Notes under the pieces: generated by a model | Databases searched by the model: none | Told to the model about the DNA's origin: nothing | What the model saw: only the letters and a program-made list of their open reading frames with translations | NCBI GenBank assembly: GCA_965285935.1 | Contig: OZ260662.1 | Coordinates: 122,078,001 to 122,142,000 of the forward strand | Reading direction: 5' to 3' | DNA: 64,000 bases | From: Ophelia neglecta | Taxonomy: Eukaryota | Shown: one piece after another, positions 1 through 64,000 of the stretch | Position numbering within the stretch: the first letter of the stretch is position 1 | Layout of the letters: each line of letters starts with the position of its first letter | Program-made: the position numbers and the translations under genes

Positions 1-1219
1 ACTTCGATGGCATATTCATTATCATCGTCGAAATCTCATTCATTTCCGTATTGCTTTGGAAAATCCCCCGAGGTTGAATGGCCGCCAGGTAACAGCATCG
101 ACAACAGAAAATCAGTATCTATTCAAAATTTCGAACATTTTATTATTTCTAATCGTGGCGTGAAGTTGTAGAGACGGTATATGTAGTGGGTGCTCAGGGG
201 GTTACCACCTTTAAATTTAATTCACAATGAAACTAATATCTAAATTTTCACATTTCCTGGGAGACATCTAGTTAATGCAGTTGGGTTGGGGGTTATTGTA
301 GTGGTAGTATGTTTTCCTGTGTTGTTCGTGGTCAAACAATCATACACCAAACCTAAATAAGATTCGTGCGGTGCTTACGGACAAGAAAAAAACTTCTGTA
401 GAAAGTTATATGAAATCGTCTATGGCTTGAAAATTAAAGAATCTTCCCATATAAAATCCGAACGGTAATATGTGCTCACTGTCAAAACTCGCATAACATG
501 CAAATCTGTCTATGATACCTATTGTGTCCGTCATGAAAACATTAAGCCTTTATACCTGTGATATGTGATTAATGCAACACCACATGACTTCAGTCAAGCC
601 ACTGGTCGGCACACAAACACATTTGTAGCAATACTGCGAGGCCTAAATAAATGTGTGGCGATTAGGTTTGGATGGGGGATGTGGCTGTAGTCATAAATGT
701 ATGATTAAGGGGAGGTACGAAAATATGAAGTCGAATTGGTCCGAATAAATTGTATTAAGTCATTAGTAGATGTGTGCAATATACGTCCTGTTTTGAATTA
801 ATATCGGTTATGACTTTTAAATACATTTTTCCCCTCGTCTTCAGATATAAAGCCTTGCACTATGTTAACACAGGAAATATGAATCCGCCCCACTTGACCT
901 TGTTTGCCTAACAACAACATAACCCGCGCTGCAATTTTCTATGTTTATCGCCTTGCTGAACTCACTGCATTGCATCTGAGCGATAAAACAGTCAATTATA
1001 GTCATTCGCAGTCTGTTTACATCGCAGGTCGGGGATATAATTGTCACAATTTCCAATAAAATTTGATATCTACAGACCATTCTGGAAAGCCACCTAGGAT
1101 ATATGCGTTTTAAACAAAGCGCATGCAAGGTAAGGGCATTTCTAGCAATATACAAAGATATTGAGATACTAAACAACACTTCTCTGGTGACTATAATCGT
1201 TAGAGAAGGTAAATCTACA

Positions 1220-1731
1220 TGTCATACTCAGGAGCTTCTGACGAGGAGTAGATAATTTATATCAGCAATTGGATACGCACACCCCCTGTCCTACTGGTCA
1301 ATCACGGACAATCATAACAGGTATCCTGGCACACACCATTCACTACAGCCTGGCCTTATAACGCCGGTTTTTGCATACGCCTGATCATTTCATTCATTTT
1401 AGCTCGTGGAGCCGTAGCCGGGGAAACATTTGTTTCTCTATGTGTATTTAAGGTCCAAGTGAGGTCGCCCTAACTCTAGTGTCCTTCTCTGTATACAATT
1501 TAGGGAATTTATTAACCAATAGCATTAATTCAATTAAGTGTTTAGGAAGTATGGGTGACCAGGAACCTTTTCGCCCGCGGCTGCATTATAGTGTGTGGCA
1601 TGGTTATTCAGGCTGACGATTTCTCAGGGGTTCTACCTTCACTGGGGCTGCTACCAATTGGGCCTGCGCTAGAATATATTAGCTGATGTAATTGGGACAT
1701 ACTCAGTTGATTTGGCAGATATTAAATGACA
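1220..1731. mobile_element. Possible degenerate solo LTR
   Basis: Begins TGTCAT and ends ATGACA (6-bp inverted termini), inside a block absent from duplication copy 2. Flanking 5-mers ctaca/ctatt match only 3/5. Confidence 0.3.
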
Positions 1732-2500
1732 CTATTCGGGAGGGCTCTCACGACGGTCTTATAATAACGTAAATAACTTTTTAATAATTATGTAAAAGCC
1801 TATCACCAAAGTTCGCTCTGCAAAATCTAATTTTAACCCGTATCTTTAAAACAAAGTCCAAAATACAAGGCATACAATTTCTTTCAAAATTTCAAAATTA
1901 AGTCACGCTGCCAAACTTAAAACTAACGAGGCCTTTTGCATAGACGGGCATTTCTCATCTGGCACTGAATATATGGTTAAACTGGGACTCACTTTGGCGC
2001 TTTTTATACGTGACTTCACACATTTTATGGCTTTTGTGGGTGAAGTATACACATTTTCATGCACACTAACTCTCCCAGCCCGCGCACACCCGTTCCCCTG
2101 GAGAGCTGATAGGAACACCCTAGTTTGTCGACTTCCCAGCTGGAGGGGGGGGGGGGGAGGGGGGAGCGATCGGCCCCGGGCAATAGCGCGTGTAAAATCT
2201 GAAAATATTTAATTCAATGAGTACCAATGAGTCGTCCCAGACTTTTTGCTACCAATTGTCAACAGCAGGTATTTTATTATTTTTTATATAAATTGATATG
2301 CCACATTTCCCAAAGCAAAGTACCCTCTGTATATTTGGGCTGTTTGAATTAAAAAAAAGGGGCAAAGCGTAATTCGACTTATTTATCCTACTTGACTACA
2401 GAAATTTATGGTGAGAGACAGCGAGAGGTTATTCCTGGAACTTGCTAGATGTAGGAAAGAGGATACTAGTTTTCCAGGCTTTCACGGAACATGTCTCCCG

Positions 2501-2770
2501 CTAATTAATATGCCCAATACCAACTGGGTGACAAGAGTGATGGGAGCTTTGGTAGGTGTGTACGTATGTTAGTAAAATGACTGTGATACAACCCACTGTC
2601 ATGCATAAAGTATTTCCTCTCATATTAAAATATACAAGTGTAAGATTTGACAGCCATACAGTCATGTATTTATCAACACACTCAATTGAGGGAGGATTGA
2701 CCTTTGCCACTTTGTCACTTAACATTATAAGGTAACCAGGATAGGCCTCCTGAACAAACACCATTTGCAC
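2501..2770 (-). pseudogene. Possible highly degenerate LINE APE-endonuclease remnant
   Basis: QMVFVQEAY resembles DIxFLQETH; NMRGNTLCM..LLTYVH loosely resembles DxxGRxLxV..LxNVY. Weak. Confidence 0.3.
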
Positions 2771-5700
2771 CTCCTGTAATAATTCAATGACCTTGCACTG
2801 TCAATACGATAACAATATGGGCCATGTTTACTTTGTGATACTGTAATCCAGGTAGTGTTCTGGTGCAACAGGCAACGATAATCTAGTAACTCGCAAAATC
2901 ATTACATGCACACTGCAAGGTGTTGTGCAGTTATTTAAGTGGGGGCGATTTTTTGCGCTAATATTCCATCGCGACTATTTCCCTGTTTACAGTATTCGAC
3001 ACAGATATTGTGGACTGAAAGGGAGTAAGGTGTCTGGTGGCGACAACAGAAAAAACATTTAACGCATTATATGTGTGAAATGGAAAAAAAACATAAAGTA
3101 AAAACTATTAAATGTATGTCCATTCAATGCAATATAATAAGGATAGTTTTATTGGAAAGATTTGGCTGCAAACAGGTGGCAGCATGCTACATCGGCGATT
3201 CTGGAACCCATAAACTGCTGGTTAAGGTGAGGATAAACAAAGCAGGGTATCACAGATGACAATGTTAATAGCAATGAATATGTCAGATACATGTTAAAAT
3301 AAAAAGCCGTTTTATCTGGTGACATATTATCTTCACTATACATTCGTATGAAAAGATTTATCTATATGTCAAACCAATACAGCTTTAATACATGGCGCCT
3401 ATACTTAGGTGTGTCGCATGCAGTGAGACCTGGGTCTCTTGAGTACCCGAGAAATTCAAATCTTTAATCCATTCTATATGCCTCACGCCTTTACACTGGC
3501 CTTGTTTTTATTGCCAAATGCCCTTACACGTTTATTTGACAATAACAGACGAAGCTCAACATACACGCCGTGGAGAACGGTCTGTTAACAAGGCCTATAA
3601 GGGTAGGAGCTATAATTCGCTTGATGGCTCCACATTCACTTCAATGGAATAGGATGGTTGTTCACACCGATAGAGCATTTTGGCGAAACCTCTTTAAAGA
3701 AAAACGGCCCAGATCCTGCGTGTCCTTGATATCCGTCCCTGCCAATGTAACAAGCGATGTTTTATTGCAAGTGCGCCTGTCACCGAGCCAGCGTGAACTA
3801 TATGCTAACTTGCTAAACACTAAACACTGCATTGCAATGCGACCGCCAGGTAGCGGTAGCAACGGGAGCACTCCCACAGCAGAGACATAAATAATGCAAA
3901 CTAGGTCTTTCCCTAGTGACGAAATGTCAAGCTCATACGTGGAATGCCGAAAGTCGAAGAAGTTAATCACAAATAAAGTGGTTTATAAAAACACAGGTTA
4001 AATCAGGAAGGCAAACGAAGAACGCGATAACTTTCCCAATAAAAAGCTATAAAACTCAAGCGGGCTCTCGGCCCCAACAGCCGCAACGTAAGATCAAAAC
4101 TTTCTTTCTAGTGTAAATGCAAGATTAGACGAAAAATAATAGAAAATATTAAAGCACAAAGAGGAATATGGTAACTGACCATAGTAAACGTCCCTCTTTT
4201 TACCTAGAGAATGCAATTCTACCTTTTACTCCCATGCACTTATATAAAAGTTTGTAAGAAGGTTATTTTCCAGCCCCCCCCCCCCCCCCCACCCCCACCC
4301 CCTGCCCCGCATCTCTTCAGTTATCTAATACTGATTCCCTTACAGCTATGCATGAGGATACAAAATAGTCACTGAGAAACCACACGAGCTATGCTTTGAG
4401 CCAATTCTATGCAGACCATCCCATGACAATACAATACAGTATATACAACAAGCCTCCCCCGTACCTATGGGTACAACTAAAACGATAGTTTAGCTTGTCT
4501 GGTGATAGTGATCAGTAATCTGCCTCACCAAACGCGAACTCCCGTAAACTGGCGTCCTTCGTGTAGTACAATGTAACTTCCGATAATATTTTCACCAATG
4601 GTACTGAATTATTACAAGTTGTCCTAATTTTTCCTTAATGTATAAGATCCCTAAAATGACCGAACCTCATTACGGAAAGCCAAATGCACCCAACCAATTG
4701 TATTCCGCAAGTCGTTTGGCCCATTGACGTATAAATCTCAAACTGATATCATCAAATCATAAAATCCAGGAGGGAACGTCAGCCTGCTTACACATGTGGT
4801 AAAGATCGCTCAAGTCACTCATCGATAGTAAGGAATGCAATATTAAAAACTTTGGACGGAGGGGGGCTAGTAGAAATGTAGTATTTCTGTCGAACGGCCC
4901 CGTACCTGCCCCTGTTTTAGCAAAATTGGCCAAATTTGAATTCCCAAATAAAAGCAGCCATTTATTTTATCTCTAAAATATCTAACCACCCCAAAACCAA
5001 AGGTATTGATTTTTGTTTGCAGAAATATCACCCCCTCCCCTCCCCATTAACAACTGTTAGTCCTAGATGGGGACTTTGGGTTCTGGACGCCCGTCAGAAA
5101 TCCCAGCCCCACCCAACCCCCATTTAGCAGTGATAGATCTACTGGGGAACCAGTCCGGGCGTTTTGGGACGACATATTTATTTTATATTTTTCTGAAGTA
5201 CCAAGCAGCTACACTTGGAAGTTCAGTCAGTAATGAGGCAATGAGCGGGAGTGAACCCACAGGTAGGTATTAACGGTATCTTGTGGGTGCATAGGGCATC
5301 TGTGACTTATTTTTCGAGACAAGCCATTTTGTGTGCACTCATGCCGTCGGTGAGCGATAAACGGTTGGGGAGTTTCCCGGTTGGTGTCACCACCCTACAG
5401 TCAGGTATTAGTTCTTGTATGGGCACATATTGCCTAGTGCATGTAGTTATAAACTATACTGTCCTCATTATTATAGGGTCCCTACCTATGTACCGTTTGA
5501 TGTAGTATACGTGCACTGTGATATATACCGTCCAATGACTGTCTTTGAACAGTCATCTGTGTCCACAGTGTTTGTCACCGTTCATAAACTACATTTTATA
5601 GTGATTATAGCATAGTGTAATACTGATACAAAAGGGTATAAAGGGAAGGCCACCCACAAAGATCTGGACCCCCTTAGCTAAGGGGTAATTAATTGAGGGG

Positions 5701-5779
5701 GTTGCGTATCGGTTAGGGTGCGTGTCAATACTGTAGTATTGCGGTCTGAAATGTAAGTGTCATTGTTATGAGTGTTAAC

Positions 5780-7020
5780 AGGAATAATGTCTACCTATTT
5801 TTGAGGTTACCAAGAAATCACTGTTACACCATTCTTGTCAACTATATACTTAATAACAGACTTCCATAGGAATTGGCAGGTTTCATTGGCATAAATAAAA
5901 TGTTGCTCTTGTGATTCATATGAGTGCTTAAATTGACAACTTAAGGGAAATCATGATGATAATAATCAACTTTACGTCTCTAATGACTTAATTCTAGTTA
6001 GTTATATTAATTCTTATGTATTCGGTGTTGAAGGCCGGGAAGCTTGTGTATCGGTTACAAGCTTAGAGCGAAGGCTGCCGGTCGGGTTGGGGGAATAATT
6101 TTTTTGTCAGGTTCTATCAAATTTCATGTATAAAGAATAAGTTCGGGTGTGCAGATGAAGTGCAAAATGGGTAAACATTTTATGTAAAGAGACATATAGC
6201 AAAAATAATGTCAAATGGTATTCTAACTAATAGTTACATTTTGAGTAGCGGGGTAAGACACTGCTCCTCTTTACCTCCTTTACTTGATATTCTGTTGGCA
6301 AACTATTTGCTGACCACAATACATGAATCCAGAAAATGTACATGGTTTATTTTACCTACAAAAGAGGACAAGTCTAAGGCATGTGCAGATGATGGGAATG
6401 TGAATCTGATTGCTAATCCGGATTAGAAGCCCTCAATATCATGAACACATTTTATAAGTGAATTAGGAATTACGAACATGGACAAAATGTAGATTTGTTG
6501 TGTGGCCGCCTTACACCGGAGAGGTGGACTTGTAAGGATATAAACAATATTACACACACATTTAAAACCATGGGAGCAAGGTCGGGAAACTGTAATGTCG
6601 AAGATTATAATTGGTATTGAATTAGAAGAATACAATTGTAAACTTGTATTGAAAAATAACATGTAACGCAAGAAAAAAATAACAGGCTTTACTTGCCGAA
6701 AAAGTATGGAGGGATAGGCGTAATAAATTTTATCAAACAAGCCAAAGCCTTGCAATTAATGTAGTGTCTCAAATTTATTTCTAGCAGCTAGTACAGAATT
6801 TGGATGACTAGGATTTACTAGGTATTTTCTGTACTATCGGGTACATCTTTTGGAGTTTTAACAATGTACCAGACCATTTCGTAGAAACTATAACCGCCAT
6901 GCATTCAACACGACTTACAAAATGTGAACCAAATCACATAGAATATTATTTGATGAATATATTTTCCTGGACAATGTAGATAGAGCATGGAATTGTATGT
7001 ACTTTGTATATTCTTCGCTG
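5780..7020 (+). mobile_element. Fossil L1/Tx1-type non-LTR retrotransposon ORF2 (RT region)
   Basis: SSGVRHCSSLPPLL..ACADD (cf. GVRQGCPLSPLL..YADD) at 6208-6426; RLYLPKKYGGIGVINF (cf. LxLPKxxGGLG) at ~6685-6735; stops and frameshifts throughout. Confidence 0.65.
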
Positions 7021-8630
7021 GATTAAAGTTGGTATAATCCATATTCTTTCTGATCATACATAACTTCAATACTCCCTAATACCCGACAAATCGTGTTTAT
7101 ATAATCTCATCACTAAACAAGTAGCGACACAGACAATTAACCATAACAAGGCAATATTTGTCTTCTGTATAAGTAGTGTTTGCTCTCAGCTTCTGTTCAC
7201 GGTCTTATCATGGGCTTATCACATACGTTCCTTTCCGAGAAAAGTTCCCAAATAAAAAACATTTAATGGGGCAACCAAGTTACTAAAAAACAGAGTGCCC
7301 AGATGAGTAAGGTAATAGTCATTCCAGTTACACAGATGGACACAGGTAGAAATTAAGACACCGATAACGTTGAACAGATTATTTATAACCATTCGGTATG
7401 TACGTATTCTTCCCATCTATCATACACAGATATACACTCCGGTATTTCAATATCAATGTGCGGCTCCTTTGTGTTGATGTTTAAAGCTATACCCTATGTG
7501 TATACAGTGATTATGAATCCAGGTGATATAGCTTTGCACTGTGTACACAGCGATAACACGAACCGCACTGTATTTATCTATTGCCTAGTTTGCCTCTGCA
7601 CAATATAGCTATACAATGTAAATGGGTGATAATACAGTAAATAATGTAGCCATTATTTGGTCGCTAATTTGTTTACGTCTTAGGCCAATGACACATCTGT
7701 CGAAACGGGAAACAGTTAACTGTAAAATGCGACCCTCTGACGTGCCGATGGGGACAACTTATATGAAATTTTAGCTTGTCTAGTGGCAGTGATTGTCTAT
7801 TGGCGAATACTCATACGGAATATTTTCAGCAATATTTCTAAATATATAGTTACCAGTGGTACTGAATCAGTGCGAGTTGTTTGAGTTTTTTCTTCAATGT
7901 ACGCGATCCGTAACATAATCAAACCTGATCACAGTAGCTGAAAGCACCAATTGGGCTCCACAAGAAAAATGCTGCACGCGTTGTGTAGTGTATTGACATA
8001 GATTTCTCACACCGATACAGTCAATACCAGGCGAGCAAGTCGGTTTGTTTACATCTGAGGTCAAGGACACTGCTGTCAAACAGTGGTGATAATGTACGCT
8101 TATTCCGTTGGAGGATTAATGTGTAGATTTTCATATATAAACATACTTTTAGTCAGAATAATAAAGCTCCTCAACACTCATCTTTTAACACCGCTGTCTA
8201 TAAGAGTTTCTGCCGCACAAATAGACAGGGGTAGGATGTGCCACTGCTGATTGTTTTCAGCCGTATTTTGCTTCGAGGGAAAATTATAAAATATTGGCCA
8301 GTGCAGAGAGGGACAGAAGGTTCGAGGGGAGGCTTTATACATATTAATGGCTTGGGAGGTGTTAAGGGAGGCAATGGTGAAAATAGGATAGTATATATGT
8401 GTGGGTAACGGGGTAGGGTTGGGCGGGGGGGGGGGGATTTGCCGGCGATTATTTTGCTGACGGTGCCATAAAAACGAGAAAATAATCCACATACCCAGCA
8501 TAGCTTTGACTAGACACACATTCAATAAACATGCAACACATAGACTGGGACATTAAATATCACGGACCAGAAAATTACATATTGCCTTCGAATAATAAAA
8601 TACAAATTCAGAAGCCTCATTACTTTGGAG

Positions 8631-8670
8631 TAAATTGCTGTAAAGGACTATAATTGCTGTAAAGGACTAT
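8631..8670. repeat. Short tandem duplication (aattgctgtaaaggactat x2)
   Basis: Read directly; abuts the 3' end of the LINE RT fragment. Confidence 0.8.
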
Positions 8671-9205
8671 TTATTGATCAACATATGTTGATCAATAAAT
8701 GCACCTAGGTACTTTACAAAAGTCTTATATTCAATTGCAATACCCTTGAATAGAAAACATTCAATCTTTTCAAGATGCAAAGACAGCTTATCTGTGATTA
8801 GCCAGTCACTTAAAGAGTTGAGCTCTATAGTGAGTCGACCCTCAATTTCGCGAAAGTCTGACCAGACGCAATTAAAGTTGAGCCATCGGCATATAACATA
8901 AGGTGACAATTTGTAGAGTTTTACATGTCGTACTTATACCACAGGAATATCAGTGGGCCCAGTATGGACCCCTTTTGCACCCCGCATTGAACGTCTAGGC
9001 TCTCTGACATAATACCATTTACATTAATAAACTGACCACCGAGATATGATTTAAAGCATGAAAGCCTTTATTTGCATGGTCTCCAGTTTCTAACCAAAAT
9101 TGTATGGTCAACAGTGTCGAAAGCTTTCTGCAAGTCAACAAGTAGAAAACCAGTTAACAAACCATCGTCAATGTTCGATAAAACTTGATCTGTTAAAATG
9201 ATGTC
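8670..9205 (-). mobile_element. Fossil CR1/L2-like non-LTR retrotransposon RT fragment
   Basis: Minus-strand translation gives LLVDLQKAFDTVDH, CGVQKGSILGPLIFL, MLYADG, WLITDKLSLHLEK, VKYLG, with frameshifts. Confidence 0.8.
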
Positions 9206-11187
9206 TGATTTCTAACTACCCTTGTCTACCTCTGGTACAGACATCCTATTAATGATATGTAAGTGCTACCTTCTTTGACCCGCCACTGGCAGGCACAGTG
9301 GAAGTCGATACAAATGGCTAATATAATTAGACAGTATATAATAATATATAGTATATACTATAGAGTATATACTAAAGTACATTAAATATGATATACGGTG
9401 TATCTGCGGCACCCACGTATAATCATTAAATAGGGTGCACAATTTTCCGTTGACCAGGATTGTATGTTTTCAATGATCAATGTCCATTACGTTAATCCAG
9501 TATGTCGATACTAATTTAAACAAGACCTACAAGGTTTATATTTCGCTTTAAAAGGGGAATGGTCCACTTTATAGGGCAATGTGCTGTATGGGTTTTTCTA
9601 TCCAGAGGGTGGTCAGGGGAAATTCTTTGAACCAATAGAGTCCAGACCCCATTTTTCTCTGTCCGTTAGTGCACTGCCTGACAGCAAGACCAATGTATCA
9701 AGCAGCCTTGTTTACTGCCATTCCGCCCCACTTCTACATAACACATTGTAGTACTAAAAGCTACTGATTATTTCAATTAATGACCTTTAGACTGCAAAGT
9801 GTTTTTATCGACACACTTATTCACATGTTCCTACATGTTGTATTTTAGAAAATCTCTTCATTATAAAATGACCGCTAGGTAGCAGCAGGGAACGGCTCAT
9901 TAGCACGACGCATATATCAGACACATATAATGCAAAATAGGCCACCGTACTAGGTGTGTATATAATGTGATAGATTGCAGCTTGTACTAGCCTAGGTACT
10001 TAAAATTGTTGATCTGTTGCAGTGTGGAATGACGAACTCAAAGGAAGTCGAATATATTCATGCAAACACAAAGTACAAACCATAACGTGCTTCTGCATTC
10101 ATTACAACAGCATGATAAGGAAATGTTAAAGCATAACACGTATATGTTATCGCATACACGTGTATCTTAAAATTGTTTTCTATAGGAGACTAGGGTTTGT
10201 CTTACGAGGAGGACATCTATTATCAGCATGCACGAATCTGGTACTGTTTAGTTGACTATCAGTGTAATGAAAACGGGTTAGTTTTATTAGGTGCTACAGA
10301 AGGCAGCATGCTAAAGCGGCATTTCTCAGGGATATTGATTTAACGCGGACGTGCGGAAGCTATGCGGACTACTTATATATTAAATATGGCCGAATTACCA
10401 ATACTATCTATATAAATGTAGGCCAAAAAAGCAGTTGCCATTGCCATGCGCTCCAATAAATCTGTGATTTTAGCAAGGTAGTCTAAATCAAATGACAGCA
10501 CCTGTGTCATGTAATAAATTGTTTAGATTCTTACCTCGATATCACCCACTCCTACACTTATCCTGCATGAAGTTATGAGGTGATTAATCCAACTTTATTT
10601 TAACTAATTTTGTTTCTTTGTGTTATATGTCTAACTACATATATCAACAAACTGTTCACCCTGTCCAATGCTCATGCTCATGTAATAAATTAAAGAAAAA
10701 ATGATTTACTTCCGAATCTCAGCGATGAACAATCTTGCAAAGATTGGCAAAGCCATACCTGTTACAAGCATGTTATAATATGTCCTACTATTCATGATTG
10801 TATACAAGACGTAGCCTATTTACATTGGACTGCACCGTTACCTGCGCAGGTGATGAATACAGTGAGTGTACATCAGGTGTATTTAACACCATCTTGACGC
10901 TCAGCCATTCGACTAGTGTTTAGTTTGTGTAAACACTTATCCTTGGGGCTTGACACAACTTGTTGGAGAGATTATCATTGCTGTTAAAGTTTTGCCTGCT
11001 CTGATACTTCCATTCACATAGCTTCCACCTCCATTTTTTTCTCTTTCCCAATTCTCCTTCATAGTCCATTCTACCCCTATACGGTCCCCGCGTAAATACA
11101 TGATCATCAAACAATACAACTTTAACAAACGTATCTGATATTCATAAAATCATTGTGGTAAAGTGCATTCACCTGGTTTTCACTAAC

Positions 11188-11234
11188 GTCATCTCCATTA
11201 TTATGACTCCGTCATCTCCCTTAATATGACTCCG
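11188..11234. repeat. 23-bp tandem repeat x2 (gtcatctcc..ttatgactcc)
   Basis: Read directly. Confidence 0.7.
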
Positions 11235-11999
11235 CGGGTTATGTTACTACCCCATATCCCTCACCACATTACGTAACTCTATACTGCCTCCAGCCCTATT
11301 ATCACATGTAATCCAAAGTCAGATAAAAGGGCAAAATACATTCTATTTTAACGGCCTGTCGTTTTCCGAGCAGCCTGTCGTTTCTCGAAGGGGTTAGTTA
11401 CCATTCACTTGAAGGCTTCGGGTAGATTTTCGATATCAAGGTTATGGAAAAAATTTCACCATAAATGTGGTCCTGACCCTATGCCCCCTTCCTAAACCCG
11501 CCTCTCTAATCTAATGTACTATAAAAGCCAAGCCTAACGCTCTCTGCCATGTTTACAATAGTGGTACTTGACACACATCTAACCTCTAACATGAGAGACA
11601 CTTTTGATATATTATAGCACAATTTGTAGAATTTGTATCACTGTCCGTCTCATCGAAGAACCCCCAGACTGCAGGAGTATTTTCAGCCTTCGATGACATA
11701 TTTAATAGATAGACCATTTGTGATTATCATCGTCGAAATCTCATTTATTCTAACATTTCGGTATTGCTTTAGAACAGCATCGACCGGTCCATTACCGATA
11801 ACAGAAAATCTGTCTCTACTCACAATCATGTGTACTTCGAATAATTCCGTTTTTTTTTCTAATCATGATGCGATATATGTGGTGGGTGCGCAGGAGACCA
11901 GCACCTTTAAATTTAATTCATAATGAAATTAATATCTTAATAAGTTTTCACATTTCCTGGGTGAAATCTAGTTAATAGGGTCGGGTTGGGGGGTCATTG

Positions 12000-12155
12000 T
12001 GTAACAACCGGTGGTCTCAGCGGGGTTTGAACCGGCAACCTCTCACTCTCCAGCCAACAGCTCTACCAAGTTTGCCAAAGGGGTAACCACTCTAGCCAAG
12101 CTATTAGGTCTATCATGGTTGAGTGACCATTATCTGCTTATATGTCCCTGTTACA
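12000..12155 (-). mobile_element. 156-bp solo LTR containing a tRNA-like Pol III promoter (Helenus-like TRIM)
   Basis: TGTAAC...GTTACA termini; flanks attg/tttg (4-bp TSD, 1 mismatch); empty site ggttattgtagt at ~291-302 in copy 1; minus strand has A-box-like TGGCAAACTTGGTAGAGC and B-box GGTTCAAACCC. Confidence 0.75.
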
Positions 12156-15100
12156 TTTGTAGTATCAGGGCTTAAAGAGTGGGGTAGTTCAGAAACAACC
12201 ATCCATCAAGAAAAAATCGACGTTAAATATCCGAGTGTTGTACAGAGGAATCTTGGTGGTAGTATGTTTGCCTGTTTTGTTCTTGGACACAAATCATAAC
12301 AAAACCTTAATTAGATTCGTGTCGTGGTTAAGGACGAGAAAAAGCTTTTTTAGAAAGCTATATGAAATCGCCAATGGCTTGAAATTGATGAATCTTCTAT
12401 ATAAAATCCGAACGGCAGTATGTCCTCAATTTCGAAACTCACATTACATGCAAATCCCTCCATGATACCGATTGTTTATGCCATGAAAACATTAAGCCTT
12501 ATCTCTGTGATCTGTAATTAAAGCAACACCACATGACTTCAGTCAAGCCACTTGTCAGCACACAAACACATTTGTAGCAATACTGCGAGGCCTAATGAAT
12601 GTAAAAGTCTAACCATAACGGCAACATATCGACAAAATTAATGTCCTACAATTATCCTCAATAACTAAATTTCTTTTCCTTGACCCCTTGCAATTTCTCT
12701 TTATGCGATTGGGATATTTGATATCACATTTGATTAGAAGGAGTCTCAACAGATGGTGGTTAACAATGGCGACCCCTGGGTCAGAGTTAAATAGGCAGTG
12801 ATATATGGTATCAAGCATGCTTGAACACGAAACTTGTATGAAATGGATGATTTAGGAGTCGTACGAAGTTGAAATAGGTATAAATTATATTAAGTCATTA
12901 GTTGATTTGTGCTATATAAGTCCTGTTTTGAATTAATATGGGTTACGATATGTGAATACATTTCTTCCTTGCCTTGAGATATAAAGCCTTGCACCATGTT
13001 AACACAGGAAATACAAGTCCGCCAACCTGGCCTTGCATTGTTTTCATAACGACAACATAAGCTGCGCTGTATTTTTTTATGTTTATCGCCTTGCTTAACT
13101 CAATGCATTACAACTGAGCGATAATACAGTCATTGATAGAGCGCAGTCTGTTTACATCGCAGGTCGGGGACATATTTGTAACAATTTCTAACATAAATAG
13201 TTAAATGTCTACAGACCATTCTGGATGTGCGTTTTAAACTAACCGCATGCTTTGTTTCCGCGTACGTTTTAAGGTAAAGGCATTAGTAACAATATACAGT
13301 GTTATCTACAGCAGGTATTTTATTTCTTTTTTTTAAGTTTTAAGTTGAGATGCCACATTTGCTAAAGTAAATTACTTTCTGTTTATTTGGGCTGTTTCAG
13401 TTTAGAAGGAAAAAAAGGAAAACGACAAATCTATTTTACTTGTTTAAAAATATTATTGGTGAGAGACAGTGAGAGGTAAAGCTTAGAATTCAGGCTTGCT
13501 CGCTTTGTTAGGTTTGTACGTATAAAAGTAGAATGTCTGAGGATAAAGTATAAAGTATTTTCTCTCTTATTGATATATACATGTGTAATATTTGACAGCC
13601 ATGTGAGCGATAATACAATCATGTAGTGATCAACACACACTCAATTGAGAGAGGATTGACCTTTGCCACTTAGCAGTCATGCATGTTCAACATACCAAGC
13701 CATATTTTCTATAATGGGACTTTGCACAGACCTAGGTACACCTGCCTCCTAACATGATAGGATTACTATTGCACCATATATATCGGATTGCAGCCGTCGA
13801 TAAACAGAATTCTGTTGTTATCTATAATGGCCTCCAGGAGGCAGCATCCAACAGTTCAATAGCAAAACAAAGATACGGGGCAACTAAAGGTCACCAGGTT
13901 CAAACAACGATGAACGTCATTGAGGTTTAAACAAAGCCTAACAGCCATTTACTGTTTAACAACCTGTCATTTACCGCGGAGCAGTGTTTAAATAGTGTAA
14001 TGTACACATAGTCCTCCCGGGGCGGATCTATGATTCTCGAAATGCTTGGTCAGCTGTCACTTGTAGTTTGTGGGACTTGTGTGTATTTCAAGTCTGCGGG
14101 ATAAATAGTTAAGAAAGGGGTCCGGTCCCCTATGTCTTTCCCCTTAATCCGTCCTTGCACTATAAAGGATATGCATAGGTAACCCGGACATGTAGTAGGT
14201 GCGGCCTACCTACGCCAAGATATATGAAACATTCCAATCCTAATGGCCATTACGATACCAGAGAAAACAGACAGGACAGCCTTAGTCCGCACAGTGCTGA
14301 AGTATAACTTTAACAGCGTCTGCAGAGCGAAGCTATGTTTCTCTTTAGGGCTGTGAAGGCTGTGAAGGCTGTGAGGTGGTTGACACTTGCCAGTCAGTCC
14401 GGGAGCATTGACTTGGGTTTGGGTAAATTGTAAAAATCACGGCTTCTGGATCCCCAACCGCCGCCAGCCAATAGACCCGCTAGTGCTGTCTTTTCCTTAC
14501 CCTTGCACGCCGAGCCCCTTTATGACTTATATCATTTACTTTTAATAGACAGATAGCAGTGTTTCATGAACACAAGCAGTTTGTTGTTCTAGGTCATTCA
14601 TGACCAGACTAAACTATTCACAGAACTAACATATCTTCAACGGCGTGCTGCTTTTTACAATATTGTTTTCCATTAACCGGGACCACGGGTAGGCCGCTCT
14701 GTGACGTATAAATCTCCCCATCCCTTACCACGAGTAGACAGTTCAGTAATGTCTTCAGCAATGGCTCTAATATGTAACCGCGGGTAATCACCTCGACTAT
14801 CTCTATATCTGGCCACCCCTAAACTCGGGTAGGCATCTCGGCTAGGTCTCAATATGTCTATCTCTAACCTCTCATATTGATATATACGTGTACATGTGTG
14901 AGATTTCACAGCCACGTTCGAATACATGAGGTTATTACATGCAGTCAATTTTCAGGGGATTTGCATTTCCCACAGCAATAAATTAACATTAAAAGGTAAA
15001 CAAGATTTACCTACTGAACAAACATCGTGTGCTACTCTTGTAATAGTTTACTGTCCAGAAAATATCATATTGTTTACTTGTGAAACTGTAATCCGTGTAC

Positions 15101-17299
15101 AGTGTGCAGCTGCTGCCGGTATTGATACATTAATTAAAACGATAAAGTTCTATCATGACTATTTCCCGGTTTACAGTACTTGACAGAAAAATTATGGTTT
15201 CTGGTGGCTATAGCTGAAATAATATCAAACAATCTATATGCGTAAACGAGGCCTTTTATCAACACATGTATATCTATTAACACGGGTCCCTCAGAAGTCA
15301 GCGCTACTTAATATATGACGACCGAGGTTGTTTTCCAATGTGGACCAGTACGAAGTATGACGCTGAATGGATAAATATCATCAAGATGTCTGGCTCTGGT
15401 CATGTTAAGCTGACTGCTAGTGTGCTAAATACGCGATAGTTGTAATAGCTGGTAACAGATGGCAGCATGCTACGGCATCATTTCTTAAGCCACTCTTCAA
15501 CCTCAGCCTAGGGGTTGAGAATACTGTAAGCAAAGTAAGGTACATCACAGACAACACACAATGTCAGTTGACATGTATATATGATATAAACTGTACATTA
15601 TTATATTGTTTTGCCAGGTTACCAATAACCTTCGTCCACTTCATTAATCTATGATCGGGTGTAGACCTCTTTGCTGAATGTGGGTGTAGATCTGTTTGCT
15701 GATTGTAAATTCGGAGCATATAATAAAGTACATTAAATGCGGTGAGAGCTGGGTCTTTAGTATACACCCATGTATCATCTATTCAATAGGCCTCACGCCT
15801 TTACAGGTTTGTATGTTTTCATTGATGAATGTCGCATGTTTATCTGGCAAATACAGCCAAAGCTCAACGCGTCATGTTTAACGGTCTGTGATCAGGAAAC
15901 AGTATGTATGTAGTGTTTTCTAAACAGGGCCTATAAGGGGCGGAGTTATGGTTCGATTAATGACTCCACTTTCCTTTGAAGTATATTTGATAGTTGTTTA
16001 CATCAAGAGGGTGGCTGTTGGAAATTTATTTTGAGAAAACTGGCCCAGAATCCGCTTGTTCCTGTTAATCCGTCCCTACACTGCTTGACAACAAGGCCAA
16101 TGTACCAGACCACGTTTACTACAATTGTGCTTGGCAAGGAGCTATGGTGTACTGAATTATAATTTGAAAAACACCAGATACGAATCATTTCAATGCATGA
16201 CTATTAAGATGGTGTTTCTGCCGGCTGAAATGGTTTCTCAATGGCTACCAAAGCATGTTTAAAGGTACAGCATGTATTAATTATGAGCTGTTCACGTCTT
16301 CATACATGTTCGTATATTTATTATAATTGCTTCATTGTCTAATGACCGCTAGGTAGCGGCAGCGACATATCCATTACCACAACAGATACATGTAATGCAA
16401 AATAGGCCTAATCCTGCAAGTGGTTTAAATATGGCGATGGTTGTAAGCCTGTACTAGCCTATGAATTTCAAAGCTCTTAATTTGTCGCGTCAATAACAAG
16501 CTCATTGGCCGAATGGCGAAAGTCAATCTCGAAAAACGCATTTATTAAAAAAAATCAGTTTAATTCAGAACGGCATACGAAGACTAGGAAAGTTTTCCGC
16601 AAAAAAATCTAAAGCAACTGAAATAGGCCCTAGGCCCAAAAAGCCGCGTTGTACAAATTCGCAAGTATGGCAAATATATTTTGTCTATATTACTAGAAAC
16701 AACTGCGGTTCTCCGTCAAAAACTGTATAATTAATGTTCTTACCTCAAATTCTATATTTCATATCCAGGCCATCGACTGTGAAAACATATTCTACGTACA
16801 CTCCTGTATATAAAGTGGAGTCTATGATATAAGTCGCATTCACGTAGTCAAGTGACTGCCTAAATCCTGCCACTGTTCAACGCTTATATGTCCAAATATC
16901 CTAGTGTGTTTGAGGCATAAGCATAAGGTCGTACGCTAAAATTTTCGGCAAACGGCCCAGTATTGTTTTCTATCCGCCAAAATTCTCGTGTAGGACTAAT
17001 GCTGGAATTTTTCCATTTACACTCGTACTGAATTGAACAATATGACAACCTAGTAGTCATACCCTGCTATAAGACGTGCATTTGTACATTGGACTTTATC
17101 GTATTACCATTCCCGACATACAATGTGTAAACTTGTGTGCTCTGGACTCTTGGCTTTCATCAAGAACCCTTGTGTATTTTTTAGTATAATCATGTTCATA
17201 GCACTCATGATTACCAAGAGAGGGTGGAGGGGCGGGTTCGGAATATTTGGATCCAATCTTCGAATAGTTTTTACCCCATCCACATATTAGCCCCCGCAA

Positions 17300-17403
17300 C
17301 CACCCCGACAAACAACACACCCGACCCCCAACCCCTAACCACACCCTCCACCAACCCCAGCCCCCCCCCCCCGACACACCCTCCATCAACCCCCCCCCCC
17401 CAC
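17300..17403. repeat. C-rich low-complexity tract (G-rich on minus strand)
   Basis: Runs of C/CCA; explains spurious Pro- and Gly/Trp-rich ORFs. Confidence 0.7.
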
Positions 17404-19029
17404 AGGCTTGCTGCTGTTAAACACTTTCAATGACAATGCTGTATAATAGGTAGAGGACAACAATAAATGTAGAATCCCTCCATCAAAATTTCAGGCAATA
17501 CATGGGTAAAAAGCCGATTATTCATGGACACCAGACGGTAGGCGCCGGGATAGCACAAAAGCATAACACGTCTAGCGCCTTGCAGCTGAGGTATAAAAAG
17601 TGAAAAATATACAACTAATCAAACCTTTAAAGTCCGCAGCTATAAAATGTTTACGTGCCAGGTTATGTACAATCGGGAAAGTCATTATTCGGCTGAAGCC
17701 GAAAAATTAACATTTAGGTAAAAAAAACCTGGAATAAAAACTAGAAAACGTTAATAAAAAATGCCATTTTGTGTTGTAAAGCTCCCTGAAGCGCCTTGGT
17801 GTGGCTGCTTGGGAGTGGGGTAGTCTCATGGGTAGGTTTGTCTGTGGTTTAAAGCCCGGAGCGGTAGCTCACTAGGTATATATGTGATATGTATATAGAC
17901 GAGCCGTTAATTAGCAAACATGGACAACATAGACTATAAAGTGTCAATTTAAACAGGTTCTTCTTGGGACAAAGTACATAAATATATTAAGCTTAGATGT
18001 TCCCAGGCTTGAAATATTTCTAATTTATATATTAAACGCGTAAATGTGTCGGATATTTTAAAGGGAATTTCAATAAATTATCATAAGCACTTTCTCTGCT
18101 AAATCAACTAGGTTGCTTTGTCAGAGTGAACCAGTCAAAGCAAGCCTTAGACATTCCTGCATAAATTATCTCCACCCCTGCATCAATTACTGCCAGCTGT
18201 CAAACTGTTGGTTTTACTGAGATATGTGTTAGGTGTGGCTAATATTATGCTTAGAAGTTTTAAAAGATTAAATCATAATATAAAATACAACATTTCGGTA
18301 ATTCAGCGAATCCTTAACAGCTATCTTTATAAAAAGAGATTTCAAAAGTACGGGATGACAACAGAACAGCGTAAATATAACCATATTTGGCCATAGGGGA
18401 GTTAATCCACCAGGTAGAACAGCCGAGCTGTAATCCTTCACATTCTTCATAAAATTCAGTGTTTACTCTCTATATTGTAATAGTAACACATTGAGGTAGT
18501 AATGAGGAGGTGAAAGCACAGATAATTATAAACCGTATCTTTTTTGTACAAAGGGCATAGTTACGTGTCTTGTTTTTCTAGACAGGCATTTTGTGTCTAT
18601 TTATGCCTTCGATGAGCGATGTTCTTGAGGAGTAGCCCGATAGGTGACACCACCCTACAGCACGGTATTGGCCATTGAATGGGTACAAGTAGCCTAGTGC
18701 ATGCAGTTACTAGCCACCCTGGCGTCATTATGAGAAGTCACCTACCTTATGTACCGTTTGATGTAGACACTCTGGCATTGTGATATGTACCGGCCAGTGG
18801 ACGTTTTCTTAGAACTGCCATCTGTAACAACAGTGTTGTCACCTTTCAGTCCTAAACTAAGTATATACTAATTGTAGAGTATCGATACACTTGGGTAGAC
18901 AATGAAGTCGACCCACAATGATCTCTACCCACCGAGTTTAGTGGTAATTACTTGAGGGTCACGGTAAGGGTCAGGGTAGGAGCTAATACGGTACACTTGG
19001 GGTCTATAAAGTTAGGGTTATGGTGTCAA

Positions 19030-20030
19030 TAAGAGCAACGTCTGCCTTTTTATGAAGTATTCAAGTAATCACAGTTATATCATTCTTTCAAATATACACT
19101 CGATTAAAAACGTCATAACGATTGGTAGTTGTTAATACTCAGCTTTACTACAATAATGTTCTCAAATGACTTAGTTAGTTAGGTATATAACTTAGTTAGC
19201 TTTATTACTTTTTGAAATTACCATGCCAATATGAAAGCATTTGGATTCGCGTTCACTCTCGTTTACTCGCTTCCACTCGCGTTCTCCGCGACAATATATA
19301 TATGTATATATCACGCAAGTTTGACACCACGCAGTGACGACCGCGAAGTCGAGAGTGCATGGCAATTCACGGGGAAAACAGACTGTAACAATTATGGAGG
19401 GATAGGTGTACTAAATTTTACCAAGCAAGACAAATGCTTAAAATTAAAGCAGGGTCCCCGGTTTATTTCTAGCAGCTAGAACATAATTCAGATGGTTAGG
19501 TTTTTACAAGGTATTATCTGGAAGTATCGGATACATCCTTTGGAATTGTCAATCATAGAATGTCCCAGACCATTTCGTAGAAACTATAACAGCATGGCAA
19601 TCATCGTGATTTACGAAATGTAAACCAAAACACAATGAGTATTATTTATTGAATATGTATTTCTGGCCACATATATTAAAAAAAGAGCATGGAGAATGGA
19701 AGTCTATGTACTGTATATTTTCTTAGCTGCACTTAAGTGAGTATACTAAAGTTTACGGAATCCTGGTGTTAATGATTGGTTTAGTAGTAATAAGTTATGT
19801 CAGAGGGACCAAAGCCCATTATCACATTGCACACATGTATTAGACAATCCAATAAAATTAACAAAATACGTGGTAATGAACCAACACTATTAACAAACTC
19901 TGGTAAGTTGTGTATTAATCAGATCTGGACACGAGAAACAAGGAATTTGTATGTAAAATCACAAATTAAATGTTGGTGTTGTGTGCACAAAGGAATCAGA
20001 AGTCTTGCAGCGTTTATATTACTAATCTTT
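19030..20030 (+). mobile_element. Fossil L1/Tx1 ORF2 remnant (paralog of 5780-7020); re-duplicated at ~24790-25790
   Basis: NNYGGIGVLNF motif at ~19387; nucleotide similarity to 6770-7020; possible decayed C-terminal Cys motif near 19970-20020. Confidence 0.5.
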
Positions 20031-20896
20031 CATAATTATCCACTCTAGTCGGAACTTTCTGAATATAGTACATTTTGATAAGGCGATGGAATAAAAATTG
20101 TTATTCACAAACTAGTAATGTTGCGACAAAGGGGCAATTTTATGTCCTTAATCATGCAAAATATGCAAATCATATGGCAAAATATATACCTCTGGTACTA
20201 GAAGGATCTCCCGAATGTCTCATCTGATTGGTAATCTATTAATATGTAAGTGTCCCTACACAGTCCAATTGACAGATTAAGAATAAGAAACAATAAATCA
20301 ATGTTTAGACACCTCGTGCACCACTTTCACAAAACTTGTAACCACTTGCATATGTAGACTAAATGATTAATTCGCTTGTAATTTTTTTTGAACCCGATAA
20401 AAATCGACTTTGTCTGCTCTTTGTCCAGGTCTAGCACCAAATGTTTACGTTATGTTGTCAAATAGACTCCCATAGCAAACAAAGTATGTATCCTATGCAA
20501 TAGGATCTTGAATGAATGATTAATTAAATCAATGGACTAATATTCTGACTAGGAAATTATAAAAGAAATAAACGTCAAATTGAATTTTATCTGTCATATC
20601 CAAACATATAGCTTCCAATTGGTGATCAACACATTTTATATGCCTATCGCTGGCGATTTTGTCAAAATCTTAGTGGGGTCATCCTGGTCTTTTCCTTTCT
20701 TTTTTTCTTCTCATTATTGTTGGTATATAGGTTGTTATTCTTGGACCAAATAGAATATTTCTGGTATTTCTTTCTGATACCTATCACAGACAAACAAATA
20801 TTGTGGCATGAAAAGTCAGTATTAATAATTTGACCTTGGAAAAGAGATCAAATTCATAGGATATATCAGGTTACATGAGTAAAAAAAGCAAAAGGG

Positions 20897-20990
20897 TGTG
20901 CCACCCCTGGGATGAGTCGAACCCACGAGACCGAAAACATATGTGTCACAAAAAGACACCCTTCTTAAGCGCTACGCCACGGAGGAACAC
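20897..20990 (-). mobile_element. tRNA-derived SINE-like head (second copy ~26650-26745)
   Basis: Minus strand TCCGTGGCGTAGCG (A-box-like) and GTGGGTTCGACTC (B-box); no intact cloverleaf. Confidence 0.5.
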
Positions 20991-21175
20991 TCTAACCCTG
21001 ACAACAAGACATGGTTCTGTAGTGTAACAAAGGGGTCACTCTGCTCGCTGAGAAGGAAGGATGCTTATCACCGCTTATTCGTACTCGGTCAGCCTTTCTA
21101 ATCCGAATAGGCGCCGGCCACTTTGGCAGTTCTATGATTAGTACTGTTTTGTATCGGAAATGTCGGAGTGTCGGA

Positions 21176-21420
21176 CCCCCCCCCCCCCCCCCCCCGTGTG
21201 TGTGTTGGGGGGGGGGTACTCTCTATATAAACGTATAAGGGTATGTGCCTCCCCAAAATAACCCCTTTTTTGCTCCCTCAGACCTCACAAGGCCCTCTGA
21301 AAGACCCCCCCTTTTTTATAAATTCCTTTGAACCCCCCCCCCCCTTTCACAACTCCCTGTGAAAGACCCCCTTGTTCACAATTGGTTGGTTAAAACATAT
21401 TTATTTACACCGTGATTTTT
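21176..21420. mobile_element. Probable non-autonomous DNA transposon end (GGGGGGTACTC...GGGTATGTG type)
   Basis: Poly-C/poly-G start, ggggtactctctatataaacgtataagggtatgtgc, and repeated aaagacccc motifs; family not determinable. Second copy ~26930-27165. Confidence 0.4.
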
Positions 21421-21530
21421 TACAATAGCAAAAGCTAATCGGGGTAAGTATCACGAGATAACGAAAAGAAATAAATATTTACAAGTTGTCACATGCGTAA
21501 GGAATATAGAGACGTATGGTGCGTGTTATG

Positions 21531-21586
21531 GGATGGATGGATGGATAGATGGATGGATGGATATGGATGGATGGATGGATGGATGA
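21531..21586. repeat. (GGAT)n microsatellite (second copy ~27273-27330)
   Basis: Read directly; ~75 bp from the Gypsy LTR end. Confidence 0.9.
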
Positions 21587-21661
21587 TTTCGTGCCTGCGG
21601 GGTCTACATAGATGCAAACATGTTTAGCGAATGTGACTTAGTGACAAAAGCCCAGTACTAA

Positions 21662-22728
21662 TGTAACCAAGGGGGGGAAGTGAGTCGAAGTGACACGTCC
21701 ACTTAGGTACATAAAGTTTTATTCACTCTCTGTAGCTTACAACCCGCCTGTATTGTAAACACCTGTAACAATTAAAACTCTTTCATAAGCTACAAGCAAC
21801 AATTCAGATGCAACTTTAGAATTGTACATTTGATACTTTGATACTAAAACATATATACACCTTTACCGTTTGATAATATAGGATAGATACAACATATTTT
21901 ATGATATTCAACTTTCATACCTAATACCGGCATACAATTCTATAACACACTAATTTAATAGTGCGCACCCTAATCAAAACCATCACATTTCATAATCACA
22001 AATACGAGTGTATACCTTGGGTAAAGGTGCTGACTTGCCAATTGACAATTGGCCCAGGCTTAAAGGATGAATACAAACTTCAACAGGACATAAACCTAGA
22101 ATGCACAAGAAGACCAATCTAAATTAAGTGTGCAAGCAGAATGAGTGACAATCGGGACATTATTTATCTAACTATTTATCTAAAAGCAACACAGCATATT
22201 GCCCACCTGGTAAGTATAGTAATTTACAGCTAGGGCTACACAAGAACTAGATTTCCCCAACAAACACAATAGGCAGTACAGCATATTGGTCACAAAGTAA
22301 GAACAAGTACATTATATAAATAGCTTGGGCTGATTGAGGTAGAAATTATATTGACAAACCTATTTATGACAGTCCTAAACACAATATAAACATCTGAACA
22401 GGTCCTCTCGTAGCAAACTCCCTAGGCCAACTGTGCAGGATCAATGCAAAGTTTTCCCTCCAAAATGTTGAGACAAAGGGTGGGAGCCAGTATTATAATT
22501 GGCTACCACGCACACATAATTAGGTGAAACCTGGGTCAGAAGTCAAACTCTGACATACAAATTGAGAGGTCACCAAGGTTGGCCCCAGTTATATGCATCA
22601 GTGAACCCAGCTGATTTCAGGACAATAACAAAGACACTAGCCAGCATAAATTAAATTACCTAATGTCAACATTAGCACACAGAGCATATTATAATGTAGG
22701 GAAAACAGGTAGATATGACACTGTTACA
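21662..22728 (-). repeat. LTR1 (full, 1067 bp)
   Basis: TGTAAC...GTTACA inverted termini; PPT adjacent; minus-strand AATAAA at 21718-21723. Confidence 0.93.
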
Positions 22729-22915
22729 TCCTTCCCCACTTAGTTTAAATGTCAACATGACCTTATAGGGCAAACTGACATTACGCCCTACCAACAAGAC
22801 AACAACTACACATAAAGTACTGAACCTAACTAGACATATAATTTACAATGATATACAATATATAAGTACCTACTGCCAGTAACACAGCATAATTTACTAT
22901 ATATAAGTTGAACAC

Positions 22916-24747
22916 TTATATGGAACCATTGTGCCAAGCAAATGGACTGGTGCCTGTGGATGTGTTTTTTATCTGAATAATGTAATTCAGTAGATAATTA
23001 CCGTCCCTCAAACGTGCTGGCAACCTGCTGGTCCTTGCAGAGCGAAGGGGAGGGGGAGGTGTAGGATTTGGGTTTTGGACTGGTACATTACGGGGGGGGG
23101 GGGTTTCAAGGTCTCGAGGGATATGCCGTGGGGAGGTGGATACCTCAGCTAAGGGTGTAGTTTGCACCTCTATGGTAAGCACCTCCGCGTCATCATCTCT
23201 TATTGTCTCACTAGCAGGTCCATTCCCAGTACCTTCATCATCGGCTTCATGCTCAGTGTCCGTATCATGGAAAGTAGTCTCAGTATGGTGGGCAGGGTCA
23301 ATATCATGGGTAGCGCTCACTGATTTCGTGGTGGGTTGGGTTTCAATGGTTGTAAGTAGTATTGACACTTCTTCCTCATACTCTTCATCAGTGTCTGCGT
23401 TACCACTCTCACTTGTCTCCTTCCCTCCGTCAACTTTAGAAGGCTGAGCACATGGGGTTACATGTTGAGAGGCCTTCTTGGGAGTACCATTGGGGTCTGG
23501 TAAGTCTGACACAATTGGTCCAATAGGTAACAGATTATTTCTGTGCAGAGTACGGACTTTGGTCTTGGGTTGGTCCTCTGGCCGCACTTGTAATACAGGA
23601 ATGTCCGGGTTCGGTTGTTTGACTACGACATATACTGGTTCTTCCCAACGGTCGGTGAGTTTGTGTTTGCCTTCAAACACTAATTTCTTAACCATAACTC
23701 GATCGCCCGGCTCAACAACAGCTCCTCTTAATCTGGTGTCGTAACCCTCTTTTTGCTTCACACGGGCTCTCTCGGCATGTTCATTCGCCAGCTGATATGC
23801 CTTTTTCAAATTTTCTTTGAGTTTTCCTACATACTGTCCATAGGACTCTGGTTTCTGGTCCAAGCACCACGTCGATTGGGAGTTTTGGGTTCCTTCCGAA
23901 CATAAGAAGTAAGGGGAGTATCATGTACTCTCGTGACGTGTTAATTTATAGGCATGGACTAGCCAGTCGATATGCATTTTCCAGTCTGTCTTCTGTGTAG
24001 GGTGGAGTGTACCGAGCATACCAAGGAGGGTCCTGTTCATCCTTTCTGTCATGCCGTTGCCTGACGGATGATAGGGTGTGGTACGAGATTTCTCCATTCC
24101 CGTCAACTGACATAGCTCATGTAATACCTTGCTTTCAAAATTCGCACCTTGGTCTGAATGGAGGCGTTTTGGGAAACCGAAGTAGGTGACGAAGTTGTGG
24201 AGCAGGGCGTCAGCAGTGATCTTTGCAGTCTGATTTCGAGTAGGGACCGCTATAGCGTACCTGGTAAAATGGTCTGTGATCACCAAAACGTTGGCGAAAC
24301 CACCTTTGGAGTTTTCTAGTGACAGGAAGTCCATGGATACCAGTTCCAAGGGCTGTGTGGTTTTAATACTGACTAGTGGGGCGTGCTGGTTGATTGGTGT
24401 CTTCCTCCTGATACAGCGATCACATCGTTTGACCCATTGCTTGATTGACTCGGTCATACCTGGCCAGTAGAATCGTTCTCGAATAAGTTGGAGAGTTCTG
24501 TCCTGTCCAGGGTGTCCCATATTGTCGTGCAGAGATTCCAATGCATGTCTCTGGAGGCTGTGTGGTAGTACAATTTGATATCGTTCTTCTTCGTTGATCT
24601 CTGCTCGGCGACATAACACTCCTCGTACCATCACTAACCGCGGCTGCTCTCTGACAAAGGGCCTTACTAATTCAGAAGGTATGGGACCACAATACTTGCT
24701 CTGGACCAATCTAATTACTTCACGGATGGCAAGATCGTCTTGCTGGG
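22916..24747 (-). pseudogene. pol: Truncated pol (integrase and C-terminal tail only)
   Basis: HHCC (HDNMGH..CDRC) and DDE motifs; TGA at 23921; 5' end cut by the duplication junction. Confidence 0.92.
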
Positions 24748-27700
24748 TACACTTGGGGTCTATAAAGTTAGGGTTATGGTGTCAATAAGAGCAACGTCTG
24801 CCTTTTTATGAAGTATTCAAGTAATCACAGTTATATCATTCTTTCAAATATACACTCGATTAAAAACGTCATAACGATTGGTAGTTGTTAATACTCAGCT
24901 TTACTACAATAATGTTCTCAAATGACTTAGTTAGTTAGGTATATAACTTAGTTAGCTTTATTACTTTTTGAAATTACCATGCCAATATGAAAGCATTTGG
25001 ATTCGCGTTCACTCTCGTTTACTCGCTTCCACTCGCGTTCTCCGCGACAATATATATATGTATATATCACGCAAGTTTGACACCACGCAGTGACGACCGC
25101 GAAGTCGAGAGTGCATGGCAATTCACGGGGAAAACAGACTGTAACAATTATGGAGGGATAGGTGTACTAAATTTTACCAAGCAAGACAAATGCTTAAAAT
25201 TAAAGCAGGGTCCCCGGTTTATTTCTAGCAGCTAGAACATAATTCAGATGGTTAGGTTTTTACAAGGTATTATCTGGAAGTATCGGATACATCCTTTGGA
25301 ATTGTCAATCATAGAATGTCCCAGACCATTTCGTAGAAACTATAACAGCATGGCAATCATCGTGATTTACGAAATGTAAACCAAAACACAATGAGTATTA
25401 TTTATTGAATATGTATTTCTGGCCACATATATTAAAAAAAGAGCATGGAGAATGGAAGTCTATGTACTGTATATTTTCTTAGCTGCACTTAAGTGAGTAT
25501 ACTAAAGTTTACGGAATCCTGGTGTTAATGATTGGTTTAGTAGTAATAAGTTATGTCAGAGGGACCAAAGCCCATTATCACATTGCACACATGTATTAGA
25601 CAATCCAATAAAATTAACAAAATACGTGGTAATGAACCAACACTATTAACAAACTCTGGTAAGTTGTGTATTAATCAGATCTGGACACGAGAAACAAGGA
25701 ATTTGTATGTAAAATCACAAATTAAATGTTGGTGTTGTGTGCACAAAGGAATCAGAAGTCTTGCAGCGTTTATATTACTAATCTTTCATAATTATCCACT
25801 CTAGTCGGAACTTTCTGAATATAGTACATTTTGATAAGGCGATGGAATAAAAATTGTTATTCACAAACTAGTAATGTTGCGACAAAGGGGCAATTTTATG
25901 TCCTTAATCATGCAAAATATGCAAATCATATGGCAAAATATATACCTCAGGTACTAGAAGGATCTCCCGAATGTCTCATCTGATTGGTAATCTATTAATA
26001 TGTAAGTGTCCCTACACAGTCCAATTGACAGATTAAGAATAAGAAACAATAAATCAATGTTTAGACACCTCGTGCACCACTTTCACAAAACTTGTAACCA
26101 CTTGCATATGTAGACTAAATGATTAATTCGCTTGTAATTTTTTTTGAACCCGATAAAAATCGACTTTGTCTGCTCTTTGTCCAGGTCTAGCACCAAATGT
26201 TTACGTTATGTTGTCAAATAGACTCCCATAGCAAACAAAGTATGTATCCTATGCAATAGGATCTTGAATGAATGATTAATTAAATCAATGGACTAATATT
26301 CTGACTAGGAAATTATAAAAGAAATAAACGTCAAATTGAATTTTATCTGTCAAATCCAAACATATAGCTTCCAATTGTGATCAACACATTTTATATGCCT
26401 ATCGCTGGCGATTTTGTCAAAATCTTAGTGGGGTCATCCTGGTCTTTTCCTTTCTTTTTTTCTTCTCATTATTGTTGGTATATAGGTTGTTATTCTTGGA
26501 CCAAATAGAATATTTCTGGTATTTCTTTCTGATACCTATCACAGACAAACAAATATTGTGGCATGAAAAGTCAGTATTAATAATTTGACCTTGGAAAAGA
26601 GATCAAATTCATAGGATATATCAGGTTACATGAGTAAAAAAAGCAAAAGGGTGTGCCACCCCTGGGATGAGTCGAACCCACGAGACCGAAAACATATGTG
26701 TCACAAAAAGACACCCTTCTTAAGCGCTACGCCACGGAGGAACACTCTAACCCTGACAACAAGACATGGTTCTGTAGTGTAACAAAGGGGTCACTCTGCT
26801 CGCTGAGAAGGAAGGATGCTTATCACCGCTTATTCGTACTCGGTCAGCCTTTCTAATCAGAATAGGCGCCGGCCACTTTGGCAGTTCTATGATTAGTACT
26901 GTTTTGTATCGGAAATGTCGGAGTGTCGGACCCCCCCCCCGTGTGTGTGTTGGGGGGGGGGTACTCTCTATATAAACGTATAAGGGTATGTGCCTCCCCA
27001 AAATAACCCCTTTTTTGCTCCCTCAGACCTCACAAGGCCCTCTGAAAGACCCCCCCTTTTTTATAAATTCCTTTGAACCCCCCCCCCTTTCACAACTCCC
27101 TGTGAAAGACCCCCTTGTTCACAATTGGTTGGTTAAAACATATTTATTTACACCGTGATTTTTTACAATAGCAAAAGCTAATCGGGGTAAGTATCACGAG
27201 ATAACGAAAAGAAATAAATATTTACAAGTTGTCACATGCGTAAGGAATATAGAGACGTATGGTGCGTGTTATGGGATGGATGGATAGATGGATGGATGGA
27301 TATGGATGGATGGATGGATGGATGGATGATTTCGTGCCTGCGGGGTCTACATAGATGCAAACATGTTTAGCGAATGTGACTAAGTGACAAAAGCCTAGTA
27401 CTAATGTAACCAAGGGGGGGAAGTGAGTCGAAGTGACACGTCCACTTAGGTACATAAAGTTTTATTCACTCTCTGTAGCTTACAACCCGCCTGTATTGTA
27501 AACACCTGTAACAATTAAAACTCTTTCATAAGCTACAAGCAACAATTCAGATGCAACTTTAGAATTGTACATTTGATACTTTGATACTAAAACATATATA
27601 CACCTTTACCGTTTGATAATATAGGATAGATACAACATATTTTATGATATTCAACTTTCATACCTAATACCGGCATACAATTCTATAACACACTAATTTA

Positions 27701-30485
27701 ATAGTGCGCACCCTAATCAAAACCATCACATTTCATAATCACAAATACGAGTGTATACCTTGGGTAAAGGTGCTGACTTGCCAATTGACAATTGGCCCAG
27801 GCTTAAAGGATGAATACAAACTTCAACAGGACATAAACCTAGAATGCACAAGAAGACCAATCTAAATTAAGTGTGCAAGCAGAATGAGTGACAATCGGGA
27901 CATTATTTATCTAACTATTTATCTAAAAGCAACACAGCATATTGCCCACCTGGTAAGTATAGTAATTTACAGCTAGGGCTACACAAGAACTAGATTTCCC
28001 CAACAAACACAATAGGCAGTACAGCATATTGGTCACAAAGTAAGAACAAGTACATTATATAAATAGCTTGGGCTGATTGAGGTAGAAATTATATTGACAA
28101 ACCTATTTATGACAGTCCTAAACACAATATAAACATCTGAACAGGTCCTCTCGTAGCAAACTCCCTAGGCCAACTGTGCAGGATCAATGCAAAGTTTTCC
28201 CTCCAAAATGTTGAGACAAAGGGTGGGAGCCAGTATTATAATTGGCTACCACGCACACATAATTAGGTGAAACCTGGGTCAGAAGTCAAACTCTGACATA
28301 CAAATTGAGAGGTCACCAAGGTTGGCCCCAGTTATATGCATCAGTGAACCCAGCTGATTTCAGGACAATAACAAAGACACTAGCCAGCATAAATTAAATT
28401 ACCTAATGTCAACATTAGCACACAGAGCATATTATAATGTAGGGAAAACAGGTAGATATGTTACATCCTTCCCCACTTAGTTTAAATGTCAACATGACCT
28501 TATAGGGCAAACTGACATTACGCCCTACCAACAAGACAACAACTACACATAAAGTACTGAACCTAACTAGACATATAATTTACAATGATATACAATATAT
28601 AAGTACCTACTGCCAGTAACACAGCATAATTTACTATATATAAGTTGAACACTTATATGGAACCATTGTGCCAAGCAAATGGACTGGTGCCTGTGGATGT
28701 GTTTTTTATCTGAATAATGTAATTCAGTAGATAATTACCGTCCCTCAAACGTGCTGGCAACCTGCTGGTCCTTGCAGAGCGAAGGGGAGGGGGAGGTGTA
28801 GGATTTGGGTTTTGGACTGGTACATTACGGGGGGGGGGGGGGTTTTCAAGGTCTCGAGGGATATGCCGTGGGGAGGTGGATACCTCAGCTAAGGGTGTAG
28901 TTTGCACCTCTATGGTAAGCACCTCCGCGTCATCATCTCTTATTGTCTCACTAGCAGGTCCATTCCCAGTACCTTCATCATCGGCTTCATGCTCAGTGTC
29001 CGTATCATGGAAAGTAGTCTCAGTATGGTGGGCAGGGTCAATATCATGGGTAGCGCTCACTGATTTCGTGGTGGGTTGGGTTTCAATGGTTGTAAGTAGT
29101 ATTGGCACTTCTTCCTCATACTCTTCATCAGTGTCTGCGTTACCACTCTCACTTGTCTCCTTCCCTCCGTCAACTTTAGAAGGCTGAGCACATGGGGTTA
29201 CATGTTGAGAGGCCTTCTTGGGAGTACCATTGGGGTCTGGTAAGTCTGACACAATTGGTCCAATAGGTAACAGATTATTTCTGTGCAGAGTACGGACTTT
29301 GGTCTTGGGTTGGTCCTCTGGCCGCACTTGTAATACAGGAATGTCCGGGTTCGGTTGTTTGACTACGACATATACTGGTTCTTCCCAACGGTCGGTGAGT
29401 TTGTGTTTGCCTTCAAACACTAATTTCTTAACCATAACTCGATCGCCCGGCTCAACAACAGCTCCTCTTAATCTGGTGTCGTAACCCTCTTTTTGCTTCA
29501 CACGGGCTCTCTCGGCATGTTCATTCGCCAGCTGATATGCCTTTTTCAAATTTTCTTTGAGTTTTCCTACATACTGTCCATAGGACTCTGGTTTCTGGTC
29601 CAAGCACCACGTCGATTGGGAGTTTTGGGTTCCTTCCGAACATAAGAAGTAAGGGGAGTATCATGTACTCTCGTGACGTGTTAAGTTATAGGCATGGACT
29701 AGCCAGTCGATATGCATTTTCCAGTCTGTCTTCTGTGTAGGGTGGAGTGTACCGAGCATACCAAGGAGGGTCCTGTTCATCCTTTCTGTCATGCCGTTGC
29801 CTGACGGATGATAGGGTGTGGTACGAGATTTCTCCATTCCCGTCAACTGACATAGCTCATGTAATACCTTGCTTTCAAAATTCGCACCTTGGTCTGAATG
29901 GAGGCGTTTTGGGAAACCGAAGTAGGTGACGAAGTTGTGGAGCAGGGCGTCAGCAGTGATCTTTGCAGTCTGATTTCGAGTAGGGACCGCTATAGCGTAC
30001 CTGGTAAAATGGTCTGTGATCACCAAAACGTTGGCGAAACCACCTTTGGAGTTTTCTAGTGACAGGAAGTCCATGGATACCAGTTCCAAGGGCTGTGTGG
30101 TTTTAATACTGACTAGTGGGGCGTGCTGGTTGATTGGTGTCTTCCTCCTGATACAGCGATCACATCGTTTGACCCATTGCTTGATTGACTCGGTCATACC
30201 TGGCCAGTAGAATCGTTCTCGAATAAGTTGGAGAGTTCTGTCCTGTCCAGGGTGTCCCATATTGTCGTGCAGAGATTCCAATGCATGTCTCTGGAGGCTG
30301 TGTGGTAGTACAATTTGATATCGTTCTTCTTCGTTGATCTCTGCTCGGCGACATAACACTCCTCGTACCATCACTAACCGCGGCTGCTCTCTGACAAAGG
30401 GCCTTACTAATTCAGAAGGTATGGGACCACAATACTTGCTCTGGACCAATCTAATTACTTCACGGATGGCAAGATCGTCTTGCTG
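24746..30485. repeat. Recent 5.76-kb tandem duplication, copy B
   Basis: As copy A; continues into element E1. Confidence 0.95.
27405..28465 (-). repeat. LTR2 (1061 bp; 6-bp deletion near the U3 end)
   Basis: Near-identical to LTR1; gatatgttaca versus gatatgacactgttaca. Confidence 0.93.
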
Positions 30486-33165
30486 GGCTCTTCTCAGATG
30501 CCTATTTTCTGCTACCGGATCTTCTTCATCTAGTTCGAAGATGGCATTCGTCATGCATATAGTATCCAGCAGTTTCGCACTTGGTGTCTGTAGACTACTG
30601 CAGATAGTTGCCACTGACTCGACATTGACCTCATTGTAATACTCATTTCCTCTGTGTGGTAGACGGGATAAAATGTCTGCATCGACATTGTTCACTCCGG
30701 GTCGGTATTTGATTGAGAACTTGTAATTTGCTAAGGCAGCGACCCAACGATGACCGGTGGCATCCAGTTTCGCAGTTGTCAAGATGTAAGTGAGTGGGTT
30801 ATTATCAGTGTGTACGGTGAACTCGGGTGCGCCATACAAGTACTGACTAAATTTCTCTGTTATAGCCCACTTCAAACAGAGGAATTCGAGCTTGTGCTGG
30901 ATAATTCTTTTCGGTTCTCTTTAGTCCACGGCTGGCAAACGCAATTGGCTTCAACACCCCTTCATGGTCCTGGTAAAGGACAGCGCCAAGGCCTTCATTG
31001 CTGGCGTCAGTGTGGAGATGAAACTTGAGTGTTGTAGATGGGTATGATAATACTGGAGGTGAAGTTAAAGCATCCTTAAGGCTTCGAAAGGATGTCTCTT
31101 CCTCCTCTTCCCATTTCCACGGCTTTGGCCGGATTACAATCTTTTTGCCCTTCTTACGCCGTTCTCCACCCTTAAGATCATTCAGCGGACGAGCCTTGCT
31201 AGCAAAGTTCTTGACAAATGAGCGGTAATAGCCGGCAAACCCTAGGAACTGAGACAACTCTTTCACACAGGTAGGGGTAGGCCACTCCTTTATCCTAGCT
31301 ACTTTGTCAGGATCAGTCTCTACACCATTGGCAGTCATCACATGTCCAAGAAATTTCACTCGACTCTTGAGAAAGGAGCACTTCTTCGTTGATAGTTTTA
31401 AACCGCACTCCTCAATACGTTGAAATACTTTCCCAATATTGGCTAGATGTTCCTCAAACGTACGACTGAAGATGATTATATCATCGAGATAAATCACGCA
31501 GATTTTGTGATTCAGGTCCCCGAGCATGTCCTCCATCATGCGCTGATATGTCGCAGGCGCATTTGTCAAGCCAAACGCCATCCTGTTCCACTCAAAGAAG
31601 CCGAGGGGTCCAGCAGTGAAGGCTGTGTAAGCCTTGTCATTCTCGTTGATCTTTATCTGATGATAACCTGACTTCATATCTAAGACGCTAAAGTACTTTG
31701 CCCCATCCAGACAATCGAGTATGTCCTCTAACCGTGGTAGAGCGTAAGAGTCCTGGATTGTCCTTTGGTTCAACTGACGGAAGTCAATACACAGGCGTAG
31801 GTCACCATTTTTTCGACGAGCGATCACCATGTTTGATGCCCACGGACTTCGAGAGTGGCGTATCAATCCAGTGTTGAGTAAGGTTTGCAGATGATCCCTA
31901 ACTTCATCGTAACATGCGGGAGGGATACGGCGGTATGGCTGCTTGAATGGTTGCTGGTTGTTCAAATTGATATTGATCTCCGCAGTAGGGTGACATCCTA
32001 CGTCAGTATCGCTGTGACTGAAGATATGTGTCCATGACTACAAAAGTTCTTTCATCTCATTGAATTCAGCTTCGGTGCAGGCTGTATCGTCTTGATCGAA
32101 GTCTAACTTGAGACCAGGTGGTAAGTCTACTCTCGGGTGATCATTTGAAGATTGGTCAGGTGAAGTGCCAGGTAAGTCGACGGGCGGTAGTATAGTCACG
32201 GGTTGTAGCTCGCAAAGGATGGCTCTTGGGGGGATGACTAAAGTCTGCAGCGAGTGATTGGTGATGCGGACTGGGATGGGCAACTGGTGATCAGGTGAGA
32301 AGTTGTTCACCCCGGGGGCGATCTCTGCAGCATCAGGTAAGATCAACTTGGATGTCGACTGTAACATAGCCGTACATTGCCGGTATGGTATGTTGTCAGT
32401 AGTATAACCCTGGACAGTCATGGTCTTATTGGGAGGTACTACTATGGATTGGTCTTCACTACTCTTGACAATGGCTAACCGGCCGGCACGGTTGACTTTG
32501 CGTTCCTGTATCGACATACATCGGAAGGCTAGATACCACGGGTTAGTAAGTGGGGCTCTTTGGAGGTATCTTTCACCATATGTCTCAAGAGTGTCCGCTT
32601 GGACAGCTCGGAGAAAGTTGGTACCTAAATTTATGGGGACATTTGAACTAAAGGGAGTATCACGAGTTACTAACAATAAACATGGCTTTTCTAGATTCGG
32701 CATAATACTAGGCACCTTCAAAACAACTTCCACTACTCCAATGTAGTCAAGTAATTGACCACTAGCACTCTCTACTTCCAATAAGGATTCTAATGATTGC
32801 AAAGTTACACCTCTGGGTTCTAATCTCTCTCTAAAAAAGGTTTCACTCACCGTTGAAACACCAGACCCTGTGTCCAATAAAGCACTGACACAAACATTAG
32901 AGACATGAGGGTAAGTAGTACCTAGCTTTTCATCACCATTCATATTTACATTCAAATTCACAGAGACATCATCATTTTTCATCTTGTTTTCAGACTCGAT
33001 ATTCAATGCATTAATAGAATCAAATTCACATTTATCTACACTACATTCATCTTCAAAAAATACAATTTCAATATTACATATGTTGGTGTCACCGACGAGT
33101 TGTGGGGGCTGCCTCTCCTGACCTATCGTCGTGCCCCGGTAGAAGTAGGTCCGCTCTGGTTTAAA
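28653..33165 (-). pseudogene. pol: E1 pol (PR-RT-RH-IN), disrupted
   Basis: LLDTGS, YLDD, TDAS and DDE motifs; stops at 32038 and 29661; frameshift ~30895. Confidence 0.93.
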
Positions 33166-34391
33166 TGATGGGTTATTACTGTACATTGGTATTGGGTGTG
33201 ACCGAAATTCCCACATCGCCAACATTGGATGGGTCGACGCTGTCTTGGCGGAGCTGAGGTACCAGGGTGCATGGGTATATCACGGTGAGTTCCATAGTCC
33301 GTGGGCTGTCTCGAAGCAGATTCAGGTGGTGTAGCGTAGTTCGTGGCAGAAGCTGGTGAGAACCCAGCATTAACCGGAGACGAGAACGACAGGCTACTGT
33401 AATAATCATTGGGTGCCATCATAACGGAAGGATCACCATACCCCGGTAAGTTGTTGTATGAAGGAGCAGGTTGCAGAGGTGAGTGATAAGAGGCAGCATG
33501 TGGGTTCAGGTTGGTAGGTTGATTCTAGCGGGATCCATGTTCCGATTTCGTTAAGCGTGACACCTGTTGCTGTAGGTTTGTAACCTGATGTTTCAAAGCT
33601 TGAAGTTCATTGTTGTCAGGCGCCATTACTGATGTCACCTGGTCATGACTGGTAGTTTTGGTGCTTGACTTCCCTGTCTCAGTTTCAAGTTGACGAATAG
33701 CTATCCTCAAGTCATCAAAGTCCTTAATGGCATCGAATTTGAACCGTGATTTTTCTTTCAAAGCAGGCCGAAGCCCTGACCAGAATTTGCTTCTCAGCAT
33801 CTCTTCTTGGGTGGTCTCACCAAGTGATGCTTTGTCTTTTGCCTGTAGGAGCAGGTCCTCTAGCCTACCACTCCACTACACAACGTTCTCGCCATCTTTC
33901 TGCTTGGCTTGATAAAAGTCTGACAATATTTCTTCACTGGACTCGACAGAGCCATATAAATTGTCAAGGCGAGACAACAAGTCCTTGGTCAAGGCTTTAT
34001 CACCCAATCTCATCGCAACACGAGCAGGACCACCTTTAAGTGACTTCCTTACTTGATGATTGAGAATAGCTTCAGTTAAAGTTCCACTTTTCATGAGACA
34101 GCTTACTTCATAACGCCATAAGTCATAAGTTGTGTCTTTTCCCATCTCGCCAGAAAATGTACTGATCTTAGGAGGTAAGGTCATCCGGGACGTGACTTGA
34201 GCTGTGGCCTCTAAATCCATCTTCTGTTCTTGCCCAGGCTCTACTTTGGTGGGAGATGGTTGACGAGATGAGGCAAATTCTAACATAAGTTTGGCCAAGT
34301 CATCAGGAGAGTCTCCCTTCGGTCTAAGTCCAAGTGCTGCAAAGGCTCTGCCAAAACCTTCTAAGTCCTCCTGGCTGAAAGGTCCTGACAT
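33123..34391 (-). pseudogene. gag: E1 gag (PNMA-like capsid + CCHC), two in-frame stops
   Basis: ORF pieces 33876-34391, 33525-33800 and 33123-33422 are in one frame; CWRCGNFGHTQYQC. Confidence 0.92.
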
Positions 34392-34420
34392 GGTAAAAAA
34401 ATCCTCACTGGGGGCTCCAA

Positions 34421-34625
34421 TGTAACCAAGGGGGGGAAGTGAGTCGAAGTGACACGTCCACTTAGGGACATAAAGTTTTATTCACTCTCTGTAGCTTACA
34501 ACCCGCCTGTATTGTAAACACCTAACAAAGACACTAGCCAGCATAAATTAAATTACCTAATGTCAACATTAGCACACAGAGAATATTATAATGTAGGGAA
34601 AACAGGTAGATATGACACTGTTACA
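34421..34625 (-). repeat. LTR3 (shared; 205 bp, 862-bp internal deletion)
   Basis: Both termini intact; junction acacct|aacaaagacac at 34523/34524. Confidence 0.93.
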
Positions 34626-34811
34626 TCCTTCACCACTTAGTTTAAAGTCAACATGACCTTATAGGGCAAACTGACATTACGCCCTACCAACAAGACAACA
34701 ACTACACATAAAGTACTGAACCTAACTAGACATATAATTTACAATGATATACAATATATAAGTACCTACTGCCAGTAACACAGCATAATTTACTATATAT
34801 AAGTTGAACAC

Positions 34812-37800
34812 TTATATGGAACCATTGTGCCAAGCAAATGGACTGGTGCCTGTGGATGTGTTTTTTATCTGAATAATGTAATTCAGTAGATAATTACCGT
34901 CCCTCAAACGTGCTGGCAACCTGCTGGTCCTTGCAGAGCGACGGGGAGGGGGAGGTGTAGGATTTGGGTTTTGGACTGGTACATTACGGGGGGGGGGGGG
35001 GGTTTCAAGGTCTCGAGGGATATGCCGTGGGGAGGTGGATACCTCAGCTAAGGGTGTAGTTTGCACCTCTATGGTAAGCACCTCCGCGTCATCATCTCTT
35101 ATTGTCTCACTAGCAGGTCCATTCCCAGTACCTTCATCATCGGCTTCATGCTCAGTGTCCGTATCATGGAAAGTAGTCTCAGTATGGTGGGCAGGGTCAA
35201 TATCATGGGTAGCGCTCACTGATTTCGTGGTGGGTTGGGTTTCAATGGTTGTAAGTAGTATTGGCACTTCTTCCTCATACTCTTCATCAGTGTCTGCGTT
35301 ACCACTCTCACTTGTCTCCTTCCCTCCGTCAACTTTAGAAGGCTGAGCACATGGGGTTACATGTTGAGAGGCCTTCTTGGGAGTACCATTGGGGTCTGGT
35401 AGGTCTGACACAATTGGTCCAATAGGTAACAGATTATTTCTGTGCAGAGTACGGACTTTGGTCTTGAGTTGGTCCTCTGGCCGCACTTGTAATACAGGAA
35501 TGTCCGGGTTCGGTTGTTTGACTACGACATATACTGGTTCTTCCCAACGGTCGGCGAGTTTGTGTTTGCCTTCAAACACTAATTTCTTAACCAGAACTCG
35601 ATCGCCCGGCTCAACAACAGCTCCTCTTAATCTGGTGTCGTAACCCTCTTTTTGCTTCACACGGGCTCTCTCGGCATGTTCATTCGCCAGCTGATATGCC
35701 TTTTTCAAATTTTCTTTGAGTTTTTCTACATACTGTCCATAGGACTCTGGTTTCTAGTCCAAGCACCACGTCGATTGGGAGTTTTGGGTTCCTTCCGAAC
35801 ATTAGGAAGTAAGGGGAGTATCCTGTACTCTCATGACGTGTACAGTTATAGGCATGGACTAGCCAGTCGATATGCATTTTCCAGTCTGTCTTCTGTAGGG
35901 TGGAGTGTACCGAGCATACCAAGGAGGGTCCTGTTCATCCTTTCTGTCATGCCGTTGCCTGACGGATGATAGGGTGTGGTACGAGATTTCTCCATTCCCG
36001 TCAACTGACATAGCTCATGTAATACCTTGCTTTCAAAATTCGCACCTTGGTCTGAATGGAGGCGTTTTGGGAAACCGAAGTAGGTGACGAAGTTGTGGAG
36101 CAGGGCGTCAGCAGTGATCTTTGCAGTCTGATTTCGAGTAGGGACCGCTATAGCGTACCTGGTAAAATGGTCTGTGATCACCAAAACGTTGGCGAAACCA
36201 CCTTTGGAGTTTTCTAGTGACAGGAAGTCCATGGATACCAGTTCCAAGGGCTGTGTGGTTTTAATACTGACTAGTGGGGCGCGCTGGTTGATTGGTGTCT
36301 TCCTCCTGATACAGCGATCACATCGTTTGACCCATTGCTTGATTGACTCGGTCATACCTGGCCAGTAGAATCGTTCTCGAATAAGTTGGAGAGTTCTGTC
36401 CTGTCCAGGGTGTCCCATATTGTCGTGCAGAGATTCCAATGCATGTCTCTGGAGGCTGTGTGGTAGTACAATTTGATATCGTTCTTCTTCGTTGATCTCT
36501 GCTCGGCGACATAACACTCCTCGTACCATCACTTACCGTGGCTGCTCTCTGACAAAGGGCCTTACTAATTCAGAAGGAATGGGACCACAATACTTGCTCT
36601 GGACCAATCTAATTACTTCACGGATGGCAAGATCGTCTTGCTGGGCTCTTCTCAGATGCCTATTTTCTGCTACCGGATCTTCTTCATCTAGTTCGAAGAT
36701 GGCATTCGTCATGCATATAGTATCCAGCAGTTTCGCACTTGGTGTCTGTAGACTACTGCAGATAGTTGCCACTGACTCGACATTGACCTCATTGTGATAC
36801 TCATTTCCTCTGTGTGGTAGACGGGATAAAATGTCTGCATCGACATTGTTCACTCCGGGTCGGTATTTGATTGAGAACTTGTAATTTGCTAAGGCAGCGA
36901 CCCAACGATGACCGGTGGCATCCAGTTTCGCAGTTGTCAAGATGTAAGTGAGTGGGTTATTATCAGTGTGTACGGTGAACTCGGGTGCGCCATACAAGTA
37001 CTGACTAAATTTCTCTGTTATAGCCCACTTCAAACAGAGGAATTCGAGCTTGTGTGCTGGATAATTCTTTTCGGTTCTCTTTAGTCCACGGCTGGCAAAC
37101 GCAATTGGCTTCAACACCCCTTCATGGTCCTGGTAAAGGACAGCGCCAAGGCCTTCATTACTGGCGTCAGTGTGAAGATGAAATTTGAGTGTTGTAGATG
37201 GGTATGATAATACTGGAGGTGAAGTTAAAGCATCCTTAAGGCTTCGAAAGGATGTCTCTTCCTCCTCTTCCCATTTCCACGGCTTTGGCCGGATTACAAT
37301 CTTTTTGCCCTTCTTACGCCGTTCTCCACCCTTAAGATCATTCAGCGGACGAGCCTTGCTAGCAAAGTTCTTGACAAATGAGCGGTAATAGCCGGCAAAC
37401 CCTAGGAACTGAGACAACTCTTTCACACAGGTAGGGGTAGGCCACTCCTTTATCCTAACTACTTTGTCAGGATCAGTCTCTACACCATTGGCAGTCATCA
37501 CATGTCCAAGAAATTTCACTCGACTCTTGAGAAAGGAGCACTTCTTCGTTGATAGTTTTAAACCGCACTCCTCAATACGTTGAAATACTTTCCCAATATT
37601 GGCTAGATGTTCCTCAAACGTACGACTGAAGATGATTATATCATCGAGATAAATCACGCAGATTTTGTGATTCAGGTCCCCGAGCATGTCCTCCATCATG
37701 CGCTGATATGTCGCAGGCGCATTTGTCAAGCCAAACGCCATCCTGTTCCACTCAAAGAAGCCGAGGGGTCCAGCAGTGAAGGCTGTGTAAGCCTTGTCAT

Positions 37801-39325
37801 TCTCGTTGATCTTTATCTGATGATAACCTGACTTCATATCTAAGACGCTAAAGTACTTTGCCCCATCCAGACAATCGAGTATGTCCTCTAACCGTGGTAG
37901 AGCGTAAGAGTCCTGGATTGTCCTTTGGTTCAACTGACGGAAGTCAATACACAGGCGTAGGTCACCATTTTTTCGACGAGCGATCACCATGTTTGATGCC
38001 CACGGACTTCGAGAGTGGCGTATCAATCCAGTGTTGAGTAAGGTTTGCAGATGATCCCTAACTTCATCGTAACATGCGGGAGGGATACGGCGTTATGGCT
38101 GCTTGAATGGTTGCTGGTTGTTCAAATTGATATTGATATCCGCAGTAGGGTGACATCCTACGTCAGTATCGCTGTGACTGAAGATATGTGTCCATGACTT
38201 CAAAAGTTCTTTCATCTCATTGAATTCAGCTTCGGTGCAGGCTGTATCGTCTTGATCGAAGTCTAACTTGAGACCAGGTGGTAAGTCTACACTCGGGTGA
38301 TCATTTGAAGATTGGTCAGGTGAAGTGCCAGGTAAGTCGACGGGCGGTAGTATAGTCACGGGTTGTAGCTCGCAAAGGATGGCTCTTGGGGGGATGACTA
38401 AAGTCTGCAGCGAGTGATTGGTGATGCGGACTGGGATGGGCAACTGGTGATCAGGTGAGAAGTTGTTCACCCCGGGGGCGATCTCTGCAGCATCAGGTAA
38501 GATCAACTTGGATGTCGACTGTAACATAGCCGTACATTGCCGGTATGGTATGTTGTCAGTAGTATAACCCTGGACAGTCATGGTCTTATTGGGAGGTACT
38601 ACTATGGATTGGTCTTCACTACTCTTGACAATGGCTAACCGGCCGGCACGGTTGACTTTGCGTTCCTGTATCGACATACATCGGAAGGCTAGATACCACG
38701 GGTTAGTAAGTGGGGCTCTTTGGAGGTATCTTTCACCATATGTCTCAAGAGTGTCCGCTTGGGAAGCTCGGAGAAAGTTGGTACCTAAATTTATGGGGAC
38801 ATTTGAACTAAAGGGAGTATCACGAGTTACTAACAATAAACATGGCTTTTCTAGATTCGGCATAATACTAGGCACCTTCAAAACAACTTCCACTACTCCA
38901 ATGTAGTCAAGTAATTGACCACTAGCACTCTCTACTTCCAATAAGGATTCTAATGATTGCAAAGTTACACCTCTGGGTTCTAATCTCTCTCTAAAAAAGG
39001 TTTCACTCACCGTTGAAACACCAGACCCTGTGTCCAATAAAGCACTGACACAAACATTAGAGACATGAGGGTAAGTAGTACCTAGCTTTTCATCACCATT
39101 CATATTTACATTCAAATTCACAGAGACATCATCATTTTTCATCTTGTTTTCAGACTCGATATTCAATGCATTAATAGAATCAAATTCACATTTATCTACA
39201 CTACATTCATCTTCAAAAAATACAATTTCAATATTAGATATGTTGGTGTCACCGACGAGTTGTGGGGGCTGCCTCTCCTGACCTATCGTCGTGCCCCGGT
39301 AGAAGTAGGTCCGCTCTGGTTTAAA
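34812..39325 (-). pseudogene. pol: E2 pol, disrupted
   Basis: Stops at 38093 and 36533; frameshifts ~35895 and ~35755. Confidence 0.93.
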
Positions 39326-40551
39326 TGATGGGTTATTACTGTACATTGGTATTGGGTGTGACCGAAATTCCCACATCGCCAACATTGGATGGGTCGACGC
39401 TGTCTTGGCGGAGCTGAGGTACCAGGGTGCATGGGTATATCACGGTGAGTTTCATAGTCCGTGGGCTGTCTCGAAGCAGATTCAGGTGGTGTAGCGTAGT
39501 TCGTGGCAGAAGCTGGTGAGAACCCAGCATTAACCGGAGACGAGAACGACAGGCTACTGTAATAATCATTGGGTGCCATCATAACGGAAGGATCACCATA
39601 CCCCGGTAAGTTGTTGTATGAAGGAGCAGGTTGCAGAGGTGAGTGATAAGAGGCAGCATGTGGGTTCAGGTTGGTAGGTTGATTCTAGCGGGATCCATGT
39701 TCCGATTTCGTTAAGAGTGACACCTGTTGCTGTAGGTTTGTAACCTGATGTTTCAAAGCTTGAAGTTCATTGTTGTCAGGCGCCATTACTGATGTCACCT
39801 GGTCATGACTGGTAGTTTTGGTGCTTGACTTCCCTGTCTCAGTTTCAAGTTGACGAATAGCTATCCTCAAGTCATCAAAGTCCTTAATGGCATCGAATTT
39901 GAACCGTGATTTTTCTTTCAAAGCAGGCCGAAGCCCTGACCAGAATTTGCTTCTCAGCATCTCTTCTTGGGTGGTCTCACCAAGTGATGCTTTGTCTTTT
40001 GCCTGTAGGAGCAGGTCCTCTAGCCTACCACTCCACTACACAACGTTCTCGCCATCTTTCTGCTTGGCTTGATAAAAGTCTGACAATATTTCTTCACTGG
40101 ACTCGACAGAGCCATATAAATTGTCAAGGCGAGACAACAAGTCCTTGGTCAAGGCTTTATCACCCAATCTCATCGCAACACGAGCAGGACCACCTTTAAG
40201 TGACTTCCTTACTTGATGATTGAGAATAGCTTCAGTTAAAGTTCCACTTTTCATGAGACAGCTTACTTCATAACGCCATAAGTCATAAGTTGTGTCTTTT
40301 CCCATCTCGCCAGAAAATGTACTGATCTTAGGAGGTAAGGTCATCCGGGACGTGACTTGAGCTGTGGCCTCTAAATCCATCTTCTGTTCTTGCCCAAGCT
40401 CTACTTTGGTGGGAGATGGTTGACGAGATGAGGCAAATTCTAACATAAGTTTGGCCAAGTCATCAGGAGAGTCTCCCTTCGGTCTAAGTCCAAGTGCTGC
40501 AAAGGCTCTGCCAAAACCTTCTAAGTCCTCCTGGCTGAAAGGTCCTGACAT
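39283..40551 (-). pseudogene. gag: E2 gag, two in-frame stops
   Basis: Stops at 40036 and 39685, same as E1. Confidence 0.92.
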
Positions 40552-40580
40552 GGTAAAAAAATCCTCACTGGGGGCTCCAA

Positions 40581-40785
40581 TGTAACCAAGGGGGGGAAGT
40601 GAGTCGAAGTGACACGTCCACTTAGGGACATAAAGTTTTATTCACTCTCTGTAGCTTACAACCCGCCTGTATTGTAAACACCTAACAAAGACACTAGCCA
40701 GCATAAATTAAATTACCTAATGTCAACATTAGCACACAGAGAATATTATAATGTAGGGAAAACAGGTAGATATGACACTGTTACA
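40581..40785 (-). repeat. LTR4 (shared; same deletion as LTR3)
   Basis: Same junction and same private variants (cttagggaca, gagaatatt) as LTR3. Confidence 0.93.
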
Positions 40786-40971
40786 TCCTTCACCACTTAG
40801 TTTAAAGTCAACATGACCTTATAGGGCAAACTGACATTACGCCCTACCAACAAGACAACAACTACACATAAAGTACTGAACCTAACTAGACATATAATTT
40901 ACAATGATATACAATATATAAGTACCTACTGCCAGTAACACAGCATAATTTACTATATATAAGTTGAACAC

Positions 40972-43900
40972 TTATATGGAACCATTGTGCCAAGCAAATG
41001 GACTGGTGCCTGTGGATGTGTTTTTTATCTGAATAATGTAATTCAGTAGATAATTACCGTCCCTCAAACGTGCTGGCAACCTGCTGGTCCTTGCAGAGCG
41101 ACGGGGAGGGGGAGGTGTAGGATTTGGGTTTTGGACTGGTACATTACGGGGGGGGGGGGGGGGGTTTCAAGGTCTCGAGGGATATGCCGTGGGGAGGTGG
41201 ATACCTCAGCTAAGGGTGTAGTTTGCACCTCTATGGTAAGCACCTCCGCGTCATCATCTCTTATTGTCTCACTAGCAGGTCCATTCCCAGTACCTTCATC
41301 ATCGGCTTCATGCTCAGTGTCCGTATCATGGAAAGTAGTCTCAGTATGGTGGGCAGGGTCAATATCATGGGTAGCGCTCACTGATTTCGTGGTGGGTTGG
41401 GTTTCAATGGTTGTAAGTAGTATTGGCACTTCTTCCTCATACTCTTCATCAGTGTCTGCGTTACCACTCTCACTTGTCTCCTTCCCTCCGTCAACTTTAG
41501 AAGGCTGAGCACATGGGGTTACATGTTGAGAGGCCTTCTTGGGAGTACCATTGGGGTCTGGTAGGTCTGACACAATTGGTCCAATAGGTAACAGATTATT
41601 TCTGTGCAGAGTACGGACTTTGGTCTTGAGTTGGTCCTCTGGCCGCACTTGTAATACAGGAATGTCCGGGTTCGGTTGTTTGACTACGACATATACTGGT
41701 TCTTCCCAACGGTCGGCGAGTTTGTGTTTGCCTTCAAACACTAATTTCTTAACCAGAACTCGATCGCCCGGCTCAACAACAGCTCCTCTTAATCTGGTGT
41801 CGTAACCCTCTTTTTGCTTCACACGGGCTCTCTCGGCATGTTCATTCGCCAGCTGATATGCCTTTTTCAAATTTTCTTTGAGTTTTTCTACATACTGTCC
41901 ATAGGACTCTGGTTTCTAGTCCAAGCACCACGTCGATTGGGAGTTTTGGGTTCCTTCCGAACATTAGGAAGTAAGGGGAGTATCCTGTACTCTCATGACG
42001 TGTACAGTTATAGGCATGGACTAGCCAGTCGATATGCATTTTCCAGTCTGTCTTCTGTGTAGGGTGGAGTGTACCGAGCATACCAAGGAGGGTCCTGTTC
42101 ATCCTTTCTGTCATGCCGTTGCCTGACGGATGATAGGGTGTGGTACGAGATTTCTCCATTCCCGTCAACTGACATAGCTCATGTAATACCTTGCTTTCAA
42201 AATTCGCACCTTGGTCTGAATGGAGGCGTTTTGGGAAACCGAAGTAGGTGACGAAGTTGTGGAGCAGGGCGTCAGCAGTGATCTTTGCAGTCTGATTTCG
42301 AGTAGGGACCGCTATAGCGTACCTGGTAAAATGGTCTGTGATCACCAAAACGTTGGCGAAACCACCTTTGGAGTTTTCTAGTGACAGGAAGTCCATGGAT
42401 ACCAGTTCCAAGGGCTGTGTGGTTTTAATACTGACTAGTGGGGCGCGCTGGTTGATTGGTGTCTTCCTCCTGATACAGCGATCACATCGTTTGACCCATT
42501 GCTTGATTGACTCGGTCATACCTGGCCAGTAGAATCGTTCTCGAATAAGTTGGAGAGTTCTGTCCTGTCCAGGGTGTCCCATATTGTCGTGCAGAGATTC
42601 CAATGCATGTCTCTGGAGGCTGTGTGGTAGTACAATTTGATATCGTTCTTCTTCGTTGATCTCTGCTCGGCGACATAACACTCCTCGTACCATCACTTAC
42701 CGTGGCTGCTCTCTGACAAAGGGCCTTACTAATTCAGAAGGAATGGGACCACAATACTTACTCTGGACCAATCTAATTACTTCACGGATGGCAAGATCGT
42801 CTTGCTGGGCTCTTCTCAGATGCCTATTTTCTGCTACCGGATCTTCTTCATCTAGTTCGAAGATGGCATTCGTCATGCATATAGTATCCAGCAGTTTCGC
42901 ACTTGGTGTCTGTAGACTACTGCAGATAGTTGCCACTGACTCGACATTGACCTCATTGTGATACTCATTTCCTCTGTGTGGTAGACGGGATAAAATGTCT
43001 GCATCGACATTGTTCACTCCGGGTCGGTATTTGATTGAGAACTTGTAATTTGCTAAGGCAGCGACCCAACGATGACCGGTGGCATCCAGTTTCGCAGTTG
43101 TCAAGATGTAAGTGAGTGGGTTATTATCAGTGTGTACGGTGAACTCGGGTGCGCCATACAAGTACTGACTAAATTTCTCTGTTATAGCCCACTTCAAACA
43201 GAGGAATTCGAGCTTGTGTGCTGGATAATTCTTTTCGGTTCTCTTTAGTCCACGGCTGGCAAACGCAATTGGCTTCAACACCCCTTCATGGTCCTGGTAA
43301 AGGACAGCGCCAAGGCCTTCATTACTGGCGTCAGTGTGAAGATGAAATTTGAGTGTTGTAGATGGGTATGATAATACTGGAGGTGAAGTTAAAGCATCCT
43401 TAAGACTTCGAAAGGATGTCTCTTCCTCCTCTTCCCATTTCCACGGCTTTGGCCGGATTACAATCTTTTTGCCCTTCTTACGCCGTTCTCCACCCTTAAG
43501 ATCATTCAGCGGACGAGCCTTGCTAGCAAAGTTCTTGACAAATGAGCGGTAATAGCCGGCAAACCCTAGGAACTGAGACAACTCTTTCACACAGGTAGGG
43601 GTAGGCCACTCCTTTATCCTAACTACTTTGTCAGGATCAGTCTCTACACCATTGGCAGTCATCACATGTCCAAGAAATTTCACTCGACTCTTGAGAAAGG
43701 AGCACTTCTTCGTTGATAGTTTTAAACCGCACTCCTCAATACGTTGAAATACTTTCCCAATATTGGCTAGATGTTCCTCAAACGTACGACTGAAGATGAT
43801 TATATCATCGAGATAAATCACGCAGATTTTGTGATTCAGGTCCCCGAGCATGTCCTCCATCATGCGCTGATATGTCGCAGGCGCATTTGTCAAGCCAAAC

Positions 43901-45489
43901 GCCATCCTGTTCCACTCAAAGAAGCCGAGGGGTCCAGCAGTGAAGGCTGTGTAAGCCTTGTCATTCTCGTTGATCTTTATCTGATGATAACCTGACTTCA
44001 TATCTAAGACGCTAAAGTACTTTGCCCCATCCAGACAATCGAGTATGTCCTCTAACCGTGGTAGAGCGTAAGAGTCCTGGATTGTCCTTTGGTTCAACTG
44101 ACGGAAGTCAATACACAGGCGTAGGTCACCATTTTTTCGACGAGCGATCACCATGTTTGATGCCCACGGACTTCGAGAGTGGCGTATCAATCCAGTGTTG
44201 AGTAAGTTTTGCAGATGATCCCTAACTTCATCGTAACATGCGGGAGGGATACGGCGGTATGGCTGCTTGAATGGTTGCTGGTTGTTCAAATTGATATTGA
44301 TATCCGCAGTAGGGTGACATCCTACGTCAGTATCGCTGTGACTGAAGATATGTGTCCATGACTTCAAAAGTTCTTTCATCTCATTGAATTCAGCTTCGGT
44401 GCAGGCTGTATCGTCTTGATCGAAGTCTAACTTGAGACCAGGTGGTAAGTCTACACTCGGGTGATCATTTGAAGATTGGTCAGGTGAAGTGCCAGGTAAG
44501 TCGACGGGCGGTAGTATAGTCACGGGTTGTAGCTCGCAAAGGATGGCTCTTGGGGGGATGACTAAAGTCTGCAGCGAGTGATTGGTGATGCGGACTGGGA
44601 TGGGCAACTGGTGATCATGTGAGAAGTTGATCACCCCGGGGGCGATCTCTGCAGCATCAGGTAAGATCGACTTGGATGTCGACTGTAACATAGCCGTACA
44701 TTGCCGGTATGGTATGTTGTCAGTAGTATAACCCTGGACAGTCATGGTCTTATTGGGAGGTACTACTATGGATTGGTCTTCACTACTCTTGACAATGGCT
44801 AACCGGCCGGCACGGTTGACTTTGCGTTCCTGTATCGACATACATCGGAAGGCTAGATACCACGGGTTAGTAAGTGGGGCTCTTTGGAGGTATCTTTCAC
44901 CATATGTCTCAAGAGTGTCCGCTTGGACAGCTCGGAGAAAGTTGGTACCTAAATTTATGGGGACATTTGAACTAAAGGGAGTATCACGAGTTACTAACAA
45001 TAAACATGGCTTTTCTAGATTCGGCATAATACTAGGCACCTTCAAAACAACTTCCACTACTCCAATGTAGTCAAGTAATTGGCCACTAGCACTCTCTACT
45101 TCCAATAAGGATTCTAATGATTGCAAAGTTACACCTCTGGGTTCTAATCTCTCTCTAAAAAAGGTTTCACTCACCGTTGAAACACCAGACCCTGTGTCCA
45201 ATAAAGCACTGACACAAACATTAGAGACATGAGGGTAAGTAGTACCTAGCTTTTCATCACCATTCATATTTACATTCAAATTCACAGAGACATCATCATT
45301 TTTCATCTTGTTTTCAGACTCGATATTCAATGCATTAATAGAATCAAATTCACATTTATCTACACTACATTCATCTTCAAAAAATACAATTTCAATATTA
45401 GATATGTTGGTGTCACCGACGAGTTGTGGGGGCTGCCTCTCCTGACCTATCGACGTGCCCCGGTAGAAGTAGGTCCGCTCTGGTTTAAA
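40972..45489 (-). pseudogene. pol: E3 pol, disrupted
   Basis: 950-aa PR-RT-RH ORF to the stop at 42697; IN frameshift ~41920; poly-G frameshift ~41155. Confidence 0.93.
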
Positions 45490-46715
45490 TGATGGGTTAT
45501 TACTGTACATTGGTATTGGGTGTGACCGAAATTCCCACATCGCCAACATTGGATGGGTCGACGCTGTCTTGGCGGAGCTGAGGTACCAGGGTGCATGGGT
45601 ATATCACGGTGAGTTCCATAGTCCGTGGGCTGTCTCGAAGCAGATTCAGGTGGTGTAGCGTTGTTCGTGGCAGAAGCTGGTGAGAACCCAGCATTAACCG
45701 GAGACGAGAACGACAGGCTACTGTAATAATCATTGGGTGCCATCATAACGGAAGGATCACCATACCCCGGTAAGTTGTTGTATGAAGGAGCAGGTTGCAG
45801 AGGTGAGTGATAAGAGGCAGCATGTGGGTTCAGGTTGGTAGGTTGATTCTAGCGGGATCCATGTTCCGATTTCGTTAAGCGTGACACCTGTTGCTGTAGG
45901 TTTGTAACCTGATGTTTCAAAGCTTAAAGTTCATTGTTGTCAGGCGCCATTACTGATGTCACCTGGGCATGACTGGTAGTTTTGGTGCTTGACTTCCCTG
46001 TCTCAGTTTCAAGTTGACGAATAGCTATCCTCAAGTCATCAAAGTCCTTAATGGCATCGAATTTGAACCGTGATTTTTCTTTCAAAGCAGGCCGAAGCCC
46101 TGACCAGAATTTGCTTCTCAGCATCTCTTCTTGGGTGGTCTCACCAAGTGATGCTTTGTCTTTTGCCTGTAGGAGCAGGTCCTCTAGCCTACCACTCCAC
46201 TGCACAACGTTCTCGCCATCTTTCTGCTTGGCTTGATAAAAGTCTGACAATATTTCTTCACTGGACTCGACAGAGCCATATAAATTGTCAAGGCGAGACA
46301 ACAAGTCCTTGGTCAAGGCTTTATCACCCAATCTCATCGCAACACGAGCAGGACCACCTTTAAGTGACTTCCTTACTTGATGATTGAGAATAGCTTCAGT
46401 TAAAGTTCCACTTTTCATGAGACAGCTTACTTCATAACGCCATAAGTCATAAGTTGTGTCTTTTCCCATCTCGCCAGAAAATGTACTGATCTTAGGAGGT
46501 AAGGTCATCCGGGACGTGACTTGAGCTGTGGCCTCTAAATCCATCTTCTGTTCTTGCCCAGGCTCTACTTTGGTGGGAGATGGTTGACGAGATGAGGCAA
46601 ATTCTAACATAAGTTTGGCCAAGTCATCAGGAGAGTCTCCCTTCGGTCTAAGTCCAAGTGCTGCAAAGGCTCTGCCAAAACCTTCTAAGTCCTCCTGCCT
46701 GAAAGGTCCTGACAT
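45447..46715 (-). pseudogene. gag: E3 gag, two in-frame stops
   Basis: TAA at 45924 and TAG at 45849. Confidence 0.92.
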
Positions 46716-46744
46716 GGTAAAAAAATCCTCACTGGGGGCTCCAA

Positions 46745-47811
46745 TGTAACCAAGGGGGGGAAGTGAGTCGAAGTGACACGTCCACTTAGGTACATAAAGT
46801 TTTATTCACTCTCTGTAGCTTACAACCCGCCTGTATTGTAAACACCTGTAACAATTAAAACACTTTGATAAGCTACAAGCAACAATTCAGATGCAACTTT
46901 AGAATTGTACATTTGATACTTTGATACTAAAACATATATACACCTTTACCGTTTGATAATATAGGATAGATACAACATATTTTATGATATTCAACTTTCA
47001 TACCTAATACCGGCATACAATTCTATAACACACTAATTTAATAGTGCGCACCCTAATCAAAACCATCACATTTCATAATCACAAATACGAGTGTATACCT
47101 TGGGTAAAGGTGCTGACTTGCCAATTGACAATTGGCCCAGGCTTAAAGGATGAATACAAACTTCAACAGGACATAAACCTAGAATGCACAAGAAGACCAA
47201 TCTAAATTAAGTGTGCAAGCAGAATGAGTGACAATCGGGACATTATTTATCTAACTATTTATCTAAAAGCAACACAGCATATTGCCCACCTGGTAAGTAT
47301 AGTAATTTACAGCTAGGGCTACACAAGAACTAGATTTCCCCAACAAACACAATAGGCAGTACAGCATATTGGTCACAAAGTAAGAACAAGTACATTATAT
47401 AAATAGCTTGGGCTGATTGAGGTAGAAATTATATTGACAAACCTATTTATGAAAGTCCTAAACACAATATAAACATCTGAACAGGTCCTCTCGTAGCAAA
47501 CTCCCTAGGCCAACTGTGCAGGATCAATGCAAAGTTTTCCCTCCAAAATGTTGAGACAAAGGGTGGGAGCCAGTATTATAATTGGCTACCACGCACACAT
47601 AATTAGGTGAAACCTGGGTCAGAAGTCAAACTCTGACATACAAATTGAGAGGTCACCAAGGTTGGCCCCAGTTATATGCATCAGTGAACCCAGCTGATTT
47701 CAGGACAATAACAAAGTCACTAGCCAGCATAAATTAAATTACCTAATGTCAACATTAGCACACAGAGCATATTATAATGCAGGGAAAACAGGTAGATATG
47801 ACACTGTTACA
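46745..47811 (-). repeat. LTR5 (shared, full)
   Basis: 1067 bp, between the PBS of E3 and the PPT of E4. Confidence 0.93.
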
Positions 47812-47998
47812 TCCTTCCTTACTTAGTTTAAATGTCAACATGACCTTATAGGGCAAACTGACATTACGCCCTACCAACAAGACAACAACTACACATAAAG
47901 TACTGAACCTAACTAGACATATAATTTACAATGATATACAATATATAAGTACCTACTGCCAGTAACACAGCATAATTTACTATATATAAGTTGAACAC

Positions 47999-50900
47999 TT
48001 ATATGGAACCATTGTGCCAAGCAAATGGACTGGTGCCTGTGGATGTGTTTTTTATCTGAATAATGTAATTCAGTAGATAATTACCGTCCCTCAAACGTGC
48101 TGGCAACCTGCTGGTCCTTGCAGAGCGACGGGGAGGGGGAGGTGTAGGATTTGGGTTTTGGACTGGTACATTACGGGGGGGGGGGGGGGGTTTCAAGGTC
48201 TCGAGGGATATGCCGTGGGGAGGTGGATACCTCAGCTAAGGGTGTAGTTTGCACCTCTATGGTAAGCACCTCCGCGTCATCATCTCTTATTGTCTCACTA
48301 GCAGGTCCATTCCCAGTACCTTCATCATCGGCTTTATGCTCAGTGTCTGTATCATGGAAAGTAGTCTCAGTATGGTGGGCAGGGTCAATATCATGGGTAG
48401 CGCTCACTGATTTCGTGGTGGGTTGGGTTTCAATGGTTGTAAGTAGTATTGGCACTTCTTCCTCATACTCTTCATCAGTGTCTGCGTTACCACTCTCACT
48501 TGTCTCCTTCCCTCCGTCAACTTTAGAAGGCTGAGCACATGGGGTTACATGTTGAGAGGCCTTCTTGGGAGTACCATTGGGGTCTGGTAGGTCTGACACA
48601 ATTGGTCCAATAGGTAACAGATTATTTCTGTGCAGAGTACGGACTTTGGTCTTGAGTTGGTCCTCTGGCCGCACTTGTAATACAGGAATGTCCGGGTTCG
48701 GTTGTTTGACTACGACATATACTGGTTCTTCCCAACGGTCGGCGAGTTTGTGTTTGCCTTCAAACACTAATTTCTTAACCAGAACTCGATCGCCCGGCTC
48801 AACAACAGCTCCTCTTAATCTGGTGTCGTAACCCTCTTTTTGCTTCACACGGGCTCTCTCGGCATGTTCATTCGCCAGCTAATATGCCTTTTTCAAATTT
48901 TCTTTGAGTTTTTCTACATACTGTCCATAGGACTCTGGTTTCTAGTCCAAGCACCACGTCGATTGGGAGTTTTGGGTTCCTTCCGAACATTAGGAAGTAA
49001 GGGGAGTATCCTGTACTCTCATGACGTGTACAGTTATAGGCATGGACTAGCCAGTCGATATGCATTTTCCAGACTGTCTTCTGTGTAGGGTGGAGTGTAC
49101 CGAGCATACCAAGGAGGGTCCTGTTCATCCTTTCTGTCATGCCGTTGCCTGACGGATGATAGGGTGTGGTACGAGATTTCTCCATTCCCGTCAACTGACA
49201 TAGCTCATGTAATACCTTGCTTTCAAAATTCGCACCTTGGTCTGAATGGAGGCGTTTTGGGAAACCGAAGTAGGTGACGAAGTTGTGGAGCAGGGCGTCA
49301 GCAGTGATCTTTGCAGTCTGATTTCGAGTAGGGACCGCTATAGCGTACCTGGTAAAATGGTCTGTGATCACCAAAACGTTGGCGAAACCACCTTTGGAGT
49401 TTTCTAGTGACAGGAAGTCCATGGATACCAGTTCCAAGGGCTGTGTGGTTTTAATACTGACTAGTGGGGCGTGCTGGTTGATTGGTGTCTTCCTCCTGAT
49501 ACAGCGATCACATCGTTTGACCCATTGCTTGATTGACTCGGTCATACCTGGCCAGTAGAATCGTTCTCGAATAAGTTGGAGAGTTCTGTCCTGTCCAGGG
49601 TGTCCCATATTGTCGTGCAGAGATTCCAATGCATGTCTCTGGAGGCTGTGTGGTAGTACAATTTGATATCGTTCTTCTTCGTTGATCTCTGCTCGGCGAC
49701 ATAACACTCCTCTTACCATCACTAACCGTGGCTGCTCTCTGACAAAGGGCCTTACTAATTCAGAAGGTATGGGACCACAATACTTGCTCTGGACCAATCT
49801 AATTACTTCACGGATGGCAAGATCGTCTTGCTGGGCTCTTCTCAGATGCCTATTTTCTCCTACCGGATCTTCTTCATCTAGTTCGAAGATGGCATTCGTC
49901 ATGCATATAGTATCCAGCAGTTTCGCACTTGGTGTCTGTAGACTACTGCAGATAGTTGCCACTGACTCGACATTGACCTCATTGTGATACTCATTTCCTC
50001 TGTGTGGTAGACGGGATAAAATGTCTGCATCGACATTGTTCACTCCGGGTCGGTATTTGATTGAGAACTTGTAATTTGCTAAGGCAGCGACCCAACGATG
50101 ACCGGTGGCATCCAGTTTCGCAGTTGTCAAGATGTAAGTGAGTGGGTTATTATCAGTGTGTACGGTGAACTCGGGTGCGCCATACAAGTACTGACTAAAT
50201 TTCTCTGTTATAGCCCACTTCAAACAGAGGAATTCGAGCTTGTGTGCTGGATAATTCTTTTCGGTTCTCTTTAGTCCACGGCTGGCAAACGCAATTGGCT
50301 TCAACACCCCTTCATGGTCCTGGTAAAGGACAGCGCCAAGGCCTTCATTGCTGGCGTCAGTGTGGAGATGAAATTTGAGTGTTGTAGATGGGTATGATAA
50401 TACTGGAGGTGAAGTTACAGCATCCTTAAGGCTTCGAAAGGATGTCTCTTCCTCCTCTTCCCATTTCCACGGCTTTGGCCGGATTACAATCTTTTTGCCC
50501 TTCTTACGCCGTTCTCCACCCTTAAGATCATTCAGCGGACGAGCCTTGCTAGCAAAGTTCTTGACAAATGAGCGGTAATAGCCGGCAAACCCTAGGAACT
50601 GAGACAACTCTTTCACACAGGTAGGGGTAGGCCACTCCTTTATCCTAACTACTTTGTCAGGATCAGTCTCTACACCATTGGCAGTCATCACATGTCCAAG
50701 AAATTTCACTCGACTCTTGAGAAAGGAGCACTTCTTCGTTGATAGTTTTAAACCGCACTCCTCAATACGTTGAAATACTTTCCCAATATTGGCTAGATGT
50801 TCCTCAAACGTACGACTGAAGATGATTATATCATCGAGATAAATCACGCAGATTTTGTGATTCAGGTCCCCGAGCATGTCCTCCATCATGCGCTGATATG

Positions 50901-52515
50901 TCGCAGGCGCATTTGTCAAGCCAAACGCCATCCTGTTCCACTCAAAGAAGCCGAGGGGTCCAGCAGTGAAGGCTGTGTAAGCCTTGTCATTCTCGTTGAT
51001 CTTTATCTGATGATAACCTGACTTCATATCTAAGACGCTAAAGTACTTTGCCCCATCCAGACAATCGAGTATGTCATCTAACCGTGGTAGAGCGTAAGAG
51101 TCCTGGATTGTCCTTTGGTTCAACTGACGGAAGTCAATACACAGGCGCAGGTCACCATTTTTTCGACGAGCGATCACCATGTTTGATGCCCACGGACTTC
51201 GAGAGTGGCGTATCAATCCAGTGTTGAGTAAGTTTTGCAGATGATCCCTAACTTCATCGTAACATGCGGGAGGGATACGGCGGTATGGCTGCTTGAATGG
51301 TTGCTGGTTGTTCAAATTGATATTGATCTCCGCAGTAGGGTGACATCCTACGTCAGTATCGCTGTGACTGAAGATATGTGTCCATGACTTCAAAAGTTCT
51401 TTCATCTCATTGAATTCAGCTTCGGTGCAGGCTGTATCGTCTTGATCGAAGTCTAACTTGAGACCAGGTGGTAAGTCTACACTCGGGTGATCATTTGAAG
51501 ATTGGTCAGGTGAAGTGCCAGGTAAGTCGACGGGCGGTAGTATAGTCACGGGTTGTAGCTCGCAAAGGATGGCTCTTGGGGGGATGACTAAAGTCTGCAG
51601 CGAGTGATTGGTGATGCGGACTGGGATGGGCAACTGGTGATCAGGTGAGAAGTTGATCACCCCGGGGGCGATCTCTGCAGCATCAGGTAAGATCGACTTG
51701 GATGTCGACTGTAACATAGCCGTACATTGCCGGTATGGTATGTTGTCAGTAGTATAACCCTGGACAGTCATGGTCTTATTGGGAGGTACTACTATGGATT
51801 GGTCTTCACTACTCTTGACAATGGCTAACCGGCCGGCACGGTTGACTTTGCGTTCCTGTATCGACATACATCGGAAGGCTAGATACCACGGGTTAGTAAG
51901 TGGGGCTCTTTGGAGGTATCTTTCACCATATGTCTCAAGAGTGTCCGCTTGGACAGCTCGGAGAAAGTTGGTACCTAAATTTATGGGGACATTTGACCTA
52001 AAGGGAGTATCACGAGTTACTAACAATAAACATGGCTTTTCTAGATTCGGCATAATACTAGGCACCTTCAAAACAACTTCCACTACTCCAATGTAGTCAA
52101 GTAATTGACCACTAGCACTCTCTACTTCCAATAAGGATTCTAATGATTGCAAAGTTACACCTCTGGGTTCTAATCTCTCTCTAAAAAAGGTTTCACTCAC
52201 CGTTGAAACACCAGACCCTGTGTCCAATAAAGCACTGACACAAACATTAGAGACATGAGGGTAAGTAGTACCTAGCTTTTCATCACCATTCATATTTACA
52301 TTCAAATTCACAGAGACATCATCATTTTTCATCTTGTTTTCAGACTCGATATTCAATGCATTAATAGAATCAAATTCACATTTATCTACACTACATTCAT
52401 CTTCAAAAAATACAATTTCAATATTAGATATGTTGGTGTCACCGACGAGTTGTGGGGGCTGCCTCTCCTGACCTATCGACGTGCCCCGGTAGAAGTAGGT
52501 CCGCTCTGGTTTAAA
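47999..52515 (-). pseudogene. pol: E4 pol; most intact copy (PR-RT-RH-IN core open), frameshifted in the IN C-terminus
   Basis: 1235-aa ORF 48868-52575 with DTG, YLDD, RNase H, HHCC and DDE motifs; frame lost after PIDVVLGL. Confidence 0.95.
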
Positions 52516-53741
52516 TGATGGGTTATTACTGTACATTGGTATTGGGTGTGACCGAAATTCCCACATCGCCAACATTGGATGGGTCGACGCTGTCTTGGCG
52601 GAGCTGAGGTACCAGGGTGCATGGGTATATCACGGTGAGTTCCATAGTCCGTGGGCTGTCTCGAAGCAGATTCAGGTGGTGTAGCGTTGTTCGTGGCAGA
52701 AGCTGGTGAGAACCCAGCATTAACCGGAGACGAGAACGACAGGCTACTGTAATAATCATTGGGTGCCATCATAACGGAAGGATCACCATACCCCGGTAAG
52801 TTGTTGTATGAAGGAGCAGGTTGCAGAGGTGAGTGATAAGAGGCAGCATGTGGGTTCAGGTTGGTAGGTTGATTCTAGCGGGATCCATGTTCCGATTTCG
52901 TTAAGCGTGACACCTGTTGCTGTAGGTTTGTAACCTGATGTTTCAAAGCTTAAAGTTCATTGTTGTCAGGCGCCATTACTGATGTCACCTGGGCATGACT
53001 GGTAGTTTTGGTGCTTGACTTCCCTGTCTCAGTTTCAAGTTGACGAATAGCTATCCTCAAGTCATCAAAGTCCTTAATGGCATCGAATTTGAACCGTGAT
53101 TTTTCTTTCAAAGCAGGCCGAAGCCCTGACCAGAATTTGCTTCTCAGCATCTCTTCTTGGGTGGTCTCACCAAGTGATGCTTTGTCTTTTGCCTGTAGGA
53201 GCAGGTCCTCTAGCCTACCACTCCACTGCACAACGTTCTCGCCATCTTTCTGCTTGGCTTGATAAAAGTCTGACAATATTTCTTCACTGGACTCGACAGA
53301 GCCATATAAATTGTCAAGGCGAGACAACAAGTCCTTGGTCAAGGCTTTATCACCCAATCTCATCGCAACACGAGCAGGACCACCTTTAAGTGACTTCCTT
53401 ACTTGATGATTGAGAATAGCTTCAGTTAAAGTTCCACTTTTCATGAGACAGCTTACTTCATAACGCCATAAGTCATAAGTTGTGTCTTTTCCCATCTCGC
53501 CAGAAAATGTACTGATCTTAGGAGGTAAGGTCATCCGGGACGTGACTTGAGCTGTGGCCTCTAAATCCATCTTCTGTTCTTGCCCAGGCTCTACTTTGGT
53601 GGGAGATGGTTGACGAGATGAGGCAAATTCTAACATAAGTTTGGCCAAGTCATCAGGAGAGTCTCCCTTCGGTCTAAGTCCAAGTGCTGCAAAGGCTCTG
53701 CCAAAACCTTCTAAGTCCTCCTGCCTGAAAGGTCCTGACAT
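52473..53741 (-). pseudogene. gag: E4 gag, two in-frame stops
   Basis: TAA at 52950 and TAG at 52875. Confidence 0.92.
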
Positions 53742-53770
53742 GGTAAAAAAATCCTCACTGGGGGCTCCAA

Positions 53771-54838
53771 TGTAACCAAGGGGGGGGAAGTGAGTCGAAG
53801 TGACACGTCCACTTAGGTACATAAAGTTTTATTCACTCTCTGTAGCTTACAACCCGCCTGTATTGTAAACACCTGTAACAATTAAAACACTTTGATAAGC
53901 TACAAGCAACAATTCAGATGCAACTTTAGAATTGTACATTTGATACTTTGATACTAAAACATATATACACCTTTACCGTTTGATAATATAGGATAGATAC
54001 AACATATTTTATGATATTCAACTTTCATACCTAATACCGGCATACAATTCTATAACACACTAATTTAATAGTGCGCACCCTAATCAAAACCATCACATTT
54101 CATAATCACAAATACGAGTGTATACCTTGGGTAAAGGTGCTGACTTGCCAATTGACAATTGGCCCAGGCTTAAAGGATGAATACAAACTTCAACAGGACA
54201 TAAACCTAGAATGCACAAGAAGACCAATCTAAATTAAGTGTGCAAGCAGAATGAGTGACAATCGGGACATTATTTATCTAACTATTTATCTAAAAGCAAC
54301 ACAGCATATTGCCCACCTGGTAAGTATAGTAATTTACAGCTAGGGCTACACAAGAACTAGATTTCCCCAACAAACACAATAGGCAGTACAGCATATTGGT
54401 CACAAAGTAAGAACAAGTACATTATATAAATAGCTTGGGCTGATTGAGGTAGAAATTATATTGACAAACCTATTTATGAAAGTCCTAAACACAATATAAA
54501 CATCTGAACAGGTCCTCTCGTAGCAAACTCCCTAGGCCAACTGTGCAGGATCAATGCAAAGTTTTCCCTCCAAAATGTTGAGACAAAGGGTGGGAGCCAG
54601 TATTATAATTGGCTACCACGCACACATAATTAGGTGAAACCTGGGTCAGAAGTCAAACTCTGACATACAAATTGAGAGGTCACCAAGGTTGGCCCCAGTT
54701 ATATGCATCAGTGAACCCAGCTGATTTCAGGACAATAACAAAGACACTAGCCAGCATAAATTAAATTACCTAATGTCAACATTAGCACACAGAGCATATT
54801 ATAATGTAGGGAAAACAGGTAGATATGACACTGTTACA
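53771..54838 (-). repeat. LTR6 (shared, full, one extra G)
   Basis: 1068 bp, between the PBS of E4 and the PPT of E5. Confidence 0.93.
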
Positions 54839-54850
54839 TCCTTCCCCACT
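54839..54850 (-). promoter_or_regulatory. Polypurine tract AGTGGGGAAGGA (also 22729, 28466; variants at 34626, 40786, 47812)
   Basis: Purine run immediately before TGTAACA on the minus strand. Confidence 0.9.
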
Positions 54851-55025
54851 TAGTTTAAATGTCAACATGACCTTATAGGGCAAACTGACATTACGCCCTA
54901 CCAACAAGACAACAACTACACATAAAGTACTGAACCTAACTAGACATATAATTTACAATGATATACAATATATAAGTACCTACTGCCAGTAACACAGCAT
55001 AATTTACTATATATAAGTTGAACAC

Positions 55026-58000
55026 TTATATGGAACCATTGTGCCAAGCAAATGGACTGGTGCCTGTGGATGTGTTTTTTATCTGAATAATGTAATTCAG
55101 TAGATAATTACCGTCCCTCAAACGTGCTGGCAACCTGCTGGTCCTTGCAGAGCGACGGGGAGGGGGAGGTGTAGGATTTGGGTTTTGGACTGGTACATTA
55201 CGGGGGGGGGGGGGGGGGGGTTTCAAGGTCTCGAGGGATATGCCGTGGGGAGGTGGATACCTCAGCTAAGGGTGTAGTTTGCACCTCTATGGTAAGCACC
55301 TCCGCGTCATCATCTCTTATTGTCTCACTAGCAGGTCCATTCCCAGTACCTTCATCATCGGCTTTATGCTCAGTGTCCGTATCATGGAAAGTAGTCTCAG
55401 TATGGTGGGCAGGGTCAATATCATGGGTAGCGCTCACTGATTTCGTGGTGGGTTGGGTTTCAATGGTTGTAAGTAGTATTGGCACTTCTTCCTCATACTC
55501 TTCATCAGTGTCTGCGTTACCACTCTCACTTGTCTCCTTCCCTCCGTCAACTTTAGAAGGCTGAGCACATGGGGTTACATGTTGAGAGGCCTTCTTGGGA
55601 GTACCATTGGGGTCTGGTAGGTCTGACACAATTGGTCCAATAGGTAACAGATTATTTCTGTGCAGAGTACGGACTTTGGTTGACTTGAGTTGGTCCTCTG
55701 GCCGCACTTGTAATACAGGAATGTCCGGGTTCGGTTGTTTGACTACGACATATACTGGTTCTTCCCAACGGTCGGCGAGTTTGTGTTTGCCTTCAAACAC
55801 TAATTTCTTAACCAGAACTCGATCGCCCGGCTCAACAACAGCTCCTCTTAATCTGGTGTCGTAACCCTCTTTTTGCTTCACACGGGCTCTCTCGGCATGT
55901 TCATTCGCCAGCTAATATGCCTTTTTCAAATTTTCTTTGAGTTTTTCTACATACTGTCCATAGGACTCTGGTTTCTAGTCCAAGCACCACGTCGATTGGG
56001 AGTTTTGGGTTCCTTCCGAACATTAGGAAGTAAGGGGAGTATCATGTACTCTCATGACGTGTACAGTTATAGGCATGGACTAGCCAGTCGATATGCATTT
56101 TCCAGTCTGTCTTCTGTGTAGGGTGGAGTGTACCGAGCATACCAAGGAGGGTCCTGTTCATCCTTTCTGTCATGCCGTTGCCTGACGGATGATAGGGTGT
56201 GGTACGAGATTTCTCCATTCCCGTCAACTGACATAGCTCATGTAATACCTTGCTTTCAAAATTCGCACCTTGGTCTGAATGGAGGCGTTTTGGGAAACCG
56301 AAGTAGGTGACGAAGTTGTGGAGCAGGGCGTCAGCAGTGATCTTTGCAGTCTGATTTCGAGTAGGGACCGCTATAGCGTACCTGGTAAAATGGTCTGTGA
56401 TCACCAAAACGTTGGCGAAACCACCTTTGGAGTTTTCTAGTGACAGGAAGTCCATGGATACCAGTTCCAAGGGCTGTGTGGTTTTAATACTGACTAGTGG
56501 GGCGTGCTGGTTGATTGGTGTCTTCCTCCTGATACAGCGATCACATCGTTTGACCCATTGCTTGATTGACTCGGTCATACCTGGCCAGTAGAATCGTTCT
56601 CGAATAAGTTGGAGAGTTCTGTCCTGTCCAGGGTGTCCCATATTGTCGTGCAGAGATTCCAATGCATGTCTCTGGAGGCTGTGTGGTAGTACAATTTGAT
56701 ATCGTTCTTCTTCGTTGATCTCTGCTCGGCGACATAACACTCCTCGTACCATCACTAACCGTGGCTGCTCTCTGACAAAGGGCCTTACTAATTCAGAAGG
56801 TATGGGACCACAATACTTGCTCTGGACCAATCTAATTACTTCACGGATGGCAAGATCGTCTTGCTGGGCTCTTCTCAGATGCCTATTTTCTCCTACCGGA
56901 TCTTCTTCATCTAGTTCGAAGATGGCATTCGTCATGCATATAGTATCCAGCAGTTTCGCACTTGGTGTCTGTAGACTACTGCAGATAGTTGCCACTGACT
57001 CGACATTGACCTCATTGTGATACTCATTTCCTCTGTGTGGTAGACGGGATAAAATGTCTGCATCGACATTGTTCACTCCGGGTCGGTATTTGATTGAGAA
57101 CTTGTAATTTGCTAAGGCAGCGACCCAACGATGACCGGTGGCATCCAGTTTCGCAGTTGTCAAGATGTAAGTGAGTGGGTTATTATCAGTGTGTACGGTG
57201 AACTCGGGTGCGCCATACAAGTACTGACTAAATTTCTCTGTTATAGCCCACTTCAAACAGAGGAATTCGAGCTTGTGTGCTGGATAATTCTTTTCGGTTC
57301 TCTTTAGTCCACGGCTGGCAAACGCAATTGGCTTCAACACCCCTTCATGGTCCTGGTAAAGGACAGCGCCAAGGCCTTCATTGCTGGCGTCAGTGTGGAG
57401 ATGAAATTTGAGTGTTGTAGATGGGTATGATAATACTGGAGGTGAAGTTACAGCATCCTTAAGGCTTCGAAAGGATGTCTCTTCCTCCTCTTCCCATTTC
57501 CACGGCTTTGGCCGGATTACAATCTTTTTGCCCTTCTTACGCCGTTCTCCACCCTTAAAATCATTCAGCGGACGAGCCTTGCTAGCAAAGTTCTTGACAA
57601 ATGAGCGGTAATAGCCGGCAAACCCTAGGAACTGAGACAACTCTTTCACACAGGTAGGGGTAGGCCACTCCTTTATCCTAACTACTTGGTCAGGATCAGT
57701 CTCTACACCATTGGCAGTCATCACATGTCCAAGAAATTTCACTCGACTCTTGAGAAAGGAGCACTTCTTCGTTGATAGTTTTAAACCGCACTCCTCAATA
57801 CGTTGAAATACTTTCCCAATATTGGCTAGATGTTCCTCAAACGTACGACTGAAGATGATTATATCATCGAGATAAATCACGCAGATTTTGTGATTCAGGT
57901 CCCCGAGCATGTCCTCCATCATGCGCTGATATGTCGCAGGCGCATTTGTCAAGCCAAACGCCATCCTGTTCCACTCAAAGAAGCCGAGGGGTCCAGCAGT

Positions 58001-59548
58001 GAAGGCTGTGTAAGCCTTGTCATTCTCGTTGATCTTTATTTGATGATAACCTGACTTCATATCTAAGACGCTAAAGTACTTTGCCCCATCCAGACAATCG
58101 AGTATGTCCTCTAACCGTGGTAGAGCGTAAGAGTCCTGGATTGTCCTTTGGTTCAACTGACGGAAGTCAATACACAGGCGTAGGTCACCATTTTTTCGAC
58201 GAGCGATCACCATGTTTGATGCCCACGGACTTCGAGAGTGGCGTATCAATCCAGTGTTGAGTAAGGTTTGCAGATGATCCCTAACTTCATCGTAACATGC
58301 GGGAGGGATACGGCGGTATGGCTGCTTGAATGGTTGCTGGTTGTTCAAATTGATATTGATCTCCGCAGTAGGGTGACATCCTACGTCAGTATCGCTGTGA
58401 CTGAAGATATGTGTCCATGACTTCAAAAATTCTTTCATCTCATTGAATTCAGCTTCGGTGCAGGCTGTATCGTCTTGATCGAAGTCTAACTTGAGACCAG
58501 GTGGTAAGTCTACACTCGGGTGATCATTTGAAGATTGGTCAGGTGAAGTGCCAGGTAAGTCGACGGGCGGTAGTATAGTCACGGGTTGTAGCTCGCAAAG
58601 GATGGCTCTTGGGGGGATGACTAAAGTCTGCAGCGAGTGATTGGTGATGCGGACTGGGATGGGCAACTGGTGATCAGGTGAGAAGTTGATCACCCCGGGG
58701 GCGATCTCTGCAGCATCAGGTAAGATCGACTTGGATGTCGACTGTAACATAGCCGTACATTGCCGGTATGGTATGTTGTCAGTAGTATAACCCTGGACAG
58801 TCATGGTCTTATTGGGAGGTACTACTATGGATTGGTCTTCACTACTCTTGACAATGGCTAACCGGCCGGCACGATTGACTTTGCGTTCCTGTATCGACAT
58901 ACATCGGAAGGCTAGATACCACGGGTTAGTAAGTGGGGCTCTTTGGAGGTATCTTTCACCATATGTCTCAAGAGTGTCCGCTTGGACAGCTCGGAGAAAG
59001 TTGGTACCTAAATTTATGGGGACATTTGAACTAAAGGGAGTATCACGAGTTACTAACAATAAACATGGCTTTTCTAGATTCGGCATAATACTAGGCACCT
59101 TCAAAACAACTTCCACTACTCCAATGTAGTCAAGTAATTGACCACTAGCACTCTCTACTTCCAATAAGGATTCTAATGATTGCAAAGTTACACCTCTGGG
59201 TTCTAATCTCTCTCTAAAAAAGGTTTCACTCACCGTTGAAACACCAGACCCTGTGTCCAATAAAGCACTGACACAAACATTAGAGACATGAGGGTAAGTA
59301 GTAACTAGCTTTTCATCACCATTCATATTTACATTCAAATTCACAGAGACATCATCATTTTTCATCTTGTTTTCAGACTCGATATTCAATGCATTAATAG
59401 AATCAAATTCACATTTATCTACACTACATTCATCTTCAAAAAATACAATTTCAATATTAGATATGTTGGTGTCACCGACGAGTTGTGGGGGCTGCCTCTC
59501 CTGACCTATCGACGTGCCCCGGTAGAAGTAGGTCCGCTCTGGTTTAAA
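55026..59548 (-). pseudogene. pol: E5 pol; open through the IN catalytic core, then TGA and frameshifts
   Basis: 1188-aa ORF 56042-59608. Confidence 0.95.
59487..59548 (-). promoter_or_regulatory. -1 ribosomal frameshift signal: U UUA AAC + predicted H-type pseudoknot (present in all five copies)
   Basis: Gag codons CAT TTA AAC; the -1 frame TTT AAA CCA is the pol frame (FKP); 7-nt spacer, then GACCTA/TAGGTC and GGGGC/GCCCC pairings. Confidence 0.85.
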
Positions 59549-60774
59549 TGATGGGTTATTACTGTACATTGGTATTGGGTGGGACCGAAATTCCCACATC
59601 GCCAACATTGGATGGGTCGACGCTGTCTTGGCGGAGCTGAGGTACCAGGGTGCATGGGTATATCACGGTGAGTTCCATAGTCCGTGGGCTGTCTCGAAGC
59701 AGATTCAGGTGGTGTAGCGTAGTTCGTGGCAGAAGCTGGTGAGAACCCAGTATTAACCGGAGACGAGAACGACAGGCTACTGTAATAATCATTGGGTGCC
59801 ATCATAACGGAAGGATCACCATACCCCGGTAAGTTGTTGTATGAAGGAGCAGGTTGCAGAGGTGAGTGATAAGAGGCAGCATGTGGGTTCAGGTTGGTAG
59901 GTTGATTCTAGCGGGATCCATGTTCCGATTTCGTTAAGCGTGACACCTGTTGCTGTAGGTTTGTAACCTGATGTTTCAAAGCTTAAAGTTCATTGTTGTC
60001 AGGCGCCATTACTGATGTCACCTGGGCATGACTGGTAGTTTTGGTGCTTGACTTCCCTGTCTCAGTTTCAAGTTGACGAATAGCTATCCTCAAGTCATCA
60101 AAGTCCTTAATGGCATCGAATTTGAACCGTGAATTTTCTTTCAAAGCAGGCCGAAGCCCTGACCAGAATTTGCTTCTCAGCATCTCTTCTTGGGTGGTCT
60201 CACCAAGTGATGCTTTGTCTTTTGCCTGTAGGAGCAGGTCCTCTAGCCTACCACTCCACTGCACAACGTTCTCGCCATCTTTCTGCTTGGCTTGATAAAA
60301 GTCTGACAATATTTCTTCACTGGACTCGACAGAGCCATATAAATTGTCAAGGCGAGACAACAAGTCCTTGGTCAAGGCTTTATCACCCAATCTCATCGCA
60401 ACACGAGCAGGACCACCTTTAAGTGACTTCCTTACTTGATGATTGAGAATAGCTTCAGTTAAAGTTCCACTTTTCATGAGACAGCTTACTTCATAACGCC
60501 ATAAGTCATAAGTTGTGTCTTTTCCCATCTCGCCAGAAAATGTACTGATCTTAGGAGGTAAGGTCATCCGGGACGTGACTTGAGCTGTGGCCTCTAAATC
60601 CATCTTCTGTTCTTGCCCAGGCTCTACTTTGGTGGGAGATGGTTGACGAGATGAGGCAAATTCTAACATAAGTTTGGCCAAGTCATCAGGAGAGTCTCCC
60701 TTCGGTCTAAGTCCAAATGCTGCAAAGGCTCTGCCAAAACCTTCTAAGTCCTCCTGGCTGAAAGGTCCTGACAT
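59506..60774 (-). pseudogene. gag: E5 gag, two in-frame stops; knuckle His->Pro
   Basis: TAA at 59983, TAG at 59908; CWRCGNFGPTQYQC. Confidence 0.92.
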
Positions 60775-60784
60775 GGTAAAAAAA

Positions 60785-60802
60785 TCCTCACTGGGGGCTC
60801 CA
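60785..60802 (-). promoter_or_regulatory. Primer-binding site TGGAGCCCCCAGTGAGGA, probably tRNA-Thr (also 34402-34419, 40562-40579, 46726-46743, 53752-53769)
   Basis: 1 nt inside the LTR end and begins TGG. The plus strand reads atcctcactgggggct-cca, like a tRNA 3' end. Thr(UGU) is assigned from recalled similarity and is unverified. Confidence 0.8.
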
Positions 60803-60803
60803 A

Positions 60804-60913
60804 TGTAACCAAGGGGGGGAAGTGAGTCGAAGTGACACGTCCACTTAGGTACATAAAGTTTTATTCACTCTCTGTAGCTTACAACCCGCCTGTATTGTAA
60901 ACACCTGTAACAA
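60804..60913 (-). repeat. LTR7 (outermost 5' LTR, truncated to the PBS-proximal ~109 bp)
   Basis: Matches the LTR up to acacctgtaacaa, then unrelated sequence follows. Confidence 0.9.
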
Positions 60914-60952
60914 AATAAAGTAGGGTTTGGTTATATTTGGAGGCAGCACTAC

Positions 60953-61020
60953 TGAACCCCGAAATGTAACCAGCCCCGAAATGTAATTGGTTACATTTGG
61001 GGGAAGGATACATTTGGGGG
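60953..61020. repeat. Nested direct/inverted repeat (CCCCGAAATGTAA x2, TACATTTGGGGG x2), MITE-like end
   Basis: Read directly. Confidence 0.65.
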
Positions 61021-61894
61021 ATCAACAAGGGTTTTTACACTGTTCAAAATTTTGTAGATCGAATATATTGTACTTCCAAAGTCGCCCTTTCAGGGACGTT
61101 AATATTCCCTTCTCGTGCCTGTGCCAGAAGAGACTCAGAAATCTCCAATTTTGTCATTTTTGAAAGCCTGACTCCTAATATAACAAACCTTAGTCATTGG
61201 TACCACACTGTATTCAGTACAACTCTCAGCCATTTTACAAGCTTTTGTGTAATAGGTGAAGGTATCAACAAATTTTATGTTGGCAAATTCTGTCAGGTGT
61301 AAATCACAGTGCTAAGTACAACAACCAAACTCTCATACAAATTCTGCTAAATTCCAATGACCAACTCTCGACAAGAATTAGATCCTTACTCTTTCGCAGC
61401 GGATTTACTGTAGTTTAAGACATCAGAGGTGGCCTTGTGGCGGATTGAGAGACCAAACAGAACTTTGGGCAATAAAGTAGGTCCTATATTTTGCTTCAAA
61501 ATATTGACAATTGTTATGTCTGACCATAATTTTCGATATGCAGCTTTACCTTTCCCTGAACACCTAAAACCGGCCCTCCATCCCCAAATAAAACAAGCGT
61601 GAGGGGTTTAGTGTTTGTGATGATTGTAATAAAGAGCTCGGCGGGGGTACAACAGTAGTGAATAAAAGAGATAGAATTTTGCTAGCGGTAGGGTAGTCGG
61701 TGGTTGGCTGAATGGTATTCATTGTAACATTTTTCTAAGCAGTCGCCTAAAAATGAATCAATATAATTCCTGCAGTCGCCTGGAAGCAATATTATGGTTA
61801 GTTTTGATAAATGCAGCAAGGACAGTATATTGGCTTTTATGCCAATGCTTATGTGACATATGCGTTTGTGTCTTATCAAACATAAATTCGATTA

Positions 61895-62150
61895 TGTTTA
61901 ATATCCGAGTTATGTTTGTATTCTTTCATCCCTAAGCACGGTTTGCGAACACAGATATACAATAAACAATAACCAGGCAATGTTTGTCTTTTCAATAACT
62001 AGCCTCTACTCTCGGGCTTATCACACACGCTGCTTGCCGAGAAATGTCTATTCTACCAATATAATACTGTTAAAATGACCAAAGATGATACTACCAACGA
62101 CAAGAGTCCCTAGAAAATTACGATTGACACCTCATTTCGTTACACAGTGG
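61895..62150 (+). repeat. Diverged paralog of ~7075-7340
   Basis: e.g. aggcaatgtttgtctt / aggcaatatttgtctt; gggcttatcacacacg / gggcttatcacatacg; gttacacag in both. Confidence 0.7.
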
Positions 62151-62298
62151 GATTTGATTAGGTGTTAGGGGTTTAACGACACATAAACACTATGTGGGCC
62201 ATTTAGTCTTTTTTAAGTTGGGTATATTTTATGTTAATTTCTAAGGTCAAGAGAAATACATCAAAATGACCTAAAGCCTGTCTTTTTGTTTTGCGTAT

Positions 62299-62847
62299 TG
62301 TTTTGAATGTTAATTTATGTGTGTGATTATTTAATTATGGTGTGGGTATTGAGAGTTTGATGTCAATGTAAATAGTGGTATGTTTGATTAGAGTGTTGAA
62401 TTGAGTGAAATTATAGTAGTGTGTTTAATTGGTGTGTTGAGTCATAAATACTAAATGATCCTGTAAGAGTTGTGTGAGGTGAAAGGTCCCTGACCGGAAG
62501 TGTTACTATTATGGGATATGAAGCACCATCATAGAGAGGCTAGTTTGAAACACGCTCATTTTCAGTCATCCACCTCCATCGTGAGTGTCTATATGAAACA
62601 GAGTTTGAAAAGTATCAGTCTGGAAAGTTCTTCAGGTATATATTTATTGAAGTGTGTATTTATGACGTGTTGGTTCGTTATATGGTGAGAATTTTATATG
62701 TGAATGTTTGTATAAATGTATATGTCTGTGTTGTTGCAGAACGCCGTCACCGCCATTTTATGGTTGGAATAAATGTTCAAAGGGAATCCAGGCTTCACGC
62801 TTTATTCGCCATCGTTCATAGTGAAATATAAAGGGGGTTTCATAACA
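62299..62847 (+). mobile_element. Solo LTR (549 bp) with 5-bp TSD, possibly BEL/Pao
   Basis: TGTTTTGAA...TTCATAACA (9-bp inverted termini, 1 mismatch); CGTAT at 62294-62298 and 62848-62852; AATAAA at 62768-62773. Superfamily is inference. Confidence 0.8.
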
Positions 62848-63459
62848 CGTATATTGAATTCACATGTTGGGCTTTATGTGTTTCAATGTGATATCAATAA
62901 TGGGGAAGGGGGACTTTTTATAGATATGTTTATATGGTCTAGTATCAAGGTAGGCGAGCAGCCACACAGCAGCTCTGAGCGCATTTAATGACATTTTGCA
63001 TAAAACACGACTGATATATTTGAATTAATATTATAACTTTGTTGAAGACTAGTATTTGCTGCTGTGTCAAATGTTGCACAGTTAGCATGTCGCCTGGGTT
63101 CGACATTCTTTAAATATGATAGTCTGCTTGACTTGCTGAATTGATATACACGCACGTAATTGTTAACGGTTTAAGATCATATAGACTGTGCAATGGAGAT
63201 GATCATTCAATAATGACTATAATAAATCGAGACAACGAATATATTTTGAGTATTGTCGCAAGCAAACGTTTTATCCCCGGAACATACTGTGTAAACACAC
63301 CTTTTGAACTCGTCCTATCCCCTCCTTAGGTTGACTCGTCCTATTCCTGAATCTCAGTAATTTCTCTCACAAGATAGGCCTTTAACTCGCGAGCTGTCTA
63401 CATTAGCTATACAGACCCTGCCAACTCTCGATACAAGTCTAAGAGATTCAGCTGTTTTC

Positions 63460-63720
63460 AAAGTTGACGAAAAATTTTGAAGTAGAAATATCGAGGTCTG
63501 ACTATGCTAGGAAAAGTAATGGTTTTGGAAACATGTTTTGTATTCCAAATTCAATACAACAATCCCCATAGCTTTCAGTATGCCAGGTGTGAATATGTTA
63601 AAAAGATAAGACACCTTGATATTTGATTTTATGTGGTCAAGGGAAAATCTGAAATAAAGATGAGAAGTTCTGATGATAGATCACCTTAATGGTGGTTTAA
63701 ATGTTCCTTGTAGATGGTTT
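63460..63720 (+). mobile_element. Fossil L1/Tx1 ORF2 (post-RT region)
   Basis: GLTMLGKVMVLET (cf. LSLxGKxxVIKS) and TLIFDFMWS..EVL..NGGLNVP (cf. IFxFxW..GGLxVP), with stops. Confidence 0.6.
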
Positions 63721-64000
63721 GAGGGATAGCTCTTGGTTGCCATTGATCCGCTTGAATTTAGCTCCAACATTAGAAATGACGCTCATGATTTTTTACTGAT
63801 TCAATTTTAGGAGTCTATGCCTGAGTTCAATGCCATGTCATTGTATCTGAAGGAGTCAAAACAAACGCATAGAGAAATATTAAAGAATGAAGTGAGTTTA
63901 TAATGTGTGAATTTCTATGTGTAGTAAATATATTATTATGAATGCAGGAGTAGAGTGGTAGTGTATTTGAAAGGGCTTATTACAGAGTAGTAAACAAGTT

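What the first reader, a model, noticed from the sequence alone, without database searches (positions are those of the whole stretch)
27405..60913. Gypsy retrotransposon turned into a ~7-kb macrosatellite: five internal domains chained by single shared LTRs
Seen: LTR-I-LTR-I-LTR-I-LTR-I-LTR-I-LTR(truncated). Each internal LTR is flanked by a PPT and a PBS, with no host DNA or TSD between units, and all units point the same way. Established: normal integration gives two LTRs per element plus a TSD; shared-LTR tandems arise by LTR-LTR unequal recombination or from 1-LTR circles. Inference: this is a young retroelement-derived satellite in expansion; five units of a full-size element is unusually long.
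Basis: partly seen in the sequence, partly recalled or inferred. Interest (0 to 1): 0.8.

Follow-up and report, generated by a model that had tools for sequence, protein, structure and literature searches.

The report
Five-unit tandem Gypsy retrotransposon array
One Ty3/Gypsy retrotransposon near a chromosome end has been copied locally, at the DNA level, into five head-to-tail units that share single LTRs; this kind of structure is already known from plants and flies, but here the sequence variants show step by step how the array grew.

Summary
Window 27405-60913 holds, on the minus strand, LTR-I-LTR-I-LTR-I-LTR-I-LTR-I-LTR(truncated) of a Ty3/Gypsy element. Every junction reads PPT|LTR|PBS with no host DNA between units.

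- Two shared LTRs carry the same 862-bp deletion, which gives the 6.16-kb versus 7.03-kb units.
- A 5.76-kb microhomology-mediated tandem duplication (18990-24747 = 24746-30487) adds a copy of host flank, LTR and 2 kb of internal region.
- The array lies 159-193 kb from the end of a 122-Mb contig, inside a roughly 10-copy subtelomeric block whose paralogues lack the element.

Units differ by 0.3-0.7%, mostly by substitutions. Outgroup-polarised shared variants show each middle unit to be a recombinant of the 5' part of its downstream neighbour and the 3' part of its upstream neighbour. That is the signature of in-register unequal crossing-over inside the internal region, seen three times in succession. 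A nonsense mutation and the LTR deletion were copied along with their units, so growth was by DNA duplication and not by retrotransposition.

A related Gypsy family forms 6-, 4- and 2-unit shared-LTR arrays elsewhere in this genome. The kind is known (rice, Drosophila, kangaroo, TRIMs), so this is a new member of it. No spanning long reads were available to confirm the unit number.

The parts
18990..21661 (.). F': duplicated copy of the host flank (left half of the 5.76-kb tandem duplication)
   Evidence: 18990-24747 matches 24746-30487 at 99.4%. F' differs from F by 11 mismatches in 2672 bp.
21662..22728 (-). LTR_a, a full 1067-bp LTR and the duplicate of LTR_0
   Evidence: 2 substitutions and one 6-bp indel relative to LTR_0.
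22729..24747 (-). Partial internal region: the 3' 2.02 kb (integrase C-terminal part to PPT), a duplicate of the I1 3' end. It ends at the duplication junction, which has GG(G) microhomology.
   Evidence: 2 substitutions in 2019 bp relative to I1; junction sequences.
24746..27404 (.). F: host flank on the element's 3' side. 25488-27126 is homologous to the subtelomeric paralogous blocks. 27129-27404 is a 276-bp dispersed repeat with an internal (GGAT)n that abuts the LTR.
27405..28465 (-). LTR_0, the terminal 3' LTR of the array (1061 bp, with a 6-bp deletion near its 5' end)
28466..34420 (-). I1 internal region (PBS to PPT, 5955 bp). Its 3' half is the most divergent lineage. It carries a 2-bp deletion at alignment columns 3525-3526, a 1-bp deletion at column 4780 and a derived stop at column 4760.
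34421..34625 (-). LTRdel_1: a 205-bp LTR lacking LTR positions 103-964. Both TATATA motifs are lost; AATAAA and the TG..CA ends are kept.
34626..40580 (-). I2 internal region, a recombinant: I1-like in columns 1-2127 and I3-like from column 2443 onward
   Evidence: (p=7e-6).
40581..40785 (-). LTRdel_2, identical to LTRdel_1 (0 differences)
40786..46744 (-). I3 internal region. It shares the derived nonsense change at column 4047 with I2.
46745..47811 (-). LTR_3, a full shared LTR (1067 bp)
47812..53770 (-). I4 internal region, a recombinant: I3-like in columns 47-2538 and I5-like in columns 3353-5439. ORFs: gag 52950-53822 and pol 48868-52575 (RT, RNase H, integrase).
53771..54838 (-). LTR_4, a full shared LTR (1068 bp), with 2 substitutions relative to LTR_3
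54839..60803 (-). I5 internal region, the 5'-most unit. Its 5' half is the outgroup to the other units. It has a derived stop at column 4760.
60804..60913 (-). Truncated 5' LTR: only the last ~110 bp, including AATAAA. It is followed by 9 unmatched bp (60914-60922) and then the subtelomeric block.

Best explanation
A single Ty3/Gypsy insertion sits in one copy of a multi-copy subtelomeric block. It was turned into a shared-LTR tandem array by repeated unequal homologous exchange between misaligned copies on sister chromatids or homologues, and it now evolves like any macrosatellite.

Inferred order of events:
1. Monomer.
2. Dimer (I5, I1). The mechanism of this step is not resolvable.
3. Trimer. 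The middle unit is the 5' part of I1 joined to the 3' part of I5, with the crossover between alignment columns 2375 and 3123.
4. An 862-bp deletion in the LTR between I3 and I1.
5. I4 forms from the 5' part of I3 and the 3' part of I5 (crossover between columns 2538 and 3353).
6. I2 forms from the 5' part of I1 and the 3' part of I3 (crossover between columns 2127 and 2443). This step also duplicated the deleted LTR and a nonsense mutation.

Two further events occurred separately. A microhomology-mediated 5.76-kb tandem duplication copied host flank, LTR_0 and the 3' 2 kb of I1. A deletion removed most of the 5' LTR together with about 650 bp of host DNA.

Shown directly: the structure, the mosaic variant pattern, the absence of dispersed near-identical copies, and the empty paralogous sites. 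Inferred: that the exchanges were unequal crossovers and not long conversion tracts, and the exact order of events.
For: Structure.

Differences between units are real divergence and not sequencing noise. Each pair differs by 19-41 substitutions and only 2-4 indels, and adjacent units are the most alike.

Mosaic pattern:
- Variants shared by I1 and I2 all lie in columns 543-2115, apart from one indel column in the poly-C tract at 5587.
- Variants shared by I2 and I3 all lie in columns 2443-5959.
- Variants shared by I3 and I4 lie in columns 47-2538.
- Variants shared by I4 and I5 lie in columns 3353-5439.
- The breakpoint test for I2 gives p=7e-6 before correction over 45 possible splits.

Outgroup copies (90-92% identical) show that most of these shared states that they cover are derived. 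They also reveal the older step: column 2375 is derived in I4 through I1, and columns 3123 and 5116 are derived in I5 through I2.

LTRdel_1 and LTRdel_2 are identical, and LTR_3 differs from LTR_4 by 2 substitutions.

Edge units are the most divergent, as expected for arrays that evolve by unequal exchange.

No other copy at 93% identity or more of the internal region exists in the 762-Mb assembly, so retrotransposition did not make these copies.

Paralogous blocks place F-like and right-flank-like DNA about 650 bp apart with no element between them.

Solo LTRs of the family with 4-bp TSDs (TTCG, TTAT) confirm the LTR ends and show that LTR-LTR recombination operates in this family.

A second, independent array exists in two versions with 6 and 4 units. 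The 4-unit version contains an A2/A3 recombinant unit.
Against: - No long reads span the array. The only public runs are short-read contigs of a single sample, and they cannot give unit number because the flank is itself multi-copy.
- A few sites conflict with the simple history: columns 2538, 4299 and 4760. These need gene conversion or recurrent mutation.
- The I4 breakpoint rests on only 3 + 4 informative sites.
- The 5' LTR is truncated, so no TSD can prove a single integration.
- The origin of the first dimer and of the LTR deletion could equally involve reverse-transcription products.
Confidence: 0.78

Rival explanations
1. The array was seeded by reverse-transcription products and not by LTR-LTR exchange. 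In this reading the first tandem step, the deleted LTR, or both, arose in one of two ways: a 1-LTR circle recombined into the resident copy, or a multimeric cDNA integrated. Later growth was by unequal exchange. An aberrant cDNA with a deleted U3, inserted by a single crossover within the internal region, would give LTR-I-LTRdel-I-LTR, which is the structure seen.
For: - The deleted LTR sits between two full internal regions and is flanked by full LTRs.
- Three independent rearrangements end within about 8 bp of each other, at LTR positions 958-965: LTRdel, the truncated LTR_5, and the short-form LTR junction 613|863.
- Related arrays A and C lack the family's 4-bp TSD, which does not fit a simple single integration followed by exchange.
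- The literature leaves this route open (PMC11899658).
Against: - No direct trace exists. The end product is identical to unequal exchange followed by a genomic deletion.
- The nearest TATATA lies 93 bp upstream of the recurrent breakpoint, so the breakpoint is not obviously the U3/R boundary.
- The three traceable steps are plain homologous exchanges.
- No free copy with 205-bp LTRs exists in the genome.
Confidence: 0.13
2. The array is an assembly artefact: the assembler over-expanded a one- or two-copy element, or stacked haplotypes in tandem.
For: - No spanning reads were examined.
- Elsewhere on this chromosome, array B starts right after a 100-N gap and repeats the flanks of array A at 99.5-99.8% identity. 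This assembly may therefore contain uncollapsed haplotigs.
- Short-read contig depth over the unit is no higher than over the flank.
Against: - There are five distinct unit sequences, which is more than the two haplotypes a diploid can supply. They have an ordered, outgroup-supported mosaic relationship.
- Differences are substitutions and not homopolymer errors.
- There are two LTR forms at defined junctions.
- The window has no gap.
- The flank used for the depth comparison has about 10 copies, so equal depth is what a roughly 5-copy unit would give.
- Contigs of one sample carry both alleles at column 819.
Confidence: 0.07
3. The units are independent insertions: repeated integration of the same element into the same site or into each other's LTRs (double insertion or nesting).
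For: Double insertion is a documented route to TE tandems in Drosophila (PMC5932611).
Against: - Junctions contain exactly one LTR, with no TSD, no second LTR and no target-site remnant.
- Defective features (the nonsense change at column 4047 and the 862-bp LTR deletion) are shared by neighbouring units.
- No dispersed siblings exist.
Confidence: 0.02

Closest known systems
Tandem LTR-retrotransposon structures in plants (rice TLI1/TLI2, IDENTAM survey; Morales-Diaz et al. 2025, PMC11899658)
   Same: Alternating LTR and internal regions that share internal LTRs. They are mostly Gypsy, have very high identity between units, and are reported as copy-number polymorphic.
   Different: - The host here is an animal (an invertebrate, according to earlier scan notes).
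- There are five or six units, against the mostly two described in detail there.
- There is no TSD here because the 5' LTR is truncated.
- That paper could not tell insertion-as-tandem from recombination. Here the variant mosaic resolves three growth steps as exchanges within the internal region.
Shared-LTR tandems from ectopic LTR recombination in Drosophila (McGurk and Barbash 2018, PMC5932611, Fig. 1A; Ke and Voytas 1997 as cited there)
   Same: The same model: the TE's own repeats seed a dimer, and unequal exchange then expands it towards a satellite.
   Different: The Drosophila cases were inferred from short-read junctions and are mostly low-copy. Here the whole array is assembled, and the traceable exchanges lie outside the LTR.
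Long tandem arrays of TRIM/Cassandra elements (PMC7215508) and KERV arrays at kangaroo centromeres (as cited in PMC11899658)
   Same: LTR-internal-LTR-internal arrays whose copy number is thought to fluctuate by unequal crossing-over.
   Different: Those are miniature non-autonomous elements or centromeric retroviral arrays. This is a full-size 7-kb coding element in a subtelomeric block.
Classical macrosatellites and rDNA-like tandem arrays evolving by unequal sister-chromatid exchange
   Same: Kilobase-scale units, the highest similarity between neighbouring units, divergent edge units, and whole-unit gain and loss.
   Different: Only five units (33.5 kb). The unit is a recognisable retrotransposon, and no function is known.

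Membership tests
Ty3/Gypsy LTR retrotransposon | pol domain order RT, then RNase H, then integrase | tested here: met
   RVT_1 (1e-35), RT_RNaseH and RT_RNaseH_2 (1e-30), Integrase_H2C2 (4e-22) and rve (3e-17), in that order, in the 1235-aa and 1188-aa ORFs.
Ty3/Gypsy LTR retrotransposon | LTRs with TG...CA ends and short terminal inverted repeats | tested here: met
   TGTAAC...GTTACA. The same ends are seen on solo LTRs elsewhere.
Ty3/Gypsy LTR retrotransposon | PBS directly after the 5' LTR and PPT directly before the 3' LTR | tested here: met
   The PBS TGGAGCCCCCAGTGAGG lies 1 nt after each LTR, in 5 places. The PPT AAGTrrGGAAGGA lies before each LTR. The matching tRNA was not identified.
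Ty3/Gypsy LTR retrotransposon | Target-site duplication | tested here: inconclusive
   Solo LTRs of the family (80-90% identical) have 4-bp TSDs, TTCG and TTAT. At the array itself the 5' LTR is truncated and host DNA is missing, so no TSD can be read.
Ty3/Gypsy LTR retrotransposon | gag and aspartic protease | tested here: inconclusive
   The gag ORF matches Pfam PNMA (3e-7). No protease family is detected in the 470 aa upstream of RT, even at E<=1. The gag and pol frames are separated by 321 nt with no open link.
Shared-LTR tandem LTR-retrotransposon array (as defined in PMC11899658) | Alternating LTR and internal regions with exactly one LTR between internal regions and no host DNA | tested here: met
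Shared-LTR tandem LTR-retrotransposon array (as defined in PMC11899658) | The array starts and ends with an LTR and is flanked by one TSD | tested here: not met
   The 3' end has a full LTR. The 5' end has only 110 bp of LTR. No TSD is readable, and about 650 bp of host DNA present in the paralogues is missing. This fits secondary deletion and is not evidence against the class.
Shared-LTR tandem LTR-retrotransposon array (as defined in PMC11899658) | Unit number polymorphic between haplotypes or individuals | not testable with these tools
   Only contigs of one sample were available, and the flank is multi-copy. Indirect support: related array A/B exists with 6 and 4 units.
Satellite/macrosatellite DNA | Long homogeneous array (tens to thousands of units), usually at several loci | tested here: not met
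   Five units at one locus. There are no other copies at 93% identity or more.

The most novel reading that the evidence does not exclude
This Gypsy clade is defined by the shared PBS TGGAGCCCCCAGTGAG and the GGAAGGA|TGTAAC PPT-LTR junction. It may have an intrinsic tendency to form shared-LTR arrays through reverse-transcription intermediates, meaning 1-LTR circles or multimeric cDNA that enter by homologous recombination.

That would explain three observations: at least three independent array loci among roughly a dozen loci of the clade in one genome, the absence of TSDs at arrays A and C, and a recurrent breakpoint at LTR positions 958-965.
Probability: 0.13. Interest if true: 0.6.

Novelty: new member of a known kind. 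Interest (0 to 1): 0.38.

Why it matters
Shared-LTR tandem arrays are a recognised but mechanistically unsettled class. The main recent survey states that it could not decide between insertion as a tandem and recombination (PMC11899658). This locus is a fully assembled animal example in which unit-specific, outgroup-polarised variants allow three successive growth steps to be read. All three are in-register exchanges inside the coding region, and they carry a nonsense mutation and a promoter-less LTR along with them.

The locus therefore documents how a transposon becomes an ordinary tandem repeat. The same genome offers several arrays (5, 6, 4 and 2 units) for testing copy-number polymorphism and the circle hypothesis. 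It does not reveal a new kind of element or mechanism.

Tried and rejected
1. **Copy number from public reads.** Only three runs of one sample exist, all kept as short-read contigs. Depth over the unit is roughly equal to depth over the flank. I first read this as single copy. I then found that the flank is a block of about 10 copies at 94-97% identity, so the depth says nothing either way.

2. **Precise empty site and TSD from paralogues.** F-like and right-flank-like DNA are adjacent in nine paralogues. In the window, about 650 bp of that DNA is missing, and a 276-bp dispersed repeat plus 9 unmatched bp intervene. No TSD can therefore be read.

3. **Breakpoint as the U3/R boundary.** I considered that the recurrent breakpoint at LTR position 965 marks the transcription start. 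This is not supported, because the nearest TATATA lies 93 bp upstream. It stays unexplained.

4. **TSDs at related arrays A and C.** None is found at the family's 4-bp length.

6. **Rfam and tRNA scans of the window.** Nothing was found. There are no ORFs of 120 aa or more in 1-19000.

7. **ESM Atlas search with pol.** It returned only generic Gypsy pol clusters from several animal phyla and gave no host identification.

8. **LTR self-comparison.** There is no internal tandem duplication that could explain the long-form versus short-form LTRs.


Full report
**Observation**

A repeat scan and a BLAST self-comparison show in-register copies with start-to-start spacings of 5740, 6159, 6162, 7026 and 7030 bp at 99.1-99.5% identity. 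The window contains no N.

All long ORFs in the repeat are on the minus strand. Pfam finds a PNMA-like gag. It also finds a pol with RVT_1, RT_RNaseH and RT_RNaseH_2, Integrase_H2C2 and rve, in that order, which is the Ty3/Gypsy arrangement.

Reading the junctions in element orientation gives the LTR limits:
- A polypurine tract (AAGTrrGGAAGGA) comes first.
- The LTR follows, beginning TGTAAC and ending GGTTACA.
- One T follows, and then the primer-binding site TGGAGCCCCCAGTGAGG.

Solo LTRs of the same family elsewhere in the genome have the same termini and 4-bp target-site duplications, TTCG and TTAT.

The exact parts are given under 'parts'. In element orientation they run: truncated LTR_5 (110 bp), I5, LTR_4, I4, LTR_3, I3, LTRdel_2, I2, LTRdel_1, I1, LTR_0, then host flank F. 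Every junction holds exactly one LTR and no other DNA.

- The two unit sizes come from a single 862-bp deletion (LTR positions 103-964) present in two shared LTRs. These two LTRs are identical to each other. The deletion removes both TATATA motifs and keeps AATAAA and the termini.
- Upstream of the stated start, 18990-24747 is a 99.4% copy of 24746-30487. This is a 5.76-kb tandem duplication containing 2.66 kb of host flank, a full LTR and the 3' 2.02 kb of the internal region. Its junction shows only GG(G) microhomology, so it is a non-homologous, replication-type or end-joining-type duplication and is not LTR-mediated.
- The window is G000:C2:122078001-122142000, and C2 is 122,297,944 bp long. 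The array therefore lies 159-193 kb from the contig end.
- Both flanks belong to a block present in about ten copies at 94-97% identity, nearly all close to contig ends. In nine paralogues, the F-like sequence and the right-flank-like sequence lie about 650 bp apart with no element between them. The element therefore entered this one copy after the block had multiplied.
- In the window that 650 bp is absent. A 276-bp dispersed repeat with an internal (GGAT)n abuts LTR_0; it has at least 180 candidate copies genome-wide. Nine unmatched bases separate the truncated LTR_5 from the block. The simplest reading is a later deletion that removed most of the 5' LTR together with adjacent DNA. As a result no target-site duplication can be read.

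**Are the units real?**

- Pairs of internal regions differ by 19-41 substitutions and only 2-4 indel events (0.32-0.69%). Neighbouring units are the most similar. This is not the pattern of homopolymer sequencing error.
- Five different unit sequences cannot come from stacking the two haplotypes of a diploid.
- The only public runs are short-read contigs of one sample. Laid on 58000-63900, their unit contigs carry the majority letter at all eight I5-private sites. Across the three runs of that one sample they carry both alleles at column 819. Their depth over the unit is similar to the depth over the flank.
- Because the flank is itself multi-copy, that depth neither supports nor contradicts five units. 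The unit number therefore rests on the assembly alone.

**How the array grew**

Of 81 variable alignment columns, the informative ones are sharply partitioned:
- Variants shared by I1 and I2 lie in columns 543-2115, apart from one indel column in the poly-C tract at 5587.
- Variants shared by I2 and I3 lie only in columns 2443-5959.
- Variants shared by I3 and I4 lie only in columns 47-2538.
- Variants shared by I4 and I5 lie only in columns 3353-5439.

A breakpoint test for I2 gives p=7e-6 before correction for 45 possible splits.

I polarised these sites with three diverged copies from elsewhere in the genome, 90-92% identical. Most of the shared states that the outgroups cover are derived. 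The same analysis uncovers an older layer: column 2375 is derived in I4 through I1, and columns 3123 and 5116 are derived in I5 through I2.

Each middle unit is thus the 5' part of its downstream neighbour joined to the 3' part of its upstream neighbour. This is exactly the product expected when two copies of the array pair one unit out of register and cross over inside the internal region.

The inferred history is:
1. Monomer.
2. Dimer (I5, I1).
3. Trimer, with the I3 ancestor as the recombinant.
4. LTR deletion.
5. I4.
6. I2.

The duplicated segments of the last two steps differ by about 0.15-0.2%. The 5.76-kb duplication differs by about 0.1-0.26%. The oldest comparison, the 3' half of I1 against the others, differs by about 1.1%.

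The edge units are the most divergent, as expected for arrays homogenised by unequal exchange. A few sites conflict with this history (columns 2538, 4299 and 4760) and require conversion or recurrent change.

**DNA-level amplification, not retrotransposition**

- The genome holds no other copy of the internal region above 92% identity.
- Apart from one short-form LTR on C7 (98-100% identical over its retained blocks), the nearest LTRs outside the array are about 90% identical.
- Defects were copied with their units. The derived nonsense change at column 4047 is shared by I3 and I2, and the promoter-less LTR occurs twice.
- Four of the five units carry a nonsense or frameshift change in pol: I1 has the 2-bp deletion at 3525-3526 and a stop at 4760, I2 has the stop at 4047 and a 2-bp deletion at 4685-4686, I3 has the stop at 4047, and I5 has the stop at 4760.
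- In all units the gag and pol frames are 321 nt apart, and no protease domain is detected.

**The same thing elsewhere in this genome**

The search with the internal region revealed a family about 70% identical, with the same PBS and the same PPT-LTR junction, that also sits in shared-LTR arrays:
- Array A, C2:108186441-108231094: seven 1350-bp LTRs and six internal regions, period 7218 bp, 99.6-99.9% identity.
- Array B, C2:108587672-108617917: five LTRs and four internal regions.
- Array C, C7:2800837-2816827: three LTRs and two internal regions, inside a 38-bp minisatellite.

A and B have the same flanks at 99.5-99.8% identity, and B's homology begins right after a 100-N gap. B is therefore either the other haplotype or a recent segmental duplicate. 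Unit B2 combines A2-type and A3-type variants, and B3 is A4/A5-like, so the two versions differ by whole units lost or gained through in-register exchange.

All ten A/B units share a ~200-bp insert that the 98%-identical single copies lack. Here again a mutated copy was amplified as DNA. Neither A nor C has a 4-bp TSD.

**Comparison with what is known**

Shared-LTR tandems are described in the following systems:
- Rice and other plants, where Gypsy elements predominate, the loci are polymorphic, and the authors state that they could not decide between insertion as a tandem and recombination (PMC11899658).
- Drosophila, where ectopic LTR recombination is given as the standard route and unequal exchange as the route to satellites (PMC5932611).
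- Cassandra/TRIM arrays (PMC7215508).
- Kangaroo centromeres, as cited in PMC11899658.

The present locus belongs to this class. Its particular value is that the growth steps are legible. They use the whole unit, not only the LTR, as the substrate for exchange. One animal genome also offers several such arrays.

**Unresolved points**

- How the first dimer and the LTR deletion arose. LTR-LTR exchange followed by genomic deletion, and recombination of a 1-LTR circle or aberrant cDNA, give the same product.
- Why three independent rearrangements end within about 8 bp at LTR positions 958-965. These are LTRdel, the truncated LTR_5, and the short-form LTR junction seen in other copies and in a read contig.
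- The true unit number in the sequenced individual.

**Verdict**

This is a real and well-resolved shared-LTR tandem Gypsy array: a new member of a known kind, of moderate interest.

Noticed in passing
L023-L028 (G000:C2:108186441-108231094); L029-L033 (C2:108587672-108617917); L034-L035 (C7:2800837-2816827): A related Gypsy family (about 70% identical, same PBS and same PPT-LTR junction) forms shared-LTR arrays of 6, 4 and 2 internal regions with 1350-bp LTRs and a period of 7218-7325 bp. None has a 4-bp TSD at its ends. The C7 array sits inside a 38-bp minisatellite.
   Followed up: partly
L029 position 1567-1666 (N run) and the flanks of arrays A and B: Arrays A and B share flanks at 99.5-99.8% identity, and B's homology starts right after a 100-N scaffold gap, 400 kb from A. 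B may be an uncollapsed haplotig, which would make 6 versus 4 units an allelic difference. Unit B2 is an A2/A3 recombinant.
   Followed up: partly
L024:6065-6265 approx. (query positions 1057-1256): All ten A/B units carry a ~200-bp insert in the gag-proximal region. It is absent from the 98%-identical single copies, and it occurs on its own at 100% identity at C8:73282824, C5:7991520 and C5:7955858. It is probably a small mobile element that inserted before the array was amplified.
   Followed up: no
window 25488-27126 and 60923-63900: Both flanks belong to a block of about 10 copies at 94-97% identity, found almost only near contig ends (C1 148.36 Mb; C6 0.15 Mb; C2 0.24, 0.50, 1.30 and 120.74 Mb; C28, C41, C7 1.67 Mb; C9 0.45 Mb). 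This is a subtelomeric paralogous block.
   Followed up: partly
window 27129-27404: A 276-bp dispersed repeat with an internal (GGAT)n microsatellite has at least 180 candidate copies genome-wide at 80-97% identity. It lies exactly between the paralogous block and LTR_0 and is absent from the paralogues. It looks like a SINE or MITE, but no tRNA or Rfam match was found.
   Followed up: partly
window 60895-60925, 34520-34530, 40680-40690; LTR positions 958-965: Three independent rearrangements end within about 8 bp of each other: the 862-bp LTR deletion, the truncation of the 5' LTR, and the 613|863 junction of short-form LTRs. The short-form junction is seen in other copies and as a loose end at 60906 in read contigs. 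The breakpoints lie 93 bp downstream of a TATATA and 41 bp upstream of AATAAA. The cause is unknown.
   Followed up: partly
G000:C7:98679667-98680114: This is a short-form LTR made of blocks 1-271, 529-613 and 863-965 of the query. It is 98-100% identical to the array's LTR and has no internal region nearby. It is the only near-identical relative outside the array, and it could not be fetched.
   Followed up: no
window 60923-61150 and paralogues (L037-L045): This is a very high-copy host repeat, with contig word depth of about 2,400-8,800 against about 40-130 nearby. It is made of GGTTACATTTGGGG / CCCCGAAATGTAACC motifs. One version, TTGGTTACATTTGGAGGCAG, closely resembles the element's LTR end plus the start of its PBS, TTGGTTACATTGGAGCCCCCAG. 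This may be coincidence, a target preference, or common descent.
   Followed up: no
L005/L007 (C5:102.58 and 100.53 Mb); L008-L010 (C9:22.81, 23.07, 23.08 Mb): Solo LTRs of the family recur with identical flanks and identical TSDs at two or three places each. The loci that carry them were therefore themselves segmentally duplicated.
   Followed up: no
G000:C5:37452371, 37457267, 37465102: Three hits to a more distant Gypsy pol (66% identical) are spaced 4.9 and 7.8 kb apart. This may be another clustered or tandem arrangement.
   Followed up: no
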